DNA from: a virus
Taxonomy: Duplodnaviria; Caudoviricetes
Reading direction: 5' to 3' (one strand)
Virus record (IMG/VR): IMGVR_UViG_3300020411_000002
DNA length: 64,000 nt
Shown here: positions 1 through 64,000 of the stretch, piece by piece
How positions within the stretch are numbered: the first letter of the stretch is position 1
Layout of the letters: each line of letters begins with the position of its first letter
Made by a program: the position numbers and the translations under genes
Notes under the pieces: generated by a model
What the model was told of the DNA's origin: nothing
Database searches by the model: none
What the model saw: only the letters and a program-made list of their open reading frames with translations

Positions 1-315
1 TTGTGGAGCAGTTAAGAACTCGCCGTTTAAAGTGTAATGATAGCCGTCACAAGTCCAGTTGAGCGATATAGGACTACTGAACGAAGTACGCAACGCAAGC
101 AGTATATAATAAAAATCCCCAATAGTAAGGTACTTTAGGGGTATATTGATTACGCTACGCACTGCTTCAATTAAATGGTTCGCGTTATCTTTACTGACTG
201 CCATTGATAGCATACCTAGTTCAGATATCGAAAACTTTCTAATCTCTAATGTTGGATATTTAGCTGGGTCAATAAGTAACCCACGCGATGGGAGGTCTTT
301 AAGATTAACGTTCAT
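1..315 (-). CDS. Partial gene, runs off the window start; probable baseplate hub/tail assembly protein (T4 gp26/gp51-like)
   Basis: Not in the ORF track. Hand translation from ATG 315 is open to base 1: MNVNLKDLPSRGLLIDPAKYPTLEIRKFSISELGML...LTIGDFYYILLALRTSFSSPISLNWTCDG. The LPSRG and LT.GD.YY.L..LR pattern resembles baseplate assembly proteins, and it lies next to tube genes. Confidence 0.5.
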   Translation of the reverse strand, partial: MNVNLKDLPSRGLLIDPAKYPTLEIRKFSISELGMLSMAVSKDNANHLIEAVRSVINIPLKYLTIGDFYYILLALRTSFSSPISLNWTCDGYHYTLNGEFLTAPQ

Positions 316-321
316 ATTTTC

Positions 322-849
322 CTACAGTCGTGTTGGTATAAAAGAATCACACGCCATATTTACATTTAATCGAACCCTATCTCCACCTGTATAGTTAAGA
401 CTAAGATTCTGTATTCCCATAGGCCAAACGTTTCTGATAAGCGCTTGGTAAATAGGTATGTTTTTGTTATTGAGTAAATAGACTTTTAGATCTTTCTTGA
501 AGAATGTAGCTGGATAGAAACCACCTGAATAAGGGTTTTGAACTATACTTTGCCAACCAAGAAAATAATCTAGTGTTCTAGCTTTTTGGTCTTCGTAAAC
601 TGTAATATCGAATGCTTGAATTTGGCTAGCGCCTGGAAACATGATATTGGTAGCAGCTATTGTAAACTGCTTTTCAGAAATCTGAGGAAAAGGTAAGCTA
701 ACCTCTTCACAATACGATATAGGTAATGTTTCTTTTCCCTCTATTGTTGGAAACGAATCGATTATCCATTTGTATTCTAGAAGAGGTCCGCGATCACCCT
801 CTGTGCCCCTCATGACTTCATCTAATGTAATCTGTCTTACACTTGCCAT
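322..849 (-). CDS. Tail tube-like protein 2 (T4 gp19/gp54-like fold)
   Basis: CEEVSLPF, FDITVYEDQ...YF..WQ, and NVWP..I..L.L.Y pattern typical of tube and tube-initiator proteins; tail context. Confidence 0.6.
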   Translation of the reverse strand: MASVRQITLDEVMRGTEGDRGPLLEYKWIIDSFPTIEGKETLPISYCEEVSLPFPQISEKQFTIAATNIMFPGASQIQAFDITVYEDQKARTLDYFLGWQSIVQNPYSGGFYPATFFKKDLKVYLLNNKNIPIYQALIRNVWPMGIQNLSLNYTGGDRVRLNVNMACDSFIPTRL

Positions 850-862
850 AAGAGCCTCAAAG

Positions 863-1546
863 TTAAATGTCTACAACTACTATCAGATGCTTAACTTCGC
901 CGTCCATTCGAACTGTACCAAGTTCTACATCAATGCCCGGTATCTGTTTTTCAATCTCACGTTCAAGCTCAGTAGCCCAAGAACCAAACTGACCTACTCG
1001 AAGACCGTGTTTACGTCTGTAAGAACGTAGCGTTGAAATTGCATCATAGAAATAATAAACTTCGCCCGGCAACATTTCACGCGCACGAATAAACTCAATC
1101 TTCTTCATACCATTGATACGAACATTTTTGAGTTTACGTGTTAGGTCCGTGTCTTCGCGTGGATGATTAAGCATTGTAACAGATACAGGAGTAGCACCGG
1201 CACCTTTGCTAGGATTAAGAGAGTTATCTTTATCCATTCCAGCAGGGGCGCCCCGTAAGCTGTCTTTAATAGACTTACCATCTACTTTACCACGATGCGA
1301 TTTAGACCGTTTAAGAATGTTCATTGCTTCACGTTCAGTAAGCTTGAACTTTGTATCGAGCGAGAATTCTTCTATCAGATAGTAATTGCCTCGTGGGGCA
1401 GGCATCAATCCATAAACATCACCACTAGCTAGTTCTAAATCATATTTTGGATTGTGGTCTAGAAACTTAGCAGGGCGTTTACCCATGAACTTATACCAAG
1501 CGCACTTTTTAACGTCAATTGGTTTAGCTGATAGACTAATAAGCAT
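863..1546 (-). CDS. Hypothetical virion-associated protein with S-x-S-A leader (227 aa)
   Basis: Start revised from 1684 to ATG 1546 (MLISLSAKP), immediately after the upstream stop at 1548-1550. Contains a ~65-aa domain shared with the ORFs starting at 15803 and 27315. Confidence 0.7.
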   Translation of the reverse strand: MLISLSAKPIDVKKCAWYKFMGKRPAKFLDHNPKYDLELASGDVYGLMPAPRGNYYLIEEFSLDTKFKLTEREAMNILKRSKSHRGKVDGKSIKDSLRGAPAGMDKDNSLNPSKGAGATPVSVTMLNHPREDTDLTRKLKNVRINGMKKIEFIRAREMLPGEVYYFYDAISTLRSYRRKHGLRVGQFGSWATELEREIEKQIPGIDVELGTVRMDGEVKHLIVVVDI

Positions 1547-1547
1547 A

Positions 1548-1919
1548 TTAATTTCTTCTTGTCTTAGGCTTTGGAATCTTTTGAAGCATTGCTTTTTTGC
1601 GCTTGTAGTCCATATATAGTTTACGAACTTCAATACGTGCTTCTGACTTTTCTTGCGAAGATGCGCGGTTTCTGCCGACACCACGAATGATATCTAAGCG
1701 GCGGATAATCTGTGAACGCAGGTTACGAACTTCACGCGTCATCTTACTGTGACGATCTTGCTTCTGCATACGTTTACGACGAGGGCCTCTACGTCTTGGA
1801 GCGCGAAACACGGCACGACGACGGTCAGTAATATTAACTCCTAAGTCAGAGTAATCTACTGAATCAGACTCAACCTCATTTGCTGGAACTAAATCACCAG
1901 CTAACATTACTAGCTTCAT
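1548..1919 (-). CDS. Small Arg/Lys-rich basic protein, probable DNA-binding internal head protein
   Basis: GGAG SD before ATG 1919. Acidic N-terminus (EVESDSVD) followed by RRRAVFRAPRRRGPRRKR and KRKK...KPKTRRN. Confidence 0.65.
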   Translation of the reverse strand: MKLVMLAGDLVPANEVESDSVDYSDLGVNITDRRRAVFRAPRRRGPRRKRMQKQDRHSKMTREVRNLRSQIIRRLDIIRGVGRNRASSQEKSEARIEVRKLYMDYKRKKAMLQKIPKPKTRRN

Positions 1920-1963
1920 TTTTGTTCTCCAATAGGTGACGCCGTCCTTGGCATCAATTCAGT

Positions 1964-2479
1964 TTACGCTACTTTATTGTAGTCGTCGAATGAAAACTCT
2001 GCATCGTACTGTAATGCGTTAGAGCCGGTGCCTTCAAAAGCAAGCTCTGGTGCAGTCTTAGGCCATACGCCTTTGATGCGATACTCAGCAGCAGTTGAAC
2101 CGTCCTGCTTGAAGATACGTAGAGTAGCATTAACTGCGTACTCGTCTTTAAATCCACCAAGCTGTGTTTTGTGATCACGACAGAAGTTAACCCACTCTTC
2201 AAGAACTGTATAAACAGAAAGTTCAGAGTTCTCAACAAAGCCAACGTTCATGCTTCCAGTAACCGTGTTCTGACCTGCGTGGCGAACAGTGTGACCGAAT
2301 ACTTGAACAAGAACTTCTGCAATAGTAAGTCCCGGCTTGTTAACAGAGCGGCATTGCATACGGAAAGCTTCTGTAGCATCAGTGATTTCAGAAGGCAATG
2401 AGTCGAATACAAGTTCGTAGTTATCTGACAATAACGGATCGCCAATGCTAATCGCGTTATCTAGTGTAGGCTTTGGCAT
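1964..2479 (-). CDS. Tail tube protein 1 (T4 gp19-like)
   Basis: Start revised to ATG 2479 (AGGA SD, no overlap with the sheath). CRSVNKPG, F.E.....VY..LEEW and IKGVWP...PEL.F motifs; directly downstream of the sheath. Confidence 0.8.
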   Translation of the reverse strand: MPKPTLDNAISIGDPLLSDNYELVFDSLPSEITDATEAFRMQCRSVNKPGLTIAEVLVQVFGHTVRHAGQNTVTGSMNVGFVENSELSVYTVLEEWVNFCRDHKTQLGGFKDEYAVNATLRIFKQDGSTAAEYRIKGVWPKTAPELAFEGTGSNALQYDAEFSFDDYNKVA

Positions 2480-2492
2480 AACAAAAATCCTA

Positions 2493-4112
2493 TTAAGTGT
2501 TAGAGATAAATTCAACAGCAGCTTGTAGTTGACCTGTCTTAGGCACTACAGCATTTAAGTGAATACGCTTAGTGTATCTAGTAGGATCTAAGTACACATC
2601 GATAATCACATCCCCGTTTGCAATCGTATCGTTAGTGTTGTTACGACGATCACAAATAACTTCGTACCAGTAGACACCACGACCGCGACGAACAGGTTCA
2701 AGTAACGCTTCAAGTGTTCCACGTTGCTTATCGAATAGCAATTCATCGATAGGCTGGAATACAGCGTAGTTGTTATTGATTTTAACCGCAGCTTGAAGCA
2801 TAGCAAGCATACGAACAATACCAACATCTTGTAACGCACTCTTAACCGTGTACAGGGTATCAGCACCCCACACTAAAGTTCCTTGACCAGAAATACTACG
2901 AATAATATTAATCTGGTTTTCAACTAGTGCGTTACGATGACCTTGTTTGTAGTCTTGTGCAAGTCCAAGAATACCATTAAGATATCCATTCTGAATACCA
3001 GCAGGAGCAAACCAAGGCGCTTCGTTTTCGTCAGTACGAGCATAGACAGCAGCAACATGACCGCTTGGTGGAATCTGAACATCAACACCATTTTCAGTAT
3101 CACGAACAATTAAGTCAGGTCCGTAAAGAGCCGAAGTATAATCGTTAATATTAAGAACGTTACGGCGGTAATCAATAGCTGCCTGTGTTTCTTGAACTGC
3201 GCTAGGTAAGTCTAGGACAGCTATACAGTCTTGACGTACACCAGCAATAGTGTTCATCTTGATTTGAATTGCAGGGTCTGAGTAACCAGCGTTAATCAAA
3301 ATGTTTACGTCAATCTCTTCTGGATCAATGAACTTGTCCCATGCTTGGATGATATCACCAGTAGTAATAGCATCACCGTTAGTTCCACCTACTAACTGAC
3401 CGTTAAGCTCGTTGTTAACGTCATCACGAATACCACCACCAATAGCATTGATTAGTTGTGGCTTGTTAGTGTTAGCAAATTCTGCGTGTTGTTTGTTGAA
3501 GCGAATGCGAATACGGTTTGAACGCGCATTGACAATATCTTCAATAAACATTTGCTTTCCACCAGCATCAGTCTTACGGAAACAAGTACCGACATACTCT
3601 TCCGATGCAACCGTGTTAGTACCCTCATACACTCTGAGATAAAAACTATCGCCTGATAAATCAGCAGTGTTAGGAAAGAACTCAATCCAAAGATTGTTAT
3701 TCCATTCGCCTTCATCACGACCGTACACTAACATAATATCTTGTGCTGTTAATGTAACATCTGTGGGTTTATCGAATCCAGCAGACGGGTGACGAGTAGC
3801 AGAGTAGTTGTTATCTGTGAAAACAACTACACCACCATACTTAGCGTTACGTGCTACGCGCAAGAAGTACAAACGGTTAGCTTCTGAAAGAAAACCTTCT
3901 GCACAATAATGAGCGACACCGAAACGCGGGTCTTTCTTTCCGAATACGTTACGGAAATCTTCATTGTCAGTTACTAGTGTTGGTACACCAATAGGACCTT
4001 TCTTAGACGCACCGACCAGAGCACCAATAGAAGTAGCTTCGGCAGTAATACGTTGAGAACGGTCATTGATTTGGGTGTACACACCTGCTGACGTACTATT
4101 AGTAGCAAGCAT
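2493..4112 (-). CDS. Contractile tail sheath protein 1
   Basis: SAGVYTQIND, ALVGASKKGPIG.PTLVT, PPSGHVAAVYARTD, WFAPAG, INIIR...G..VWGA.TL, CD..NNT...IANG: T4 gp18-type sheath motifs. Confidence 0.92.
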   Translation of the reverse strand: MLATNSTSAGVYTQINDRSQRITAEATSIGALVGASKKGPIGVPTLVTDNEDFRNVFGKKDPRFGVAHYCAEGFLSEANRLYFLRVARNAKYGGVVVFTDNNYSATRHPSAGFDKPTDVTLTAQDIMLVYGRDEGEWNNNLWIEFFPNTADLSGDSFYLRVYEGTNTVASEEYVGTCFRKTDAGGKQMFIEDIVNARSNRIRIRFNKQHAEFANTNKPQLINAIGGGIRDDVNNELNGQLVGGTNGDAITTGDIIQAWDKFIDPEEIDVNILINAGYSDPAIQIKMNTIAGVRQDCIAVLDLPSAVQETQAAIDYRRNVLNINDYTSALYGPDLIVRDTENGVDVQIPPSGHVAAVYARTDENEAPWFAPAGIQNGYLNGILGLAQDYKQGHRNALVENQINIIRSISGQGTLVWGADTLYTVKSALQDVGIVRMLAMLQAAVKINNNYAVFQPIDELLFDKQRGTLEALLEPVRRGRGVYWYEVICDRRNNTNDTIANGDVIIDVYLDPTRYTKRIHLNAVVPKTGQLQAAVEFISNT

Positions 4113-4158
4113 TTATTTACTCCTATTTAACTCTAAGTCAATAGTGTTAAATTACAAA

Positions 4159-4563
4159 TCAAGCGTAGGAAATCTTGATGGTTTGTTCTATGTCAGTACG
4201 AATAGTCAATCGACCGTTGTACGAACCCGGAAAGCAGAACATTCGTTTCACATTAAACGTGATAGAATTCATCAAAGAGGAATCACCGAAGTCTACTTTA
4301 AATGCGTGTGGAGCTTCAATTAAACAGAAGTGCTTTTGTTCGTACTCTGGTATTAAATGAAACTGCGTGGGAGTTACCAAGACAGACTGCGATATAAAGG
4401 CATCGCTGTGTGGAACTAATGCACTAGTACTTTGATTAGCTAGAACAGCCCGTGAATAGTGGGTTGCTTTAGTTACAGCAAAGTCAAACACAAACGTAGA
4501 ACCAACGCCCTTAGTCTTAGTCAGTCGAGAGTTAATCTTCATCGGTATGTTGGTCGTCATCAT
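4159..4563 (-). CDS. Hypothetical protein (start may be ATG 4542)
   Basis: ORF track; co-oriented in the head-tail block. Confidence 0.6.
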   Translation of the reverse strand: MMTTNIPMKINSRLTKTKGVGSTFVFDFAVTKATHYSRAVLANQSTSALVPHSDAFISQSVLVTPTQFHLIPEYEQKHFCLIEAPHAFKVDFGDSSLMNSITFNVKRMFCFPGSYNGRLTIRTDIEQTIKISYA

Positions 4564-5203
4564 CCAACTCCATTCTGTAGGTTATCTCACCTTCGTTGTT
4601 AAGTTTAGCAACATCTTTGTGAGTACCTATCTTACCATCTACACGAAAAGGAAGTTCTACACTAAATGTGCCTGGACTGTTTTCATCTTCAAGGACAGCT
4701 TCTGGAAAAGTAGCAGACAGACTTTCAGTATAGATTCTTGTAACGAAAGGAATCCCTTTCCCTATAGGTAAATTAACTTTTACGTTAAGAGATTCAGTAC
4801 CTACCATAATTAGATAGCGCTCAATCAACGACAAAGCATCTTGAATATTGTTAGTCGAATACTTCAACTGACAATCCAATGTAGCTTTAAAGAAGTAACC
4901 CATAGAGTAGGACGTATTAGAAGTTCCACCAGCATAAGCAGAACCGTGTCTACGCAATAACTTTACGTTACCATACTCTTTAGTCATTTCAATCGATGAA
5001 ACTTTCCAATACTGATAAGGGTACTTTGTGCCGTCGATATTTCTATCGTTACGAACAGCGCCTTTATAGTCGTCATCAGTTACTAAAGGAAATACATCAA
5101 ATTTAAAACGATTTGTGAATGCCGTCTTTACCGCCTGCATAGTTGCATACAGTGGGGCATTTGTTTGCTTAGCTGAGCCAAGTAAATCATTGTATCTAGA
5201 CAT
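4532..5203 (-). CDS. Hypothetical protein, possibly neck/tail-completion protein
   Basis: Start revised to ATG 5203 because TTG 5254 lies inside a terminator-like hairpin. Located between capsid and sheath genes; function inferred from position only. Confidence 0.55.
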   Translation of the reverse strand: MSRYNDLLGSAKQTNAPLYATMQAVKTAFTNRFKFDVFPLVTDDDYKGAVRNDRNIDGTKYPYQYWKVSSIEMTKEYGNVKLLRRHGSAYAGGTSNTSYSMGYFFKATLDCQLKYSTNNIQDALSLIERYLIMVGTESLNVKVNLPIGKGIPFVTRIYTESLSATFPEAVLEDENSPGTFSVELPFRVDGKIGTHKDVAKLNNEGEITYRMELDDDDQHTDED

Positions 5204-5218
5204 TAGCGACCTTGAAAC

Positions 5219-5269
5219 AAAAAAGCCCCATGCAAAAGCCAGAAGTTCCGACAATTGACACAGGGCTTT
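5219..5269 (-). terminator. Long imperfect hairpin with U-tract, likely intrinsic terminator
   Basis: Minus strand AAAGCCCTGTG...CATGGGGCTTT-TTT with an inner stem GTCGGA/TCTGGC, just after the stop at 5273. Confidence 0.6.
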
Positions 5270-5272
5270 ATT

Positions 5273-5665
5273 TTATTTTCGTGTTTTGAAACTAACACGT
5301 AATGGAGACTTGATAGCCGAAGAAGCCGTAACTTCTATTTCTTCATCTTCATCAAATGATTGAGAGCGATAATCATCAAAACTTTCTACATCATCACGCA
5401 TACTTTTACGACGGTTAGCAACGTTCATAGAAGAGAGTGCCTCTTCAATAGAGTTGCTAATGGAATCAAGAGTAGTATCAGTGTTAGCCAAGCTTTCAGC
5501 AAGAACAGGTCCTGTATAACTGCCTTCCACTAATGAGTCAATAAACGCATTAGAGTCGCTCGATGCCATTGCTAACGTAAATAGCTTTGCAAAATTGGAG
5601 AAGTCTTTTTGATTGAACGCAATACAAGATAAAGCAACCAAGTCTTTCGCACTATTATCTTTCAT
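5273..5665 (-). CDS. Hypothetical head-associated protein
   Basis: GGAG SD; immediately downstream of the major capsid gene. Confidence 0.65.
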   Translation of the reverse strand: MKDNSAKDLVALSCIAFNQKDFSNFAKLFTLAMASSDSNAFIDSLVEGSYTGPVLAESLANTDTTLDSISNSIEEALSSMNVANRRKSMRDDVESFDDYRSQSFDEDEEIEVTASSAIKSPLRVSFKTRK

Positions 5666-5680
5666 GCCCTATCTCCGTAG

Positions 5681-5709
5681 AAAAGGTGGTGGAAGCGTTA
5701 ACTACCACC
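5681..5709 (-). terminator. Intrinsic terminator after the major capsid gene
   Basis: GGTGGT/ACCACC stem followed by TTTT on the minus strand. Confidence 0.55.
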
Positions 5710-5725
5710 GAGTTAAACTAAAATC

Positions 5726-6808
5726 TTATACTCGTTGACCTTTTGCTACAGAGCGAACGTTTGCAAGAACGAACGAGAACGTTTCAGCAATTAACCAACC
5801 TTTGTCAGTTGCGCCTTGGTTCGCACCATCAGTAGGAGTAGAACGTACACCGCGAGTAGTGTAAACGCCGTGGTTTTCAGGAGAAGATACAACGTAGATT
5901 TCGCCTTTATCAAGAACGCGTTGGTTCTGAGCGCGGAAACCGTCAGTCATAAGTTCTAGTCCAACTAGTGTACCGATTTTACCGTTAACAACTAGGTCGA
6001 ACTTGCTTACTGGATCAAGGAATGAGCTGAACTCAGGGTTACCGATAATGTCTTTCCAGAAGTCATTAGAGATAATCGCTTTGTTAGCAGACAAGTTCCA
6101 GTCAGTAACCTGTTCTTGCATTGACGCAAGCATCTTAGGTGTAAGTTCACCAGAGATATAAGTAAGATCGTTTGCACGACCTACAGTGCGGTCAGCAGCG
6201 CGTTTCCAGATACGGTCTTCGCCAGTCATGATAGCTTCCATAGCTTGATCGCGAATGTCGCGAAGCAGGTCGCCAGATGATTGGTCAAGTTCCATTTGAG
6301 ATACGCGAACGTTTGACTTAACTTCGTATTCAGATGGACGGAACTGACGATCACGAATCAGTTGATAACCCATTTGAGTTGGTGAAGTTGAGATAACCGC
6401 TTGCACTTCGTGGCGTGGCATATAAACGTTAGGGAATTCACCTTGACGTAGAGTTTTACCAACCGCTAAGTTACGCATAAAGCCAGCGCGTGAAGCTTGC
6501 TCAGAAATTTCGTCAGCTACAGCAGCACCCAGTGCAGCCCAGTCTTCAAGAGAAGCGTTAGCTTGTGCAACTAGCTCCGCTTCTTGACGAGAGATTTCTT
6601 CTGATGGAACATGTTCTTGCTTGATTTCGCCAGAAGCCGACATGCTCATGATCGTACTAATAGCTTCTAGTAGCTCGCCTTTATCGTGCGCGTTAATTTC
6701 GCCGTTAGAAGAAAGAGCAGATAAGCCGGAACCCGGCAGTTTCAAAGCTTCGATAGGATCGCCGTTCGCCAGTACATGACGGAAGTTACGTGCGTTAGAT
6801 TTGTTCAT
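5726..6808 (-). CDS. Major capsid protein (HK97-type fold)
   Basis: 360 aa with strong SD. Follows scaffold and decoration genes and is followed by a terminator. Pattern EISEQASRAGFMR...EAIMTGEDRIW...GKIGTLVGLELMTD is consistent with a capsid protein. Confidence 0.8.
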   Translation of the reverse strand: MNKSNARNFRHVLANGDPIEALKLPGSGLSALSSNGEINAHDKGELLEAISTIMSMSASGEIKQEHVPSEEISRQEAELVAQANASLEDWAALGAAVADEISEQASRAGFMRNLAVGKTLRQGEFPNVYMPRHEVQAVISTSPTQMGYQLIRDRQFRPSEYEVKSNVRVSQMELDQSSGDLLRDIRDQAMEAIMTGEDRIWKRAADRTVGRANDLTYISGELTPKMLASMQEQVTDWNLSANKAIISNDFWKDIIGNPEFSSFLDPVSKFDLVVNGKIGTLVGLELMTDGFRAQNQRVLDKGEIYVVSSPENHGVYTTRGVRSTPTDGANQGATDKGWLIAETFSFVLANVRSVAKGQRV

Positions 6809-6849
6809 GGTTTAATTACTCCAGATTCGTTTCACAATTACTGCAAAGA

Positions 6850-7557
6850 TTAAATAACTGATTCCAGTACTAGGAAAGCAGAAGAACTGGTTGGTGCTTC
6901 TGACACAACCCAGTTGGTTAATACGGTTCCGTCACCGCCAACAGTAAGATTACCATCAGCGCCAAGGCTTGGATGTACTGCGCTAGCCCAATCAACAGTT
7001 ACGTCGAAGTTTGAGATAGTAAGCTTAGTTGCAGTAATAACGCGACCAACGATACCCATTTCAGCAGAAGGGTTACCACCGATAGGACCTTCACCATGAA
7101 TAAGACGAGATTCAGCAACAGTAGGCTCGTAAGTAGATTGTACTTTAACTGCTTTGCCTTTGTCAGCATCGTTGAAGTAAAGAGTATCACCGTCAACAGC
7201 AACTTCACCGGCATTAGCAGGAGCAGAAGAACCAACAGACACTTTAGAAGAGTCAACAGCAGTACCGTCTAGGAAGATAGCGAAGTTGCTTTGATCAAGT
7301 TTTTGACCAGCAACAAATTTACCTTGGTCAGACACTGTGCCTTCAGTGATGAAAGGAAGCATACCAGGTGGCATTGCGCGGCTGATTGAGAAACCAGCGA
7401 AAACTTCTGAGTCATCAGCACCAGTAGAAAGACCAAGCTTAGTCTTACCGTCGTGCTTTTTGAATACAAGAGCCATACCTTCATCAGTGATAGGCTCGCC
7501 TGGAACGTAGTCACCTTCGGAAGTTTTTACGAACAAAGTATTTGCGTAATTAATCAT
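6850..7557 (-). CDS. Probable head decoration/cement protein
   Basis: 235 aa, G/A/V-rich; lies between scaffold and capsid genes with strong SD. Confidence 0.55.
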   Translation of the reverse strand: MINYANTLFVKTSEGDYVPGEPITDEGMALVFKKHDGKTKLGLSTGADDSEVFAGFSISRAMPPGMLPFITEGTVSDQGKFVAGQKLDQSNFAIFLDGTAVDSSKVSVGSSAPANAGEVAVDGDTLYFNDADKGKAVKVQSTYEPTVAESRLIHGEGPIGGNPSAEMGIVGRVITATKLTISNFDVTVDWASAVHPSLGADGNLTVGGDGTVLTNWVVSEAPTSSSAFLVLESVI

Positions 7558-7588
7558 TTGGAAATTCTCCGATTACAGATTTGATATC

Positions 7589-9559
7589 TTAGCGTGGCAG
7601 ATTTTTCAGCAGGCCAGCCGCGCGATTTTTGAAATCACCTGAAGCTACGCTAGACTGTGAAGTCATTGCACTAGATTCAGATTGTGGTTTACTCGCTACA
7701 GTGCGTGGCTGCAAGCGATTTTCGAAAGTGCTTGAAGTAGAAGCAGTGCCGTCTTTACGTGCGTAAGAAGCAGAAGCTACCATACGAGAAATTTCGTTTT
7801 GGGTTTCCGCAGGCTTCTTAACAAGTTCAACAGCTTGTTCTACCAGCATACTATTAAGGGTATCAGCGTTAGCTTCAAACACGTTGTCAACTAATTGACG
7901 AGCGTTTTCAACACCAGATGCCTTAAGAGTGTTTGCTAAGCTATCAATGATTGGGTTTGATTTACCATTGAATACACCACGGTTAATACCCATCATAGCT
8001 GTAGCCAGAGCAGCAGTGAAACGATCAACTACAGTAGCGTCACGTTCTTCCTGTGCAGAAGCATAAGCTTCAACTTTAGCTTGGGCGTCTGCGGCAACTG
8101 AGCGTTCAACTACGGTTTGCATAGTATGTTCGTCAAATGCGATAGACTCAAAGCCAAATTCACGTAGACCTTCCGATACACCGTTAGAAGCGATAGACTT
8201 CATAACAGCAGAAGCGAAGCTTTGTGAGCGGAAGATTTCTTTAACCGTGCCTTCAACGTTAGACTCTGATGCAACAGCAATAGGCGTAGCGCTATGCATT
8301 GCAATCCAGCGGTTTTCGCCAGCAACAGTTGCAGCATTAACTAGAGCAATCTTGTCTGCTTCCAGACCGTTTTCGCTTGCGTATGCTACCGCTTCCATAA
8401 CGTCTAAAGAAACCGTTACTTCGGCAACAGATGAATCAGATTCAACATCTTCTTCTTCTTCATCTTCAAGACCGTCTACGTCATCCGAATCTTCTTCATC
8501 TTCGTCATCTTCGTAAATGTCTTCTTCGTCGTCGCCTTCGTCTTCTTCATCGTCTTCAAGGTCGTCGTCTTCAAGGTCGTCGTCTTCAACGTCATCGTCG
8601 TCAGAGCTTGATACGATAGTAAGGTCGTCTAGGTCGTCGTCTTCATCGTCAAAGAGGTCGTCGTCTTCTAGATCGGCTTCGATTTCGTCTAACTCAGAAT
8701 CTTCATCATCGAAGATATCATCGTCTTCCATCATTCCGGCGTCCATTTCAAGTACAGACTGTTCCAGTTCTTGAATATCTTCTGGGTCAACAACCGCAGA
8801 CGAGCAAGACGGACAAACTGTAATGTCTTCACTTGAAGCAATAATGTGCATACCGCATTCTTCCGAATCAACACACTGGAAGTAGTGAGCTTCGTTGCCG
8901 TATTTGCTAGACAATGATTTAAGTACTGAGCTATCAGATTCAATGTCTTGTGCAGTTACGTCTTCGCCGTAGAACGGGCTGAACTTCACGTTATCGCTAC
9001 TGTTAGAAATAAATGATACATTAGTACCATCAACGTAAGATAAAGCAGGTTCGTGACCTTGAGCAATCGCGATAAAGTCTTGCTGCGCTTCTTCCATAGA
9101 AGAGGCTACAACGACAATACCTTGGCTGCCGCTAAGCTCACTGTAGTCGCTTGATTCAGATTCGAACTCTTCTTCAACGTCTGCTTCAAAATCAACATGA
9201 GCGTTACAAGAAGGGCAGTTAGAAACTGATTCGCAAGAGTCCGCAATGATATGAGTAGAGCATTCACTACACATAGCGTATTCTACAACTACCTTATCGT
9301 CGGGGTCAGCACTGGAAGTTACTTCGAGATCAGTATCCACTACATTCATGGTTTCACCACCGTCGCGAAGTGGATTCAAGAAAGTATTTCCTGAGCCTGC
9401 GACAGTAGCTAGTGCGAAAGAGTTATCACTAGAAGCGAGTACTTCTAAGCTTTCTCCAAGCGCAACCTTGGCGTAGTTACGGATAGCTTCATCCCGAGAA
9501 CTAGCAGTAACAACAATACCAGCGAAAGAAGGTTGCTGGGTTTTCTGTTTTACTGTCAT
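7589..9559 (-). CDS. Prohead scaffold/core-like protein with two Cys-rich zinc-ribbon repeats and a D/E tract
   Basis: C..C...HII....CPSC occurs twice; ~110-aa D/E tract; helical C-terminus; first gene of the capsid operon. Confidence 0.65.
   Translation of the reverse strand: MTVKQKTQQPSFAGIVVTASSRDEAIRNYAKVALGESLEVLASSDNSFALATVAGSGNTFLNPLRDGGETMNVVDTDLEVTSSADPDDKVVVEYAMCSECSTHIIADSCESVSNCPSCNAHVDFEADVEEEFESESSDYSELSGSQGIVVVASSMEEAQQDFIAIAQGHEPALSYVDGTNVSFISNSSDNVKFSPFYGEDVTAQDIESDSSVLKSLSSKYGNEAHYFQCVDSEECGMHIIASSEDITVCPSCSSAVVDPEDIQELEQSVLEMDAGMMEDDDIFDDEDSELDEIEADLEDDDLFDDEDDDLDDLTIVSSSDDDDVEDDDLEDDDLEDDEEDEGDDEEDIYEDDEDEEDSDDVDGLEDEEEEDVESDSSVAEVTVSLDVMEAVAYASENGLEADKIALVNAATVAGENRWIAMHSATPIAVASESNVEGTVKEIFRSQSFASAVMKSIASNGVSEGLREFGFESIAFDEHTMQTVVERSVAADAQAKVEAYASAQEERDATVVDRFTAALATAMMGINRGVFNGKSNPIIDSLANTLKASGVENARQLVDNVFEANADTLNSMLVEQAVELVKKPAETQNEISRMVASASYARKDGTASTSSTFENRLQPRTVASKPQSESSAMTSQSSVASGDFKNRAAGLLKNLPR
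8551..8589 (+). repeat. 15-nt coding tandem repeat (CGTCTTCAAGGTCGT x ~2.6)
   Basis: Read directly; encodes EDDDL repeats in the acidic tract on the minus strand. Confidence 0.8.
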
Positions 9560-9640
9560 TTCAAATTCTCCTAGGAGTCGTTAATGATACAAAGATGCAA
9601 TCTTACGCATAAGAGCGAAATACAACTGCTCTTTGCATAG

Positions 9641-9650
9641 TATAAAATTA
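9641..9650 (-). promoter_or_regulatory. Candidate late-promoter motif TAATTTTATA upstream of the scaffold-capsid operon
   Basis: The identical 10-mer lies upstream of sheath 2 (44136-44145); the TAATTTTA core also occurs at 11614, 11647 and 17547. Confidence 0.4.
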
Positions 9651-9754
9651 AGTGAAAACAAGAATTATAGGTGAGGTTTTGAGGTGTTATTTTCAGATAT
9701 TTTTCAATGAATTTTGGAGATATTTTTAGAGGAAAATAGAGGAATTTTAGAAAT

Positions 9755-9783
9755 AAAAAAGCCCCGAATTAACGAGGCTTTTT
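9755..9783 (-). terminator. Intrinsic terminator (possibly bidirectional)
   Basis: AAAAAGCCTCG-TTAATT-CGGGGCTTTTTT on the minus strand, just after the stop at 9801. Confidence 0.8.
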
Positions 9784-9800
9784 CCGTACTAAGAACAAAA

Positions 9801-10433
9801 TTAATCGTGAAAGAAAATAGCAGCTTTAGAACCATTTCTATCGAATACGTTTATATGGATACGTCCCGCATTTGGTAAAACGCCTTCATACGTAGTACCC
9901 GCTACACCGTCCATACGTTTAGACTTTAGATTCGATCCTATCTTAGTTAAGAGTTTTGAAACTGCATTTTTAGTTACGTTAGTACTATAACCTTTATTGC
10001 CTTGAACATCATGTCTTTTTAAAGGAGATCCTTTAATCTTATGTTCTTTCAAAAAACTATTAGCTCTTTTGTCAGAGGACTCAGATGAAGAGCTACCTCC
10101 GCTACTGTTTTCTTCAATATCAGAAAGTGCATCTTGTACCGTAGATTTATCTTTGAATATAAGATTCATGAACTTTTTAAGAGAATCTTTATCTCCATAC
10201 GTGTTCATTCTTTCTTCGTTGAAATCTGGATCGCGACCTGCGAACTCTAACTTAACACCTGCTTGATTTGCCATATCTAACAAATCTTCGGCAGTAGTTC
10301 CGTAGTCATCTTCCATGTGTGTAAGTTTGCCGTTTTTGACCGTAGCGTCTATCAAAGTTTCGTACTTATGAGAAGCATTCTTTATGTCTGCTTTTGTCGC
10401 ATAAGCTCCGCTCGATTTTTTCGGCTTACTTAC
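9801..10433 (-). CDS. Hypothetical ORF; probable -1 frameshift extension of the upstream 385-aa protein
   Basis: The ORF track starts it at TTG 10355 with no SD. The frame stays open upstream past 10433 and overlaps the A_AAA_AAG site. Confidence 0.6.
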   Translation of the reverse strand, partial: VSKPKKSSGAYATKADIKNASHKYETLIDATVKNGKLTHMEDDYGTTAEDLLDMANQAGVKLEFAGRDPDFNEERMNTYGDKDSLKKFMNLIFKDKSTVQDALSDIEENSSGGSSSSESSDKRANSFLKEHKIKGSPLKRHDVQGNKGYSTNVTKNAVSKLLTKIGSNLKSKRMDGVAGTTYEGVLPNAGRIHINVFDRNGSKAAIFFHD

Positions 10434-11587
10434 TTTTTTGCAGCAGTTTCCTTCTTAGCTGGTGCAGCTTTAGTCGCTGGTGCAGGTACGTCTTCAGGCT
10501 TCTTGTACTTAAAGCCTAAGTCTTTGATTTTATCCATTAGAGCTTTTTGCTCTTTCAAGATTTTATCTTTAGCCGCAGGAGTCTTAGCATTCGCCAAACG
10601 CGCTGTACGAGTAGCTAACTGTTTGAATAACGGATTAGCTTTCTTCATTACTTCTGGATCTTTCAGAAGCTTTGCATTACCGCCGCGTGGTGCTTTAGCT
10701 GGGGCTTTAGCAGGAGTCTTCGCTGTAGGCTTCTTACCACCTTTCTCACGAGCAGTAGCGTCTTTGATTGCGTTTTCCATTTTCTCAACGTATTCAGGAC
10801 GCAACTTACGATTCATCGCTTTAGCTTTCATCTTGAAGAACTTGAATTCTTCTTTTAGATCTTCACTGCCACGTTTATGTGCGTTAGCGCCTGGGCGACG
10901 GAAGTTACTTGGAGTCTTTGGTACACCCGGAGAGTTAGGACCTAACTTCTTACCAGCAGGTGCTTTAGCTGGGGTCTTACCAGTTTGCTTTGGATCTTTG
11001 TTTGCATTCTTATCGCCGCCAGTGATTACACTAAAGATACGACGAGCAGACATACGCGGACCGAGATACTGACGAGTAAGACGACCACCATTTGCAGGCT
11101 GCTTAAATACATGCCAACCTGGGGCAATCATGTTTGGTGCGCGTTTCTTACGACCCATTTGAACACCAGCACCTTGACCGCCAGTACCTTTCTTAGGTTG
11201 TGCAGAAAGCATTTCAAGAGTACCCATATCGATAACGGTATCTTCCATTGCTTCTGCTTCGATAGAAAGATCCATTTCGTCTTCATGATAATCTTCTGTA
11301 CCGTAGAACGGAGTTGAAGAAATAGATTCCATATCACGCAATGCAAAAATCTTTTGCTTCATTGAAGGCATGTACTTAACTTCTTTTGCAACGCGAAGTA
11401 GTACAATAGTTTCTTTCTTGGTTTTAAGAACGTAACGCCCAGGCTGCTTGTGTACAATACGCGGAGCAGGACGAATTTGCTTTAAAGCATCTTGTAAAGT
11501 CTTTGGAACTTCAACAGCCTTTTTGGCAGGTTTTTTACCACCAGCACGAGGTGCGCTTAGAGATTCAAACGTAATATTAATAGACAT
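10430..11587 (-). CDS. Lys/Ala/Pro-rich (histone H1-like) basic protein with S-x-S-A leader
   Basis: Starts MSINITFESLSAP; contains KTPAKAPA repeats and ends PAPATKAAPAKKETAAKK. Confidence 0.75.
   Translation of the reverse strand: MSINITFESLSAPRAGGKKPAKKAVEVPKTLQDALKQIRPAPRIVHKQPGRYVLKTKKETIVLLRVAKEVKYMPSMKQKIFALRDMESISSTPFYGTEDYHEDEMDLSIEAEAMEDTVIDMGTLEMLSAQPKKGTGGQGAGVQMGRKKRAPNMIAPGWHVFKQPANGGRLTRQYLGPRMSARRIFSVITGGDKNANKDPKQTGKTPAKAPAGKKLGPNSPGVPKTPSNFRRPGANAHKRGSEDLKEEFKFFKMKAKAMNRKLRPEYVEKMENAIKDATAREKGGKKPTAKTPAKAPAKAPRGGNAKLLKDPEVMKKANPLFKQLATRTARLANAKTPAAKDKILKEQKALMDKIKDLGFKYKKPEDVPAPATKAAPAKKETAAKK
10433..10439 (-). promoter_or_regulatory. Candidate programmed -1 ribosomal frameshift heptamer A_AAA_AAG
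   Basis: Reads GCA AAA AAG TAA at the gene end, with AAGGA 9 nt upstream and an open -1 frame downstream. Confidence 0.65.
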
Positions 11588-11613
11588 AAGTGATTCCTTG
11601 TTGTTTCACTCTT

Positions 11614-11654
11614 TAAAATTAGAACTATCTGTTTTCTAAACTAGGTTAAAATTA
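11614..11654 (-). promoter_or_regulatory. Two TAATTTTA motifs upstream of the 385-aa gene
   Basis: TAAAATTA on the plus strand at 11614-11621 and 11647-11654. Confidence 0.3.
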
Positions 11655-12182
11655 ACCAAATCGCGTTCCAACAAATTTACCATTCCTATAAAGAGGTTTA
11701 GAAGCTTTTGGATCAAGCATACCAAGCTGAAATTCTTTGGTAGCATATTCACCACCACCAGGAGCGTGGTAATCTAAAAGGAATTTAAGAACGTTATCCT
11801 TTGAGCCGTGTACAGAAATCACCGAATCGCCACCAGGACCATAACCTGAATCCCAATTCTCAAAGCGGAAACTTACTTTGAATTTGTTAAATATGTCTAA
11901 CTGCTCTTCAAGTTCAATCAATGCGCTATCGTAAGCTTCTTGGTCATCAGCAGAATCAGGCAAAGTTATAGGTCTAGCTACTTTAAACTGTGAGCCCGTA
12001 AGATTTTCTATTGCAGATAACACATCGCCTATTGGCTGCACAACTAAGATAGTAGAATGGGCTTCACCTCCAGCAGTACCTGTATTACCAATTAGCTTTT
12101 GTGCTTGTGCAAGTTTACGTGCAACTCTCTTATAAGTGGAAGATCTTGCGCTAATGCTAGACAAGTTGATTGTTATATTCAT
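11652..12182 (-). CDS. Hypothetical protein with S-x-S-A leader
   Basis: Starts MNITINLSSISARSS. Confidence 0.7.
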   Translation of the reverse strand: MNITINLSSISARSSTYKRVARKLAQAQKLIGNTGTAGGEAHSTILVVQPIGDVLSAIENLTGSQFKVARPITLPDSADDQEAYDSALIELEEQLDIFNKFKVSFRFENWDSGYGPGGDSVISVHGSKDNVLKFLLDYHAPGGGEYATKEFQLGMLDPKASKPLYRNGKFVGTRFG

Positions 12183-12190
12183 AAAGTTTC

Positions 12191-12667
12191 CTATATAGTT
12201 TCGTACAGACGTTTGAGACCGTTCATCTTGCCGGGATAGCCTTTACGTTGCAACAAGTTAAAGAAGTCTACGGGTTTCATTTCATGTAACGGGTTGCTAT
12301 CTCTAGCTGTACCGCGCGGATGAATGTAGTCTTTAACGAAATCATCAAATTCGATTTCGTATTCTACACTGTCTTCAACAAACTCTAAGAACTGGGCCCA
12401 AAGTTTATCTTCGTCAGCAGTGTTTAGGTCTACAAGTTCGTATCTATCTACGTCACGCGCCGGTAGCTCTTTAGGATAAGCTAGTATGCCGTGTCTGTAG
12501 TTACGTGAATCACGAATACCAGCAAAGCGTTTATCTTTTGCAGCATTCTCTGCATCAATAAATTCTACTGGCTGTGGATTAGTAGGTTGAGCGCCGATTG
12601 AATATGGACGGAATTTCAATCCATAGTAAAACTTCTGCGGCGCGCTTAATGAGATAAAGATTTCCAT
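12191..12667 (-). CDS. DarA_C (defence-against-restriction A C-terminal)-like domain protein with leader
   Basis: YYGLKFRPYSIGAQP...RHGILAYPKELP..DVDRYELVDL matches the Y.L..RP...GA.P / R.GI..Y...L......Y.L pattern of the P1 DarA C-terminus as I recall it. Confidence 0.65.
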   Translation of the reverse strand: MEIFISLSAPQKFYYGLKFRPYSIGAQPTNPQPVEFIDAENAAKDKRFAGIRDSRNYRHGILAYPKELPARDVDRYELVDLNTADEDKLWAQFLEFVEDSVEYEIEFDDFVKDYIHPRGTARDSNPLHEMKPVDFFNLLQRKGYPGKMNGLKRLYETI

Positions 12668-14388
12668 TATACGTCTTTGCCTTCTTCTGCAAGCTTAACC
12701 ATCTTCTCAATAGTTACAGGCATACGGGTTTCCAGTTTGCTGTAGTAGTCTTTCAAGATAAGAGGGTCAATGTAGTTAGCAATAGCTGTAGCTACTGTAA
12801 GTTTACCATTAGCAAAGTGACCAAGGTCTTTAGCTACTTTAAGAAGTGCTTTCTTCAACCATTCGTTAACCTGCTTAGCATCAGGCTTACGCTGTCTTTC
12901 GTAAAGAGGGCACTTATCAATAATACTCTTTGCTAAACGCGTTCCACGTAAAGTACGGAATTTGTGAACTGTTACTTTTGGAGGCATACCTATTTCACGT
13001 AGATACTTGTTAACTACGTTTGCAGATATTGGACGACCGTTAAAAGTAATTAGTCTGTCTTTACGTACTTTAGGTTTGCGTTTTCCTTTTTCCAAAATGT
13101 TATCTTTGGCTAAAGTATCTAACATTTCAATCAAAAGGCGTTGATTGGGATTAGAAGTAACAAGTCTATGTCTTTGCTCTTGGCTCTTCTTGCCTGGATA
13201 CTTCAACTCACGATTGCTACCCTTCTTGTAGTAGTGTCCCACTTGAAGAGTAGTAATACCGTATGTAGGCTTACCATCAGTAGAGTTACTAGCACCACCG
13301 ATTCGTCCGTAAGTCTGGTATACTAACTCGCACACACCAGCAATAACACCAGTACGAGTAGTAATGCCTTCAGATTTGAAAGTGTCTAACCAACGCTTAC
13401 GAATACCATTTGCTTTCTTATCGAATACAGCAACAGCCGCAAACTTCTCTGCAACACCAGCAGCTTTGTGTTCAACAGTGTATATGTTTGACCAGCCTTG
13501 AGCCATAGGTGCTTTAGTCTGACAAACGTATCCATCGTCTTTCTTTGGATTGTAATTCGGATTCATCTGTACTTCACCGACAGGCGTACCATTTAGCATC
13601 TTGCCTTGTACAGTGTAGTACTTCATCTTATCGTCAATGTATCCAACGAAGCCTTCTGGAATTGGGTGTCTGCGAATACCAGCAGCTTTGATTTCGTCTA
13701 TAACAGTGCGTACACCAAGATAAGGTTTACCGCTTTGTCTAACGAGATTCATTACAAAGTTTTTGGGAATTGCATTAAGCTCACGCTTTAGACGATTGTA
13801 TTCTTTTAGCTTTGCAGTGTCTTTGTATTTCTTACGGGTGTCAGCATCAATGTCGATATCCAAACCACCCATAGAAGATGTAAGACGTTTAAGCTTTGTT
13901 TCTAATTCGTCTTGATCACCTAACTCAACCGAGAAGTGTCGAGCAATAGATGTATCGTTTAAATCAGACACAAGCACTGTAAGCTTGTCTAAGGCATTTT
14001 TTCTAGTAGTCTCGTCTTTACTGTTTACCACAGTATTGAACTTACGAATGACTTCTAGTTGCGCCCTTGAAACCGCATGTTCATTTGCGATAGATTCTTT
14101 CATTGCTTGGCGAATAGAGTATGAAAGATTAGTAGCGAGTTGCAACATATTCTCGCTGTCCCATATTAGGTACCCATCTTTCAAATATTCAACTAGCTCT
14201 TCAAATGATTCTTCATCTATATCAAAGGCGTGAACGAATTTGATTGCATTACTATACCAATCATCTAGATTAGCATAAACGTCGAGGGGCATTTTAAACC
14301 CCTCTTGTTCTGAGAACGCTACCATTGCTAAGATTTTTACAAAGCTATTAGCAACAGCAGGATTTACTCTGGAAAGTGATATTAACAT
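12667..14388 (-). CDS. DNA topoisomerase IB-like protein with long N-terminal extension
   Basis: Catalytic-pentad motifs in order: GRIG (R), TYGITTL, Y.GKK (K), HKFRT (R), LGH (H), YIDP (Y). Confidence 0.85.
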   Translation of the reverse strand: MLISLSRVNPAVANSFVKILAMVAFSEQEGFKMPLDVYANLDDWYSNAIKFVHAFDIDEESFEELVEYLKDGYLIWDSENMLQLATNLSYSIRQAMKESIANEHAVSRAQLEVIRKFNTVVNSKDETTRKNALDKLTVLVSDLNDTSIARHFSVELGDQDELETKLKRLTSSMGGLDIDIDADTRKKYKDTAKLKEYNRLKRELNAIPKNFVMNLVRQSGKPYLGVRTVIDEIKAAGIRRHPIPEGFVGYIDDKMKYYTVQGKMLNGTPVGEVQMNPNYNPKKDDGYVCQTKAPMAQGWSNIYTVEHKAAGVAEKFAAVAVFDKKANGIRKRWLDTFKSEGITTRTGVIAGVCELVYQTYGRIGGASNSTDGKPTYGITTLQVGHYYKKGSNRELKYPGKKSQEQRHRLVTSNPNQRLLIEMLDTLAKDNILEKGKRKPKVRKDRLITFNGRPISANVVNKYLREIGMPPKVTVHKFRTLRGTRLAKSIIDKCPLYERQRKPDAKQVNEWLKKALLKVAKDLGHFANGKLTVATAIANYIDPLILKDYYSKLETRMPVTIEKMVKLAEEGKDV

Positions 14389-14396
14389 AGTTAACC

Positions 14397-14834
14397 TTAT
14401 ACGCCGATGTTAGCAGCGTCTATCCAACTTATAGCTTGCTCTTTGGATTCGAAAATTCTAAAATCAATATCAGAATTATCAAAGATTCGAGTCAACTGCG
14501 CTCTTGGAAGAGCTTTTAATGAAGGGCGAAACACAACTGCGACTTTACAAACGTTTCCGGTCAATGTACTAATCCAGTGGTGGAATCGCAAGAACTCTTG
14601 AAACTTACTTTCTGCCTCTGGAGTTGAAACTGTCTGGTCACTTACGTCTATCAAGTACTTCCAATATAATGAACGGTCACAGGAAAGGATGCGATTGATT
14701 GCTTCTATAACACCAGACGCATTATCAATAGAAAAAGGACCGATAAGAATAACATTAATTGTCAGATCGTCTTGTACCACAGCGTAGGTGCCTTTAGGAC
14801 AGCTTATTGCTTTCTTGTCCATCTGATCTGCCAT
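14397..14834 (-). CDS. STAS/SEC14 (SpoIIAA-like) domain protein
   Basis: G.F, YLIDVS, KVAVV and C-terminal RIFESKEQAISWI pattern. Confidence 0.6.
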   Translation of the reverse strand: MADQMDKKAISCPKGTYAVVQDDLTINVILIGPFSIDNASGVIEAINRILSCDRSLYWKYLIDVSDQTVSTPEAESKFQEFLRFHHWISTLTGNVCKVAVVFRPSLKALPRAQLTRIFDNSDIDFRIFESKEQAISWIDAANIGV

Positions 14835-14849
14835 AAGCGCCTCATATAA

Positions 14850-15803
14850 TTAAACTGAGTCATAACTTCCTGTATAGTTTCCGTCTTTTAGATAACGATT
14901 AACAAAATATTTCTCAGCTATCTCCCATCCGATAGGAGTACTAAATCCACGAGCGCTTCTACCATGTACCATCGCTTCACAGAGAATAGCAAAGGCTTCG
15001 TCCCACCACGGATATGAATAACCCGGATGATTGAATTGGTCTTTGTGTAACTTCTTAGCCGCAATCTGACGTTTGAACATAATAAGGTCACTGTTTCTAA
15101 CTACGTTCTTTAACGCATAGTGAGCTAGTTCGTGAGTAAGTACTTGGGCAAGAAGTTCGACTGTAATTGAACCAAACAAACGTTGAAGCTGAGGTGGATC
15201 AATTACTATATAGATATCTTTGTTAGCTTTAGTTCGGTCTGTTTGAGTAACAATACTTGTACCAAAGTTAGGACCGACAGCTATCTTAATAGGAAACTTG
15301 AAAGGGATGCGCGTTCCCAAATAACCTAACGACTTCTCAACCATATCGTACATGGAATCAGAAGGTGGCATTACTGAACTACGTAAAGACGGAAACATTT
15401 TAGGTTTATCCAGTCTAACGAAGTTCACAGGTTGAGACCCTGGAATTTTTCCATGAGCTTTGTCTGGGTCTTCTCTTTTTATCTTAACGACAGCAGGCTT
15501 TAAATCAGGTACAGAATCCAATTCAGAGAAAGAATCTTTGAACGTAGACTTACCGGGCTTAACACTTCTACCGTCAATCTTACCCATATAAGGCTTGCTG
15601 TTTTCAACCATCATTTCAGCATCTTTCTCAGAGATAGGAACGAATGTATTCATATCTTGAGTTATTACTAGGCTGCCTTTATTTGGTGCAATGCAATACA
15701 CTGCACGAGTTGGAATCGTAACTTTAGAATTAGGTCCGTCAAATTCCATCGGCGAACCTAAATGTCTAAACCACGAACCGACAGATAGTACGTCAATCTT
15801 CAT
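14850..15803 (-). CDS. Zincin-type metallopeptidase (HExxH) fused to a shared N-terminal domain
   Basis: VLTHELAHY plus downstream DEAFA (candidate third ligand Glu). Confidence 0.65.
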   Translation of the reverse strand: MKIDVLSVGSWFRHLGSPMEFDGPNSKVTIPTRAVYCIAPNKGSLVITQDMNTFVPISEKDAEMMVENSKPYMGKIDGRSVKPGKSTFKDSFSELDSVPDLKPAVVKIKREDPDKAHGKIPGSQPVNFVRLDKPKMFPSLRSSVMPPSDSMYDMVEKSLGYLGTRIPFKFPIKIAVGPNFGTSIVTQTDRTKANKDIYIVIDPPQLQRLFGSITVELLAQVLTHELAHYALKNVVRNSDLIMFKRQIAAKKLHKDQFNHPGYSYPWWDEAFAILCEAMVHGRSARGFSTPIGWEIAEKYFVNRYLKDGNYTGSYDSV

Positions 15804-15815
15804 GGTATTTCCTAA

Positions 15816-16427
15816 CTATATATAATCCACATAAGCGCCATTTCCAGTTTGAGAGCTATATACTCTTGCAACTTGTTCAGCTTGTTTCTTAGTGCCTGGG
15901 TACTGCATAAGCTTAGTACCGTTATGATTATACGCCATGTAACCGGAAGTTCTTTTCACTACGTTTTCTTCTCGCATGAAGTCAAGAGAGTCAAGGTCAT
16001 TAGAATCTGGTTCTCTTTTTCTAGAAATTCTATCAACTCGTTCTCTTCTAATAGAACGAAGAGTTTCAATATCTTTTGGCGGTTGTTTTTTACCTGTAGA
16101 AGAATTTGTCTGATAACCTTTAAGCGGCTTAATAAGCTTCAATGCTGCAATGATTGTAGGAAACTGTTTAGCAACTGACAGCTTTTTAACAGCGCTCTTC
16201 ACGTTAATGCTGGCTTTAGCATTGGCAAACTTTTCTACGCGCTCAGGATCAGCAGATTTTAAGAATCCTAAGAGCGCATCGAGACCTGCAGTATCTACAA
16301 GCTTTTCTTTGCTGTAAGTTTCAAGAATAGGAATTACTTTCTTTGCGCTCTTGCCGAAAAGTATTTCAGCGTTTGCCATTTGTTTTTTAGTAGCAGATTC
16401 GCTACGAATGTTTAAGTTAATTTTCAT
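15816..16427 (-). CDS. Hypothetical basic protein with S-x-S-A leader
   Basis: Starts MKINLNIRSESATKK; AGGA SD. Confidence 0.7.
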   Translation of the reverse strand: MKINLNIRSESATKKQMANAEILFGKSAKKVIPILETYSKEKLVDTAGLDALLGFLKSADPERVEKFANAKASINVKSAVKKLSVAKQFPTIIAALKLIKPLKGYQTNSSTGKKQPPKDIETLRSIRRERVDRISRKREPDSNDLDSLDFMREENVVKRTSGYMAYNHNGTKLMQYPGTKKQAEQVARVYSSQTGNGAYVDYI

Positions 16428-16495
16428 TGTATTTCCTGTTATTCATACACAAGCTTGGCTAAGCCAAAAGCAAGTCTCGCTAGAGAGTTTAAATC

Positions 16496-16930
16496 TTAGG
16501 CAAATTTCTTTAGCTTAGCATTGATTGCTTTCAAATCTCTTTTTGCATCACCGCTAGGTTTGATATCGATAGTCTCATCCCCACCTCGCATTATATTGTA
16601 AGCTACGATAGAGATTAAGTACCCATCAGAGCGAGGAAGAGAATAGTTGGCATCGCGTACATCAGACTTTTCAGGATAGCTAGAAATAGTTACAGAATAA
16701 TTACCTACCGTTTTAGCCAAGTAGTTAGCTTCTTCAAAGTCCCAACCATCCTTTAATAGAGATTGAGTAAGTTCAGGTAATTTACTCACTGGAAGAGAAT
16801 TCCCGGTCGGTCTGTTAGGACTGTACGCTCTGTCGTAAGTATACGTGCCATTATACATTGTACCTCGTGCGTCTTCTGAATAGCCTTTAGAGGTTGCAGA
16901 CATTGATTGTAAATTGATAGTAAGTTGCAT
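16496..16930 (-). CDS. Hypothetical protein with S-x-S-A leader
   Basis: Starts MQLTINLQSMSATSK; AGGA SD. Confidence 0.7.
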   Translation of the reverse strand: MQLTINLQSMSATSKGYSEDARGTMYNGTYTYDRAYSPNRPTGNSLPVSKLPELTQSLLKDGWDFEEANYLAKTVGNYSVTISSYPEKSDVRDANYSLPRSDGYLISIVAYNIMRGGDETIDIKPSGDAKRDLKAINAKLKKFA

Positions 16931-16954
16931 AGATTTATTTCCTACAGTAGAAAC

Positions 16955-16983
16955 AAAAAGAGACCGGATTTAGCCCAGTCTCT
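16955..16983 (-). terminator. Intrinsic terminator
   Basis: AGAGACTGG-GCTAAAT-CCGGTCTCT-TTTTG on the minus strand. Confidence 0.75.
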
Positions 16984-17002
16984 ACTTTTGAGTTGTTGTT
17001 GT

Positions 17003-17449
17003 TTACTTCATTAAAGATACAGCGTATTCTAGTACTTCAATAGAATCTTCGTTAAAAGTTTTTAAAGTACCATCAACAATATCTGCATCACCTAAGAATG
17101 GGCCATCTTGCTCTCGTGTATCTTTAAAAACCACAATAGAAGCAGACTCGTCGATATTTAGTCTATCGAACATGCTAGACGCGTAATGTCTATCTAAGAT
17201 ATAAACATAAGTTCCATCGGTCAGACCGAATGAGTATCCAGTAGAATCTGAATCGTCGGCAAATTCTATAAGAGTAACTTTTTCTGCTAAGCCAAGGTCA
17301 GCAGTGTGCGGTACACTTAAGGACAGTTCGTGGAAAAACTCGTCGATTTGCTCTTCTTCTAAAAGCTCAATCATATCACTGCCCAGGACAGATTGGTGAA
17401 CGTCTAAAAGAGTGTCTGTAGTTTGAAAAGAAGTATTTGTAGCTGTCAT
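17003..17449 (-). CDS. Hypothetical acidic protein
   Basis: ORF track; GAGG SD. Confidence 0.65.
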   Translation of the reverse strand: MTATNTSFQTTDTLLDVHQSVLGSDMIELLEEEQIDEFFHELSLSVPHTADLGLAEKVTLIEFADDSDSTGYSFGLTDGTYVYILDRHYASSMFDRLNIDESASIVVFKDTREQDGPFLGDADIVDGTLKTFNEDSIEVLEYAVSLMK

Positions 17450-17507
17450 AATATTGCCTCTATAGCGTTGGAAAGAACACTAACTATAGCAAAATATGAC
17501 TCAACTA

Positions 17508-17554
17508 TATACTTAAATTTTGTCCCATCTAAAAAATAGTTATACTTAAAATTA
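17508..17554 (-). promoter_or_regulatory. Tandem motif AATTT(T)AAGTATA, candidate promoter pair
   Basis: TATACTTAAATTT at 17508-17520 and TATACTTAAAATTA at 17541-17554 in a 124-nt intergenic gap. Confidence 0.4.
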
Positions 17555-17573
17555 TAATCTAGACCTTAAAATA

Positions 17574-18374
17574 TTAACGCATAATACTCATTACTTGGTC
17601 TGGATTATGGTGATTAGCAACGTAAGCTGGATCTTCTACCGCGCTATTCTCAAACCCTGTAATGTTGTGTAAGTAACGATAGACCAGACGATTGTTTTCT
17701 AAGTATGTAGGTTTATTAACTACAGTGTGAGAACAAACACGGCGTAAGTTTTCTTTATATACCGTATGACCGCAGAACGCACAAGTATAAGCTTGATACC
17801 ACATACCAATGCTGTAAGTATTCAAGTCGTGGGTAAGAATACGATTAGCAAGCACAGGGTCTTTAGTTCTATCGAATGCAAGCAACTGAATGATACGTGC
17901 ATGATTACCTATAAAGTTAGGCATAGATTTCATGTACACATCTAAGATAACACCTTTAGCTTTGGTAATATCTTTGTTGTCGTGTTCTTGGTGAGTAGGT
18001 TTACCTTTCCAAGTTTTATAAGCTAACATTCCCAAGTCTGGACGGAAACGCAATGCTTCGGCAGTAGATAGACAGTCACCATTTGTGTTTGGTATATCTG
18101 TAATAACCGCAGGAACAGGCACCATTACGTAGTCACGCAAGTTAGGACTGATTTGATAATGCTCAGCAGCCATAGGTAGCCAAGCGTTTGCATCGATATC
18201 AATATTATCAGAAGCACCAGTAATACTAGGCTTTAGTGTCACGCGATTAGACTTACCAACATCTTTTAGTTCAGTAGGTTGTGCGGCAATATTTCTTTGA
18301 GAGATATCAAACGAAGAACTCATAAAGCTATTTTCTTCATTTGGTATCATTACGTTTTCTAAATCAATCTTCAT
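17574..18374 (-). CDS. Prohead maturation protease (HK97/T4 gp21-type serine protease)
   Basis: PNTNGD, KP.HQEH (His), YSIG (Ser), ENSAVEDPAY (E.S.V..PA); inserted CAFC...CSH zinc motif. Confidence 0.75.
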   Translation of the reverse strand: MKIDLENVMIPNEENSFMSSSFDISQRNIAAQPTELKDVGKSNRVTLKPSITGASDNIDIDANAWLPMAAEHYQISPNLRDYVMVPVPAVITDIPNTNGDCLSTAEALRFRPDLGMLAYKTWKGKPTHQEHDNKDITKAKGVILDVYMKSMPNFIGNHARIIQLLAFDRTKDPVLANRILTHDLNTYSIGMWYQAYTCAFCGHTVYKENLRRVCSHTVVNKPTYLENNRLVYRYLHNITGFENSAVEDPAYVANHHNPDQVMSIMR

Positions 18375-18377
18375 GAC

Positions 18378-19019
18378 CTACCTCGTAAAACATATATCGT
18401 TAGAGTGAATCGAATAGATTCCTTTGCTTACTTTGTGACTTCTTGCATCACCTACATCAGCATCGGAGCAGTATCTACAATACGCTTTCACAATATGCTC
18501 GTTAGGTTTTTTAATACGCTTTGCTTCGAATACGCTTTGGTAAACAAGGCGTGAGTTGTTTCTACCGTTGTCATCTGCAATGTAGTAGCCGACAACTTCT
18601 TCAAATTCTGGAAGTTGAAGAACAAGCTTTTCCAGTCTAGCAATGAAAGAGCGAATAGGCTGAATGCCGTCCATAGAGAATCTACTTAAAGCAGTGTTAA
18701 CTTTCTTAATAGACTCAGTAATGTTATACAGACCTTTTTCGTCTAACTCACTAGGAAAGCGGATAAGTCCTTTGTACAAGAAGTTTAATTCCGCTGCAAG
18801 AGTTCTAAATGTTTCTTGGTCAACAATATCCATACGGCGTTTGGTATGCGTACCGTCATTGAACTTTTGTTGGGTTTGCTTATCAACAATCTTTATTAAA
18901 GATGCTGTTTTACGAATAGCCCAAGGAAGAATAAAACTATTAGCTAGCTTTCTATATGGGTATTCTCGGTCATTAGTTACGTTTAGCTTTATATTGTCAA
19001 AGCTTGGTAAGTTACTCAT
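18378..19019 (-). CDS. Hypothetical protein
   Basis: ORF track; 4-nt ATGA-type overlap with the upstream gene. Confidence 0.6.
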   Translation of the reverse strand: MSNLPSFDNIKLNVTNDREYPYRKLANSFILPWAIRKTASLIKIVDKQTQQKFNDGTHTKRRMDIVDQETFRTLAAELNFLYKGLIRFPSELDEKGLYNITESIKKVNTALSRFSMDGIQPIRSFIARLEKLVLQLPEFEEVVGYYIADDNGRNNSRLVYQSVFEAKRIKKPNEHIVKAYCRYCSDADVGDARSHKVSKGIYSIHSNDICFTR

Positions 19020-20434
19020 AGGTAATCCTTATTCAAGTTATGCTTTATCCAGAGTTTGCATTCATCATACGTCTGACGTATTGGATTGAATAAAACAACT
19101 CGATTAGATTTTACGATTGTGTAAGGCTTGGTGTCTTGTCTACCAGTATGAAAAGAAGATTCTGAAAACCCTTCATAGAGCTTAGCTTTCCAACTACGGC
19201 GACTCTTACCATTGCCTTCAATTTCAGGGTCAGACTCGATACAGCCAATAATACGATTATCGAACATAACGTCAAAGCGTGTTCGCTCTTTAGAATCTAG
19301 ACGTTTTTGTTTAGGACATACTCGAAAAGAAATACGAGGAGTAACGGCTGAATCAGATTCTAGTCCGTCTATTGTGTCAAGCTCTAAAGGAACTTGTTCT
19401 TCCTCAGGCTCTTCTTCCATTTCTTTCTCTAGCTCTTCCTCAGTAGGCAAAAAGCCCTCTTCAATCATTTCTTGAATGGCTTGAATTTTGGCAATCTTTA
19501 CTGATAGTGCCTCTAAGTCCAAGTCTTTAAACCAATCAGAAAACAAATTAATGAAAGTTTCTAAAGTGTCCTTAACTTCAGGCGGCTCATAGTCTTCGTC
19601 TTCGTCTTCTGGCTCTTCTTCCTCAGAAACCTCGTCAGCCATTTCGTCTATATCATCTTCATTCGATAGAGATACAAACCTTTTGGATGCAAGGGAATCT
19701 AGAAATAATTCAAGCTCTGTTTTGTAGTCGTTAACGCTGGTGGATTTGCGGGCAGCACTTACACTACTTAAACCGTTACCATCCATGTAGCGTTTAATTT
19801 CTTTATAGTTGGTAGGACCCAAGAAAGCACCAAGTACAGTATCGACTAAACGATTGCTGGTCTTAGACAATCCTTTTTGACCTACAATGTTTTCAGTAAT
19901 AGACTTTAGAACTTGCGTAGCTAACTTAGCGCCTTCCATTTCTTCTTTAGGTGCACCTTTAGCTTTGAACTTACCTTGCGCGAAAGTCTTGGTAAATGAT
20001 AGGAAGTTTTTATTTCCTTGGGGCGAGAACTTGTTAGCTACTACGTCTTTGATACGCGGTATGTTACGTCTAAACTTGGAATAGTTTTCTTGTATATCTT
20101 GTTTGACTGAATACTTGTTTTGAAAAACGCGCTCGTCAATAGCTCTGTCCGTAATAGCCTGTTTAGCTCTGGCTCGTCTACTTAACTTAACGGGTTCTTT
20201 TACTTCTGGCTTTGATGGTAGCGCAGGTTTTGCTTGCTTTCTTTCTGCCTTAGGAAGCTGAATTTCTTTACGCTTAGCTTTAGAAGAATTATCCAGTGAT
20301 AGAGTTCCAGCCCTAACACCTTGTGCATACTTGCTCTTTGGATGCGCTTCAATATAAGCTTTGCGAGTAGCTGGCGAAGCTTTCTTCCACCAGCCTGCTT
20401 CTTCGGCAGATAAACTAGTTATGCCATAATCCAT
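19016..20434 (-). CDS. Hypothetical multi-domain protein with leader and internal S-x-S sites
   Basis: Starts MDYGITSLSAEE; WWKKAS...YIEAHPKSK motif; alternating basic and acidic blocks. Confidence 0.7.
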   Translation of the reverse strand: MDYGITSLSAEEAGWWKKASPATRKAYIEAHPKSKYAQGVRAGTLSLDNSSKAKRKEIQLPKAERKQAKPALPSKPEVKEPVKLSRRARAKQAITDRAIDERVFQNKYSVKQDIQENYSKFRRNIPRIKDVVANKFSPQGNKNFLSFTKTFAQGKFKAKGAPKEEMEGAKLATQVLKSITENIVGQKGLSKTSNRLVDTVLGAFLGPTNYKEIKRYMDGNGLSSVSAARKSTSVNDYKTELELFLDSLASKRFVSLSNEDDIDEMADEVSEEEEPEDEDEDYEPPEVKDTLETFINLFSDWFKDLDLEALSVKIAKIQAIQEMIEEGFLPTEEELEKEMEEEPEEEQVPLELDTIDGLESDSAVTPRISFRVCPKQKRLDSKERTRFDVMFDNRIIGCIESDPEIEGNGKSRRSWKAKLYEGFSESSFHTGRQDTKPYTIVKSNRVVLFNPIRQTYDECKLWIKHNLNKDYL

Positions 20435-20436
20435 AA

Positions 20437-20898
20437 TTAACTCAACATTGAAATAACGTTTCGTAAAATTTCAGCTTCGGGTATCTTGTACTTTTCAGAT
20501 ACTTGAGCTAAAGACTGAGTAAGCTTTTCTTTCACTTCATTAGAGGCAAGAGAAAGGTCTTTCTTTCGTTCACGATCTAAAGCTTTGTTCGTATTTTTGA
20601 TAAACGTAGGTGCTAGTGAGTTTAACACTCTTTCTATATCACCGATTTCAAGTTTACCGATATTGTACTCTTCGCGAAAAGCTACTATGTCTCGGTTGTT
20701 GCCTTTGATCATATTCTTAGTAAAAGTAATAATCTCTTCTGGCTTTAGCTTGGAAGTAGCTGTAATTTCAGATATCTCACCTAGAGCCTTCTTTGCGGCA
20801 TGAATGTTTCCATCAATAGCACTTTTTGCAAATTTTATTACATTTTTGATTAGCACACTAGAGCTTGCTAAAGAGGTTAAAGGTACACTTACTTTCAT
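20437..20898 (-). CDS. Hypothetical protein (153 aa)
   Basis: Start revised to ATG 20898 (ATGA overlap with the glycosyltransferase stop); starts MKVSVPLTSLASSS. Confidence 0.65.
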   Translation of the reverse strand: MKVSVPLTSLASSSVLIKNVIKFAKSAIDGNIHAAKKALGEISEITATSKLKPEEIITFTKNMIKGNNRDIVAFREEYNIGKLEIGDIERVLNSLAPTFIKNTNKALDRERKKDLSLASNEVKEKLTQSLAQVSEKYKIPEAEILRNVISMLS

Positions 20899-22019
20899 TT
20901 CGTTTGTCTCTGCATAGAAGCTAGCCAATGTATGTTCTCGGATATACGAACAAGGTCTTCTTGTGGAACATACTGTTTAAATTCCATAATAAGATGTGCG
21001 TAAGATCTGGCAGCACCTTCGTAGTCACCTAGTTCACTACGAGCCTTACCGTTCAAGTCATACGCTTGCCATAGCAATTCGTTGTTCTTGTTATAAATTA
21101 CATTCTTAGACTTGTTGAGGGCTGCTCCCATCATTCTATCAGTCCAGAATAGAATACCTATTGCATCATCTTTGTAGTAATGAGAATAGGCTAAGTACAA
21201 CATTACTTCTATGTGATTTATATCTAAGGCAAGTGCTTTATAAAGAGTAGATTCATTATCTATACCTAACTGCCTTTCTGCAAAAGACCGTAGTATGTAA
21301 GAATCAATCATTTGTGCAGTATCTACCATTTCAGTAAATCTAGACATATCGTGTAGAACCGCATAACACTCTGCAAAATCATCTTTATAGAAAAGTTCGC
21401 GGGCATAATAGTGAGCACATCTTAAATCAGTACCGTTCTTAAAGTACTGGTCACGCAATAGTTCTATATAGTTGCGCGGCTTCTTTGGGTCTGGATGATG
21501 TGTAAACTCAATAGAAGTAAGAGCATATTCTGATTTATCTTTTTCTAACAGTAACTCGTGGCAGGCATATTTCCAATAGAACCCTCTAGCCGAGTGTATC
21601 TTTGACTGAGTGTAAGTTACAGTATCAGAGAACTTCATTGTAGTTTTCAAACAATGAAACTTGCGGTCAATAGGTATATCGTAATCGATAATAGTAGAAG
21701 CAAGAGTTTCATACCACTTATCAGATATACGTTCATCTAAGTCTGCCCACATTAGTAGGTCATATATGCCGAGACTACGCTGCGCTATCTCCATTGCCAT
21801 GTTACGTGCAATGCTAAAATTAAAAGGGCGAATATCTGCTTGATGAACTTCGATTGCAGGAAATTCATCTTTTAATGACTCTGCAAGTTGTACAGAATTA
21901 TCGGTGCTGCCTGTATCAAGCAAAACAATTCTATGTGCGTATGGTACGAACTGCTCCACAAACGGTCTTAGGTTAGCAGCCTCGTTTTTCATTATCGCAT
22001 ATATAGAAATCTTAAACAT
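20895..22019 (-). CDS. Glycosyltransferase family 2 with TPR-like C-terminus
   Basis: IMKNE, IVLLDTGSTD, FNFSIARN, WADLDE (DxD-like), HELL, H.PD..K.RNY..LL, helical Y..ARE repeats. Confidence 0.85.
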   Translation of the reverse strand: MFKISIYAIMKNEAANLRPFVEQFVPYAHRIVLLDTGSTDNSVQLAESLKDEFPAIEVHQADIRPFNFSIARNMAMEIAQRSLGIYDLLMWADLDERISDKWYETLASTIIDYDIPIDRKFHCLKTTMKFSDTVTYTQSKIHSARGFYWKYACHELLLEKDKSEYALTSIEFTHHPDPKKPRNYIELLRDQYFKNGTDLRCAHYYARELFYKDDFAECYAVLHDMSRFTEMVDTAQMIDSYILRSFAERQLGIDNESTLYKALALDINHIEVMLYLAYSHYYKDDAIGILFWTDRMMGAALNKSKNVIYNKNNELLWQAYDLNGKARSELGDYEGAARSYAHLIMEFKQYVPQEDLVRISENIHWLASMQRQTK

Positions 22020-22995
22020 TATTTATCTCTCTTATATTTCCGCTTTCCCACCACTTATCGCCGTAGTCAGCCGTTATTTCAAAAGTGTATTCATCGTACT
22101 TACTATAATCAAGACCTATATTCACATCATAGTAATACGGTACTCCATTACGATATCCGCCGAAATATCTACGAGTTCTGTGGTTGAAATAATTCTTCTG
22201 TACAAGAACTAAAGTATATGGACGTTTAGTAGGTCTGTACGGTACATCTGAGTCTCCATCAAAACCCATTAAGTCAGCATCAGACTCTATATCAAAGTCA
22301 TAATACTTATTGGCTCTATCTATCATTCTAGGATAATGACCCGTAGTATAATTAGACTCGTACTGGGTTTTGTATAATAACTTATCGCGAGAATAGACTC
22401 GGTTCTTTCCGCTAGAATCGTCTACGTATTTGAAGTCTTTCCAATACCAAGCAAAATGAGTAAACAGAGGAGTTGGTTCAGATGCAGGTTGGTAGGTAGT
22501 TAAGTCTACGCTGTACTTTCCATCTTCTCTACGTAAGTCTGTGAACTGAGAACCGTACCAACGAATAACTTCAATAGAAATTTGAGCCATTAAGCTTCGC
22601 TGAGTACCATTGGATAATACATACGTGAAACAGTCGGGACCTAAATAGCCTGAACGGGAGGTATAAATGAGAGAAGGCCCGCCAGTATCTATACTGACGA
22701 ACCCTTTAGATGGAGGTTCAGCTACTATTGGATTTAATCTCCACCCGCGCTGAACGGGAATTTTACTTAACACTTCTGGATCTGGACTTGTGAATGTCTC
22801 TGGATCACGCGCACCTTGCAAACTCCAATCTCTAAGATTAATTTCAAGAGGCTGCCCTGTACGAGCGACAACCTCTAAGTCTGGTGCGTAAGGAACGTAG
22901 TTTCTCCAATATTCAAGAGAAAGCATTTTTCCATACATCATGGTAGAATTCCTTATAGGTATTTGCCTACATATACTTTCTTCTAAATTGTTCAA
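22012..22995 (-). CDS. Virion structural protein with bacterial Ig/cadherin-like domain (start uncertain)
   Basis: PPSKGFV...LIYT.RSGYLGPDCFTYVLSNG...A.ISIEV is a Big_9-like pattern. Confidence 0.55.
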   Translation of the reverse strand: MNNLEESICRQIPIRNSTMMYGKMLSLEYWRNYVPYAPDLEVVARTGQPLEINLRDWSLQGARDPETFTSPDPEVLSKIPVQRGWRLNPIVAEPPSKGFVSIDTGGPSLIYTSRSGYLGPDCFTYVLSNGTQRSLMAQISIEVIRWYGSQFTDLRREDGKYSVDLTTYQPASEPTPLFTHFAWYWKDFKYVDDSSGKNRVYSRDKLLYKTQYESNYTTGHYPRMIDRANKYYDFDIESDADLMGFDGDSDVPYRPTKRPYTLVLVQKNYFNHRTRRYFGGYRNGVPYYYDVNIGLDYSKYDEYTFEITADYGDKWWESGNIREINNV

Positions 22996-24988
22996 GAGTT
23001 AGAATAGGAATATTTCTTTCTTCTGCTAAATCTACTTTTGAACTAGTGTAAGATTCATCTTTGATGATAAGCATAGTTGTATCGGCTTTCATGTTTTGAA
23101 CAGTACCACCTTGCTGAGTAATCCACGCTTGAACCTCTTTATCTCTAGCACCGGTCAAAGTTATCTTTTCACCGTCTAGTAGGTCACCAACCGCTTCTTC
23201 TTTTTGAGGTAGTTCTAAGTCTACACTTAAATTATCAGCAAGCTTGAATATCTTAGGTAAAGCTACTGCAAAGTTTCTAGCTATTTGCTTGAAGCCGTGA
23301 AGAGCCTGCACTTTATCTACAATATATTGTGTAGACTCGTCTTCCCACTCAAACACTTCTTCGCCGTAAGCATCTACAATCTTTTGCACACGCTCTAAAC
23401 TAAAGTTGTCTATGTATCCAGAAGCTACTGCAAAGTTTACAAAGTTAGGTGCATTAAGGCATTTGTCTACTTCTGAGATAAGCTTCTTAATAGTTTGAGT
23501 ACCAAAGCTTTCAACGCCTTCCAAGTCTTTAACTCGAATGCGCTTAATCTTTAGAGGTGAAGTATAGCCAAGGTCATATAGCTTTTTGAATGTACTTTCT
23601 TTAAAGCCGTCCATACCTAGTGCAACAAAGAAGTGTGTCAGTCGCTTAACTCTAGATGTACTGCTTTGTGCAGACTTACCAGCGTATACAGCGTGAACAC
23701 CTTTCTCTTTGTATTCGTATGGAGGCTCAGCAGGTTTTCGAGAAGCTTTAACTACTTCAACAATATATGGAATAACGCCGCCAGAACGAACTACTTTAAT
23801 CTTCGCACCTACGTTAATAGGCTTAACTTGAAGTCCAAGCTTTGCATCACTCTTTTTAAATCCATTGCGAATGTAAAACAAAGAATGCGCTAAGAAGTTT
23901 GAAACAGTAACACCGCCAAGTCTTATAGGGTCTATTGAGATAGTTGGTATGATAGTTTTGTTTCTAGATATCTCCCAATCAACAGACTTAACAGAAACTA
24001 TCTGCATTGCCGATTCACTATTCTCTTTAAAAGCAACTGCATGTTTGGCATTTGTTCTTTGAGGTGTGTACGGTATATCTTTAGCTACAATGATTCCATC
24101 AATCTCGTATTCGCTTTGATTAATTCGAACATCATAGATTTGACTTAGTGAGTTGCTTGGGTCATCTGCTTCAAAGTTGTCAGACGTAACGCTCCAAACG
24201 GTTTTGAACTTTAAGCGCTTTAGAAGCTGTAACTGTTTAGAGATAGGTCCACCTGCTGTTCGACCCTCTTGTATCTCGTAACAAACAACGTCTACATCTT
24301 TCATGTGTCGTTGGTATTGCTTAAAGTCTTTTGAGCTAGACATTTTGTTAAGGATACCACCTGCCATATTACGTGCAGCTTTAAAAGTTCCCTTGCTGTT
24401 TTTAGTAGAGTCGTGCTTTGCATCAAACGTAGATGTTTTAACAATAGCTTCTGACCTAACTATGAAACGTGTCTTGATAGGAATCTTTTTAGGTATTCTT
24501 AGATAAGGAATCCAATGTGATATGTCTTGACCTACAGCACCGTCACCACGCGTAGCAGCTTGAACACAAACACCTTTATCGTACACTAGCTGTAGACTTA
24601 TTCCGTCAAGCTTATCCATTATTGTGTAAGACTGTTTGGGGTCTATAAACCTAGTTAGCGCTTTTGTGTTTGGTTTTATCTTGCTCATACTAGGCATGAA
24701 CACTGGAAGTTTTACTTCGATTCTTCCTTTTGGTACAGGTGCGCCAACGGTTTTCCAAATAGCGTTACGTGGATTATTTGTTTTAACAATTTCTTCTACT
24801 TCATCGTAGTGACTGTCAGGCAATAGCTCTTTCTTGTTCGTATAGTATTCACGTAGAACCTTTATCGCCGCAATCTGAACAGTCTTTGGATACTCTTCAA
24901 TAGAGCTTGGGTCTGCTAGAGCATTGAGTATAGCTTTCTTAACTCTGCTATCTATTTTAGCTCTTGAAATTCTTAACTTATAGTTCAT
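22967..24988 (-). CDS. ligA: NAD+-dependent DNA ligase
   Basis: Domain Ia YY...PDSHYD, DKLDG adenylation motif, ATRGDG..G.DI, EIDGII, VVRSGGVIP, C-terminal BRCT. Confidence 0.95.
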   Translation of the reverse strand: MNYKLRISRAKIDSRVKKAILNALADPSSIEEYPKTVQIAAIKVLREYYTNKKELLPDSHYDEVEEIVKTNNPRNAIWKTVGAPVPKGRIEVKLPVFMPSMSKIKPNTKALTRFIDPKQSYTIMDKLDGISLQLVYDKGVCVQAATRGDGAVGQDISHWIPYLRIPKKIPIKTRFIVRSEAIVKTSTFDAKHDSTKNSKGTFKAARNMAGGILNKMSSSKDFKQYQRHMKDVDVVCYEIQEGRTAGGPISKQLQLLKRLKFKTVWSVTSDNFEADDPSNSLSQIYDVRINQSEYEIDGIIVAKDIPYTPQRTNAKHAVAFKENSESAMQIVSVKSVDWEISRNKTIIPTISIDPIRLGGVTVSNFLAHSLFYIRNGFKKSDAKLGLQVKPINVGAKIKVVRSGGVIPYIVEVVKASRKPAEPPYEYKEKGVHAVYAGKSAQSSTSRVKRLTHFFVALGMDGFKESTFKKLYDLGYTSPLKIKRIRVKDLEGVESFGTQTIKKLISEVDKCLNAPNFVNFAVASGYIDNFSLERVQKIVDAYGEEVFEWEDESTQYIVDKVQALHGFKQIARNFAVALPKIFKLADNLSVDLELPQKEEAVGDLLDGEKITLTGARDKEVQAWITQQGGTVQNMKADTTMLIIKDESYTSSKVDLAEERNIPILTLEQFRRKYM

Positions 24989-25014
24989 TAGAAACCTTAA
25001 TGCCTATTTCAACT

Positions 25015-25218
25015 TTAGGTCTTTTCTCTGTTAGCGCAGACCGGTGTACCAGATTTTCTGTTAGTGTTATTGGTTTGAAACTCATGTGATTCCTCTACGC
25101 GTATCAAATCGTCTATACCGTAAAAGCCTACAATAAATGCAGGCTTAACGTCTTTTGCTTTTTTATATCCGCCTTTACCATCATGAATAACAGCATCGCC
25201 GGGTCGTATTCTATCCAC
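25015..25218 (-). CDS. Small protein, possibly a degenerate mini Hint-like domain
   Basis: GAGGA SD before GTG; similarity to intein blocks A, F and G by eye only. Confidence 0.5.
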   Translation of the reverse strand: MDRIRPGDAVIHDGKGGYKKAKDVKPAFIVGFYGIDDLIRVEESHEFQTNNTNRKSGTPVCANREKT

Positions 25219-25531
25219 TTTTATCCTCTTTATCTAAACAAATATGAGCAACAAAATTTCCATCTTCTTCCGATATAGCACACCGACGAACCTTGCAGTT
25301 AGGATTAAGCATCGAGTACTCAGACATATCCATGTTAAATGATTCTAGTACTTGCTCTACTGTAGGCAGCGTATCCATCTGACTATAATCGTAAACAATA
25401 CCCTCGTCTTCCTGTGTCACATTAGGATATGAACGGTTATGTTCTTCTGCTATCTTATCAATAGCTTTACGCCAACTATTCATTAAGTTTGAAATAGGTT
25501 GGTCGGTTTCTTCTTTCCAATCTATAGACAT
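25211..25531 (-). CDS. Hypothetical protein
   Basis: ORF track; tightly packed with its neighbours. Confidence 0.65.
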   Translation of the reverse strand: MSIDWKEETDQPISNLMNSWRKAIDKIAEEHNRSYPNVTQEDEGIVYDYSQMDTLPTVEQVLESFNMDMSEYSMLNPNCKVRRCAISEEDGNFVAHICLDKEDKSG

Positions 25532-25533
25532 AG

Positions 25534-27315
25534 TTAACTCGTTATCGGTTCGTTAGATTTGTCGTAGTTTTCTATATTGTTAAAGTACTTAGTAAACTCT
25601 TTTGGATTAAGCTTACGTACAAAGTCGGCTTCTTTCTCAATAGACTGATTAGTCTTCGAGCTAATACGAACTGTTTGATATTCCATTGGGTCATTAGTAA
25701 TGTCGTAGACCTTGTATACCGTAATAGAATCGTTTTTCTTTAGAGGGTAGATATCAAGAATTAGATATTCGCGTTGTTCAGTCTTGTCTTCCTTAAACTG
25801 AATTACATCGCCTTCCTCATACGCTTTAGTCTCTTCGACGTCCTCAACAGACTCGGGGTCTTCATCCTCTTCTGCGAGTTCAACATCTTCGTCTTCATCA
25901 TACGATTCTTGCTCAATGTCATCCAGATCGACAGGCTCTTCGCTTTCATCCTCTTCAATCTCTTCGACTTCTTCTGTATCTTCCTGTACTTCATCATCGG
26001 GATCGTCCTCTATCTCGGTTTCTTCTTCCGACTCTTCAAGCTCAGATTCTTCTTCGATATCTGGATCTTCTTCATCGTCTGGAAGTTCTTCATCTTCGTC
26101 CTCAAAATCGGCTTCTTCTTCCTCGTCTTCATCTTCTTCCATAGATTGAGAAAGTTCTTCTCGCATATCACCTATTTCAGAATCAAGACTTTGACCTATA
26201 GCATCAGAGTCTGCATCGACAGAAACAATTTCGTCTTCATCGATTATATCATCGCCTTCTAGGTCAATGTTATCAATGTCATCAAGATCATCAAAGTCAA
26301 AATCACCGTCATCATCGGCTGCCATGTCGTCTAAGTCTGCAACAACTTTCTCTTTGTCTTGCATTCGCTTAGAAGATTCTTCAATGACAATATCGTCCAT
26401 GTCTTTTACAGGCGCATAAATTGAAGGTGCAACATCTTGCATACCAGCCAAACGTAAAGCCTCTTTACGAGCCTTTTCTTGCTTCTCTAGTTTCTTGCGC
26501 TGTATTTCTTCAAGACGTTTTTGTTTGGCTTCTCGCTTAGCCTCTTTGATTTTTTCACGAGCTTCTTTTTCTTTTAGAGCTTTGGAAATCTCTCTATCTT
26601 TTTTAAGTCTCTTTATCTCGTCCAATGTAACTTTTCCTTTAAGCCATCTGTTTAGCGGCAGTAAAGGTGAATTCTCTACTAGATAGTCATACTTGTCTGT
26701 AGGAATCGCCCAGCTAGTACCATCAGGAAAAGCAATAACACCGCCACGACTTTCCTTTAAAAATCGAAGACCAAACACTTGGCCTTTTTCCATTTCAAAG
26801 AACTTGTCTAGTGTTTTGCTGTACTTAAACTTTGGAACGTTAAGCTTTCGCCACTGGTAGTTTTGAAAGAACACACCGTGCTTACTTTCTGGTACTGGTC
26901 TAGAAGCATTGCGCGTTGGATAGTATCTATCTGCGGCGGTATCATAGACACGAGTATTCGGATTTTCAATAGGCCGTCTAGGTGCGCGTGGAGAAGAATT
27001 CTTGTTTCCTCTCCCTGCTCTAACGTCTTCTATTTTTGGTGCTTTACGTTTGTGAGATCGTTTAACTAGGTTAACTAGGTCATTCTCTGATATTGGATAA
27101 GCTACATAATACTTATCAGGAAAGATTAAGTAAGCGCGATTGCCACGAATAGGTTTAATACCAAATACAGCTTTAGGTGGAATAGAGATATCAAAGTTTC
27201 CCGATTCCATCTTTTTGGTTCTTAGACCTTTATACGTGTACCAATTGTATTGCGGTAAATCAGAATACTTTACTGCTACGCTTACGGATTCTAATTCATT
27301 TATATTCTCAAACAT
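25534..27315 (-). CDS. Hypothetical protein: two shared domains, K/E coiled coil, ~170-aa D/E tract, C-terminal globular domain
   Basis: Starts MFENINELESVSVAV; composition read from the translation. Confidence 0.7.
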   Translation of the reverse strand: MFENINELESVSVAVKYSDLPQYNWYTYKGLRTKKMESGNFDISIPPKAVFGIKPIRGNRAYLIFPDKYYVAYPISENDLVNLVKRSHKRKAPKIEDVRAGRGNKNSSPRAPRRPIENPNTRVYDTAADRYYPTRNASRPVPESKHGVFFQNYQWRKLNVPKFKYSKTLDKFFEMEKGQVFGLRFLKESRGGVIAFPDGTSWAIPTDKYDYLVENSPLLPLNRWLKGKVTLDEIKRLKKDREISKALKEKEAREKIKEAKREAKQKRLEEIQRKKLEKQEKARKEALRLAGMQDVAPSIYAPVKDMDDIVIEESSKRMQDKEKVVADLDDMAADDDGDFDFDDLDDIDNIDLEGDDIIDEDEIVSVDADSDAIGQSLDSEIGDMREELSQSMEEDEDEEEEADFEDEDEELPDDEEDPDIEEESELEESEEETEIEDDPDDEVQEDTEEVEEIEEDESEEPVDLDDIEQESYDEDEDVELAEEDEDPESVEDVEETKAYEEGDVIQFKEDKTEQREYLILDIYPLKKNDSITVYKVYDITNDPMEYQTVRISSKTNQSIEKEADFVRKLNPKEFTKYFNNIENYDKSNEPITS

Positions 27316-27326
27316 GACGTTTCCTA

Positions 27327-30300
27327 TTAACCGCCTTTAATGTAGCCGGTGCTTGGACAACCATAACAGCTATTAACACAGGGAAGTTTTTGAGCCCATA
27401 TCCAACAGCCTGGAGATACTTCATACGTTCTAACAGCAGGACCTTCTACACCCCATACTCCAATAGCATTGGCTAGTGCTGCATTCTCAGTCGCAAAATA
27501 GCCACTGTCTAAACAGTTTTCATTGCCTAAAGCTACGCAATCACTTTCAGTAATTGTAACCGTACGGCTTCCTAATGAAGTGTATGAGAAAGTATCTAGC
27601 GAAACAAATGTTGGTGCAAATAAGGACACCTCAGAATGATATGTATAGTCAGTGACTGCATTAGGTTTATCTATAAACGCAGACTCTAAATCATCAACCT
27701 TTAAAGTATATCCAGACTGGTATTTAATATTGTATAAGTTGTCTACTACAGTTTTATTTACAGTATTCGAAGTCAAACCCTGAACACCGTCTACTTCGAC
27801 TTTCAGGTAATGTACTGCTGTACTTACTGCCCTAGCGTGTTTATTCCAATCTATTTCTAAATTAACAACAGAACTAGATATAGGTTTATTGAAGTCTACA
27901 ACAAATGCCTTAGCAGCCTCTACATTAGGTTTAGAGAACTCTTGGATAAAGAACTTACCCATATCAAAAGTTAGTTTACCATACTCGTATTCAATAAAGC
28001 CTAAATCGTTTCGTGTAAAGATTCTAAACTCACGTTCATGCTCTAACGATAATACAGAACGCTTTTTGAAATCAATAGAAGTAACAGCGTCTGACCTATC
28101 AGTGTCTGTAACAAACTCGCCCTGCTCAGTAAAAGGCATTTCGGCAAAGTTACGAATAAACTCTTGATTGCGATAAGTAAGATAGTTAGTGTTAGCACCC
28201 TTGGTATAATCTATACTTACACTGTACGCAATAGGAGAAGTAGTTCTATCAAAGTCTGTTTCAGTGTATGGTTTTATACCTGATGCACCTTTAACGTATT
28301 CTATTTCTTGACCTGTAGTAGTTGAGCGATTAGAACGTAAGTATTCTACGTCCATACCATAAGCCGAGTGTAGTGACTTAACAGATTCAAATTTGTCTAT
28401 AAAGAAAGAGGGGTTAGAAGACCTCTCTGCTTGCGACTTAGCAACATCAAGAATTGGTCGATTAGACTTTGAGTAGTTAGCACCTTTATATTGGAAATCA
28501 AAAGTAGCTGGAACAACAATACTGGATTCCAAGTTTTTCTCTACCAACATATTAGGTAAAGAGGTGGGAACAATTTCTCGCTCCAAAGCAAAAGACTTTG
28601 CAACAATAACATCTGCTTCTGCATCATAATGATTAACACTTACACCTGACTGACCTATAACTTCTGCATCTTCTCTATCTATATAAGGAGCAAGCTCTCT
28701 ACTTTGAATTGCATCAGTAGTCTTTAAGCTTTGAATGTTCCAACTGCCTTGCGATATACCACTAACAACTCTATGAACTGTAGTACTTCCATAAACACCT
28801 AATGCATAACCTACTAGCTGTATGTCAGAACCACCAGCAACACGAATTGACTTCTGTTCGTATAGAACACCTTTATAGTTTAATTCATCTGGACTAATCT
28901 CACTAGGCACAGACCCGTTAATTAAAGGAATAGTATTTCTTGGTATGATAATATCGACACTGAATTCAGAACTAACTGAGTCTAAGTTTATTACTTCTGA
29001 TTGAAGCTTATCACCTAAAGTAACACCTTTAATTGTTCCAAAGTCTAGAGGCACCATTGACATAGCTGGAAGTGTAGTAACTATCCAGGTCACGCTAGTT
29101 TTACACATAGATAATACAAGCTGGTGGGCTGTACCGAATACAGGTTTAGTAGTAAGCTTTAACTGTACACTGTCTCCACTTTCAATAGCAGCACTTTGTC
29201 CTACATCAACACCATTAACGATAATAGAACTATTGTAATCGTCATTAATTCTAGCAAGAGTAGGTTCTGCCGTATCTATAATGATAGCATCGGAAATAAA
29301 TTCACTACCTAGTTCAGCATAGAAGATATCGATAAAATCAGAACGAGCTTCTGGTTTATTTTCATCACGAGGTTCTTCACTTCGCGTAGTTATAACCCAA
29401 GTGCTTTCAAAGATACCACCCCATGTAACAGTACTAAATGTTTCTTGGCAATTTTCTTCATGACTAGTAGCAGCAATGTATACGCGATCACCGTTTGAAA
29501 CAGTTGTCGAAGAACCTACGTCTACCCCATTTTTGTAGATAGTTCCGTAGTCTAGCTCCATTGTACATTCGATAACATCAAGACCATGAATCTGTATAGC
29601 GTTAGAAATATAGCCTGTGTTAGTTTCAGCAAACTGATTGTTATTCCATGTAGTATCTATAGGTATTAACCTTTTAAGCTCTGGACTAGCAGTAAATGAA
29701 TATGCATGTTGTCCTAGAACAAAATCAATTCGTCTTGCTTTACCTCCGGGAATGCTTACTTCAAAGTAGAACTCACCATAAGGCTGTATGACAGTTCCAT
29801 TTGTAAAAGAACCTTCCTCAGTATTAACACTTACTTCTACGTCTGAATCATCTGGGTACAAGTATAAGGTTACAGGGTTTCGTACACCATCAATAGTGTA
29901 AGTATCACTTCTACCAGTACCACCAACCGGAATATCGATAATACTTTTATAGTCGATTGGATCTGGGTCTCCGTCAGATACGATAAGTCTTTCGTCAATA
30001 TCTGGATAAAGACAAGACGCAATAAGGACAGAGTTAGCATTATTAAAATATAGCTCATAACTATGACTCGGTAAATCAATCCTATCAATTACTCGTAGCG
30101 AAGAGTCGAGCTTCAACAATTCAGATTCAACTATATCGGAAACGTATAAAGTTTCGTTATCTCTATCATAGGCGAGTCCGTCTAAATAGCCCTGTCCTTG
30201 AAAGAAACTTGTTAGTAATATCGTGTGATTGTTTTCAAAGTCTAACTCTACTATTGTTATTTTTCGTTCCTGTCTATGCGTTATGTAAAGTCTACCTAAA

Positions 30301-31256
30301 ACACTTTCGTAAAACATAGAAGAAGCGAAAGCTGGCAAGCTAACAGAATGGTCTAACGTAGAACCAAGAACAAAATCTACAGAGGTCTCTGTAAGGACAG
30401 CGCAGTACTCGTTAACTTGATACAGTCTATGAGGTTTGCGTATTAGCGTAAGAGTCTCAGTCGAAGTAACAGAACCAAAATCATCTACGGTTATAACGGT
30501 TAGGTCATTAGAGTCTCGGTGTGCTACATAGATAACATTTAAAACACTTGTAATAGAAATAGGAGCAGTTACATCAATAGTACCAATCTCACTATATGCA
30601 GTGTTTAGTAATTGTATTTTGTTTGAATGTTCAAAAGCTACTGCAAAGAATATACGCTTTTCAGAGGACGCAGAAAATACAGTCGTAGAATCTACAGGCC
30701 CATCGTAGTCAGTATCAATACGACCTACAAATACGCCTTCTGCATCCAATATAGAAATCTTATTTAAGTAATAATCTAACACATGATATTTTGTTCTAAG
30801 AATAGAGACCGCGCCTTTATCCACTTTTTTATCTGTTAGATTTTGAACAACTGGCTCAGTGCTATCACTAGATAGAGTAACAACACTGCTATTATCCTGA
30901 GCAACCCACTCAGAATCTGGTAATACTTCCCATGCGTACTTTCCGTTAAGCGCATCGTTGTACTCAAAGGTTTCATCGAACTTATTAATTAGTGCAAATG
31001 TACCAACAAGCTCTTCGTCTTGAAAAAGCTGAGCAAAACGAGGAATGCCCAGAGAAGACCCAGAAGTAGCTCGTACTTCCACAGTATCTCCGGACACAGC
31101 ATTCGTAGACGAACCTCGTTCGTTTCCATTTACTATAATAGTTCCTATGCTTACACGCAATGAAACCAATACTTCATCGGTAAGTATATATGCAGGATTT
31201 GAAATCTCTACAGTATTAGGCTCTAGACCTGATTTATATCCAAGATCGTATAACAT
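27327..31256 (-). CDS. Large tail fibre/appendage protein (beta-propeller plus repeated Ig-like domains, Cys-rich C-terminus)
   Basis: YVTN-like propeller segment; about four D..P...F......S..I.I.G repeats; C-terminal CV...NC...CW...PC..SC.GC. Confidence 0.6.
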   Translation of the reverse strand: MLYDLGYKSGLEPNTVEISNPAYILTDEVLVSLRVSIGTIIVNGNERGSSTNAVSGDTVEVRATSGSSLGIPRFAQLFQDEELVGTFALINKFDETFEYNDALNGKYAWEVLPDSEWVAQDNSSVVTLSSDSTEPVVQNLTDKKVDKGAVSILRTKYHVLDYYLNKISILDAEGVFVGRIDTDYDGPVDSTTVFSASSEKRIFFAVAFEHSNKIQLLNTAYSEIGTIDVTAPISITSVLNVIYVAHRDSNDLTVITVDDFGSVTSTETLTLIRKPHRLYQVNEYCAVLTETSVDFVLGSTLDHSVSLPAFASSMFYESVLGRLYITHRQERKITIVELDFENNHTILLTSFFQGQGYLDGLAYDRDNETLYVSDIVESELLKLDSSLRVIDRIDLPSHSYELYFNNANSVLIASCLYPDIDERLIVSDGDPDPIDYKSIIDIPVGGTGRSDTYTIDGVRNPVTLYLYPDDSDVEVSVNTEEGSFTNGTVIQPYGEFYFEVSIPGGKARRIDFVLGQHAYSFTASPELKRLIPIDTTWNNNQFAETNTGYISNAIQIHGLDVIECTMELDYGTIYKNGVDVGSSTTVSNGDRVYIAATSHEENCQETFSTVTWGGIFESTWVITTRSEEPRDENKPEARSDFIDIFYAELGSEFISDAIIIDTAEPTLARINDDYNSSIIVNGVDVGQSAAIESGDSVQLKLTTKPVFGTAHQLVLSMCKTSVTWIVTTLPAMSMVPLDFGTIKGVTLGDKLQSEVINLDSVSSEFSVDIIIPRNTIPLINGSVPSEISPDELNYKGVLYEQKSIRVAGGSDIQLVGYALGVYGSTTVHRVVSGISQGSWNIQSLKTTDAIQSRELAPYIDREDAEVIGQSGVSVNHYDAEADVIVAKSFALEREIVPTSLPNMLVEKNLESSIVVPATFDFQYKGANYSKSNRPILDVAKSQAERSSNPSFFIDKFESVKSLHSAYGMDVEYLRSNRSTTTGQEIEYVKGASGIKPYTETDFDRTTSPIAYSVSIDYTKGANTNYLTYRNQEFIRNFAEMPFTEQGEFVTDTDRSDAVTSIDFKKRSVLSLEHEREFRIFTRNDLGFIEYEYGKLTFDMGKFFIQEFSKPNVEAAKAFVVDFNKPISSSVVNLEIDWNKHARAVSTAVHYLKVEVDGVQGLTSNTVNKTVVDNLYNIKYQSGYTLKVDDLESAFIDKPNAVTDYTYHSEVSLFAPTFVSLDTFSYTSLGSRTVTITESDCVALGNENCLDSGYFATENAALANAIGVWGVEGPAVRTYEVSPGCWIWAQKLPCVNSCYGCPSTGYIKGG

Positions 31257-31585
31257 TATTCACCTACAATCTTCGTAGTTCCATTCATTGACACTTCACG
31301 GATGAAGCTTTTAAGTGCGATAGACTTTTGAGAAAAGCTTACCTTTTCAAAATCTCTACCATCAAACATGTTCAAGTGCATAGAGCAAAAGCGGTAGATA
31401 CAGTTAGAAATAGCTACTGACCTGCTTTCACAGGACGTAGTAAATCGTTCTCGTCTATTTTTATATTCGACTTGTACTACGTATTCTTTTACGTTACTAG
31501 TACTTTTAATTTTCGGTCTAAGTGGTGGGTACAAAGACCCACCATATTTATAAACCGATGCACTTAAAGGAATTGCATGTTCCAC
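31256..31585 (-). CDS. Hypothetical protein
   Basis: ORF track; 1-nt overlap with the fibre gene. Confidence 0.55.
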   Translation of the reverse strand: MEHAIPLSASVYKYGGSLYPPLRPKIKSTSNVKEYVVQVEYKNRRERFTTSCESRSVAISNCIYRFCSMHLNMFDGRDFEKVSFSQKSIALKSFIREVSMNGTTKIVGE

Positions 31586-31591
31586 GACACG

Positions 31592-32632
31592 TTAACGGGA
31601 AATAGTAATTCCCATTCCCTCGGTCTGGAAGTAAATACGCATACCTTTGTTGTCTTCGTGGTTAGCATTCAGTGCGCGATATTTACGAGGCTGAGCTTCA
31701 CCATAAACACTAACCTCATGTTGGGCATACTGAGAAGTAACGTCAGCACTTGCATAGGCAATAATGTCTAACTCATGCGGATATGAATAGCGCTGAGTGT
31801 TCAAGCCACGAGGAAAGTTAATGATGTATTTACCATCTTCATAGATAGACGTTTGCTGAATGCTGTTAATGATTCGTGTACTATCCGCAGTATCTACAGT
31901 AGCAGAGACCGGGAATGTAGGAGCGTTAACGTCTTTCTCGCGAACAACAAACTTCATGATACCATCTAGTTCAGAAGTATTTAAGTCTGAACCGCCACCA
32001 CCTGTATGAGAGAATACACAGAACAGAGGTGCTTTACCATCTACTACGATTGCACCAGTTGAATCTACCATACGACCAATAGTGAACCATGCAAACTTGT
32101 CACCGTCACCATCGTAAGATTCAGCCCACATACAGAAAGCGATACCACGGTCTGTAACGGTTAAAAAGTATGAAATAGGAACAGATTCTTCGTCGTTTCC
32201 ATCAAATCCCCAATTCTCGTAAGAGAAGAAATGATTGCGGTCACCGCCAGTTAACACTTGGCTATTTTTAAACATGAAACCTGATTTAGAAACGTTGGTA
32301 TTGTTACCATCTGTTTTTGAAGTAGCTACTGTAACTTCACCTCTATCACCAAGAATTAGCTGAGTAGGTGTAAAGGTATAGATATCCAGTACGTCATCAG
32401 CATCGTCTGCAACAATGTAAAGAAGCCAAGGCTGGTCTTCATCACCTGCTAGAGGGTCAACTGTAGTATCAGGTTTTAATAGAATGCTCTTGTGTGAATC
32501 TACTAAAGACAAATCCGCATTCTGGTCATCTACGCTAACTAAACTAAAACCGTTAGCTGTCAGGTCAGTTGCAAGAGTAGCGATAAGATTTTCTACACTT
32601 ACAAAGTTATTCTTTTCGACTGTAAAGCCCAT
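31592..32632 (-). CDS. Virion structural protein, paralog 5 of 5
   Basis: Shared motifs GKAPLFCVFS, FVVREKDV, RIINSIQQ, QRYSYPHELD, SADV, NKGMR. Confidence 0.75.
   Translation of the reverse strand: MGFTVEKNNFVSVENLIATLATDLTANGFSLVSVDDQNADLSLVDSHKSILLKPDTTVDPLAGDEDQPWLLYIVADDADDVLDIYTFTPTQLILGDRGEVTVATSKTDGNNTNVSKSGFMFKNSQVLTGGDRNHFFSYENWGFDGNDEESVPISYFLTVTDRGIAFCMWAESYDGDGDKFAWFTIGRMVDSTGAIVVDGKAPLFCVFSHTGGGGSDLNTSELDGIMKFVVREKDVNAPTFPVSATVDTADSTRIINSIQQTSIYEDGKYIINFPRGLNTQRYSYPHELDIIAYASADVTSQYAQHEVSVYGEAQPRKYRALNANHEDNKGMRIYFQTEGMGITISR
31879..31906 (+). repeat. 28-nt exact repeat, second copy at 32923-32950
   Basis: TACTATCCGCAGTATCTACAGTAGCAGA is identical in paralogs 5 and 4. Confidence 0.9.
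32426..32455 (+). repeat. 30-nt exact repeat, second copy at 33638-33667
   Basis: CCAAGGCTGGTCTTCATCACCTGCTAGAGG is identical in paralogs 5 and 4. Confidence 0.9.
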
Positions 32633-32644
32633 TGTAGTCTCCTA

Positions 32645-33844
32645 TTAATCGATTCCGTTACCGCTTGTTTGCATTACCATACGCATACCTTTATTATACG
32701 TAGAGTTAGCACCAAGTCCGGCGTATTCACGAGCAGCACTTTCACCGTAGAAAGTAAGCTCGATAGTGTTGTCGTGTGAGATAGCATCGGCACTAGTGTA
32801 GCCAATCATATCTAGCTCATGAGGATAGCCGTAACGTTGAGAGTTTAGTCCATTAGGAAAATGAACAATAAACCTCTCGTCTTCGCCAATTGCAACCTGC
32901 TGCACTGCATTGATAATACGATTACTATCCGCAGTATCTACAGTAGCAGAAACAGGAAATGTAGGAGTGGTAACGTCTGCTTCACGAGTAACCATGTACA
33001 GGACTTGTGTAGGGTTTGATACGTTAAGATTTTTATCGCCATTACCCTCTAGTGAGAATACGGTAAACAGCGGACTCTTACCATCAACAATAACAGCACC
33101 ATTGTCTTTGTCTACCATTCGCTGAGTACAGAACCAAGCTTGGTTTTGACCTTCGCTGTCATAAGACTCACCCCACAATGCAAATGCAATTCCATGGTCT
33201 GAGATTGAAAGACGATAGCTAAGTGGGTGTGCAGCGAAGTCACCTACACGACCCCAGTTTGGTTGATTCTTCTGAGTGAAATCTTTTTCTTGGTTTTGTT
33301 TATCGTCATTAAAACAATAGAAAAAGCCGTTAGTATAGTCCCTAGCAGTACCCGAACCACCTTTAATGTCTAAGTGTGTACGAATCAAACTATCGTAACC
33401 TAAGAAGCCCGCACCTTGTTCAGTTTGCTCACGAGTACCATAGCCTGATGTATTATAAGGCATAAAGTCTTTAAAGTACTTGTAAGCAATTCTCCACGTA
33501 CCATCTGGATTCTCTACAATCTGAGTAGGTGTGCATATCCAAACACGTAGCCAGTTTTGATGACCGTCACTGAACTTGTACGATAGCTTACCAGAACCGT
33601 CATCGCCTACAGTAGATCGTGCTGTAATAAACACAATCCAAGGCTGGTCTTCATCACCTGCTAGAGGATCTACAGTTGTAGTAGCTTTCAAACAAACAGA
33701 CTCTGTTTCGTCTGTTGGTGTTCCAGCACCCGCTGCACCGTTTAAGTAGATTACTTCAAATCCATTACTTGCCATATCATTAGCTACAGCAGTAAGTAAC
33801 TGAGTGGCTTTTGAGTAACCTTGGCGTTTAACGCTAAAGCCCAT
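32645..33844 (-). CDS. Virion structural protein, paralog 4 of 5
   Basis: Same motif set as the other four paralogs. Confidence 0.75.
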   Translation of the reverse strand: MGFSVKRQGYSKATQLLTAVANDMASNGFEVIYLNGAAGAGTPTDETESVCLKATTTVDPLAGDEDQPWIVFITARSTVGDDGSGKLSYKFSDGHQNWLRVWICTPTQIVENPDGTWRIAYKYFKDFMPYNTSGYGTREQTEQGAGFLGYDSLIRTHLDIKGGSGTARDYTNGFFYCFNDDKQNQEKDFTQKNQPNWGRVGDFAAHPLSYRLSISDHGIAFALWGESYDSEGQNQAWFCTQRMVDKDNGAVIVDGKSPLFTVFSLEGNGDKNLNVSNPTQVLYMVTREADVTTPTFPVSATVDTADSNRIINAVQQVAIGEDERFIVHFPNGLNSQRYGYPHELDMIGYTSADAISHDNTIELTFYGESAAREYAGLGANSTYNKGMRMVMQTSGNGID

Positions 33845-33859
33845 GTTTATTCTCCAAAA

Positions 33860-34861
33860 TTATTCACCGCCTTCCGTCCAGAACATAACGCGCATACCTT
33901 TGTTGAAAGGTTGTTGTGCATTCATTCCGACATACTTGCGGGCAGTTGCTTCGTTAAAAGGATTTACTTCAAGTTCTATTGATTGACTTAATACATCGGC
34001 AGATATAATACCAATTAAATCTAGCTGGTGGATATATCCATAACGCTGTGTACATAGTCCGTTGGGAAAGGTCATTACAATAGTATCGTCCTCTCTTATA
34101 GAAACTTGTTGCTTACTATTGATAATACGATTGCTATCGGCAGTGTCAGTTGTAGCAGATACAGGAAATGTAGGTGCGTTAACATCTTTCTCACGAACAA
34201 CGAATTGATAAATATCGTCAATGTCGTTTGTTCTTGAAGCAGCAAGACCTCTAGTTGAGAATACACAAAATAGAGGACTCTTGCCTTTAGTTACCACACT
34301 GCCTGATTTAGTTACCATACGTTGACAACAAAGCCAGAAGAACTTATCACCTGCATTGTCGTAAGACTCCACCCAAATAGAAAGAGTAAATCCATGCGGA
34401 TGAAATGAAACTTGGTAACTCATTGGGTTAGCTTGTGTGTCGCTGCCTAATATGTCCCAATTCTCAAAGCTTACAGTTCGTGAACTTCCAGCTTCTGAAC
34501 CAATCCTATTCAAACTACCTTTAGTAAGCTTGCCACTCAAGTAATCAGTTTCATCAACTGCTCTACGTACTGCAATACGGAAGTCACCGTCTATGTCTAT
34601 TACTTGATCTCGTCCAGTAATATAAAAGTCCAACCACTGCTCCTGTTCGTCATAGAATAACGATAAAGACCAAGGTTGATTAGAGACTATTGGGTCAACG
34701 ATAGAAGTAGCGTTCATACAAACTTTAGAGTTTATATTTGCAATGCTGTCAGTAGCTGTTCCGTCTACGTTAACAACATCAAACCCATTAGCCTTTAAAA
34801 TACCTACGAGATCAACGACAAGACTTTTAAATGTAGAAAAGCCATTACGTTGAATATTCAT
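33860..34861 (-). CDS. Virion structural protein, paralog 3 of 5
   Basis: Same motif set as the other four paralogs. Confidence 0.75.
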   Translation of the reverse strand: MNIQRNGFSTFKSLVVDLVGILKANGFDVVNVDGTATDSIANINSKVCMNATSIVDPIVSNQPWSLSLFYDEQEQWLDFYITGRDQVIDIDGDFRIAVRRAVDETDYLSGKLTKGSLNRIGSEAGSSRTVSFENWDILGSDTQANPMSYQVSFHPHGFTLSIWVESYDNAGDKFFWLCCQRMVTKSGSVVTKGKSPLFCVFSTRGLAASRTNDIDDIYQFVVREKDVNAPTFPVSATTDTADSNRIINSKQQVSIREDDTIVMTFPNGLCTQRYGYIHQLDLIGIISADVLSQSIELEVNPFNEATARKYVGMNAQQPFNKGMRVMFWTEGGE

Positions 34862-35877
34862 TATGCAATACCTGCACCTTTAGTTAGACACATGATACGC
34901 ATACCAGTGTTCTTAGGGAAGTTAGCCTGCATACCTACGTATTCTCTGTTCTCACCTTCATCGTACATGCCGATTGGTACTACTTGGTTTTGAGAAATAA
35001 CGTCTGCGCTAGTGTAAGCAATCATATCTAACTCGTAAGCGTAAGCATAACGTTGTGTGTTAATGCCTTGTGGAAAGAAAACAATATATTTGTTCTCTTC
35101 TGATAACGCTACTTGCTGAATAGGATTGATAATAGCACGAGAGTCAGGTCCTGATTTAACTGCGCTTTCAGGTCTGGTAGGTGCGTTGATATCTGTTTCG
35201 TAAACAACGAATTGAAGTATTCCGTTTTCTACTGCATCAAGGTTTTCTGAGTCTGCAATGTCTGTACTTCCACCACCTGCTGTAGCAAATACACAAAACA
35301 AAGGACTCTTGCCTGTAGTTACTACAGTACCATCTTTCTGCACAGGTCTTTGAATAGTAAACCAGCTAAAACAATCGCCAGCTTTATCGAAAGATTCTGC
35401 CCAAACAAAGAAGCTTATACCATGATCGGAAATAGACAGTCGGAAACTTATTGGAATAGCGCGAGGGTCTACGCCGCCAATGTTGAAACAACTCCAATTA
35501 GAATCTGTTCTAGACATGAACTTAGTGTTCGGGTCATCAACCTTGTTGTTTAAGAACATGTGACCTGATTGTGTACCAGTAGCATTAGCAGCTACAGTAA
35601 ACGTGTCAGTGATTTGAGTATTATGTACTGCCCAAAAGCGTAGGTATCCACCTTGTGCTTCTGTAGCATCCATGACTAGTCGCCATTCTTGGTCAACTGG
35701 ATCTACACTAGCAGTCGGAGCAAATACATAACTTGTTGTACTATCACTCGGCGCTGGATTTGTAGCACTACCATTAACTGCAAGCAAGGTGAAGCCGTTA
35801 GCTATTAGTAAGTCTGCAAGATCTTTACCGAGCTTTTGTACAGATACGTAATTGTTACGTTCTACGGAAAAGCCCAT
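34861..35877 (-). CDS. Virion structural protein, paralog 2 of 5
   Basis: Same motif set as the other four paralogs. Confidence 0.75.
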   Translation of the reverse strand: MGFSVERNNYVSVQKLGKDLADLLIANGFTLLAVNGSATNPAPSDSTTSYVFAPTASVDPVDQEWRLVMDATEAQGGYLRFWAVHNTQITDTFTVAANATGTQSGHMFLNNKVDDPNTKFMSRTDSNWSCFNIGGVDPRAIPISFRLSISDHGISFFVWAESFDKAGDCFSWFTIQRPVQKDGTVVTTGKSPLFCVFATAGGGSTDIADSENLDAVENGILQFVVYETDINAPTRPESAVKSGPDSRAIINPIQQVALSEENKYIVFFPQGINTQRYAYAYELDMIAYTSADVISQNQVVPIGMYDEGENREYVGMQANFPKNTGMRIMCLTKGAGIA

Positions 35878-35890
35878 CTAAGTTCTCCTG

Positions 35891-36331
35891 TTAAAGAAAG
35901 CGTTTGAAGTCAAATAGACCTCTTTCGTGTTTAAAGTGATTTATCAGAATCTTAAATTCTTCTGAATTTCTGTCCATCCACTCGGCTGGTGGGTTAGCGT
36001 GTTGGATAAAGTCTTTGTTAAACTTTCTATACTCATTAGCAAACTTTGGATCAGAGTTAAGCTTTTGTTGCATCAACTCGCCGTCTATTTCGTTCTTTCG
36101 AGAAAACGCATCATAGAGTCTGTTCTTAGCATCTTTGCCGTAAAGAAAAATGAAAAGCTCTGGACGTTTGTATTTACGGTAGAGTTCTAAAGCTTCAAAG
36201 AAAACTTCCGCAACTTTAATTATGTCGGCGGTCTTTGTTTCCAAGTAATAAATCTTGTTCATTACTTTTTGAAACTCTGCCGCTAAGCCTATCTTGACTA
36301 TCTTTCCAGATAGAGTCATTAGTACTTTCAT
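35891..36331 (-). CDS. Hypothetical K/F-rich protein inserted in the paralog array
   Basis: Unrelated sequence; starts MKVLMTLSG. Confidence 0.6.
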   Translation of the reverse strand: MKVLMTLSGKIVKIGLAAEFQKVMNKIYYLETKTADIIKVAEVFFEALELYRKYKRPELFIFLYGKDAKNRLYDAFSRKNEIDGELMQQKLNSDPKFANEYRKFNKDFIQHANPPAEWMDRNSEEFKILINHFKHERGLFDFKRFL

Positions 36332-37362
36332 TACATTCCCTTACCGCCAATCTGACAAAGTATTCTCATACCCTTATTGTCTTTAACGTTAGCATTAAGA
36401 GCTTTGTAGGTACGTGCTGTTTCTTCGCCAAATACAGTAAAGCTAGGTCGTGACCATTGGCTTAATACGTCGGCACTTGTATAAGCTATCATATCTAGCT
36501 TGTAGTCGTATAGATAACGAGGAGTGCTAAAGCCTTGTGGAAATCTAATCACATAGCTATTATCTTCAAGTATGGAAACCTGCTGTACTGGATTAATCAT
36601 GGGAAAGCTATCCGCAGTAGGAATACAAGCAGATGCAGGAGGAATAGGTTTGTTTACGTCATCTTCACGTACAACGAAATAGTAGATAGAGTTATATACT
36701 ACTGCATTAGACGCATCATTGAGATAGCGGTCTTCGCCTAATCCACGCTGAGAGAACATACACATTAACGGACTCTTACCCTCTGTGATAATAAGACCTG
36801 TGTTGCAATCGACTGGACGTTGAATGAGAAACCAATTGAAACAGTCACCTGCATTGTCAAATGATTCAGCCCACATTGAAAAGAATACACCGTGATCGGT
36901 AATAGACAAATGGTAGCTAAGCGGAATGGCTTTAATGTCTACATTATCAGGTTTGAAGCATGACCAAAGAGTTCTATCTTTATGTCTAGTAAAGAACTCA
37001 GAACCGCTTACTTCTCGGTCACTTGAGTTCTTTGGACTTAATCTACCAGATTCTCGTTTTTCTTCATACTCAGTAGGAGATTGCGTATTATCAATCTGAG
37101 TAGGCGTACAAACCCAAAAATTAATATATTGGCCTGAATCGCTGCAATCCATTATAAGAAGCCAAGGTTGATTTTCGTCTTCTGCTAACGGGTCTACAGA
37201 GGTAGTAGCTTTGAAGATATACTGCTTAGTATTAGGAGTGATTTGACCTCCATAGAACTTATCTGTGGCTATAACCTCGAAAGCACCGCTAATGTTTAAA
37301 TCAGTAGCTAACTGAAAGCCTAGTCGATTTAAGTCAGTAAAGCCGTTACGTTCTACATTCAT
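36331..37362 (-). CDS. Virion structural protein, paralog 1 of 5
   Basis: GKSPLMCMFS, YFVVREDDV, INPVQQV, LDMIAYTSADV, NKGMR. Confidence 0.75.
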   Translation of the reverse strand: MNVERNGFTDLNRLGFQLATDLNISGAFEVIATDKFYGGQITPNTKQYIFKATTSVDPLAEDENQPWLLIMDCSDSGQYINFWVCTPTQIDNTQSPTEYEEKRESGRLSPKNSSDREVSGSEFFTRHKDRTLWSCFKPDNVDIKAIPLSYHLSITDHGVFFSMWAESFDNAGDCFNWFLIQRPVDCNTGLIITEGKSPLMCMFSQRGLGEDRYLNDASNAVVYNSIYYFVVREDDVNKPIPPASACIPTADSFPMINPVQQVSILEDNSYVIRFPQGFSTPRYLYDYKLDMIAYTSADVLSQWSRPSFTVFGEETARTYKALNANVKDNKGMRILCQIGGKGM

Positions 37363-38165
37363 TATTCTAACACCAAATAAGTTAATGTCATTTTAGGGGT
37401 AATAGGTCCGTCACCGACATTAGTAAATCTAAAATAAGCACTTCGAGTAGAGGGTTCTTCCATGTTAGCTAAGAAGCTATATCTACGAAAGAACTCATAA
37501 GAGCCGTCATCTGAAACACGAATACCTTGGTCAACCAATAGATTAACATCAGATATAAAAGTATATGGATTCAAATCAGAACGATTAGGTCCTGTGAAGC
37601 CTTCAACTTTCAAATCGTATGCATTTACTTCTAGCTTCAACATCATAATCGTTTTGCCTACATCAGGAATAACGAAGTCATGAGTTTCACCAGACTGCAT
37701 TTGCTCAGGCGCTGTATACTCTACAATACCACGAGAACCTGCATTAGATATATAATCCATCCACACAGGTTTGCTTTGAGCATTAAGACCAAGAATCTGA
37801 CCGGGTGTGCCTGGCACTGGTACTATACGATTCGGGTCTATGCTTAAAGTATTTTCACCAAGAACTTGAATAGGAGCTTCGACTTGGTAGTCTGCACCAA
37901 ACTTTAACTCTTCCCAAGTTTCTTTATCTGCCGTTAGCTTGTAGATGGTAGAATCTTCTACCACATAAGCAAGCTGTCCTTCTTTACGGGCATCAAACTG
38001 TTCTAGCATACCATTAAAAGACTTACGCTTAGAATCTTCTATCCAAGTGTTGCGGTCAGCTATCGTTTTGAATACACGATAGCCGCCTTTAAGATAAGAG
38101 TCTTCAATAAGATATGGTATGTTAGCACTAGAAGGCACAAAGTAACTAGTAGCTGAAATTGGCAT
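37362..38165 (-). CDS. Probable virion structural (fibre-associated) protein
   Basis: KGGYRVF.T.ADRN and R.EG.LAYV.ED..Y.L motifs resemble fibre N-terminal modules; GQILGL...PVW. Confidence 0.5.
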   Translation of the reverse strand: MPISATSYFVPSSANIPYLIEDSYLKGGYRVFKTIADRNTWIEDSKRKSFNGMLEQFDARKEGQLAYVVEDSTIYKLTADKETWEELKFGADYQVEAPIQVLGENTLSIDPNRIVPVPGTPGQILGLNAQSKPVWMDYISNAGSRGIVEYTAPEQMQSGETHDFVIPDVGKTIMMLKLEVNAYDLKVEGFTGPNRSDLNPYTFISDVNLLVDQGIRVSDDGSYEFFRRYSFLANMEEPSTRSAYFRFTNVGDGPITPKMTLTYLVLE

Positions 38166-38177
38166 ACCTTACTCCTA

Positions 38178-40691
38178 TTATGCTTCACCAGATGCTGCGC
38201 TACCACTTCCATAAGTAATGCTGAACGTTGCAGCAGGTCCGAATGCGAAGTCTGTACGATAGACGTAGTAGTCTGTACCACCAATGTTGATTTCAGCAGG
38301 TGAACCAAACTCACCGTCGTTGAGAGAGTGTTTACCCATATCCCAACTACCAGCTTGGTTATTGCCTGTATTGACAATATACAGATAGCCCCAATCTTTT
38401 GGATAAAGAATAAAGCCTTGCTCTTCGTTATTGTCGTTAAGAGGACCTACTGTAATCTCTTCACCAGATGTACCAGTTAGTTCACCACCACCTAACGGAT
38501 TAGAATCAGTTAGTAGATCGTAGAACGCTGGACTTGCGTAGTCTGCTCTATAGTCTTGGATAGGTGCAACACCGTAACGTGGTGAAACATCGCTATCAGC
38601 AACATTAAGTGCAAGCGTATCTTGAACAGTAGTACCGTTCTCAGTATATGTACCTCGAATAGTAACAACCTTGTTACCTGTAACGTCACCAAGAAGAACA
38701 TCGTTATTGTTCACACCAGTAAACGTACTTCCATACGCATTACCAACAAACGAACGGCTAAGACTAGGACTAGTTTTAACGTTTGCTGTACTATTATCGC
38801 TATACGTAACAACGTAAGTAATTATTGCAGTCTGACCCTCAGTGTATTCAGTACCACTATCAGTAGATACTTCAAGAGATACAGGTACAAGTGCGGCAGC
38901 AATGATATCAACGTCTTTAGTTGCAGACATTGTTTGACCTTGAATCTCATGAGAAGCAGAGATTGTTACCTGCTGATCAGAGTCAACATCATTAGCAGTT
39001 AACACACCTGACGATGCAATCGAACCGTATGTATCACCTGCTGTAATTGACCAAGTTGGATCATTAGTAAAGTCCTGAGTAGAACTATCATCGTAAGTAA
39101 CACGCAAGCGGTACTGTGAAGTAGTCTGCTCGTTAACAGAGTTCGCACCAACAATTACAGCACTAATAGGTGCTGGTGGGTTATTGATAAGTGCAACGTC
39201 CAAGTTAGCTCGTACTGTATTACCATGTTCAGTAAATTCAGCAGTTAGCCTTACTGAGCGGTCTTGATTGATAGAGCCAGCAGTTAGTTCCTGTCCATTC
39301 AATGTGCTATATGCATTGCTTGACTGTGCAAACGAATCAGGAGTAAATGGAACAACTTCTGAACCATCATCGTACACAAGCTTAACTGTGTAGTTAGCCG
39401 ATTCGCCCTCAGCAAGAGAAGTAGGCCCAATGATTTCTAGTGATTGAATAAGTGGGTCTGTATCAAGAATCGTAACAGTCTTAGATGCAGTAACTTCAAC
39501 ACCGTCATACGTATAAGACGCATCAAGAACAGTAGTCTTGTCACCACCATTAACTTCTTTAGCCGTAAGTAAGGCAGTACCGTTAATAGTAGCATAGTTA
39601 GTTTGACTACTTGTAATACTATCAGCAATAACGTCCTGAGTAGAGTTGTCGTTAAACGTAGCACGGACAACATACTGGAACGTTGTATTTTCGTCGATAG
39701 CATTATCACCAACAATTTCTAAACCAACTACTTCAAGACCTACAGAAACCTGAACGTTATGAGTATCAGTAACTGTGATTCCATCTTCTGTATACGAAGC
39801 GCTTAAAACCACCTGCGTATTTGAAGTAACATTATTGGTAGTAAAGTCACCTTGTACATTGATAGAAGATATAGAAGTATTAGACGTAGTAAACGAGTTC
39901 GGCTGTACTTGGGCAGTAGTTCCATCAGCGTAGTATGCTGTCACTGTAAATACTGCGGAATCTTGCTCTGGTACATTGGTAGGTCCGTTAATAGAGATAC
40001 CAATCAGTGAACGGTCGATTTCTACCATATCGTCCTCAGTCGGAAACTTCCAAATAGCAATCCATTCGTTTGGATTGCTTTCACTCTGACCGATAATGAA
40101 TAACATCATACCTTGCTGCGGCGGCGCTGACGTAGAAACAAGAGCATAATCATTAGCATTAATTTTAATCTTGGTTCTTGGATAGTCGGGGTGCGTATGG
40201 AAAGTAGGATACCGATCATCTGAGTTACGTGGGTCTTCAATTGAAACGACACGAGACTCAGCTTCTTCTGCGCTAAGTACAACCAAACCATGCTTATTTC
40301 TTGCAGCAGGACCTGTAGGCTCTGCGTCTGTAGTAATACCATGCAAGCGAGGGTCTTCTACTACTGGTGAGTAATACTGGTCAGGAGTCCATAGATCTGC
40401 ATACGCTTGAATCTCTTCCCATGAATTTTTATAGAAGCCTGTATCAGCGTGACTGATACGCTTCAATGCTTTCTGATAAGCTGGATGTTCAGGGTCAGCA
40501 GGCAACCAAATAACGTTATATGGAAGTTGACTGAATGTAGGTTCAAAGAAAGAAACTACCACAATAAACAATCTGTTTGGGCGTGAACGCTCTGGCTGTA
40601 TCTCAAACTTAATAGGAGTATCAGGTGCTACGTTTCGATAACCTGCAAGTGTAAGATAATTACTGATAAAATCAATTAATTGTTGATCCAT
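38178..40691 (-). CDS. Fibre/appendage protein with shared anchor domain and five Ig-like repeats
   Basis: ~90-aa repeats (I.G...V.E.....Y.V...Y.D.ST..V) x5; N-terminal domain shared with the ORFs starting at 41773 and 42430. Confidence 0.7.
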   Translation of the reverse strand: MDQQLIDFISNYLTLAGYRNVAPDTPIKFEIQPERSRPNRLFIVVVSFFEPTFSQLPYNVIWLPADPEHPAYQKALKRISHADTGFYKNSWEEIQAYADLWTPDQYYSPVVEDPRLHGITTDAEPTGPAARNKHGLVVLSAEEAESRVVSIEDPRNSDDRYPTFHTHPDYPRTKIKINANDYALVSTSAPPQQGMMLFIIGQSESNPNEWIAIWKFPTEDDMVEIDRSLIGISINGPTNVPEQDSAVFTVTAYYADGTTAQVQPNSFTTSNTSISSINVQGDFTTNNVTSNTQVVLSASYTEDGITVTDTHNVQVSVGLEVVGLEIVGDNAIDENTTFQYVVRATFNDNSTQDVIADSITSSQTNYATINGTALLTAKEVNGGDKTTVLDASYTYDGVEVTASKTVTILDTDPLIQSLEIIGPTSLAEGESANYTVKLVYDDGSEVVPFTPDSFAQSSNAYSTLNGQELTAGSINQDRSVRLTAEFTEHGNTVRANLDVALINNPPAPISAVIVGANSVNEQTTSQYRLRVTYDDSSTQDFTNDPTWSITAGDTYGSIASSGVLTANDVDSDQQVTISASHEIQGQTMSATKDVDIIAAALVPVSLEVSTDSGTEYTEGQTAIITYVVTYSDNSTANVKTSPSLSRSFVGNAYGSTFTGVNNNDVLLGDVTGNKVVTIRGTYTENGTTVQDTLALNVADSDVSPRYGVAPIQDYRADYASPAFYDLLTDSNPLGGGELTGTSGEEITVGPLNDNNEEQGFILYPKDWGYLYIVNTGNNQAGSWDMGKHSLNDGEFGSPAEINIGGTDYYVYRTDFAFGPAATFSITYGSGSAASGEA

Positions 40692-41038
40692 TATTCTTCT
40701 CCCTCAGCGACCTGAAAAGATTGAATGATATCAACGGTGGTAACTCCATCAGTTAATATACATCTTAAATCTACAGTTCCGGGTTGGTCAAACGTTACGT
40801 CAAAGTACTCTGCTTCTACGTGCGTAGGATTGTCAGGTAGTGGAACGTTGATAGGTGGACCGTATTCAATACTGGCTTTCATATCTACTACTGACATATC
40901 TGTAGGATTGAACCAGCCTACAAAGTGCATTTCGTTTTGATCGTTTTCTCCCCAAATAGGCATGAGAACACGTTTAGTTGTACCGAGTGGAATCTTGTCA
41001 GGATGACTGACTCCGTATCGAGTTGTTGTACTTGGCAT
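40691..41038 (-). CDS. Hypothetical structural protein
   Basis: GGAG SD; lies in the appendage operon. Confidence 0.6.
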   Translation of the reverse strand: MPSTTTRYGVSHPDKIPLGTTKRVLMPIWGENDQNEMHFVGWFNPTDMSVVDMKASIEYGPPINVPLPDNPTHVEAEYFDVTFDQPGTVDLRCILTDGVTTVDIIQSFQVAEGEE

Positions 41039-41047
41039 GGTAGCTCC

Positions 41048-41773
41048 CTACGCTAAAACAATATCAGCAGATACAATAGAGTAACCAGACAAGCTATCGG
41101 CGCGTGACGGGTTATCTTTGTCTAACTCAGTTACCGCAGGATAGATTTGATTAGTAGTCAATCCATTCCATGCGCTATCTCCTAAGAAGTCTGCCAATGC
41201 AGTACCACCTTCTACAGGAGCCCCATTCGAAATAACTACAGCGCGTCCTGTAGTTGCCAGTCTTGTTGCTGGAACTTCATCATGCATTTCATCATGCGGA
41301 AGTGGATAACGCGAATCACTAAGAGTAGGGTCGCCCTCAGTAATAACAACAGGGTCTCCTGGGTTAGTTGATGCAACTGTTAGTCGAACAGTACCAAGCG
41401 TACTAGAACTAGCTTCTTCTGTAGTAGGCAGAAGATTATCTTGTGGGTCCCAGAATTGTTCGTCCCACAATTCGTCGAATGTATTAACTTTGTTCCAAGT
41501 ATGGTTGAACGTACCTGTACTTGGAGTAGCCTTTGATTCACGGCGATACATGGTTAAATAGTCAGAGCGCGAACTGTCAAACTGAATCCAAAGAACATTC
41601 AAAGGAAGTTGCATTTCATGAGGTTCAGTTTTAGAAGCTACAATTGTAGTAGTCTTCAATATAGTCGGGTTCGTCTTTCTAACTACGATAGGTGTATTAT
41701 GTTCAGAGATATTGGTATACGACATAATTCCCAAAACATAATCACGTAGTTTTTGTGATTGAGCGTCAGCCAT
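41048..41773 (-). CDS. Anchor-domain paralog 2
   Basis: TPIV, EP...LPLNVLW, D.R.SDSRYP.PH..H motifs. Confidence 0.65.
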   Translation of the reverse strand: MADAQSQKLRDYVLGIMSYTNISEHNTPIVVRKTNPTILKTTTIVASKTEPHEMQLPLNVLWIQFDSSRSDYLTMYRRESKATPSTGTFNHTWNKVNTFDELWDEQFWDPQDNLLPTTEEASSSTLGTVRLTVASTNPGDPVVITEGDPTLSDSRYPLPHDEMHDEVPATRLATTGRAVVISNGAPVEGGTALADFLGDSAWNGLTTNQIYPAVTELDKDNPSRADSLSGYSIVSADIVLA

Positions 41774-41785
41774 AGGAATACCTTA

Positions 41786-42430
41786 TTAAGTTAAATCGTC
41801 AGGTTTGATTTTACGCCAAACCAAATCACCAGCATCATCAAAAAGAAGTGCTGCGCCTACTTCTGGAACGCTATCAATAATATTAGCGTGACCTGTAGCG
41901 TGAGCCAACATAGTAGCAGGACTTTCTTCGTGTGTATGCGCTTTGGGTGTACGAGAGTTAGAAAGACGTTCATCGCCTTCCACAATAGCAACTGGATAAT
42001 CACTATCGATTGGGTCTATGCTGAGTCGTACTTTACCTAGTGCTTCTGTAGTAGCAAAAGGAACTGGACTAACACCAACAAGTGTTAAGTCACTTGGGTC
42101 ATACACCTGCTCTTCAAGAACATCTTCATAGAAGTATAGAACTTCCCAATCTTGCGTAATGTTTTCAGATTGAAAAATACCAGGGTCTTTAGATATTCTA
42201 CGAAGTGCTTTACGGTACAACATACTGTCAGGCCTAAAGCATATCCACACGACGTTCATAGGAAGAACCATATTAATAGGCTCTCCCTGCGCACATACAA
42301 TAGCGTATGTGCGATTAGTTGAAACGTCGGTATGTCGCATAACAATAGGTGTATCTTCGGATTGCTCATTGATACCCGACAACTTCTCTAAGTTATAGAT
42401 AAGTTGTTCGAGCTTATATTCCATACCCAT
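41786..42430 (-). CDS. Anchor-domain paralog 1
   Basis: TPIV, EP...LPMNVVW, DERLSNSRTPKAHTH motifs. Confidence 0.65.
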   Translation of the reverse strand: MGMEYKLEQLIYNLEKLSGINEQSEDTPIVMRHTDVSTNRTYAIVCAQGEPINMVLPMNVVWICFRPDSMLYRKALRRISKDPGIFQSENITQDWEVLYFYEDVLEEQVYDPSDLTLVGVSPVPFATTEALGKVRLSIDPIDSDYPVAIVEGDERLSNSRTPKAHTHEESPATMLAHATGHANIIDSVPEVGAALLFDDAGDLVWRKIKPDDLT

Positions 42431-42440
42431 AAAATTTACC

Positions 42441-44084
42441 TTATAGTGTTGCGCGTGAACCAGTTGGATTCACATTGAACGTTACGTGAATTCGCTTAGC
42501 CGCGATAACAGGGTCCATTACCATATCTAGAACTAGATCACCATTGGCAATTGTATCGTTAGTGTTGTTTCGTTCATCACAAATGTTCTGATACTCGTAA
42601 ACACCACGACCTAAACGAATAGGTTCTAGAATTGAATCAGCAATACCACGAATTCTATCACGTAGTAACTGATCGTTTGGACGGAACACGCCGCGTAGTG
42701 CTGAACGCTGTGCAGTTTTAAGAACGTAGTTTACTAGGCGAACAACGTTAACGTACTGGAATGCAGTTGCATCTTTCTGAGTAGTTTGTTGTCCCCAAAT
42801 AACGTAACCGCCACCACGAGGCATTTTGCGAATTGGATTGATTTGAGCCATATCCAATGCATCACGCGCACCTTGGTCATAGTGAACACGAGTACCAAGA
42901 ATTTCAAGAGTACCTAGTTCAATACCAGCAGGGGCAAACCATAGCGCACGATTGTTATCTGCTTTCGCAAACGATGCCGCTACATAACCGCTTGGTGGTA
43001 CGTATAGTTCCAAGTCATTAACCGAATCGTATACGAGAACGTCACTTCCATAAATAGCACTAGCACGGCTAGACATATTAAGAATGTTGTTCTTGTAGTT
43101 AATCGCGTCTGCTACTTCTTGCTTATCGCTAGGTAAGTCTAGGATAGCAACACTATCGCCACGACCTAAAGAGATTTCATTTAATGCATGATGTACAGTG
43201 TGGTGAGTATATCCGCAGTTAACAAGAATATCGATATCGACTTCTTCTGGGTCGCTGTAATGCTCTTGCCAAGCTTCGATGATTTGATCGTTAGTTACTG
43301 GAAGACCGTCGCTACCGCCGTCTAGAACAATGCTAGCTTTAGATACGATTTGGAATTCTGAACACAGGTCATTGTTCTTAACGCGAATCAGTTTAGACTT
43401 CTTGTTAATAACATCTTCGATGAATAGCTGATTGCCTTCTTCATCAACTTCATGATGACGAGTAACAAGAAACGATTCATCAGGACGCGTCTGACCTGTA
43501 GCTTTAGCAGCAAACACATCTACGTAGAAGTGTAATGGGTTATGACCGTTACCACGAATAGCAACACCAGCAGGATTAGATGGACGTACTTGAACTACGA
43601 CACCGTTGTTCCATTCACCTGGGTCAGCAGCACAGAAGTACGCTACCAAGTTAGAAACGCCTGGAGTTGTTGGGGTAAAGCCAAGTGTATTAAGAGGATC
43701 TTCGATGCCTTCTGGATCATTCGTTGTTTGATTAGTCCAGTTACTCATTGCCAACTGAGGGTTCTGAGCATTAACATCGTCAACTGTAAGGTAAGTACCG
43801 GCTGTCAGCGCTTTGTTAACTACACGAGTTACATAGCACATGCTAGACTGGTAAAGGAAAGGTTCAACTGAATAGTACATATAACCAAATTCAGGACCGC
43901 CAGCACCAAATTGTGCTTTATAGTCTGCGAAATCAGTTACCAATGTACGTTGACCTACAGGGCCGCGTGGTGCGCCGCCAACAAATGCTGCAATAGAGCT
44001 TGGAGCATTTGCAGGGCGTTCACTTAAATCTTTGATATAAGTGTATACCCCGTAAGCTGGATTAGATGGATTTATGATAGACAT
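42441..44084 (-). CDS. Contractile tail sheath protein 2
   Basis: GVYTYIKD, FVGGAPRGPVG.RTLVT, PPSGYVAA, WFAPAG, INPIR, CDERNNTNDTIANGD. Confidence 0.9.
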   Translation of the reverse strand: MSIINPSNPAYGVYTYIKDLSERPANAPSSIAAFVGGAPRGPVGQRTLVTDFADYKAQFGAGGPEFGYMYYSVEPFLYQSSMCYVTRVVNKALTAGTYLTVDDVNAQNPQLAMSNWTNQTTNDPEGIEDPLNTLGFTPTTPGVSNLVAYFCAADPGEWNNGVVVQVRPSNPAGVAIRGNGHNPLHFYVDVFAAKATGQTRPDESFLVTRHHEVDEEGNQLFIEDVINKKSKLIRVKNNDLCSEFQIVSKASIVLDGGSDGLPVTNDQIIEAWQEHYSDPEEVDIDILVNCGYTHHTVHHALNEISLGRGDSVAILDLPSDKQEVADAINYKNNILNMSSRASAIYGSDVLVYDSVNDLELYVPPSGYVAASFAKADNNRALWFAPAGIELGTLEILGTRVHYDQGARDALDMAQINPIRKMPRGGGYVIWGQQTTQKDATAFQYVNVVRLVNYVLKTAQRSALRGVFRPNDQLLRDRIRGIADSILEPIRLGRGVYEYQNICDERNNTNDTIANGDLVLDMVMDPVIAAKRIHVTFNVNPTGSRATL

Positions 44085-44135
44085 AATTACTCCCTAAAAG
44101 GACTATATAAAGGCTGAATTTCACAGCAATCTTTA

Positions 44136-44145
44136 TATAAAATTA
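44136..44145 (-). promoter_or_regulatory. Candidate late-promoter motif TAATTTTATA upstream of sheath 2
   Basis: Identical to 9641-9650. Confidence 0.4.
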
Positions 44146-44172
44146 TAAAACTTTAAGAGAGTAAGTAAACCG

Positions 44173-45084
44173 TTATTCAAAGAAATCGAAAGAAGAATCA
44201 GGCTCAGCAGGGTTTGGTATATCCATTTCTACATCAAATTCGAAATAGCCACCTTTTAAATCTTTAATCTTTCTTTCGTATTCTTTGATTTTGCTTTTAT
44301 AGAACTGAATTGTTTCTTTAAGAATAGAGCGATACAAACCAGAAGCAGGAACTGAACCGTTTTGAAGGTACATAGTAATAACAAAATAGAATTCATCTTG
44401 TTTAAATTCTGATATCTCGTACTCTACGTTTTTCAATTCTGTTTGAAGAGAGATAACCCTAGCTTCAAGTTCTTCGTATGCAGTTAGTTCCGCAGGTTGG
44501 AGTCGGCGAGCTTCTGCAATTGCTCTTGCTCTATCCGACTTATTCTTTACACGCTCCCATATTTGTTCAAGAGCATGTATGTCTAAAACTGAGTATGCAC
44601 CTTTAGCTTCATAGTAGTAATTAACTAGCGGGCTATTCGGGTCAATTTTATCAGGATGGGTTCTGTTTGATATCTTGTAGAATAGTTTCTTACAAAGCTT
44701 TTTGACTTTTGCGTTAGGCTTATGAACTACATCATCCAGTCTATCTATATCTTTTTGATATTCTTCACGTTTACGACTTCTACGCTTATCAGTATCAGAA
44801 GCAACCTGCAACTCCCTGAGAAGTCTTTCAAACTCGTCGTAAGTGTCCATGTAAATTGCTTTGAAGCGCTCAGACGTTTCAATGTCTTCCGTACTGTAAG
44901 GTGTAACGGCTTCTACTACTTCTGTTTTAATCGAAGCTAGCTTTTCCAATTCATCATAGGCTTTATCGATTTTGAGTTTAAGAGTTGCTTCGTCTAGACC
45001 GTTAAAGTCTTTAGGAACATATACAACAGGAAGAGTCACATTAGTCTCCAATATAGTTAAAGGAGGCAAACGCCTCCTAATCAA
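44173..45084 (-). CDS. Protein with internal J-domain (DnaJ-like)
   Basis: KKLFYKISNRTHPDK...YY.EAK.AY: HPD motif in a helical context. Confidence 0.7.
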   Translation of the reverse strand: MIRRRLPPLTILETNVTLPVVYVPKDFNGLDEATLKLKIDKAYDELEKLASIKTEVVEAVTPYSTEDIETSERFKAIYMDTYDEFERLLRELQVASDTDKRRSRKREEYQKDIDRLDDVVHKPNAKVKKLCKKLFYKISNRTHPDKIDPNSPLVNYYYEAKGAYSVLDIHALEQIWERVKNKSDRARAIAEARRLQPAELTAYEELEARVISLQTELKNVEYEISEFKQDEFYFVITMYLQNGSVPASGLYRSILKETIQFYKSKIKEYERKIKDLKGGYFEFDVEMDIPNPAEPDSSFDFFE

Positions 45085-45094
45085 TTTAAGCAGT

Positions 45095-45283
45095 CTAGCG
45101 ATTAAGCTGACCGATATCTTTCGACAGCAAAGCGCTTATGTCTTCTGGTACTTCGTTTCGTACATGCAGATGCTTTCGCAACCAAGCAAGGTTTGCACCG
45201 TGCTTGTCTACAACTCTACGATTACTAGGTATGTCTAATTTTTTGTTTTGTAAGAATGCGTTTAGACGTTCCAGCTCACTCAT
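45095..45283 (-). CDS. Small hypothetical protein
   Basis: AGGA SD; co-oriented. Confidence 0.6.
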   Translation of the reverse strand: MSELERLNAFLQNKKLDIPSNRRVVDKHGANLAWLRKHLHVRNEVPEDISALLSKDIGQLNR

Positions 45284-45287
45284 TGAT

Positions 45288-46181
45288 TTATTTTCCTTTT
45301 TCCTTGTAGTGAAGTTCTACTGTGTTAGAAGACAATGCAACAGGATACACCTCTTCTAGTTCAACAGTAGACTCGATTAAGGTAACATTATTGATACCTG
45401 TAATTATACCCTCAACTGCGTATACAGATATGGGCAAATCTTGTTGAGTAAGAACTTTCCAAGCCTCTAAAGCTTTGAACACTTCTTTAGATCTATCTTC
45501 ATAAGAAATCTTGATAGTGTTGTTCTTATAAGAAACCTGAGAATGCGAAATAATATCAAGACTCGTATAACCTAGAGACTCTACCAAATAAGCAGGCATC
45601 TTAGTAGTAATAACCGCACCATCCTTGATCTTACTTTCTTGAATACAAGCCACAAGAGAAAAGTATTCAGTTAGTGCAAAAGAAGGAGTTTCTTCTGAGT
45701 ACTTGCTATAAAGGTGGTCAACAAGGTCTGGAATGTCCATTTTGAGTTTAGACTGAATAAGTTCAAACTCTTTAGAACTGCTACGTTTAGATAACATGGT
45801 TTCCATGCTGTTCTTCCAAGCCTGTTCTTTAGTTCCTAGATTAGACTCGATTACTTCTTTTGCAGTAGCACCGCCGTACACGCCTTCTGATTTAAAGTAA
45901 GACAAAGCAATGTCTGGAACATCACTATGAGAACCACCATCAACTTGAACTTTACGAGCCTCTAACATGGCTTCGTTTATCCAAAGACGTTCATACTCTT
46001 CGGGAGTTACGTAGTCTTTAATGGGAAGTGGGCTGCGCATACTGTGAACATATCGGTAGTAGTAAACACCAAAAGGTTTAATACGATGTTCTTGTATTTG
46101 CTTACTTGCCAAGTCAAAAGAGAAGAAGTTTAAACCGAATAAGCCTGCTCTTGCTTTATAGAAGACGTTTACTTTTTTCAT
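45288..46181 (-). CDS. Hypothetical protein
   Basis: ORF track. Confidence 0.65.
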   Translation of the reverse strand: MKKVNVFYKARAGLFGLNFFSFDLASKQIQEHRIKPFGVYYYRYVHSMRSPLPIKDYVTPEEYERLWINEAMLEARKVQVDGGSHSDVPDIALSYFKSEGVYGGATAKEVIESNLGTKEQAWKNSMETMLSKRSSSKEFELIQSKLKMDIPDLVDHLYSKYSEETPSFALTEYFSLVACIQESKIKDGAVITTKMPAYLVESLGYTSLDIISHSQVSYKNNTIKISYEDRSKEVFKALEAWKVLTQQDLPISVYAVEGIITGINNVTLIESTVELEEVYPVALSSNTVELHYKEKGK

Positions 46182-46804
46182 TATATATCCAAATTTAAAG
46201 AACCAATTTTATTCTGAGGACCTATACGTATAGCATGGTTTAATTGCATATACAGTCTCTTGCTAAAGAACTCAACTGGGTTGTTACCTGAGTGTACTAC
46301 GATTCGCGGTATTTTATCGAAGTACGTTAAAATGTCTCTTAGTGTTTCTATTCTTTGAGGAGTAGAGTCATCGGTGACATTGCTTAAAATTAGAAGAGAA
46401 GGCTTCTGATCACGTATCTTATCTATATAGCCGTAAGAAGTATCGGAGTACATTCTATACCAGAGTGGCTTACTTCTGCATTTGCTTTCAGGGTCAGTGT
46501 AATCAAATGCCGCACTTTCCATTACAGTTGCTGCAAAACACTTAGCGCGTAAATCAGATGGATAACTGTTTACACAGGCGATAGTAGGTTCAGATAGAGG
46601 GTCAGATATTAGCTTCTTCGCGGAAGTTAACTGCTGGGCTACTGAGATAATGTTAGACTTTATATCTTCTCGAATTACAGGTTTAAACTGTACTAAACTT
46701 TCTTCCAGTTCAAACTTGATTGAAGAGCCTTGCAGGACAGAGTTATCTAGACCTCTAGCCTGCATTATTTTTAGTATGTGCTTATCGTATTTAAAAGTAA
46801 TCAT
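46181..46804 (-). CDS. Hypothetical protein, possibly a degenerate DnaC/IstB-like ATPase
   Basis: LLILSNV.DDST..R.E.LRDIL and PRIVV.SG resemble Walker B and downstream elements, but no Walker A is visible. Confidence 0.35.
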   Translation of the reverse strand: MITFKYDKHILKIMQARGLDNSVLQGSSIKFELEESLVQFKPVIREDIKSNIISVAQQLTSAKKLISDPLSEPTIACVNSYPSDLRAKCFAATVMESAAFDYTDPESKCRSKPLWYRMYSDTSYGYIDKIRDQKPSLLILSNVTDDSTPQRIETLRDILTYFDKIPRIVVHSGNNPVEFFSKRLYMQLNHAIRIGPQNKIGSLNLDI

Positions 46805-46823
46805 AGACTCTATTTACAGTATT

Positions 46824-48491
46824 TTACCAACTACGCAATAACGGCTTTTCCATGGGCTTTGACTTTGCTTTCTTTTGCTTGCGTGTCTTAGCCATTGTCT
46901 CTAACTCGCGAATTTCACTTTCAGAGTATTCAGAATAGTCAACGTTGTGTTTTCCATACTCATTGCCTGTCATACCTACGTTTTCAGAATACCAGTCAAG
47001 TGCTTGTCTGCTAAACTTGAAACCTAAGTTGTTGCTGTGTCTCCAAGTAGACTTAAAACAACCAATAGACTGACCTAGTTCTGGGTCAACAAACATTCTA
47101 ATGATTGGTGATTGCTTTGGTACGTCTTCCGATGCAGGAGTTAGAATACGAGAAGATTCCTGTTCCCACTTTGGTTCGTTAGACATAGGCATACCGTAGT
47201 AATGCGTGTCCCATCTTGGTACGTTCAAACCCACCTGCAATAAGCTACGAGTACCACACACTAATCGAATAGTACCTGAACGAGCATCATCAAGAATTTG
47301 TTCACGTAAGTCTTTATGCTTCTTAGTAGCGCCTCCAACAAACTGGGCTGCAATAGTACTACCCCAAGCATTGTTAATTGTTTTAACTATTTCATCAGAG
47401 TGATAAACAGTATAGACAGGAAACACAATAGACCGATTAGCTTCTAGGTCTTTCAGAAGCATATCTATAATCATATCGTTACGTTTCTTGTGAGTTGCTA
47501 GGAAACGCATTGCACCAGTCCAAGCGCTAGGATGTTTACTTTGATAAGCGCGTTTGTTTTTAGGTACTACTTTATGAGTTTCATGAACATAGATAGTTGG
47601 TGTCATAGTTTCTATCTTTGCTTCTGCAACCGTAGGACCTACAAGCTCACGTACAAGATAATGTTTTTTATCTTTTCGTTTATCAGTAGCAGTACAACCA
47701 CCTTTAAACTTGGTACGAACTGAGCTAACTAGTCTAGAGAATTCTGAGGCGTTTGCCTTTTGAATTTCATCTATCCATAGAGTACCAAAGTTTTCGTTCA
47801 ACCACTTCTTACGCTTCTTGCCGTTCTTGTCACTAATCAATGACTGATACGTCATGATGCCAATTTGAAACTCTTCGAAGTCAGACTTTGAATTCATCCA
47901 ACCGTAAAGCTTCTTGCCGTACTTCTCTTCAAGCTGAGGCAGATTGGTATGCGCTACGATTTCTTTTAAGAAGTTATTCAGATAGTCACGCTGGTCAGCA
48001 ACAATAACCATACGCCTACCCATCTTTATACCGATAGCAATTGAAGTAACTGTCTTACCAGTACGAGGCGGAGCTTTGATAATACCATGCTTTGCTTCTG
48101 CCCAGTCTTCTACTAAAGGAATCTGCTTTTCACGTAAAGAACCCGTAAACTTGACGGGAACTGTGAACTTCTTATCAGTACGTAAATCAACTACTTTGAA
48201 TTGACTATACTCGATTCCAAATTTGTCTTCGATTTTTAAACGGTCACCGATAGGTAGTGCTGCATAAGTAACACCTTTATGAACGTGAGTAGACCAAGTT
48301 CTAGTGCAACCTAAGTATCCACCTAATTCGCACGACGCACACTCTTCGGTAAATCTAATACGTCTAAATTCGCAGTCTTTGCAAATCATATCATCATAAC
48401 GGTGGTGGTCATAATGCTTTTTCAAATCTTCGTCATCAATGTAATCGATAGGGATATACATCTTTGCGCGTAGATAAATCTTATCGCTCAT
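46824..48491 (-). CDS. Superfamily 2 DNA helicase (UvsW-like)
   Basis: APPRTGKT, WIDEIQK, CTAT, LLQVGLNVPRWD, EQESSRILTP. Confidence 0.85.
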   Translation of the reverse strand: MSDKIYLRAKMYIPIDYIDDEDLKKHYDHHRYDDMICKDCEFRRIRFTEECASCELGGYLGCTRTWSTHVHKGVTYAALPIGDRLKIEDKFGIEYSQFKVVDLRTDKKFTVPVKFTGSLREKQIPLVEDWAEAKHGIIKAPPRTGKTVTSIAIGIKMGRRMVIVADQRDYLNNFLKEIVAHTNLPQLEEKYGKKLYGWMNSKSDFEEFQIGIMTYQSLISDKNGKKRKKWLNENFGTLWIDEIQKANASEFSRLVSSVRTKFKGGCTATDKRKDKKHYLVRELVGPTVAEAKIETMTPTIYVHETHKVVPKNKRAYQSKHPSAWTGAMRFLATHKKRNDMIIDMLLKDLEANRSIVFPVYTVYHSDEIVKTINNAWGSTIAAQFVGGATKKHKDLREQILDDARSGTIRLVCGTRSLLQVGLNVPRWDTHYYGMPMSNEPKWEQESSRILTPASEDVPKQSPIIRMFVDPELGQSIGCFKSTWRHSNNLGFKFSRQALDWYSENVGMTGNEYGKHNVDYSEYSESEIRELETMAKTRKQKKAKSKPMEKPLLRSW

Positions 48492-48873
48492 TGAACACCT
48501 GACTAGCTATATGAAACAGTATGCTGCAATATATCTTATTACAACGTGTAGAAACTCTCGGCTCTGGAATATCCATACTTGTGAAAACCTTATCAACATA
48601 AGTTCTTTCAAGCAAGTTTACATATTTATCCATAGGGCCCATGTTTGGGTCATCAAAGTCTACTATACAAGAACGTTGATTGCTCCACTCCCCATGAAAC
48701 GGTGATTGAAAAAATGAAAAGCTTCCATGGTCTAATCCACCAGTAGGGACAATGCCTACTGTATTCAAAGAGTTAGAGTACCTAAGCGCATACGTCCAGT
48801 AATTTAAACGCTGACGCTCTGAATTAAATTCTACATGATAAGTCTGACCTGATGGAACGTTATTGATTTCCAT
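48481..48873 (-). CDS. Hypothetical protein
   Basis: ORF track. Confidence 0.55.
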   Translation of the reverse strand: MEINNVPSGQTYHVEFNSERQRLNYWTYALRYSNSLNTVGIVPTGGLDHGSFSFFQSPFHGEWSNQRSCIVDFDDPNMGPMDKYVNLLERTYVDKVFTSMDIPEPRVSTRCNKIYCSILFHIASQVFNER

Positions 48874-48991
48874 TTTTAATACACCACGCTAAATACGTTA
48901 ACGGAACTTGATTAGCCTTTAACATAGGCAATCTGTACTGAAAGTGATATTGACGAAAATTTTCAAAATCAAAACCATCTATAAATTCCAC
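48860..48991 (-). CDS. Small ORF missing from the track (43 aa)
   Basis: GTG 48991 overlaps the upstream TAG, with a GGAG SD 8 nt upstream; MEFIDGFDFENFRQYHFQYRLPMLKANQVPLTYLAWCIKNGNQ. Confidence 0.5.
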   Translation of the reverse strand: MEFIDGFDFENFRQYHFQYRLPMLKANQVPLTYLAWCIKNGNQ

Positions 48992-49530
48992 TAGCCTATC
49001 TCCGTATAATCGCGCTTAGCAAGAATCTGGAAAGCATCAATCAGGTGCTTGACTGTAAAGCTAGCCTTATCGATATCTTCTAAGTATATTTTAAGAATTG
49101 TAATTAACTCATGAGTATCATTCAGATATTCATGGAACTTGTTCATTACTGCCTTAATAAAAGCCTTACGTTCTTCTTTAGTACGTATGTGCTTCATGTC
49201 TTGGCTGTATCGAACTAAAAAATAAGATTCAAAAGCCTCAATCATTTTACTTAATGACACATGCGCTTCTGTAGCTGAAACAAGTATCTCACTATATCGA
49301 TGCCTGTTAGTTGTGTCTTTGATTGCAGCTTCTGTTAGATTCTTTACAAAGTTAGGATGCCCAGGCGACAGCTTATGTATCATGCGTGTCTTGTGTAGCA
49401 TTTTCAATTCGTCTTTGTATTCATCGAATGGTATTTGAAAAAGGTCAGAAGTATCAAAAGTACTTTTAAGTCTTTTGTATCTTGTATCTCTTCTTAAAAG
49501 GGACCGTACTTGATCATCTTGTGCAGACAT
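48991..49530 (-). CDS. Helical hypothetical protein (UvsY-like by size and context only)
   Basis: All-helical pattern; replication module. Confidence 0.45.
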   Translation of the reverse strand: MSAQDDQVRSLLRRDTRYKRLKSTFDTSDLFQIPFDEYKDELKMLHKTRMIHKLSPGHPNFVKNLTEAAIKDTTNRHRYSEILVSATEAHVSLSKMIEAFESYFLVRYSQDMKHIRTKEERKAFIKAVMNKFHEYLNDTHELITILKIYLEDIDKASFTVKHLIDAFQILAKRDYTEIG

Positions 49531-49953
49531 TTAAAGTACCACAAATTTGTTTATGTTAGGAGTGTCTGGGACTAACAGCAATGAACCCTCACTATCTGAG
49601 TACGCATACGTACCACCAAAGGATTCTGTTTTTAACTGTAGCATTTCGGAAAGGGTGCTATCTAATATAGTCATAGAAGACTGTTTTAGTATAAGCTTCT
49701 TAGAGTTGACTATAAAAAGAGACCCAACAACCGTTTCTTCATCGGACTCTATCAGATACTGAATGCATTCAATGCTATGCTGCATTTTAGTATCTAGAAG
49801 AACAGTGAGGTCTTTGTAATCTAGAGTCGAATTATAAAACAGTGCTATATGCTGGCGACCATTAGGTGCAAGACCCAAGTTAACAAAAGTGTTCAACTCA
49901 GGTTCTTGCTTCAAACTAAAAGTCTTGTTGATATCTTTTAACGGACTCTTCAC
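49531..49953 (-). CDS. Hypothetical protein
   Basis: ORF track; the start codon appears to be GTG. Confidence 0.55.
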   Translation of the reverse strand: MKSPLKDINKTFSLKQEPELNTFVNLGLAPNGRQHIALFYNSTLDYKDLTVLLDTKMQHSIECIQYLIESDEETVVGSLFIVNSKKLILKQSSMTILDSTLSEMLQLKTESFGGTYAYSDSEGSLLLVPDTPNINKFVVL

Positions 49954-51266
49954 TACTGTTTCAATGAAGCTGTCTGTCTAATATTGATAGTGCCAAAGTC
50001 ATCAGTCATTTTATGGTATACTGTAATAGCTGTAGGCGAGTCGCCTTCAAGATGTTTAAGTTTACACATTACGCTGCCTTCTTTGACATTGTTAAGAACG
50101 TCAGCAAGTATCTTAGGGTGAATAGCTACTTCGTTCTTCTTTACTGTCTTAGGTACTTTAGAGTAGTCGATAATGTTTGATACATCGCCGTGCTCATTGC
50201 TGAATGCAAACTCAACACCTGACTTGCCGAAGTTTAAGTTAACGTACCCGCTCTGATTAGAAGTCATTAGAGTTCCAATGCTGGCTAACGTATCCAAGCT
50301 GTCTTTGACTGGAATAGAATACATGCCGTCAGTTGGGGCATTTTCGTAATCTGAGAAAGTTTCAATAACGTGGTCTAACATCTTTGTATCCAACTCTTGT
50401 AGAGGAGGAAGACCGATAAGTACGTTATCTGATAGAACTCTAAATCCAGACTCTTCAACAAAGAAGCTTGCTGTGTCTTCGTCATCTTCGGACAGTACAC
50501 GGTTAACTACATTAAAGATATCGCTAGAGATAACTAGATTGAAGTCTCTTCCCATACCAGAAGACAAGTCAGCTTCCATTAGGTTGATAACCCATCGATT
50601 AACAACAGCAACAGTAAGTCTATCGTCTTTAATGCTGATGTTCATAGGACTAACGGCTTTATCGTCGTGGTGATCGATAACACGAGTACGCTGTGAAGCT
50701 ACACGCAATCTGTTTAATAACTCAGAACCAATTGCATCTTTTCTAGAGATACCAACAAAGATTTCATTCACTGCTGGAATCTGGTCAACGGTTATTGGGT
50801 TAGTCTTCAATGCAGACTTGAATTTACCTGATACGATTTTAAGTTCAGAACCGTCATAGTCACATTGCATTGCACCACGCTTGTTGATAACACGCTTTAG
50901 AATTTCCGCATCAATGTTAAAGCAACCTGATACATCAACTTCTATTCCAGTGTTAATAGCAATGTGCGTATCCGTAGAATAACCTACTAGATACAAGAAA
51001 CCTTCGTATGCAACAAACAAGTGCTTGCGCATAACGTTGTTAGCGTTAACGAATCCAGTAATAACAGTAAGGCTATCAAGCAAAGAAGAAAGGGTCTTGC
51101 CTTCTATTTCAAAGCTAAACGAGTTAGAGCTTAGCTTTTCATTAATCTGGATTTTAAACAGCTTTTCGTTGCTAACTGCTTTACTAGATGTTTTAGGTTT
51201 GCGGGTGGAGGCTCGCGTCTTAGTAGTCTTAGAAGACCGTGTACGTTTTCTTTTTACGTCAGTCAT
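49953..51266 (-). CDS. DNA sliding clamp, bacterial beta-subunit-like, with basic N-terminal tail
   Basis: ~390-aa body with three repeated alpha/beta units (LL..L..., F.I.A..L..., L..RL..A, I..D.F..V..VL, I.PK.L.DVL); two genes downstream of the polymerase. Confidence 0.55.
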   Translation of the reverse strand: MTDVKRKRTRSSKTTKTRASTRKPKTSSKAVSNEKLFKIQINEKLSSNSFSFEIEGKTLSSLLDSLTVITGFVNANNVMRKHLFVAYEGFLYLVGYSTDTHIAINTGIEVDVSGCFNIDAEILKRVINKRGAMQCDYDGSELKIVSGKFKSALKTNPITVDQIPAVNEIFVGISRKDAIGSELLNRLRVASQRTRVIDHHDDKAVSPMNISIKDDRLTVAVVNRWVINLMEADLSSGMGRDFNLVISSDIFNVVNRVLSEDDEDTASFFVEESGFRVLSDNVLIGLPPLQELDTKMLDHVIETFSDYENAPTDGMYSIPVKDSLDTLASIGTLMTSNQSGYVNLNFGKSGVEFAFSNEHGDVSNIIDYSKVPKTVKKNEVAIHPKILADVLNNVKEGSVMCKLKHLEGDSPTAITVYHKMTDDFGTINIRQTASLKQ

Positions 51267-51589
51267 TATTTATCTTCCATATCTGAATTCTTACTATTTA
51301 CAGTTTGTGTGTCTTCTACGTGAAAACCTGCAATTCTTCCATGAACAAAGTCTACTGTAAGAGTATATCTATCTGTTTCTAAAGGCATTGCACCTAGCAG
51401 AACACCAAATACGTTTGTAGACAATCTAGTATCGTCTATTTTAAAACAGTGGCAGTCAGTCTGAGATAGAGCGACAGAACAAACGTAGATAGGCATAAAT
51501 ATTGCTTCTATTACATTGCGGTCTGCCGCTAACATTTCATTCAGACGATTAGATATAGTGGTAAGTAAATCTAAATCGTTGCTTTCCAT
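51266..51589 (-). CDS. Hypothetical protein
   Basis: ORF track. Confidence 0.6.
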   Translation of the reverse strand: MESNDLDLLTTISNRLNEMLAADRNVIEAIFMPIYVCSVALSQTDCHCFKIDDTRLSTNVFGVLLGAMPLETDRYTLTVDFVHGRIAGFHVEDTQTVNSKNSDMEDK

Positions 51590-54500
51590 TACTCAGCCAT
51601 TTCCTCTCTATATTGTTCGAGGGCTTTAAGGCGCTCTGACTCTCTACGTGCAATCTGCATAAGGCGTTTGTGTTTGAAAGATTTCTCTTTTCCTTTCTTC
51701 TCTTCTGATGCTTTAAGCTTAGCAAGCTTAGAAAGGTTAGCCTTAATCTCTGACACAAAGCTCTTAGCTTCTTGCTTGTCTTTCTTAGAACGTATGTCTT
51801 CGCCTTTGGATTCAATATCAATACCGTTAGACCAGAGTTGTTTCTTCATCCAGTCAGGCATGGTATCGTATTGAGTTTCCATGATTGTGTGATACGCTAC
51901 ATCGATATCTAAATCAGAATGCCCTAAGTCCTCTACTTGGTCTTTAAGCGTTTGCTTTATGATATCTTTAATTCCTTCATACGAGAAGTCCCAGCCTTTC
52001 ACATGTTTCTCAGTAGCGCCAATTTCAAAATCGATTTCTGGTAACGATGTGAAAGTAAACCCTTTGATGCGGTTTTGAACTTGCTTAACTACTTCTGTAG
52101 TCAATCCACGCTCAATCAAATCAAGAGCTAACCAAACGTCTTCGTAACCTACTTCAACTGTAACCGAGTCATGCACAGACACAGATAGGTGCATATCAGG
52201 GTAGTGACCTGTCTTTTCGTAATGCTCATACATCATTCTGTTAATGTTTCTAATTCCAATCATCATTAAGTCAGAACCAAAACCCTGCACTGGACTGTTA
52301 ACCGATCTACGCTCTTGGCTAGAGTTAACGAAACCAAAGTTAGGATATTCAGAAGGCAGCATCAAAGACCACAAGTGTCTACGTCTTCCAACTGGCGATT
52401 CAACGAATAGGTTCTTACGTGCAAAGTTTTTAATTTTCTCGAACCACTTCAATCCAACAGGGAAACGTTTTAAGAACTTAGCTTTCAAGTCTACGATTTC
52501 ATCTACTGTTCTTCCAGAAGAAGCAGCAAGGCCTTTATCACCTTGTTGATAGATTAGACCGAAGATTACTGTCTTAACTGAGTTACGTAATTCTGCAATC
52601 TTCTCGCGCATAGTAATTGGAATACCAAAGAAGTAACTAGTATTCAAACGGTGAACGTCACCTTCGTCTACTATTCGTCGAGCAATCAGTTCATCAGGAA
52701 CTGCTCTGAATCTGTTACGTAAGTCAGCACCAGTCTGGAACAAGTCTGCAACGCCTTGGTCGCCTGAGATAATAGACCAACCACGTACTTCGTGAGCAGA
52801 GTAATCCACTTTTATTAACAGCTTGCCGGGTCTAGAGGCAAAGATACGTTTAATGAGTTTACCAAGCTCACTACGACTTGGAATCTGCTGCAAGTTCGGG
52901 TCAGATGCAGATGTTCGTCCAGTAACAACTTTTTGATAGCTATATCTCGGTCGAATACGTTGGTCGAACTTAAAGTCTTCGTTAGTAGCCCACAACTTCA
53001 ACAGATTTTTAACGTAAGCAGATTTTAACTTGTTAGCCTTCTGCCATTCTGTATAAAGCGAAACAATCTTGTTGTCTTTGTGGAACTTCTGAAAGTCTTT
53101 ATCTAGTTTGTATTGCAAGTCACCATTAGCTCGTTTCTTCTTGCCAGGGTCACCAACAGGTTCTAGCTCTAGAACATCAAAGAACAACATTTGTTTGTGT
53201 TCTTCTTTGTTTAATGAAAAGTTTTCTTTTGCTGTAGTCTTACCAAATAGACCATGCTTAGGAACATTACGGTCTTTAGATATTAACTCGTTAACTTTAC
53301 GCACTGCATCTGACGTATAGATAGCAGCTTCAATCTTAGCAATCTCTGTATTAATAGGACTGTTAGGATGTTCAAGCTTGAACAAGTACTCTACATCAGC
53401 ATACGCACCTGTAGATTCCAGACAGCTAAACGTATGAATCTGATCACTAATCTGATTGCCCACCAGCTTTTCATAAAGCTTATAGTCAATATCTTTAGCG
53501 CGTTCTATTTGCTTGTAGTAGATGTGCCAAGGAACAATAACGTCCAGACTACAGTATTCAAGAACAGGTTCGTCTAGGTCTACTTGATGAATTGTAGCTC
53601 GTGCTTCTTTACCAAACGAACTGGTATAGAAACTTCTACAACCGTATTGCATAGACAGGTTTGCCAAGCTGTAATAACCATTACCAAGCAACGTACCTAA
53701 GAACTTCATGTTCTCGTCCATTGCAAACTCACCAGCCTGTATATCCCACACATCACATCGATAGTATCTAACACCAAAGTTACTACGCATGATGTTCAAA
53801 TCGAACTGGGCATTTGTATAAACTTGGAAACGGTTACGTGCTTGCTTTTCAAAGAACTTTCTAAACAGACTACGAATAAGCTTTAGCTCAGAAGGAGTAA
53901 ACGGTGTGCTATAGTGATAAATAGGTATGATAAACGCTGTCTTACCATCGTCACTCATTTGAACAGTTTGTATTTTACTACACACCCTGTACAAGCCGTC
54001 TGTCTCTGTATCGATTGCGAGTATTTCAGCTTTAGCCATTCGTTTTAGACACTTCTTGAATTTATCAATAGTATCTACGTATTCGATTTTGTAGTTTCGC
54101 TTTTTCTCGTCTGCTACAAAAGGTATCGCATAACGCAAATCACCACCATCTAAGGTGGTAACTAAGTTACGTGCCATATAACCAAGTAAGTTTGGAGTGT
54201 TTGTAGGGTTAGACCTAGATTCAAGAACGGAGTTAAAGCTTAGACTAGCAACATGCTTAAACTCATGTGATTTATTTTGGTACTCTACACTGGTATCGAC
54301 AGGCACACCTAAAAAGTGTTGATCGAAGTTCTTAAACTCCAATATCGTTTCTCTATTGAGTGCGTATTGCGGGTCTTTACCAAAGGTATGAACAATGTCA
54401 GGTTTGTAGTCCGTTATTATCTTCTTCAATCTTCTGCTAAACTCTAGCTTAGCTTCGTTTTGAAAATCTTCGGACTCCTTGTAAGTCTTAAAACAATTGA

Positions 54501-54780
54501 AGTTTACGATAAGATAATCGAATTCATCAATGCTGTATTCTGACTGATAGTAGTCATACGCTAAATCCGTAAGACCGAAGAATACACTATCAGTGTAGCC
54601 GCTTAGTATCTCACCATTCTTTAAGTCTTCGGTAGGAACATGATCCAACACAAAGAGAATTTTACCAGCGGGCTTTTTAGCTTTATGTTTGAGTAGTGCC
54701 AAATCGCCGCCAAACTTTTCAACACGTTCAACGTAGCGATTTTTAAACTCAAAATCAAAATCAATATAAGTCTGAGACAT
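51589..54780 (-). CDS. polA: Family A DNA polymerase with 3'-5' exonuclease and N-terminal UDG-like domain
   Basis: Exo motifs IDTET, NAQFD, YCSLD; TGRTSASDPNLQQIP; motif A DYSAHEVR; motif B RNSVKTVIFGLIY; motif C VHDS. Confidence 0.95.
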   Translation of the reverse strand: MSQTYIDFDFEFKNRYVERVEKFGGDLALLKHKAKKPAGKILFVLDHVPTEDLKNGEILSGYTDSVFFGLTDLAYDYYQSEYSIDEFDYLIVNFNCFKTYKESEDFQNEAKLEFSRRLKKIITDYKPDIVHTFGKDPQYALNRETILEFKNFDQHFLGVPVDTSVEYQNKSHEFKHVASLSFNSVLESRSNPTNTPNLLGYMARNLVTTLDGGDLRYAIPFVADEKKRNYKIEYVDTIDKFKKCLKRMAKAEILAIDTETDGLYRVCSKIQTVQMSDDGKTAFIIPIYHYSTPFTPSELKLIRSLFRKFFEKQARNRFQVYTNAQFDLNIMRSNFGVRYYRCDVWDIQAGEFAMDENMKFLGTLLGNGYYSLANLSMQYGCRSFYTSSFGKEARATIHQVDLDEPVLEYCSLDVIVPWHIYYKQIERAKDIDYKLYEKLVGNQISDQIHTFSCLESTGAYADVEYLFKLEHPNSPINTEIAKIEAAIYTSDAVRKVNELISKDRNVPKHGLFGKTTAKENFSLNKEEHKQMLFFDVLELEPVGDPGKKKRANGDLQYKLDKDFQKFHKDNKIVSLYTEWQKANKLKSAYVKNLLKLWATNEDFKFDQRIRPRYSYQKVVTGRTSASDPNLQQIPSRSELGKLIKRIFASRPGKLLIKVDYSAHEVRGWSIISGDQGVADLFQTGADLRNRFRAVPDELIARRIVDEGDVHRLNTSYFFGIPITMREKIAELRNSVKTVIFGLIYQQGDKGLAASSGRTVDEIVDLKAKFLKRFPVGLKWFEKIKNFARKNLFVESPVGRRRHLWSLMLPSEYPNFGFVNSSQERRSVNSPVQGFGSDLMMIGIRNINRMMYEHYEKTGHYPDMHLSVSVHDSVTVEVGYEDVWLALDLIERGLTTEVVKQVQNRIKGFTFTSLPEIDFEIGATEKHVKGWDFSYEGIKDIIKQTLKDQVEDLGHSDLDIDVAYHTIMETQYDTMPDWMKKQLWSNGIDIESKGEDIRSKKDKQEAKSFVSEIKANLSKLAKLKASEEKKGKEKSFKHKRLMQIARRESERLKALEQYREEMAE

Positions 54781-54843
54781 ATTGGGCTTTTATCAGTTAA
54801 TTGAACTCAATGGTACTTTACACTTTTTCATATTGCAGACACG

Positions 54844-54866
54844 AAAAAGGGAAGCCGAAGCTTCCC
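54844..54866 (-). terminator. Intrinsic terminator with UUCG loop
   Basis: GGGAAGC-TTCG-GCTTCCC-TTTTT on the minus strand. Confidence 0.9.
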
Positions 54867-54871
54867 CTTTG

Positions 54872-55315
54872 TTAACCCGGTAATTTACGGGTCTTTTGAT
54901 TAGAAGATTTAGACGAATCTTTATCTTCTGAATCTTTTTTGTCTTCAACAGGTTTAGACTTTTGAGCCTGAACAACATCTTCGAGCTTTTCTGCCTTCAC
55001 TGTTTCGCGACGATTATCATACACTTCAGGCAAATCTCCTAACCACTCACGAATACGTTCATCTGTCAGTTCATCACATTTCAGATATCCACGATTCATT
55101 GGGTCAAGATAAATTCCTGTAGGAAACTTACTGTTAGCATTAAGCTCAAATGGCATACCACCATTCGGATATGCAGGCTTGAATTTGGGACTTCTTTCAA
55201 ACTCTTGCTTTGCTGCAATAGTCTGCTTAGACCAAATACCATCACACTTGCCTGTATAGTAACCTAATGCTTTCAAAATCATTTGCTGATTCTGAATAAG
55301 TCGTCTGTTAACCAT
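54872..55315 (-). CDS. Peptidoglycan-binding (PG_binding_1-like) domain protein
   Basis: QMILKALGYYTGKCDGIWSKQTIAA..EFE. Confidence 0.7.
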   Translation of the reverse strand: MVNRRLIQNQQMILKALGYYTGKCDGIWSKQTIAAKQEFERSPKFKPAYPNGGMPFELNANSKFPTGIYLDPMNRGYLKCDELTDERIREWLGDLPEVYDNRRETVKAEKLEDVVQAQKSKPVEDKKDSEDKDSSKSSNQKTRKLPG

Positions 55316-55344
55316 AGTGACTCCTGTTAAGAGAAAGCAAGGGA

Positions 55345-58300
55345 TTAATTCCCTTGCAGTTCTCGATTGTGTTCTCTGGTACGAACAGGTTTAAGTTGAG
55401 CTAAGTCTTTTGCAAGTTCTTCCATGTTAGTAATGGTATAACCTGCTTTACGTAAATCACGAATCTTAGCTTTCGCGTTAGTTCTGTTCACAGCAAAGAA
55501 GACCGCCATGCCTGGGTGAAGTTTCCACTTACCAAATTTACCAGCGCCCGGCATTGTTTTACCAATGTGCTTTTGCATTAACGGGTTAGTTTTCATATCC
55601 ACTGTTAGACGTAAACGATCATCTAAGATAGCTGGATAGATTTTGATAACTTTTCTGTTCTGAGACTGACGGTGTCTAGTACGGAAGAAGTTAGGTAAGT
55701 CTGCTTGTACCTTAACAGCTAATTGAAGATTGAAACCTAAAGTACGAGTTTCTTCTTCAAACGCGTCCATTACAGCACCAAGACGGTTTGCACTAGGCTG
55801 ATCATATCCGATGTTATCTTCAATGTAGTCTAGAGCTTTTTCGAAGTGCATATAACGCTGGAACTCACAGTAAGCAAATTCACCAAACGGTGCAAAACCT
55901 AGACTCTTCAAGTCTGCCGCATCTGGGTCATCAGCGTTAACGTGAAGCGCAAGGAAACCATTATAGACAGAAGCAATAACTTCGATGTTCATATCTTTAA
56001 TTGGCTTACCTGAATCATCAACAGTCTGTACTTTACCAGTGTTATCTTTAGGTAGTTCAGAAACTTTGGTAATTCCTGCATTAACAGGACGACCTTCTTT
56101 GATGTTCTCTTCACGTTTCTTCTTCTTCTCGTCCAAGCGGTCTTGCTGCTTACGTTTCTTCTCGATTTCTCGATTACGTGCAGCTTCTTGCTCACGACGG
56201 GCATCTTCGGCTTGCTTAGCTTTACGTGCTTCGCGTTCAATACGCTTACGTTCAGTTTCAGTAGCCCAAGGCTTATTGGTTTTGAAGAATCTGTCTAAAT
56301 CTGCTTGTGATACTTTGGCAGCAACAAACACTTTACGACTATCAACTTTACCCAATTCATCGTTTGCGTTGTAACGAATCTGTAGAACAGAAACAGGCTG
56401 ACGCGGGTCAATAACTTTCTTACCATCACGCATAATAAAGTTTTTAGACCAACCTACTACAGTACCTGTACCAAACTCAGTACGAACAGGAAGACCACGA
56501 ATCAGTTTAGTAACGTCTTGCTCTGTTACATTAAGAAGAGCTTCTATATTGTTATCGAAGTTCTTCTCCGTCCACTGACCGTACCATGATGGAAAATCGA
56601 TTAGACCAAAACCGTCTGGATCAGGAATCTTCTGGTTCGCTAAGATAGGCACATTGTCTATTCTAGCAAAGTCTTCTTCGATAGGTACAATAGGTAAGTT
56701 CTGCATCGTTGCCAATGTAGTCTTACGCATTTCGTGGAACTCTTGACCCTCAATAGCATTAAGCTTAGCTTTAGCTTCGAAGTGTTCCCAAAAACCAGCA
56801 ATGCCCTCAGTAGCCGCTTTGATGAGAGTAGGAATGTTCATCTTGATTGGGTCAAGAGTCATTTCCATAATCGCATCGTAACGTGGGTTACCTTTTTCAT
56901 CGAACTTGGTTTTGTCTATTGTCTTCCACATCAAACGTGCAATCTTGGCAACCTCTAGTGAACTCTTAGTGATTAACCAATCGATGTAGATAACTTCTCG
57001 ACGCATATCCCCAGGCTTACCATCTACAATCTTAGCAGCAGACGGGTCAGGTCGGAAGATACGTGCAGTAGACTGTTCGTAGTCACCTGGCGACCAAGGC
57101 GTTTCAACACGAATAATACGTGAAGCCATTTGCATGTTGTGCCCTTCTGAAATTGCTTGTTCGTTAGCAATCAGAATACGCACTTCTGGGTCGTTCTTAA
57201 AGTCTTCGATTTGTTGCCACTTGTCATCTAACTGACCGTGGAATCTTCGAGCCATACCTTTGTAACGCTCTGGTAAAGCTGCATAGATAGCATCGGTACT
57301 ACGAGTATAACGACAGAAGATAAGAACCTTACCATGCATTTCCTCTTTCCAGTTTTCTGTATCTTCTGTAGGAGGAATTACGCTAGCTGGTGTTTCACGA
57401 CGTTTCAACGATACTTCATCTGTCTCTAGACGACGGCGCATGAATCGACGCTTTTCATATTCAACAACATCAAGCTCACGCACTTTCATGCCCGGCTCCC
57501 AATGTTGAATAACAGCAGTTGCATTATAATCGCCTGAATACTTATCAACTTTGAAGTGTCTGTCTAGACGTTCAACAACGGCACGAACCTTTGGTGTCTG
57601 ATAATCACTTGGAACGTTAGCAGCTTTAGCCGCATCTTGGAAAGCTTCATCACCCCAAGGGTCAGTAAGAATCTGTTCCAATCGTTGCATGTGACCGTCA
57701 AACTTCATCGGGTCAATCATTGCCAATTCGTCATCTTCATCAAAATCTAAATCGACAGTATCGTTGTCTTCGCTATCTTCGGTCTTTTTCTTTTTAGACG
57801 CGTTACTGATAGCAGCATTCAGTTCGTCAAACGTTTGCTCTAACAGAGCCATGTAGGTCTTAAAGAAAACCTCGTTGTATGGGTCTTTATCGTCATCCAA
57901 TTCAATCTCTAAGAAAGAGTCAATTGGATTCGGAAGCATGAAGGCCCATTCTTTACGCTTAACAGTAATAACCGCTGCGTGTTGACCTAACTTACTACGA
58001 ACACGAACAGCACCATCAGGTTCATCGGCATCGATAGCAAAGTCATCTGGTGTACGGAAGATGTGAGAAGAGAACAAAGCACTTTGTCCTACAGCATCTT
58101 TTAGTAGACCGTGAATGAATGTACCAGTAAGCAAACGAGTGTATAAAACCCCAGGCATTGTAAATATTTGTTTAACAGTAGAGTGTACTGCCGACACGTT
58201 ACCTGCTGCTGGGTCAAATGTTTTTGCTTTATGTGATTCATCAAGAGCCACATAGTTAAAGCCAAGACGTTTAATAAACTCAGTACCACCGTAAAGCTTC

Positions 58301-61131
58301 AACTTCTGAGGGCCGTAAGAAATATCTTGCGCACCATTCTTTAAGAAGTGAATACCAGTAAAGAACATAGTGTTACGAGGAGCGTTACGGACAAGCTCTT
58401 CTAAACGTTCCATGCCCCAAGTTTCGAAAGACTCTTTGGTAATAGGAACAGCATTCCATGTACCTTTAGTAATCTTTGCCAAGTCTTCACACCAGTTAGC
58501 ACATAGTCTATCAGGTGAGATAATGATAGGCTTAATAGGTTCACCAGCTTCTGCTGCCATAGAACCAATATCTAACAATAGCGTAATAGTTTTACCACCA
58601 CCTGGGTGTATATCTAGAAGCGCGTGTTTTGGCTTACGGCGTAAATACTTGTGAGCTTTAATTTGGTGAGGGAATACTTGACTGCCCTCAGCAATGCCCG
58701 GCATACGAATATCTTCAACGTCAATCGATTCATCAGGCTGATACGACTCTGCTTCTTCTTCCGCTTGTCTAAAGATATCTACCGCGTTAGGTACATACTT
58801 TGAATACATAAACGCAAGAGGCATGATAACACGACTAACTGTAGTAAATGGTAATGAATAGCCACCTATAATTGGGTTAAACTCTTGAAGAGGCTTAGTT
58901 AAAAGCTTAACGTCTGCTTTGGTAATCGCTTCACATGCTTTCTTAAATACAAGACCACCTAAGTAGTTGTACAAGTTACCAAACTCATACATCGAACTAG
59001 ACTGCGGGTGGAAGTAAGCGTTATGGTCACGAGCTTCTGTGTGAGCGTTATCGATACCAACTTCATCAACAAGAATCTTGTATAGGTTAGTACCCGGCGT
59101 TGCAGTAGCATCACGCATTGCATCTAGAAGAAGAACATAGATAACGTTAGCTTCTGAGTTTTCATCTTTAACTAACAGATTGCCGCGTTCATCTAGATAC
59201 TTACTATATAAAGTACGGTCTAGAGGTGAACTAGACAGGTCTGTAAGGTCTAGCTCTTGCATAGCTTCTTTTATGATGACCTGCAAGTCACGCATAGCAT
59301 TCTTACGTGATAAGAATACCATAGTCTGTAGCAAGTTTTTAAATTGCTTAGAGTAGACGAAAGAAAACAGACTAGAGATATCCCGACCGTCATAGATAGA
59401 CGTAGCCTTTAATTCTTTTTCGCCAACCATTTCTGCAAAGTCAGTTCCAGGCACCATGTAGTTAAGAGTTTCTAAAAACGTCTTAGCTTGACGGCGTTCG
59501 CCTTCTTCTGAGAAATCGTAACCAAGGTAATCAGAAATAGCCAGTGCGCTTGGTGTAGTAGTACCATTCATATCGGTTGATAACTGAGTGAATGGGCTAC
59601 CAGTACCAGTAGTAAGAAAAACATTGTAGTCCCAGTTAAACGCGATTAGTGAACCACGAAAACGAGAAAGTTCTTCTTTACTGCTACGAACAGACTTTTC
59701 GATATTTGGGTCTTGCTTTGCTACTGCGAATGCTTTACTTAGAAGCGTTTTGCTTTCAGTAAGAGGAGCACCTGCTGCGTATGAGGCACGCAATGCATCT
59801 TCCATCTTAGCTTCGTATTCTGCCGCGTTATCTAAATCAACGTCATCAGCACGAGGCATAAAGCTAAGAAGTCCACGAGGGGACACACAAATACGATCTT
59901 CGTTTACACGACCTGGGTCTTGTGGATAGCCGTTCTCTTCGCGGTGCTTAATAAGAATGCTGTTCTTAGAAGCTGGAACAATGTAACGAGGAATCTTGTT
60001 CCATTGCGCACCATGAGTAGCAGAACCTTTAGTACGCATATATACGCGTGACCATTGCGTAACCCAAGTACTTAACGCGTAGTAGTTAAGTGAGCCGTCT
60101 GTAGTTTGAGAAATATAGTCAACAAACTCTTTAGGCATGTGGATAGAGTACGAAACAGAAAACTTCGAAAGTTTAGCAGCTTCGCGAGTAACCAAGTCTT
60201 CGTTTATAGGTGCTTTAGGCTCCAAGTACGAATCAGGGTTTTCTTGCTTGTACGCGTATTCACCAGCGTAAGAAGCATACTCTTCCGCAATAGTTCTATC
60301 AGGCGCAATCATAATCAAGAATGAGTACGTATCATTCATTACTGGGTTATTAGGAATTGAATCAAAGATATCAATTGAGAAACCCATGTTGCGGGCAAAC
60401 ACCTGATTCAACATCTTAAAGTCGAAGTCTACTGGAATAGAAGCCTGCTTCCATTCGTGAGCATTTGAAACATCAGACGCCTTACCAAAGATCATTTGGT
60501 GAATTTCATCCATTGTCTTCAAAGCATTTTGCGCGACTTCACTTTCATAGTGCTGCAAGCGAGTTGTTTCGTATGTGCCATTCTTAGGGTTAGACATAGG
60601 CTTAACATCGTACTGATCGATGTAGCTAGTAAAACCAGAAGAAACTGCACTAGTGTAGTTAGGAGTACCGACAAACTTAATGTCTTTACCGCCTTTATAT
60701 TTCTTACTTTCTTCAATGATGTGGTATTGACCGCTACCAATAGTAGCAAGGAATCCTTTAATGAATTCGTCTTTAACTTTTGGCAAGTCTGTTACTGACT
60801 TAATCATTGATAAGCGACTTAGAAAAGCCGACTGTAAGTCTTCTGGTGAATAGTCTTCAAGGACTCCACCGTTAGTTACAGCGTAAGCAAGAAGACGCTG
60901 TAAGTTGTTAAACATTATAGAGATATCAATAGCGTTAATAGCTAACTGCGGAATCTCACGGCCTTTTACCTGCTCAGTTTTCTTAGAAGCAAAGAAGCGC
61001 TGTTCAAAGCGGTCGTTGTCTTTTTCAGAAAGTTTAACAGGTGCTAGGTCATCGACTAGTGAGTCGAATGAACCACTTAGACTCTGTAACGTGTGAGAGA
61101 CTACAGTACTCACCTTAGATTCTACGAGCAT
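55345..61131 (-). CDS. Very large SNF2-family helicase/ATPase (1928 aa)
   Basis: QIFPHQ-type Q motif (VFPHQ), HPGGGKT, LDESH, LLTGT, VLIFCRY, EGHNMQ.A..IIRVE.PW.PGDYEQS.AR. Confidence 0.85.
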   Translation of the reverse strand: MLVESKVSTVVSHTLQSLSGSFDSLVDDLAPVKLSEKDNDRFEQRFFASKKTEQVKGREIPQLAINAIDISIMFNNLQRLLAYAVTNGGVLEDYSPEDLQSAFLSRLSMIKSVTDLPKVKDEFIKGFLATIGSGQYHIIEESKKYKGGKDIKFVGTPNYTSAVSSGFTSYIDQYDVKPMSNPKNGTYETTRLQHYESEVAQNALKTMDEIHQMIFGKASDVSNAHEWKQASIPVDFDFKMLNQVFARNMGFSIDIFDSIPNNPVMNDTYSFLIMIAPDRTIAEEYASYAGEYAYKQENPDSYLEPKAPINEDLVTREAAKLSKFSVSYSIHMPKEFVDYISQTTDGSLNYYALSTWVTQWSRVYMRTKGSATHGAQWNKIPRYIVPASKNSILIKHREENGYPQDPGRVNEDRICVSPRGLLSFMPRADDVDLDNAAEYEAKMEDALRASYAAGAPLTESKTLLSKAFAVAKQDPNIEKSVRSSKEELSRFRGSLIAFNWDYNVFLTTGTGSPFTQLSTDMNGTTTPSALAISDYLGYDFSEEGERRQAKTFLETLNYMVPGTDFAEMVGEKELKATSIYDGRDISSLFSFVYSKQFKNLLQTMVFLSRKNAMRDLQVIIKEAMQELDLTDLSSSPLDRTLYSKYLDERGNLLVKDENSEANVIYVLLLDAMRDATATPGTNLYKILVDEVGIDNAHTEARDHNAYFHPQSSSMYEFGNLYNYLGGLVFKKACEAITKADVKLLTKPLQEFNPIIGGYSLPFTTVSRVIMPLAFMYSKYVPNAVDIFRQAEEEAESYQPDESIDVEDIRMPGIAEGSQVFPHQIKAHKYLRRKPKHALLDIHPGGGKTITLLLDIGSMAAEAGEPIKPIIISPDRLCANWCEDLAKITKGTWNAVPITKESFETWGMERLEELVRNAPRNTMFFTGIHFLKNGAQDISYGPQKLKLYGGTEFIKRLGFNYVALDESHKAKTFDPAAGNVSAVHSTVKQIFTMPGVLYTRLLTGTFIHGLLKDAVGQSALFSSHIFRTPDDFAIDADEPDGAVRVRSKLGQHAAVITVKRKEWAFMLPNPIDSFLEIELDDDKDPYNEVFFKTYMALLEQTFDELNAAISNASKKKKTEDSEDNDTVDLDFDEDDELAMIDPMKFDGHMQRLEQILTDPWGDEAFQDAAKAANVPSDYQTPKVRAVVERLDRHFKVDKYSGDYNATAVIQHWEPGMKVRELDVVEYEKRRFMRRRLETDEVSLKRRETPASVIPPTEDTENWKEEMHGKVLIFCRYTRSTDAIYAALPERYKGMARRFHGQLDDKWQQIEDFKNDPEVRILIANEQAISEGHNMQMASRIIRVETPWSPGDYEQSTARIFRPDPSAAKIVDGKPGDMRREVIYIDWLITKSSLEVAKIARLMWKTIDKTKFDEKGNPRYDAIMEMTLDPIKMNIPTLIKAATEGIAGFWEHFEAKAKLNAIEGQEFHEMRKTTLATMQNLPIVPIEEDFARIDNVPILANQKIPDPDGFGLIDFPSWYGQWTEKNFDNNIEALLNVTEQDVTKLIRGLPVRTEFGTGTVVGWSKNFIMRDGKKVIDPRQPVSVLQIRYNANDELGKVDSRKVFVAAKVSQADLDRFFKTNKPWATETERKRIEREARKAKQAEDARREQEAARNREIEKKRKQQDRLDEKKKKREENIKEGRPVNAGITKVSELPKDNTGKVQTVDDSGKPIKDMNIEVIASVYNGFLALHVNADDPDAADLKSLGFAPFGEFAYCEFQRYMHFEKALDYIEDNIGYDQPSANRLGAVMDAFEEETRTLGFNLQLAVKVQADLPNFFRTRHRQSQNRKVIKIYPAILDDRLRLTVDMKTNPLMQKHIGKTMPGAGKFGKWKLHPGMAVFFAVNRTNAKAKIRDLRKAGYTITNMEELAKDLAQLKPVRTREHNRELQGN

Positions 61132-61140
61132 GGTAAATCC

Positions 61141-61698
61141 TTAGTCAATATAGTTATGCCAAAAATCTGGGTAATCCAGCGAATGTTGTCGGGCTTCGTC
61201 AATCAGCATAGTAGCGTAGATTTTACGAAACTTGGGTTTGTATGTTCGCCAGAATTCAGGATTGCTGTACTGAAACATTACATCAGCGAAACGATTAGCA
61301 AGCAAGTAATTACTAAACTGTTCACGAATGTTCGCGATAAGTAGATCATCCTCTGCGTCTTCATCAGAGAACACCGACTGACCGTCATAGAATTCGTCGT
61401 CATCTGCGGCTGAAATATTTTCAAGCGCCGATCGGTTTTTGCTATCCATAACCATAACAAGTTTAAGCAATGAATTAATCAAAGCATCTTTGTCTTTAGG
61501 TTCTTCGGGCAGTGTAAAGTTGTTCTTGACTGCAATGTCACGAATGGAACTGAGAATATTTTCATTCTCAACACCTAAATCGCCAGTCGTAGTAGAACTA
61601 TTGGATAGAAGGCGCCCTACTATTTCTTGTGCTTCTTGAGAATACTTTGAGCAGTCCTTAAGAACCTGCAAAAAGCTATCATTTGTTTTGTTCATCAT
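61141..61698 (-). CDS. Hypothetical protein
   Basis: ORF track; AAGG SD. Confidence 0.6.
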   Translation of the reverse strand: MMNKTNDSFLQVLKDCSKYSQEAQEIVGRLLSNSSTTTGDLGVENENILSSIRDIAVKNNFTLPEEPKDKDALINSLLKLVMVMDSKNRSALENISAADDDEFYDGQSVFSDEDAEDDLLIANIREQFSNYLLANRFADVMFQYSNPEFWRTYKPKFRKIYATMLIDEARQHSLDYPDFWHNYID

Positions 61699-61704
61699 GT
61701 TACC

Positions 61705-62550
61705 TTAAACTTTTGATAGTACGGTGTCTAAACTTTTGAGCAAGCTATTCGAATCAGACATTGATACAACACCAGAATAAGTGCTGTATTGCATAACAGC
61801 TAGACTAGTACCGTTGTTAAGAAAACGTAGGTCATAGTTTTTGTTGTAGTACCAACCATATTCAGGAATGTTCATCAAAGAAGAAACATCTTGGGGCTTA
61901 TTATAGGTTAGAGTATTGTGTTTCCCTCTATACAAGTAACCGTCAAGATAAGTTTCTAAGATAAAGTCTACAGTAGCTTTTCTGTACCTGCTTTCCATAG
62001 TATCCATTTGACCTAAAACAGGTATCTGCTTTTTCTTAGGAAAGAGTAAATACAAGGTCTTTATAACAGGGAAAGGACATACATTAAACTTGCTACTTTC
62101 TGGTGTCTTGTTCGGCAAAATCATCTGATAGGATACGTCCCTAATAGAGAAATACTTCAATGCCTTACACAAGTTTAAATTACTTAATGTGAGTCTATAT
62201 TCTGATTTTACACTCAGAAGTAGGTCATTCTTGATTGTTTCAAGGACCCTGAATGGAGGTGTAATATGGTTGTTCTGTAGAAAGCAAGCCCAAACCATTA
62301 GAACATTGTAGTTAAAATCTACAGGTACTCTATCAGTAACAAGCTGATTCACATAAGGCGAGTTTATGAAAGCAGTCCAAAGTTGCTGCATTTCCTCTGA
62401 ACCTAGTTCGGGAGATCTAGGAGGAAACTTAGCGCTCAGTCTATGCTGTATTGAACCACCTGCGCGTTTGACTACGCTAGCTCTTGCTTCTCTTATCATT
62501 GCGTATCTTCCGTATTCTTTCTGCTGAACCTTTAAGAAGCTTACCACCAC
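61705..62550 (-). CDS. Hypothetical protein (start may be ATG 62499)
   Basis: ORF track. Confidence 0.6.
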   Translation of the reverse strand: MVVSFLKVQQKEYGRYAMIREARASVVKRAGGSIQHRLSAKFPPRSPELGSEEMQQLWTAFINSPYVNQLVTDRVPVDFNYNVLMVWACFLQNNHITPPFRVLETIKNDLLLSVKSEYRLTLSNLNLCKALKYFSIRDVSYQMILPNKTPESSKFNVCPFPVIKTLYLLFPKKKQIPVLGQMDTMESRYRKATVDFILETYLDGYLYRGKHNTLTYNKPQDVSSLMNIPEYGWYYNKNYDLRFLNNGTSLAVMQYSTYSGVVSMSDSNSLLKSLDTVLSKV

Positions 62551-62887
62551 GTTTGTTAGCTTTGCCTAACTTGTTGCTATGACAATCGCTACATAGAGTA
62601 GTTAGATTATATGCGACAGTCTTACCACCTCTAGATATAGGTATAATGTGGTCAACAGTCAAAACAACATTGCTGTACTCGCCGGGAAAACAACACGCAC
62701 CGCATCTTGTACACGTATGATTATCACGTATAAGAATTGATTCACGTATAGCAGCCCAGTTTTCTGTGTAGTGATTAATAGAAGTTCCCTGCACACTACG
62801 TATGCGATCAGAAGTACGTACACGACCTCTTAGACCTGTAGCATTACGTTGTGCAAGTCCACCTCTACGTTTCTTTCCTATGCTCAT
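62477..62887 (-). CDS. HNH endonuclease
   Basis: RDNHTCTRCG...VDHIIPISRGG...NLTTLCSDCHSNK. Confidence 0.9.
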   Translation of the reverse strand: MSIGKKRRGGLAQRNATGLRGRVRTSDRIRSVQGTSINHYTENWAAIRESILIRDNHTCTRCGACCFPGEYSNVVLTVDHIIPISRGGKTVAYNLTTLCSDCHSNKLGKANKRGGKLLKGSAERIRKIRNDKRSKS

Positions 62888-63594
62888 TTGTTACCAGCCG
62901 AGAATAATGCATCAGCAGCCTTATTACCACTGTTTACAGATTCTTGTATCTTAACTCCTGCTTCACGGGCATAGTTAGATAGCTTTTCTTTGACTAGTAT
63001 TACAACGCTTGGCTCTAATGTAGTCTGTAGATAAGACATAACCTCTTTGTGATATTCCACAATAGCAGCCGCGCTAGAGTGAGCTAGAGGTTTAACTATT
63101 TGGTCTTTAATCATTTCAGAGAACTGAGAAAAGTCGGACATAGCTTTCATATCTGCAATAATCTCACGCATTTCTGCATAAGCCTTTAAAGCCGCATACA
63201 TATCTTTACTTTGTTTGGTTTCAAGATATTTCTTTTCTGCAATACGCGCCATACGACTAAGTGTTTTAAACATGTGTCCATATTCGTTAACATGTTGTAT
63301 TTCATCCTGCATTACATCAGGAAGTTTATCTAATAGCTCGGCTTGGTGTTGTTCAAATTCATCTATCAAAGCAAGCGATTGCGTTTTGTCTACTGGAGGC
63401 TTTTTACGGGCAGCTTTAGATTTAGTTGATTTATCTTTTGGTGCTGCACTACGAGCTTTGCGTTTGCGTACCCGCTTTTTAGGAGTTTCTGTTTCTTTCG
63501 TGTCTTCTACTTCTACACGTTTGCGTCTTCTTATACGCTTCTTACTAGGAGTCTCAATATTGAAGTCCCCTAATTCCATTTCTTTAATTGCCAT
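62884..63594 (-). CDS. Hypothetical protein with basic N-terminus and helical body
   Basis: GGAG SD; K/R-rich first 65 aa. Confidence 0.65.
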   Translation of the reverse strand: MAIKEMELGDFNIETPSKKRIRRRKRVEVEDTKETETPKKRVRKRKARSAAPKDKSTKSKAARKKPPVDKTQSLALIDEFEQHQAELLDKLPDVMQDEIQHVNEYGHMFKTLSRMARIAEKKYLETKQSKDMYAALKAYAEMREIIADMKAMSDFSQFSEMIKDQIVKPLAHSSAAAIVEYHKEVMSYLQTTLEPSVVILVKEKLSNYAREAGVKIQESVNSGNKAADALFSAGNK

Positions 63595-63609
63595 AATTGC
63601 TCCAAAAGC

Positions 63610-63635
63610 AAAAAAGGGCCAATCAAGGCCCTTTT
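63610..63635 (-). terminator. Intrinsic terminator (possibly bidirectional)
   Basis: AAAAGGGCC-TTGATT-GGCCCTTTTTT. Confidence 0.8.
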
Positions 63636-63655
63636 GTCACAGCTTGGTATTGGGC

Positions 63656-64000
63656 TTACGCGAATACGTGCTGGCGAATACGTTTTTGAAGTTCTGCAAA
63701 GTACTTAGGAGCATGGCTGTATACACGACGATAGTAATCTACAAGTTGCTGTACTTGTGTCTTACCAACATTACCAACTGCCGCAGAAGCTTCTTGCTCT
63801 GGCTCTGGATAGTCAACGAAGCCCATGTTTCCGACAACTTGCTTATCGCTAATCGTTACAGGTTTTTCGGCATCGCTAGCTAGTACGCTTAGATTACCAG
63901 TATAAGAAGCTGATGAATCAGATTCAAATTCAGGTGAAATAACAAAACCGAACTGAGTGCGTCCAGCATCTACAAACGAAACGTAATCACCAGACTTAGG
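63656..64000 (-). CDS. 3' end of a gene missing from the track (runs off the window end); probable structural protein
   Basis: Open for 114 codons: PKSGDYVSFVDAGRTQFGFVISPEFESDSSASY...LVDYYRRVYSHAPKYFAELQKRIRQHVFA*, followed by a terminator. Confidence 0.7.
   Translation of the reverse strand, partial: PKSGDYVSFVDAGRTQFGFVISPEFESDSSASYTGNLSVLASDAEKPVTISDKQVVGNMGFVDYPEPEQEASAAVGNVGKTQVQQLVDYYRRVYSHAPKYFAELQKRIRQHVFA

Follow-up and report, generated by a model that had tools for sequence, protein, structure and literature searches.

The window analyzed here, a stretch of 64,000 nucleotides, belongs to an uncultured giant phage. Ten of its genes and one further weak case, all located on the minus strand, encode a common N-terminal leader of 6–19 residues (in most cases 6–12), in which hydrophobic residues alternate and whose C-terminal end reads phi-x-S-x-S (Table 1). 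The last residue (P1) is Ser or Ala in every leader. The N-termini cited in the original prediction were all found at their coordinates on this strand, each preceded by an AGGA-type ribosome-binding site, and the true start of the gene at 863..1546 is the ATG at 1546. After the leaders had been stripped, all-vs-all BLASTP yielded a single link, between the products of 863–1546 and 25534–27315 via their common KMPT-N domain, in agreement with the earlier statement that the proteins are otherwise unrelated. The Ser codons of the leaders are of both the TCN and the AGY type, as had been correctly quoted. This mixed codon usage on unrelated proteins indicates that selection acts on the peptide.

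Table 1. Leader-bearing genes and head-related genes in the window (↓, putative cut; all genes on the minus strand).
Gene	Product	Length (aa)	Leader or candidate site	Position of leader or site	Profile match	Leaders of orthologues or homologues
863..1546	KMPT-N domain protein	227	MLISLS↓	1529-1546	Pfam KMPT-N, E 3.5e-11	MLISLSA; MLILLAAS; MLFFVSVSA (JA11); MLIFLSESA (Y3)
5726..6808	Major capsid protein	360	L-S-A-L-S↓S after S33; I-M-S-M-S↓A after S57	6710-6724; 6638-6652	phrog_2522, E 1.7e-94 (profile start at residue 31)	
6850..7557	Head protein without leader	235			phrog_16710, E 2.7e-54	
7589..9559	Scaffold-like protein	656				
10430..11587	Basic protein (mature pI 10.3)	385	MSINITFESLS↓	11555-11587		Identical (L053); MKIISIS↓A and MKIVSIS↓A (NCTB paralogues)
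11652..12182	Protein	176	MNITINLSSIS↓	12150-12182		
12191..12667	DarA_C-domain protein	158	MEIFISLS↓	12644-12667	Pfam DarA_C, E 1.4e-8	MKLLISLS↓N (L001); MLISIS↓L (NCTB)
12667..14388	Type IB topoisomerase	573	MLISLS↓	14371-14388	Pfam Topoisom_I, E 3.9e-16	MLVSLS↓K (L001); MLITLS↓R (NCTB); MHTSLS↓A (PaBG)
14850..15803	Leaderless paralogue, KMPT-N-like N-terminal domain followed by HExxH (HELAH) zincin peptidase motif	317				
15816..16427	Basic protein	203	MKINLNIRSES↓	16395-16427		...VASTS↓A and ...VESTS↓A (Y3)
16496..16930	Protein	144	MQLTINLQSMS↓	16898-16930		
17574..18374	Predicted head-maturation (prohead) serine protease	266	F-M-S-S-S↓F, residues 17-22	18312-18326	phrog_18299, E 5.6e-91	
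19016..20434	Protein	472	MDYGITSLS↓	20408-20434		MTLISLS↓AQESNWWKK (L001); MSLININVSQELVSLS↓NQEADWWKR (NCTB)
20437..20898	Protein, weak candidate	153	MKVSVPLTSLASSS (phi-x-S-x-S match)			
25534..27315	KMPT-N domain protein	593	MFENINELESVS↓	27280-27315	Pfam KMPT-N, E 1.4e-12	MDTRMLKLNLLSIS↓A (NCTB); MLSQS↓A (JA11); MVLSES↓A (Y3); MLMIAEA↓K (PaBG)
55345..61131	Helicase-like protein	1928	19 residues ending HTLQSLS↓	61075-61131	phrog_21391, E 0; Pfam Helicase_C	...GLESLS↓A (NCTB); MGSLFTLNSLS↓A (PaBG)

The pattern phi-x-S-x-S was observed within the first 20 residues of 11 of the 61 genes, compared to 1.5 expected from its internal density (P about 3e-7, for a pattern picked post hoc, after the data had been seen). 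The predicted excess at N-termini was thus borne out, and it was replicated genome-wide with the same regular expression in Erwinia Y3 (30 vs 7.0, P 5e-11) and Phage NCTB (18 vs 7.7, P 9e-4). The PaBG genome was not clearly enriched (10 vs 5.7, P 0.06). We also trained a PSSM on the leaders of the relatives only and then ran it on the N-termini of the window; 5 of these scored at least 9 bits (0.09 expected) and 11 at least 6 bits (2.2 expected). Polymerase, clamp, helicase and tail genes carry no leader, as had been claimed. Two matches did not hold: MKVLMTLSG (36331) lacks conservation, its counterpart in NCTB starting with MRVVVTGG, and the match of the tail sheath, MLATNSTS, is a chance one that is not kept in JA11 (MLLPDHPS) or Y3 (MLQPNHPS). 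The SNF2-like protein starting at 61131, previously taken for a weaker case, is instead a strong one with L-x-S-L-S kept in NCTB and PaBG. The protein starting at 20898 remains as weak as first rated, and BLASTP against NCTB, Y3 and PaBG revealed no orthologue. Another weak candidate, at 31585, was added in this analysis.

Relatives compared were Phage NCTB, an IMG/VR relative, Erwinia Y3, Dickeya JA11, and Pseudomonas PaBG; the hosts of the cultured ones are Pseudomonas, Erwinia, and Dickeya. Orthologues hold phi-x-[SA]-x-[SA], with Ala in place of Ser in some leaders; leader sequence and length drift (5 to 16 residues) and the distance from the motif to the mature domain is fixed. The orthologue leaders of 19016..20434 differ in length and end in the same way, and the mature part is alignable from the putative cut onward. 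Similarly, in the family of 25534..27315, with orthologue leaders of 5–14 residues, the distance from the putative cut to a conserved W-[YF] motif is near-constant. In the close relative L053, the leader of 10430..11587 is found on a single 540-aa ORF. The probable Y3 counterpart of the DarA_C-domain protein (MQIFVSLS↓S) has the same leader and an FY-G-L motif, with no BLASTP match. The product of 11652..12182 gave no BLASTP match in NCTB, Y3, and PaBG, indicating a lineage-specific gene that is nevertheless tagged; no match in these genomes was obtained for 16496..16930 either. By its presence on lineage-specific genes lacking an NCTB orthologue, the tag behaves as a portable module. The code reads small-x-small: P3 and P1 are occupied by Ser or Ala, and P5 is hydrophobic. 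The proposed idea of a head-cargo address and processing signal resembling the T4 capsid-targeting sequence (CTS) stood in every test run, while its Ser-specificity did not, as Ala also occurs. We found no paper describing this small-x-small leader code.

The protease gene 17574..18374 is located inside the cluster of leader genes. The protein was not detected by Pfam models. Its AF2 model (pLDDT 87.5) has T4 gp21 as the best solved fold (5jbl, Z 11.4, 150 residues aligned), followed by the assemblins of VZV (Z 6.3) and HCMV (Z 5.4), and all of 74 homologues share H131 and S188. By profile match, fold, and invariant residues, the phage encodes a prohead serine protease of the gp21 family (assemblin fold). 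At its putative self-cleavage site, the six closest relatives all have S19, S21, and F22, and most of its closest homologues in A4 likewise show S-x-S-F.

Candidate sites of the same type occur in other head proteins. In the capsid protein, site 1 is small-x-small in 6 of 6 relatives and site 2 is held only in NCTB-like relatives and PaBG. Cuts after residue 33 or 57 would remove 9–16% of the protein, compared to a mass loss of about 20% on maturation of the PaBG capsid protein (PMC7412058). The scaffold-like protein, encoded just upstream of the capsid genes, comprises two zinc-ribbon modules, a polyacidic tract, and a conserved C-terminal domain, interspersed with phi-x-[SA]-x-[SA] sites. 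In seven alignment columns, 4 or more of 5 relatives have the motif, vs 0.68 such columns in column shuffles, none of 500 of which reached 7. This protein also contains 6 of the 30 best internal PSSM hits of the window. The leader motif is common to the candidate sites of capsid protein, scaffold, and protease. The leaderless head protein is an orthologue of PaBG gp81 (tblastn match at 52226-52843), a virion protein; the gene order 76-83 is given in Table 1 of that study (PMC7412058).

Virion data are available for PaBG. The orthologue of the 1928-aa helicase has a computed mass of 221,159 Da, corresponding to virion band 1, gp202, with 221,162 Da (Table 1 in PMC7412058). Both gp202 (...LNSLS↓A) and gp83 (MLIKINLLEAVA↓A) bear a leader and are published virion proteins, and PaBG virion proteins undergo proteolysis; in that study only 14 gel bands were identified and N-termini were not defined (PMC7412058). 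Moreover, DarA_C and KMPT-N are families described for proteins that are packaged and delivered with phage DNA (PMC5512222).

Taken together, the leader is probably a removable capsid-targeting propeptide that is cut by the prohead protease, similar to the T4 CTS but specified by small residues at P3 and P1 rather than by Glu at P1. Since the motif also occurs in capsid protein, scaffold, and head protease, the tag most likely loads head cargo and is then removed. The leader would form an extended strand with hydrophobic residues at alternate positions (P7, P5), followed by small ones at P3 and P1 (Ser, sometimes Ala), and would direct the protein to the core of the prohead during assembly, where the protease and the zinc-ribbon/polyacidic scaffold-like protein would also be located. 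Upon completion of the shell, the gp21-fold serine protease would cleave after P1. The same enzyme may trim its own N-terminus at S-x-S↓F, take off that of the capsid protein, and cut the scaffold at several conserved sites. The trimmed cargo, namely the type IB topoisomerase, the DarA_C-like protein, the two KMPT-N proteins, the 1928-aa helicase, and several small basic proteins, would remain in the head with the DNA and probably be ejected into the host. The motif with its enrichment, conservation, and anchoring to the mature domain, the protease fold, the motif on head-assembly proteins, and the presence of two PaBG leader proteins in virions are observed; which bond is cut, as well as targeting and ejection, we infer. 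The clustering of leader genes around the gp21-fold protease was counted in favor of a capsid-targeting propeptide. Counting against it are the weak genome-wide enrichment in PaBG, the smaller mass loss from the candidate capsid cuts than in PaBG, the second peptidase encoded in the island, an HExxH zincin, and leader genes outside the head module, one between two tail-tube paralogues (863–1546) and one beside replication genes (55345–61131).

The leader might instead be an uncleaved assembly or docking strand, or a propeptide that is cleaved without a targeting role, for example one keeping enzymes inactive. The present data do not separate cleavage from targeting, no report has described cleavage of the DarB packaging signal of P1 (PMC9024508), and 42 head proteins of SPN3US are packaged uncleaved (PMC10052503). 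However, the motif at internal sites of the scaffold-like protein and at the N-termini of capsid protein and protease argues for cleavage, and its distribution, over ten unrelated proteins as well as lineage-specific genes, points to an address function; we consider either of these partial roles rather unlikely. A different processing enzyme may be provided by the zincin, a rival candidate for this role. This protein is related to the KMPT-N family by hhalign (probability 84%, E 7.7e-6), has a weak SprT-like match (E 0.095), and begins with MK-IDV, exactly at the putative mature start of the 863–1546 protein (AKPIDV), and thus represents a natural leaderless counterpart of the latter. Its HELAH motif and KMPT-N-like domain are encoded in the island, a homologue directly follows the protease in JA11 and Y3, and metallopeptidases of polyvalent proteins were proposed by Iyer et al. 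to process delivered proteins (PMC5512222). Cleavage of the leaders by this enzyme instead of the gp21-like protease is nevertheless improbable, as the motif occurs on the capsid protein, the scaffold, and the serine protease, all of them classic substrates of prohead proteases, and does not vary at the N-terminus of the serine protease. KMPT-N is present in only two leader proteins.

A pattern without function, due to chance, paralogy, or codon or translation-initiation bias at 5' ends, is disfavored and very unlikely. AT-rich early codons (MKI, MNI) are indeed common at gene starts and two members have a common domain, but the excess at N-termini recurred in two further genomes, both types of Ser codon are used, orthologues with otherwise different leaders retain S-x-S, and chance matches such as that of the tail sheath are not conserved. 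Least of all do we expect removal by a host enzyme, either a Prp-like protease or signal peptidase I (A-x-A rule), despite a superficially similar format with an alternating hydrophobic strand, small residues at -3/-1, and a cut before Ala. The Prp of Firmicutes acts on phage 80alpha, whose capsid and scaffold proteins bear the L27-type leader ...LNLQFF↓A that it cuts. The cultured relatives, however, infect Pseudomonas, Erwinia, and Dickeya, which to our knowledge possess neither Prp nor the L27 extension, and the phage's own protease bears the motif. The leaders lack Phe-Phe and are thus not of the Prp/L27 type; the hosts considered are those of relatives and may not be that of this phage. 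Nor are they Sec signal peptides, as they can be as short as six residues (MLISLS) and are devoid of an n-region or an h-region of about 10 or more residues.

The leaders of the 80alpha capsid and scaffold proteins are likewise short and alternating-hydrophobic and are removed before Ala or Ser by host Prp. This system differs by its host cysteine protease, its Phe-Phe motif, and its restriction to Firmicutes, whereas the phage studied here encodes the likely protease and has relatives infecting Proteobacteria. Herpesvirus assemblin, which belongs to the same fold superfamily as the protease, cuts (V/L/I)-x-A↓S with a small uncharged P1 and a small P1'. It is an enzyme of eukaryotic viruses acting on scaffold and itself; here, the putative substrates include tagged cargo enzymes, P1 is usually Ser, and P1' is usually Ala. 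In the P1 Dar system (DarA, DarB, Hdf, DdrA/B), antirestriction-type proteins, one of them giant and with a helicase, enter the head by means of an N-terminal signal of <30 residues (PMC9024508). A DarA-family domain is shared with this system, DarA_C passing the cutoff in 12191-12667 only. In P1, cleavage of the capsid protein follows Glu (E120↓S121), the protease is HK97 gp4-like, and a common short motif across Dar proteins has not been described. In the jumbo myoviruses phiKZ and SPN3US, the prohead proteases gp175 and gp245, respectively, process numerous head and ejection proteins at a motif defined by P3 and P1, with a small P3 (A/S/G) (PMC10052503). Their P1 is Glu, and [S/A/G]-x-E was not found here; their propeptides are mostly long (111-254 residues, only two of about 20). 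With T4 the phage shares a short N-terminal tag on unrelated proteins that ends in a cleavage motif, here a putative one, as in the CTS of about 10 residues removed by gp21 from IPI, IPII, IPIII, and Alt. The same leader occurs here on ten proteins with one related pair. One motif on capsid protein, scaffold core, and the protease itself, here as predicted sites, and a gp21-fold protease are further common features. Unlike T4, where cleavage occurs after Glu (L/I-x-E, not seen here), P1 and P3 are Ser/Ala with a hydrophobic P5, and a type IB topoisomerase and a giant helicase are among the predicted cargo.

All N-termini quoted in the original prediction were found at their positions in the window, each with an AGGA-type ribosome-binding site ahead, and the serine codons are a mixture of TCN and AGY as described. 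The leader consensus is best given as phi-x-S-x-S, with a hydrophobic residue at P5 and serine at P3 and P1, closing a stretch of 6-19 residues with alternating hydrophobic residues. The carrier proteins were said to be unrelated, and all-versus-all BLASTP after removal of the leader indeed linked only the two KMPT-N proteins. Of 61 window genes, 11 had the motif in their first 20 residues, compared to 1.5 expected from its internal density, using an expression chosen post hoc after data inspection. A scoring matrix (PSSM) trained on leaders of relatives only gave five window N-termini of at least 9 bits versus 0.09 expected. Genome-wide, the expression was enriched in Erwinia phage Y3 (30 versus 7.0 expected) and Phage NCTB (18 versus 7.7), and marginally in Pseudomonas phage PaBG. 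Both matrix and expression were weak in PaBG, where alanine often stands for serine. Enrichment of the two-residue pattern across whole genomes was indecisive, since leader genes are a small minority. Leader-bearing genes also occur outside the protease island: in NCTB (9071-9514, 135748-136281 and 140836-141207), which has an FHA-domain protein starting MNILISLS/S (slash, putative cut), and in Y3 as a second cluster of six genes at 161-175 kb (161268-174802).

In orthologues the motif is kept while the remaining leader varies in sequence and length (see table). In the large KMPT-N protein, the distance from the cut to a conserved W-[YF] motif is nearly constant. The tag had been proposed to be Ser-specific, which did not hold: alanine stands in for serine in orthologue leaders, and the leader rule is therefore small-x-small. 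MKVLMTLSG (35891-36331), originally listed as a weaker case, proved to be a chance match that is not conserved. The tail sheath 2493-4112 (MLATNSTS) was likewise rejected as a chance match lacking conservation, as was MKIDVLSVGS of 14850-15803, which is not conserved. The latter gene encodes a KMPT-N-like domain (hhalign E 7.7e-6) without leader and starts MK-IDV at the exact position where the putative mature 863-1546 protein has AKPIDV, so that this paralogue would serve as a natural control for the leader. Leader genes 11652, 16496 and 20437 lack a homologue in NCTB, Y3 and PaBG, as does 15816 in NCTB and PaBG; the tag therefore behaves as a module that is portable across a gene set with fast turnover. 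Relaxed Pfam scans assigned no function to five cargo proteins, and nothing was found in the ESM Atlas for 19016-20434. Taken together, we conclude that the leader is a real, conserved feature.

Annotated features of the window and leaders of orthologous cargo proteins (slash, putative cut)
Feature	Window position	Strand	Basis	Leaders in window and relatives
Tail tube paralogues (two)	322-849, 1964-2475	-	annotation	
Tail sheath paralogues (two, full-length)	2493-4112, 42441-44084	-	annotation	
Major capsid protein	5726-6808	-	annotation	
Head protein, 235 aa		-	annotation	
Scaffold-like protein, 656 aa	upstream of capsid genes	-	annotation	
Head-maturation protease	17574-18374	-	annotation	
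NAD-dependent ligase and glycosyltransferase		-	annotation	
Family A DNA polymerase, clamp, helicases		-	annotation	
Small KMPT-N protein	863-1546			MLISLS/A, MLILLAAS, MLFFVSVS/A, MLIFLSES/A
DarA_C protein	12191-12667			MEIFISLS/A, MKLLISLS/N, MLISIS/L, MQIFVSLS/S
Type IB topoisomerase	12667-14388			MLISLS/R, MLVSLS/K, MLITLS/R, MHTSLS/A
Large KMPT-N protein	25534-27315			12, 14, 5, 6, 7 residues ending ESVS, LSIS, SQS, SES, AEA (window, NCTB, Dickeya JA11, Y3, PaBG)

Every long ORF of the window lies on the minus strand, and the stretch covers the structural and replication genes of an uncultured jumbo myovirus. Among deposited phages, NCTB (258 kb, from surface water; protease identity 78%) is the nearest relative, with PaBG, Dickeya phages JA11 and AD1 and Erwinia phages Y3 and Alexandra farther off at 44-49% identity. 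These phages form the "Lupandier" group (PMC7412058). The position of a leader-bearing KMPT-N gene between two tube genes is kept in NCTB, JA11, Y3 and the relative L006. A short sheath-like protein (phrog_12249, E about 1e-90) is present at 31592-37362 as five tandem paralogues, all with an MGFSVE(K/R)NN...NGF-type N-terminus. The small ORF 35891-36331 interrupts this array, which is also present in NCTB. The proteins of 38178-40691, 41048-41773 and 41786-42430 have in common an N-terminal module (phrog_13325) some 210 residues long, which in the largest of them is followed by a tail-protein body. A TAGGAAA(T/C) box recurs window-wide 7-10 nt before many late-gene starts (e.g. 315, 12182, 15803, 16427, 16930 and 27315) and is probably the Shine-Dalgarno context that the phage prefers. 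The topoisomerase orthologue of an IMG/VR relative (G001 C1:25761-27434) contains one in-frame TGA. Gene 10430-11587 (minus strand) ends ...GCA AAA AAG TAA, with the -1 slippery heptamer A AAA AAG (10433-10439) abutting the stop. From 10454 onward the -1 frame is open, continuing into ORF 9801-10355, and over its last 92 residues it shares 64% identity with the C-terminal end of a single 591-aa leader protein in NCTB. The close relative L053 has a single 540-aa ORF with another C-terminal module. Programmed frameshifting, a genuine split of the gene or an assembly error in the homopolymer could each explain the junction.

The head-maturation protease is encoded within the leader cluster. In structural comparison, the AF2 model of the protease (pLDDT 87.5) was closest to T4 gp21 (5jbl; Z 11.4, 150 residues, rmsd 3.0, VIA-align), followed by the herpesvirus assemblins of VZV (Z 6.3) and HCMV (Z 5.4). 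A plain Foldseek search of the PDB picked up gp21 only weakly (E 0.01), phmmer against PDB sequences gave no match, and Pfam scans assigned no family to the protease or to the capsid protein. H131 and S188 are invariant across 74 homologues. The N-terminus carries S-x-S-F, invariant in six close relatives (SSS/F, SKS/F, SES/F, SRS/F) and also present in most of the closest homologues aligned. In the same alignment, the motif is absent from the N-terminus of distant homologues (P0049, P0053, P0062, P0073 and others), many of which have Y-A-D-[AC] there. This sequence is likewise small-x-small and may represent another self-cleavage code in their subfamily. Two such relatives, L051 and L052, showed no obvious shared leader set in 20 kb of context. 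The NCTB orthologue (20007-20789, BN7874_230) is labeled "Phage endolysin" in GenBank and that of JA33 "protease/endolysin", which looks like propagated mis-annotation.

At the N-terminus of the capsid protein, every relative has a small-x-small site behind residue 33, and the NCTB-like ones and PaBG have a second behind residue 57. The scaffold-like protein comprises two zinc ribbons, a polyacidic tract and a conserved C-domain. It keeps phi-x-[SA]-x-[SA] at seven alignment columns in at least four of five relatives, with serine and alanine interchanging (S-L-S, A-L-A, A-V-A, A-L-S); column shuffles gave 0.68 columns, and none of 500 reached seven. As judged from sequence, the motif-bearing protease, capsid protein and scaffold-like protein are the substrate set expected of a prohead protease. 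In PaBG, 14 virion bands have been identified and several virion proteins are reported to be proteolysed, with a capsid protein mass loss of about 20%; the study defined no motif (PMC7412058). Band 1 (gp202, 221,162 Da) is PaBG 148541-154450 (computed 221,159 Da), which is orthologous to 55345-61131 of the window and begins MGSLFTLNSLS/A. By gene order, gp83 (35.1 kDa, function unassigned) is PaBG 54998-55960 and starts MLIKINLLEAVA/A. Thus, two non-tail PaBG virion proteins bear the leader. The cargo domain families DarA_C and KMPT-N have been tied to proteins delivered with phage DNA (PMC5512222).

These results probably reflect a system like the T4 capsid-targeting sequence (CTS), in which the leader would bring cargo to the prohead core and the gp21-fold protease would then cleave behind P1. 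The protease would also trim itself, mature the capsid protein and degrade the scaffold, and the cargo would be retained alongside the DNA and probably ejected. We infer the scissile bond, a role in targeting, and ejection. Serine protease substrates bind as extended strands in which P1, P3, P5 and P7 point the same way, and the alternating leader pattern would fit such binding. Complex prediction of the protease with residues 1-40 of the DarA_C cargo scored 0.01, which weighs neither for nor against binding.

That only cleavage or only targeting is true is rather unlikely. The HExxH zincin of the island is improbable as the processing enzyme. Chance or bias is highly improbable beside the matrix trained on relatives and the orthologue leaders. 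To removal by a host protease we give next to no probability. Returning to the CTS-like system, we see an even chance that in the PaBG/NCTB/Y3-like jumbo myovirus clade the gp21-fold prohead protease has shifted from Glu to Ser/Ala at P1 and P3, and that a tag of no more than six residues (M-L-I-S-L-S) can suffice to bring any protein into the head for ejection, even a type IB topoisomerase or a helicase of 220 kDa.

If true, the injected proteome of these phages could be read from sequence, which would predict as head-carried and probably injected the topoisomerase IB, the DarA-like protein, the KMPT-N proteins, the giant helicase and small basic proteins that evolve fast; these would be candidates for early anti-defence effectors. 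The very short tag could become a protein-packaging handle, a use to which the P1 DarB signal and the T4 CTS have been put. The cultured relatives PaBG, Y3 and JA11 make the hypothesis directly testable.

Searches of the literature found no paper on a Ser-x-Ser or small-x-small leader code. The leader would work like the T4 CTS/gp21 system and like the propeptides of phiKZ and SPN3US (PMC10052503). However, Glu at P1 defines the T4 and phiKZ/SPN3US systems, whereas the window leaders have no Glu at P1. The phage P1 capsid protein is also cut after Glu, and the DarB signal of that phage is longer than the window leaders and apparently not common to several proteins. The small-residue code would join L/I-x-E and S/A/G-x-E as the third under which gp21-family prohead proteases cleave, and would resemble that of the herpesvirus enzymes sharing the fold. 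The putative preference of the window leaders, Ser/Ala at P1 and Ala/Ser/Thr at P1', comes closer to the rule of the herpesvirus assemblins.

What the first reader, a model, noticed from the sequence alone, without database searches (positions are those of the whole stretch)
10433..10453. Candidate programmed -1 frameshift fusing a histone-H1-like protein to the next ORF
Seen: the 385-aa gene ends GCT AAG AAG GAA ACT GCT GCA AAA AAG TAA. That places an in-frame A_AAA_AAG immediately before the stop, with SD-like AAGGA 9 nt upstream and a weak possible stem (GTAAGC/GCTTAT) just downstream. The -1 frame is open from the slip site to 9801 and reads VSKPKKSSGAYATKADIKNASHKYETLIDATVKNGK..., continuing the K/A-rich composition. 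The downstream ORF has no ATG or TTG with a usable SD. Established: A_AAA_AAG with a 5' SD about 10 nt away is the E. coli dnaX and IS-family -1 frameshift signal. Inference: two products, 385 aa and ~595 aa, in a fixed ratio. Phage frameshifts are best known in tail chaperones and capsid or tail subunits, so one in a putative DNA-binding head-cargo protein would be notable.
Basis: partly seen in the sequence, partly recalled or inferred. Interest (0 to 1): 0.82.

Follow-up and report, generated by a model that had tools for sequence, protein, structure and literature searches.

The report
Conserved -1 frameshift in phage head-cargo gene
A marine jumbo phage most likely makes a short (385 aa) and a long (595 aa) form of a lysine-rich, probably capsid-packaged protein by letting ribosomes slip back one base at A_AAA_AAG, and relatives keep the same 20-base slip signal at different domain borders of the gene.

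Summary
On the minus strand a 385-aa ORF ends GCA AAA AAG TAA, with AAGGA 9 nt upstream. The -1 frame runs 210 codons to 9801.

- **Conservation:** Twelve relatives' loci (independent assemblies) carry the identical 20-mer AAAAAAGTAAGTAAGCCGAA. It follows seven different upstream sequences and precedes three different downstream modules, always with the -1 offset.
- **Distant relatives:** Phage NCTB and others encode both halves in one ORF.
- **Start-less stretch is coding:** All 6 substitutions in codons 7-23 are synonymous in the -1 frame. The predicted fold begins at about residue 18, before the TTG (27) and ATG (40), which both lack an SD.
- **Rarity:** This is the only in-frame A_AAA_AAG in 58 ORFs of the window.
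- **SD stimulator:** An SD-like tract lies 9-14 nt upstream in almost every context, against about 8% of control positions.
- **Second phage:** An unrelated phage contig uses the same ~38-nt cassette to join a virion protein to an Ig-like domain.

Caveats: one metatranscriptome contig reads A7 (in frame), the downstream hairpin is not significant, and "histone H1-like" is composition only.

Verdict: a new member of the dnaX/IS-type -1 frameshift class, in a modular putative head-cargo protein. An overlapping window of this scan noted the same site.

The parts
10430..11587 (-). ORF-A, 385 aa plus TAA. It has an N-terminal I-x-F-E-S-L-S-A leader, conserved domains (PGRYVLK..., MGRKKRAPNM...GPRMSARRI) and a Lys/Ala/Pro-rich helical tail ending ETAAKK.
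   Evidence: alignments; AF2 model (pLDDT 56, partly disordered); no Pfam or PHROG hit.
10449..10453 (-). SD-like AAGGA, 9 nt 5' of the heptamer; candidate 5' stimulator.
   Evidence: Duplex with the anti-SD is -5.7 kcal/mol. Six of 7 distinct upstream contexts in relatives reach -5.7 or better at 9-14 nt, against 8% of control positions at -5 or better.
10433..10439 (-). Slippery heptamer A_AAA_AAG in the ORF-A frame.
   Evidence: It is the only in-frame copy in 58 ORFs of the window and is identical in all 12 relatives' loci that carry the cassette.
10420..10439 (-). Conserved 20-nt cassette AAAAAAGTAAGTAAGCCGAA. It contains the heptamer, the 0-frame TAA (10432..10430), the +1-frame TAA (10428..10426) and the first -1 codons (V-S-K-P-K).
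   Evidence: Exact in WIN, L002-L008, L018-L021 and L026, and in the unrelated phage contig L022.
9801..10433 (-). ORF-B, -1 frame, 210 codons from GTA (10433) plus TAA (9803..9801). The predicted long product is 385 + 210 = 595 aa.
   Evidence: dN/dS is 0.12-0.22 against relatives. AF2 pLDDT is 81.
10317..10433 (-). 39 codons of ORF-B with no ATG or GTG (one SD-less TTG at codon 27). They are translated only if ribosomes arrive from ORF-A.
   Evidence: 6 of 6 substitutions in codons 7-23 are synonymous in this frame and non-synonymous in the others. The stretch is homologous to in-frame segments of L002, L020 and L026.
10092..10382 (-). Variable alpha/beta 'module' domain (ORF-B residues ~18-114).
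   Evidence: AF2 model; VIA-align coverage 18-114 with only weak KH/ferredoxin-like matches, Z 5.5 or less; paralogous modules in relatives.
9804..10076 (-). Conserved C-terminal domain (ORF-B residues 120-210, ...GRIHINVFD...IFFHD). It lies at or near the C-terminus of single-ORF relatives.
   Evidence: 65.6% identical to the C-terminus of NCTB BN7874_223; P0001, P0008, P0043; AF2 model.
9755..9784 (-). Intrinsic-terminator-like hairpin plus U-run after ORF-B. No terminator-like site was found on this strand between ORF-A and ORF-B.
   Evidence: Fold of -19.1 kcal/mol, z -4.8. The same sequence lies downstream of the homologous gene in distant relatives L012 and L014. The consensus scan missed this hairpin itself, so its silence between the ORFs is weak evidence.
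11652..12182 (-). Stand-alone 176-aa paralogue of a module that is fused inside ORF-A in relatives. It carries its own MNITINLSSISA leader.
   Evidence: BLASTP 30% identity, E 1e-10 to residues 394-515 of P0003; the gene is absent from L002, L003 and L006 and present in L005.

Best explanation
ORF-A and ORF-B are one gene decoded in two ways.

Most ribosomes read ORF-A to the TAA and release a 385-aa protein. A fraction slips. With tRNA-Lys on AAA (P site) and AAG (A site) of A_AAA_AAG, the ribosome moves back one base. Two features help: an SD-like AAGGA pairs with 16S rRNA 9 nt upstream, and the stop codon arrives next in the A site. The slipped ribosomes continue GTA AGT AAG CCG... and make a 595-aa protein. 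This adds a small alpha/beta module and the conserved ...IFFHD domain.

ORF-A carries the N-terminal leader shared by neighbouring putative head-cargo genes, and ORF-B has none. Fusion would therefore be the way the extra domains are loaded into the capsid, in a fixed minority ratio.

Shown here: the sequence anatomy, its conservation, selection on the start-less segment, and single-ORF relatives. Inferred: that ribosomes rather than RNA polymerase slip, the efficiency, the packaging role, and any DNA-binding function.
For: - **Canonical signal:** The heptamer is in the correct frame with an immediate stop, and a second TAA closes the +1 frame.
- **Conserved junction:** The same 20-mer junction with the -1 offset occurs in 12 relatives' loci. 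It follows seven different ORF-A ends (ORF-A 385-546 aa in the loci; 645 aa in P0034) and precedes three different downstream modules.
- **Selection on ORF-B:** L020 and L026 have diverged to dS 0.65 in ORF-B with dN/dS 0.12. Their first 41 nt from the heptamer are identical.
- **Start-less stretch is coding:** All 6 substitutions in codons 7-23 are synonymous in the -1 frame. The same segment is read inside unbroken ORFs in L002, L020 and L026. The AF2 fold starts at about residue 18, upstream of TTG 27 and ATG 40. In L018 the first ATG is 77 codons in.
- **Weak internal starts:** Their SD energies are -1.0 and -1.7 kcal/mol.
- **SD-like tract:** It lies 9-14 nt upstream in 6 of 7 contexts, against 8% of control windows. 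This is the spacing the review PMC5009743 gives for -1 stimulation.
- **Heptamer rarity:** It is otherwise absent in frame from 20,141 codons of the window.
- **Single-ORF relatives:** NCTB P0001, P0008 and P0043 join the halves in one ORF.
- **Second phage:** L022 uses 35 of 38 identical bases of the cassette in a textbook context, a virion protein followed by a Big_2 domain in -1.
- **Distant relative:** L016 also has GGAGG, 14-15 nt, A_AAA_AAG and an open -1 ORF.
Against: - There is no protein, ribosome-profiling or reporter evidence.
- No significant or conserved 3' RNA structure was found, so efficiency may be low.
- One metatranscriptome contig (X16, depth ~9, also one SNP) reads A7, the in-frame form. 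A7 alleles or RNA-level slippage therefore exist.
- The cassette is one base short of a common in-frame coding word (KKVSK: 73 of 131 IMG/VR sites). It could have begun as a plain deletion.
- Close relatives are 98% or more identical around the site, so part of the 'conservation' is shallow.
- The host and its tRNA-Lys set are unknown.
Confidence: 0.7

Rival explanations
1. Transcriptional slippage. RNA polymerase adds one A in the A6 run, so a share of the mRNAs read A7 and encode the 595-aa fusion directly. The protein products are the same as with ribosomal frameshifting.
For: The only A7 sequence seen is an RNA contig (X16). No fused KKVSKPKK protein turned up in the DNA-derived protein collection. 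Jumbo phages may use polymerases of unknown fidelity.
Against: The run is only 6 A; from my own knowledge, known programmed slippage sites in bacteria mostly use 9 or more. The second RNA contig (X17) reads A6. The X16 contig also carries a SNP, so it is another genotype, and contigs keep only the majority path. The enrichment of SD-like tracts at 9-14 nt and the exact codon phase of the heptamer have no role in transcription.
Confidence: 0.08
2. Tolerated or switchable frameshift allele. A one-base deletion in an A7 run of an in-frame KKVSKPKK linker split the gene. A6 genomes make only the 385-aa form (ORF-B silent or nearly so). A7 or recombinant in-frame alleles make the fusion, as in phase variation.
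For: In-frame KKVSK words are common. An A7 RNA contig exists. An in-frame variant exists (P0040/L046).
Against: A6 is the form in every DNA assembly seen, across 10 studies and many contigs. It has persisted while modules were exchanged on both sides and while ORF-B accumulated dS 0.65 under dN/dS 0.12. A silent ORF-B would not stay under selection, including its start-less codons. A6 is short for a contingency tract. L046 is exactly L002 minus the stretch between two 56-nt repeats and may be an assembly skip.
Confidence: 0.12
3. Two separate genes. ORF-B starts on its own at TTG 10355 or ATG 10316 (gene callers say 171 or 184 aa), and the overlap with the heptamer is incidental.
For: Public gene calls give 171 aa (P0015, 161 contigs) or 184 aa (P0018). 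In L020 and L026 a GTG/ATG lies 11-12 codons in.
Against: Both starts lack an SD. Codons 7-23 upstream of them are under synonymous-only change and belong to the predicted fold. In L018 the first ATG is 77 codons in. Distant relatives have one ORF.
Confidence: 0.07
4. Assembly or homopolymer error in the window.
For: The site is a homopolymer.
Against: The same A6 is found in 12 relatives' loci from independent assemblies and in DNA contigs of another study.
Confidence: 0.01

Closest known systems
E. coli dnaX tau/gamma -1 frameshift
   Same: Identical heptamer A_AAA_AAG and an SD-like 5' stimulator about 10 nt upstream, giving two products from one gene (PMC5009743). In relatives, the in-frame linkers of this gene also carry the heptamer plus SD with a -1 stop 1-9 codons later. 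That is the dnaX outcome, a truncated product.
   Different: At the window's site the shift extends the protein rather than truncating it. No 3' stem-loop was found. A stop codon follows the heptamer directly. The gene class is unrelated.
IS3-family (e.g. IS911) orfA-orfAB frameshift
   Same: A_AAA_AAG near the end of the upstream ORF, and a fusion product made by a -1 shift. An SD stimulator is reported for an estimated 56% of IS elements (PMC5009743).
   Different: Not a transposase. No 3' structure. The cassette sits at domain borders of a modular virion-type protein.
Phage structural proteins extended by frameshifting (T3/T7 gene 10A/10B; Ig-like domain extensions in A2, A118, PSA; lambda G/GT)
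   Same: A minority C-terminally extended form of a phage protein. The review notes that mobile domains can land in or out of frame and then be expressed by frameshifting (PMC5009743). That matches the module shuffling seen here. L022 is a direct example with the same cassette and a Big_2 domain.
   Different: The window's extension is not Ig-like. The gene is not a capsid, tail-tube or tail-chaperone gene. It lies among TopoIB-like and DarA_C genes.
Phage NCTB BN7874_223 and metagenomic homologues (P0008, P0043)
   Same: Homologous N-terminal domains and the same ...GRIHIN.FD...IFFHD C-terminal domain, in the same gene neighbourhood.
   Different: They are single ORFs of 534-596 aa with no A_AAA_AAG heptamer anywhere in the gene.
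Capsid-targeted internal proteins (T4 IPI-III, P1 Dar proteins)
   Same: From my own knowledge, these use N-terminal targeting leaders and are injected cargo. Here there is a shared N-terminal I-x-L-S-x-S-A motif, and a DarA_C-domain neighbour matches a PHROG family described as released from the phage upon host infection.
   Different: Packaging and cleavage are untested here. As far as I know, no frameshift is known in those systems.

Membership tests
Programmed -1 ribosomal frameshift, dnaX/IS3 type | X_XXY_YYZ heptamer in the upstream (0) frame | tested here: met
   A_AAA_AAG at 10439..10433 in the ORF-A frame.
Programmed -1 ribosomal frameshift, dnaX/IS3 type | Long -1 ORF that overlaps the site and lacks its own usable start | tested here: met
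   210 codons; first TTG at codon 27 and first ATG at codon 40, with SD energies of -1.0 and -1.7 kcal/mol.
Programmed -1 ribosomal frameshift, dnaX/IS3 type | Heptamer and frame offset conserved in relatives | tested here: met
   Twelve relatives' loci with seven upstream and three downstream contexts. L016, at 38% protein identity, also has the heptamer and a -1 ORF. More distant single-ORF relatives lack it.
Programmed -1 ribosomal frameshift, dnaX/IS3 type | Purifying selection on the -1 frame between the site and the first start codon | tested here: met
   6 of 6 changes are synonymous. dN/dS is 0.24-0.34 for codons 6-40 against internal copies, and 0.12 for ORF-B of L020 against L026.
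Programmed -1 ribosomal frameshift, dnaX/IS3 type | 5' SD-like stimulator 9-14 nt upstream | tested here: met
   AAGGA plus 9 nt. Six of 7 contexts reach -5.7 kcal/mol or better, against 8% of background windows at -5 or better. Spacing rule from PMC5009743.
Programmed -1 ribosomal frameshift, dnaX/IS3 type | 3' stimulatory stem-loop or pseudoknot 5-9 nt downstream | tested here: not met
   z -0.8. The stem starts inside the heptamer, and the downstream sequence differs in L020, L026 and L022. This element is usual but not universal.
Programmed -1 ribosomal frameshift, dnaX/IS3 type | Two protein products and a measurable shift efficiency | not testable with these tools
   Uncultured phage; no proteomic data were reachable.
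Programmed transcriptional slippage | Long homopolymer (usually 9 or more) and heterogeneous run length in RNA but not in DNA | tested here: inconclusive
   The run is A6. RNA contig X16 reads A7 and RNA contig X17 reads A6. Only contigs were available, not reads.
Tail assembly chaperone G/GT frameshift | Gene pair between the major tail protein and the tape measure protein | tested here: not met
   The neighbours are a TopoIB-like gene, a DarA_C gene, an acidic 656-aa protein and a virion structural protein.
Ig-like domain extension by frameshift | The extension is a Big_2/FN3/I-set domain on a capsid or tail protein | tested here: not met
   ORF-B has no Pfam hit and folds into alpha/beta domains. 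The feature is met only in the unrelated contig L022.
Linker histone H1 | Winged-helix globular domain (Pfam Linker_histone) | tested here: not met
   No Pfam hit for ORF-A. The AF2 model shows small beta units and helices, with only a Lys/Ala/Pro-rich composition.

The most novel reading that the evidence does not exclude
The 38-nt unit (SD-like AAGGA, 9-nt spacer, A_AAA_AAG, TAAGTAAG, CCGAAG) may be a portable recoding linker that recombination moves between domain borders and even between unrelated phages (L022).

Together with the in-frame linkers it would turn one modular head-cargo gene into a ladder of nested products. Those linkers keep the heptamer and SD but hit a -1 stop at once. 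The products would be a truncated form, a full form and an extended form. Their ratios would be set by translation, and their composition would differ from strain to strain.
Probability: 0.3. Interest if true: 0.78.

Novelty: new member of a known kind. Interest (0 to 1): 0.6.

Why it matters
Programmed frameshifts in tailed phages are documented mainly for tail chaperones and for capsid or tail decoration. This would be a case in a putative packaged (ejected) cargo protein of uncultured marine jumbo phages of the Lu11/PaBG/NCTB group.

It also corrects public gene calls. The 171- or 184-aa 'gene' seen on more than 160 contigs is most likely the 3' part of a 595-aa product.

The family offers a natural experiment. 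The same signal is placed after different modules in different strains, and single-ORF relatives exist. That makes it a convenient system to ask why a fixed short:long ratio is selected, and how recoding signals spread by recombination.

Tried and rejected
- **Family and phage searches:** PHROG and Pfam gave nothing for either ORF. A DNA search of the phage collection found only NCTB.
- **IMG/VR:** A scan with ORF-B peptides found no relative; this phage clade is almost absent from that collection.
- **Downstream RNA structure:** Not significant.
- **Fold searches of the ORF-B model:** Foldseek against PDB gave no match at E 0.001 or better. VIA-align gave Z 5.5 or less, with generic KH/ferredoxin-like alpha/beta folds. 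The Atlas feature search gave only low-score leads to toxin-type nuclease families (0.83 or below), which I do not rely on.
- **ORF-A model:** Low confidence.
- **Own genome and tRNA-Lys:** No whole genome is held, and the 242-kb relative's record is not searchable. The phage's tRNA-Lys content could not be checked; there are no tRNAs in the window.
- **Cassette words as markers:** The 20-, 17- and 15-mer words are not diagnostic on their own. Most hits are ordinary in-frame KKVSK coding or chance.
- **Terminator scan:** The consensus scan missed the hairpin after ORF-B; folding showed it.
- **P0040:** It looked like a natural in-frame fusion, but it is L002 minus the stretch between two 56-nt repeats. 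It may be an assembly skip.
- **Method note:** The fused query carried one X at the break. Residues are numbered 1-385 for ORF-A and 1-210 for ORF-B, counted from the GTA.
Full report
**What is in the window**

On the minus strand a 385-aa ORF (ORF-A, 10430..11587) ends ...GCT AAG AAG GAA ACT GCT GCA AAA AAG TAA.
- The heptamer A_AAA_AAG (10439..10433) is in frame.
- AAGGA lies 9 nt upstream (10453..10449).
- TAA follows at once, and a second TAA four bases later closes the +1 frame.
- The -1 frame opens 7 codons before the site and runs 210 codons (ORF-B, GTA at 10433 to TAA at 9803..9801), reading VSKPKKSSGAY....
- The first start codons in ORF-B are a TTG at codon 27 and an ATG at codon 40.
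- Their anti-SD pairing energies are -1.0 and -1.7 kcal/mol. That is at or beyond the weak tail (90th percentile -1.7) of 59 ORFs of the window, whose median is -4.3. ORF-A's own start scores -5.4.
- A strong terminator-like hairpin (-19.1 kcal/mol, z -4.8) follows ORF-B at 9755..9784.
- The consensus scan listed no terminator-like site on this strand between the two ORFs, though it also missed the hairpin after ORF-B.

The suggested downstream stem exists, but it starts inside the heptamer and the region folds no better than shuffles (z -0.8).

**Is it more than chance?**

The 58 minus-strand ORFs of 100 aa or more hold 20,141 codons, 1,373 Lys codons and 95 Lys-Lys pairs. This is the only in-frame A_AAA_AAG among them. 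Of the 14 Lys-Lys pairs preceded by a codon ending in A, 13 avoid the AAA-AAR form.

**What the phage is**

The only hit in the phage collection is Phage NCTB (LT598654, 258 kb). PMC7412058 places NCTB with Pseudomonas phages PaBG and Lu11 and with Dickeya and Erwinia jumbo phages.

Sequences almost identical to the window occur in marine, seawater and hydrothermal-vent metagenomes of 10 studies. They lie on contigs of up to about 244 kb.

The neighbouring genes are:
- a TopoIB-like protein;
- a DarA_C-domain protein, which also matches a PHROG family described as 'released from the phage upon host infection';
- a 656-aa acidic protein;
- a virion structural protein.

ORF-A and these neighbours share an N-terminal I-x-L-S-x-S-A-type leader. 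It is visible and was noted earlier in this scan (e1-5319665, e1-5319655). This fits capsid-packaged cargo but is untested.

'Histone H1-like' is composition only. There is no Pfam hit, and the AF2 model shows small beta units and helices at low confidence.

**Distant relatives have one ORF**

NCTB BN7874_223 (591 aa) and the metagenomic P0008 (596 aa) carry the N-terminal domains of ORF-A and the C-terminal ...GRIHIN.FD...IFFHD domain of ORF-B in one reading frame. P0043 (534 aa) has the same domain internally. None of these genes contains an in-frame A_AAA_AAG. The 595-aa fusion therefore corresponds to the ancestral architecture.

**Close relatives keep the junction, not the surroundings**

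Twelve loci from independent assemblies (ENA, Logan, NCBI MAGs, JGI) contain the exact 20-mer AAAAAAGTAAGTAAGCCGAA, always with ORF-B in the -1 frame.
- Upstream, ORF-A ends in seven different sequences: ...ETAAKK, ...GGSSSKK, ...DEPVKK, ...DEPAKK, ...ATTAKK, ...SKPAKK and ...KKPAAKK.
- ORF-A lengths are 385, 424, 430, 484, 513, 545 and 546 aa in the loci. The database proteins P0030 and P0034 add 386 and 645 aa.
- The lengths differ because zero, one or two variable modules lie between the conserved part and the junction.
- Downstream, three different modules follow, giving -1 ORFs of 210, 221, 347 or 427 codons.

A paralogous in-frame linker (AAAAAAG CCT AGT GCG CCG, KKPSAPKK) is one base longer than the frameshift linker (AAAAAAG TAAGTAAG CCG).

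L020 and L026 have diverged to dS 0.65 in ORF-B under dN/dS 0.12. Even so, their first 41 nt from the heptamer are identical. The junction has thus survived module exchange on both sides and substantial divergence while the downstream frame stayed under selection.

The window's 385-aa product is recorded on 49 contigs, and the 171-aa gene call of ORF-B on 161. An assembly error is excluded as far as contigs can show.

**The start-less stretch is coding**

- Across the relatives, the six variable sites in ORF-B codons 7-23 are all synonymous third positions in the -1 frame. All are non-synonymous in the other two frames.
- The same peptide segment is read inside unbroken ORFs in L002, L020 and L026.
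- The AF2 model of ORF-B (pLDDT 81) has two alpha/beta domains. The first spans about residues 18-114, so initiation at TTG 27 or ATG 40 would cut off up to three strands.
- In L018 the first ATG is 77 codons in.

Independent initiation therefore does not explain the data.

**Stimulators**

An SD-like tract pairs with the anti-SD at -5.7 to -10.8 kcal/mol, 9-14 nt upstream of the heptamer, in 6 of 7 distinct contexts. The seventh scores -3.2. Only 8% of control in-frame windows in the same genes reach -5. Some contexts are homologous linkers, so a conservative count is 4 of 5.

The review PMC5009743 gives 9-14 nt as the stimulatory spacing for -1 shifts. It names A_AAA_AAG as the most shift-prone heptamer in E. 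coli, where a single tRNA-Lys reads both codons. From my own knowledge, a stop codon next to a slippery run also favours shifting. No conserved 3' structure exists.

**Wider pattern**

In relatives, the in-frame linkers also carry A_AAA_AAG with the same SD. A -1 shift there meets a stop after 1-9 codons. One gene may therefore yield truncated, standard and extended forms.

A distant relative (L016, P0011) again has GGAGG, 14-15 nt, A_AAA_AAG, two codons and a stop, with the next ORF open in -1 through the site.

An unrelated 120-kb phage contig (L022) shares 35 of 38 bases of the cassette. There a 244-aa virion structural protein ends ...DAAEKK on the heptamer plus TAA, and the -1 frame continues VSKPKS... 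into a Big_2 Ig-like domain. That is the classical phage frameshift context.

The bare 15-20-mers are otherwise mostly ordinary in-frame KKVSK coding or chance matches. The frameshift linker thus looks like an in-frame KKVSKPK linker that lost one A and was then kept.

**Caveats**

- Laying contigs of four runs showed A6 in DNA contigs of another study and in one RNA contig (X17).
- A second RNA contig (X16, 997 nt, depth ~9, one extra SNP) has one more base in the run, which is the in-frame A7 form.
- That contig may be a rare allele or RNA-level slippage. Only contigs were available, so this stays open.
- P0040 (594 aa), an apparent in-frame fusion, equals L002 minus the stretch between two 56-nt repeats. 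It may be a real deletion or an assembly skip.
- The function of the ORF-B domains is unknown. Fold matches reach only Z 5.5, and the Atlas leads are weak.

**Verdict**

The best explanation is a programmed -1 ribosomal frameshift that gives 385-aa and 595-aa products (confidence about 0.7).

The rivals are:
- a tolerated or switchable frameshift allele (0.12);
- transcriptional slippage (0.08);
- separate initiation of ORF-B (0.07);
- assembly error (0.01).

It is a new member of the dnaX/IS-type class in a new gene class. Its position between modules varies from strain to strain, which is unusual.

Noticed in passing
L022:1-1057 (IMGVR_UViG_2917461297_000001): An unrelated 120-kb phage contig carries 35 of 38 identical bases of the cassette. 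A 244-aa virion structural protein (phrog_2729) ends on A_AAA_AAG TAA, and the -1 frame continues into a Big_2 Ig-like domain. This suggests the recoding linker is shared or transferred between phages.
   Followed up: partly
window 10434-10439; RNA run X16: One metatranscriptome contig (997 nt, depth ~9, plus a SNP at 10473) has an extra base in the A-run (A7), which puts ORF-A and ORF-B in frame. A second RNA run and the DNA contigs read A6.
   Followed up: partly
L002:4146, L003:4149, L005:3743, L020:4070: The in-frame linkers between modules in relatives also hold an in-frame A_AAA_AAG with an SD-like tract upstream. A -1 shift there hits a stop after 1-9 codons, so a dnaX-like truncated product is possible.
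   Followed up: partly
window 11652-12182 (-): The 176-aa ORF with its own MNITINLSSISA leader is a stand-alone paralogue (30% identity, E 1e-10) of a module that is fused inside ORF-A in P0003 and P0005. The gene is missing in those genomes. Modules therefore switch between stand-alone and fused forms.
   Followed up: partly
window 11587, 12182, 12667, 14388 (N-termini, minus strand): Four consecutive genes start with a hydrophobic strand followed by S-x-S-A/R (MSINITFESLSA, MNITINLSSISA, MEIFISLSA, MLISLSR). A second ...EMLSAQP motif inside ORF-A aligns with ...SESAAP in distant relatives. These are possible capsid-targeting or protease sites, as earlier notes of this scan suggested.
   Followed up: no
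L046:2501-4285: P0040 (594 aa) is an in-frame fusion that equals L002 with the segment between two identical 56-nt repeats removed. It is either a natural recombinant without the frameshift linker or an assembly skip.
   Followed up: yes
L016:4645-6780: In the distant relative's contig, a 711-aa PAS/GGDEF/EAL protein lies directly after the homologous gene pair. That is an unexpected neighbour for a phage virion module.
   Followed up: no
window 7589-9559 (-): The 656-aa protein has paired CxxC motifs, repeated units and a ~100-residue Asp/Glu tract. Its PHROG family (phrog_20988) is labelled ATPase, but no ATPase motif was apparent.
   Followed up: no
window 9755-9784 (-): A terminator hairpin (GCCUCG-UUAAUU-CGGGGC plus a U-run) is conserved almost base for base downstream of the homologous gene in distant relatives L012 and L014.
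   Followed up: partly
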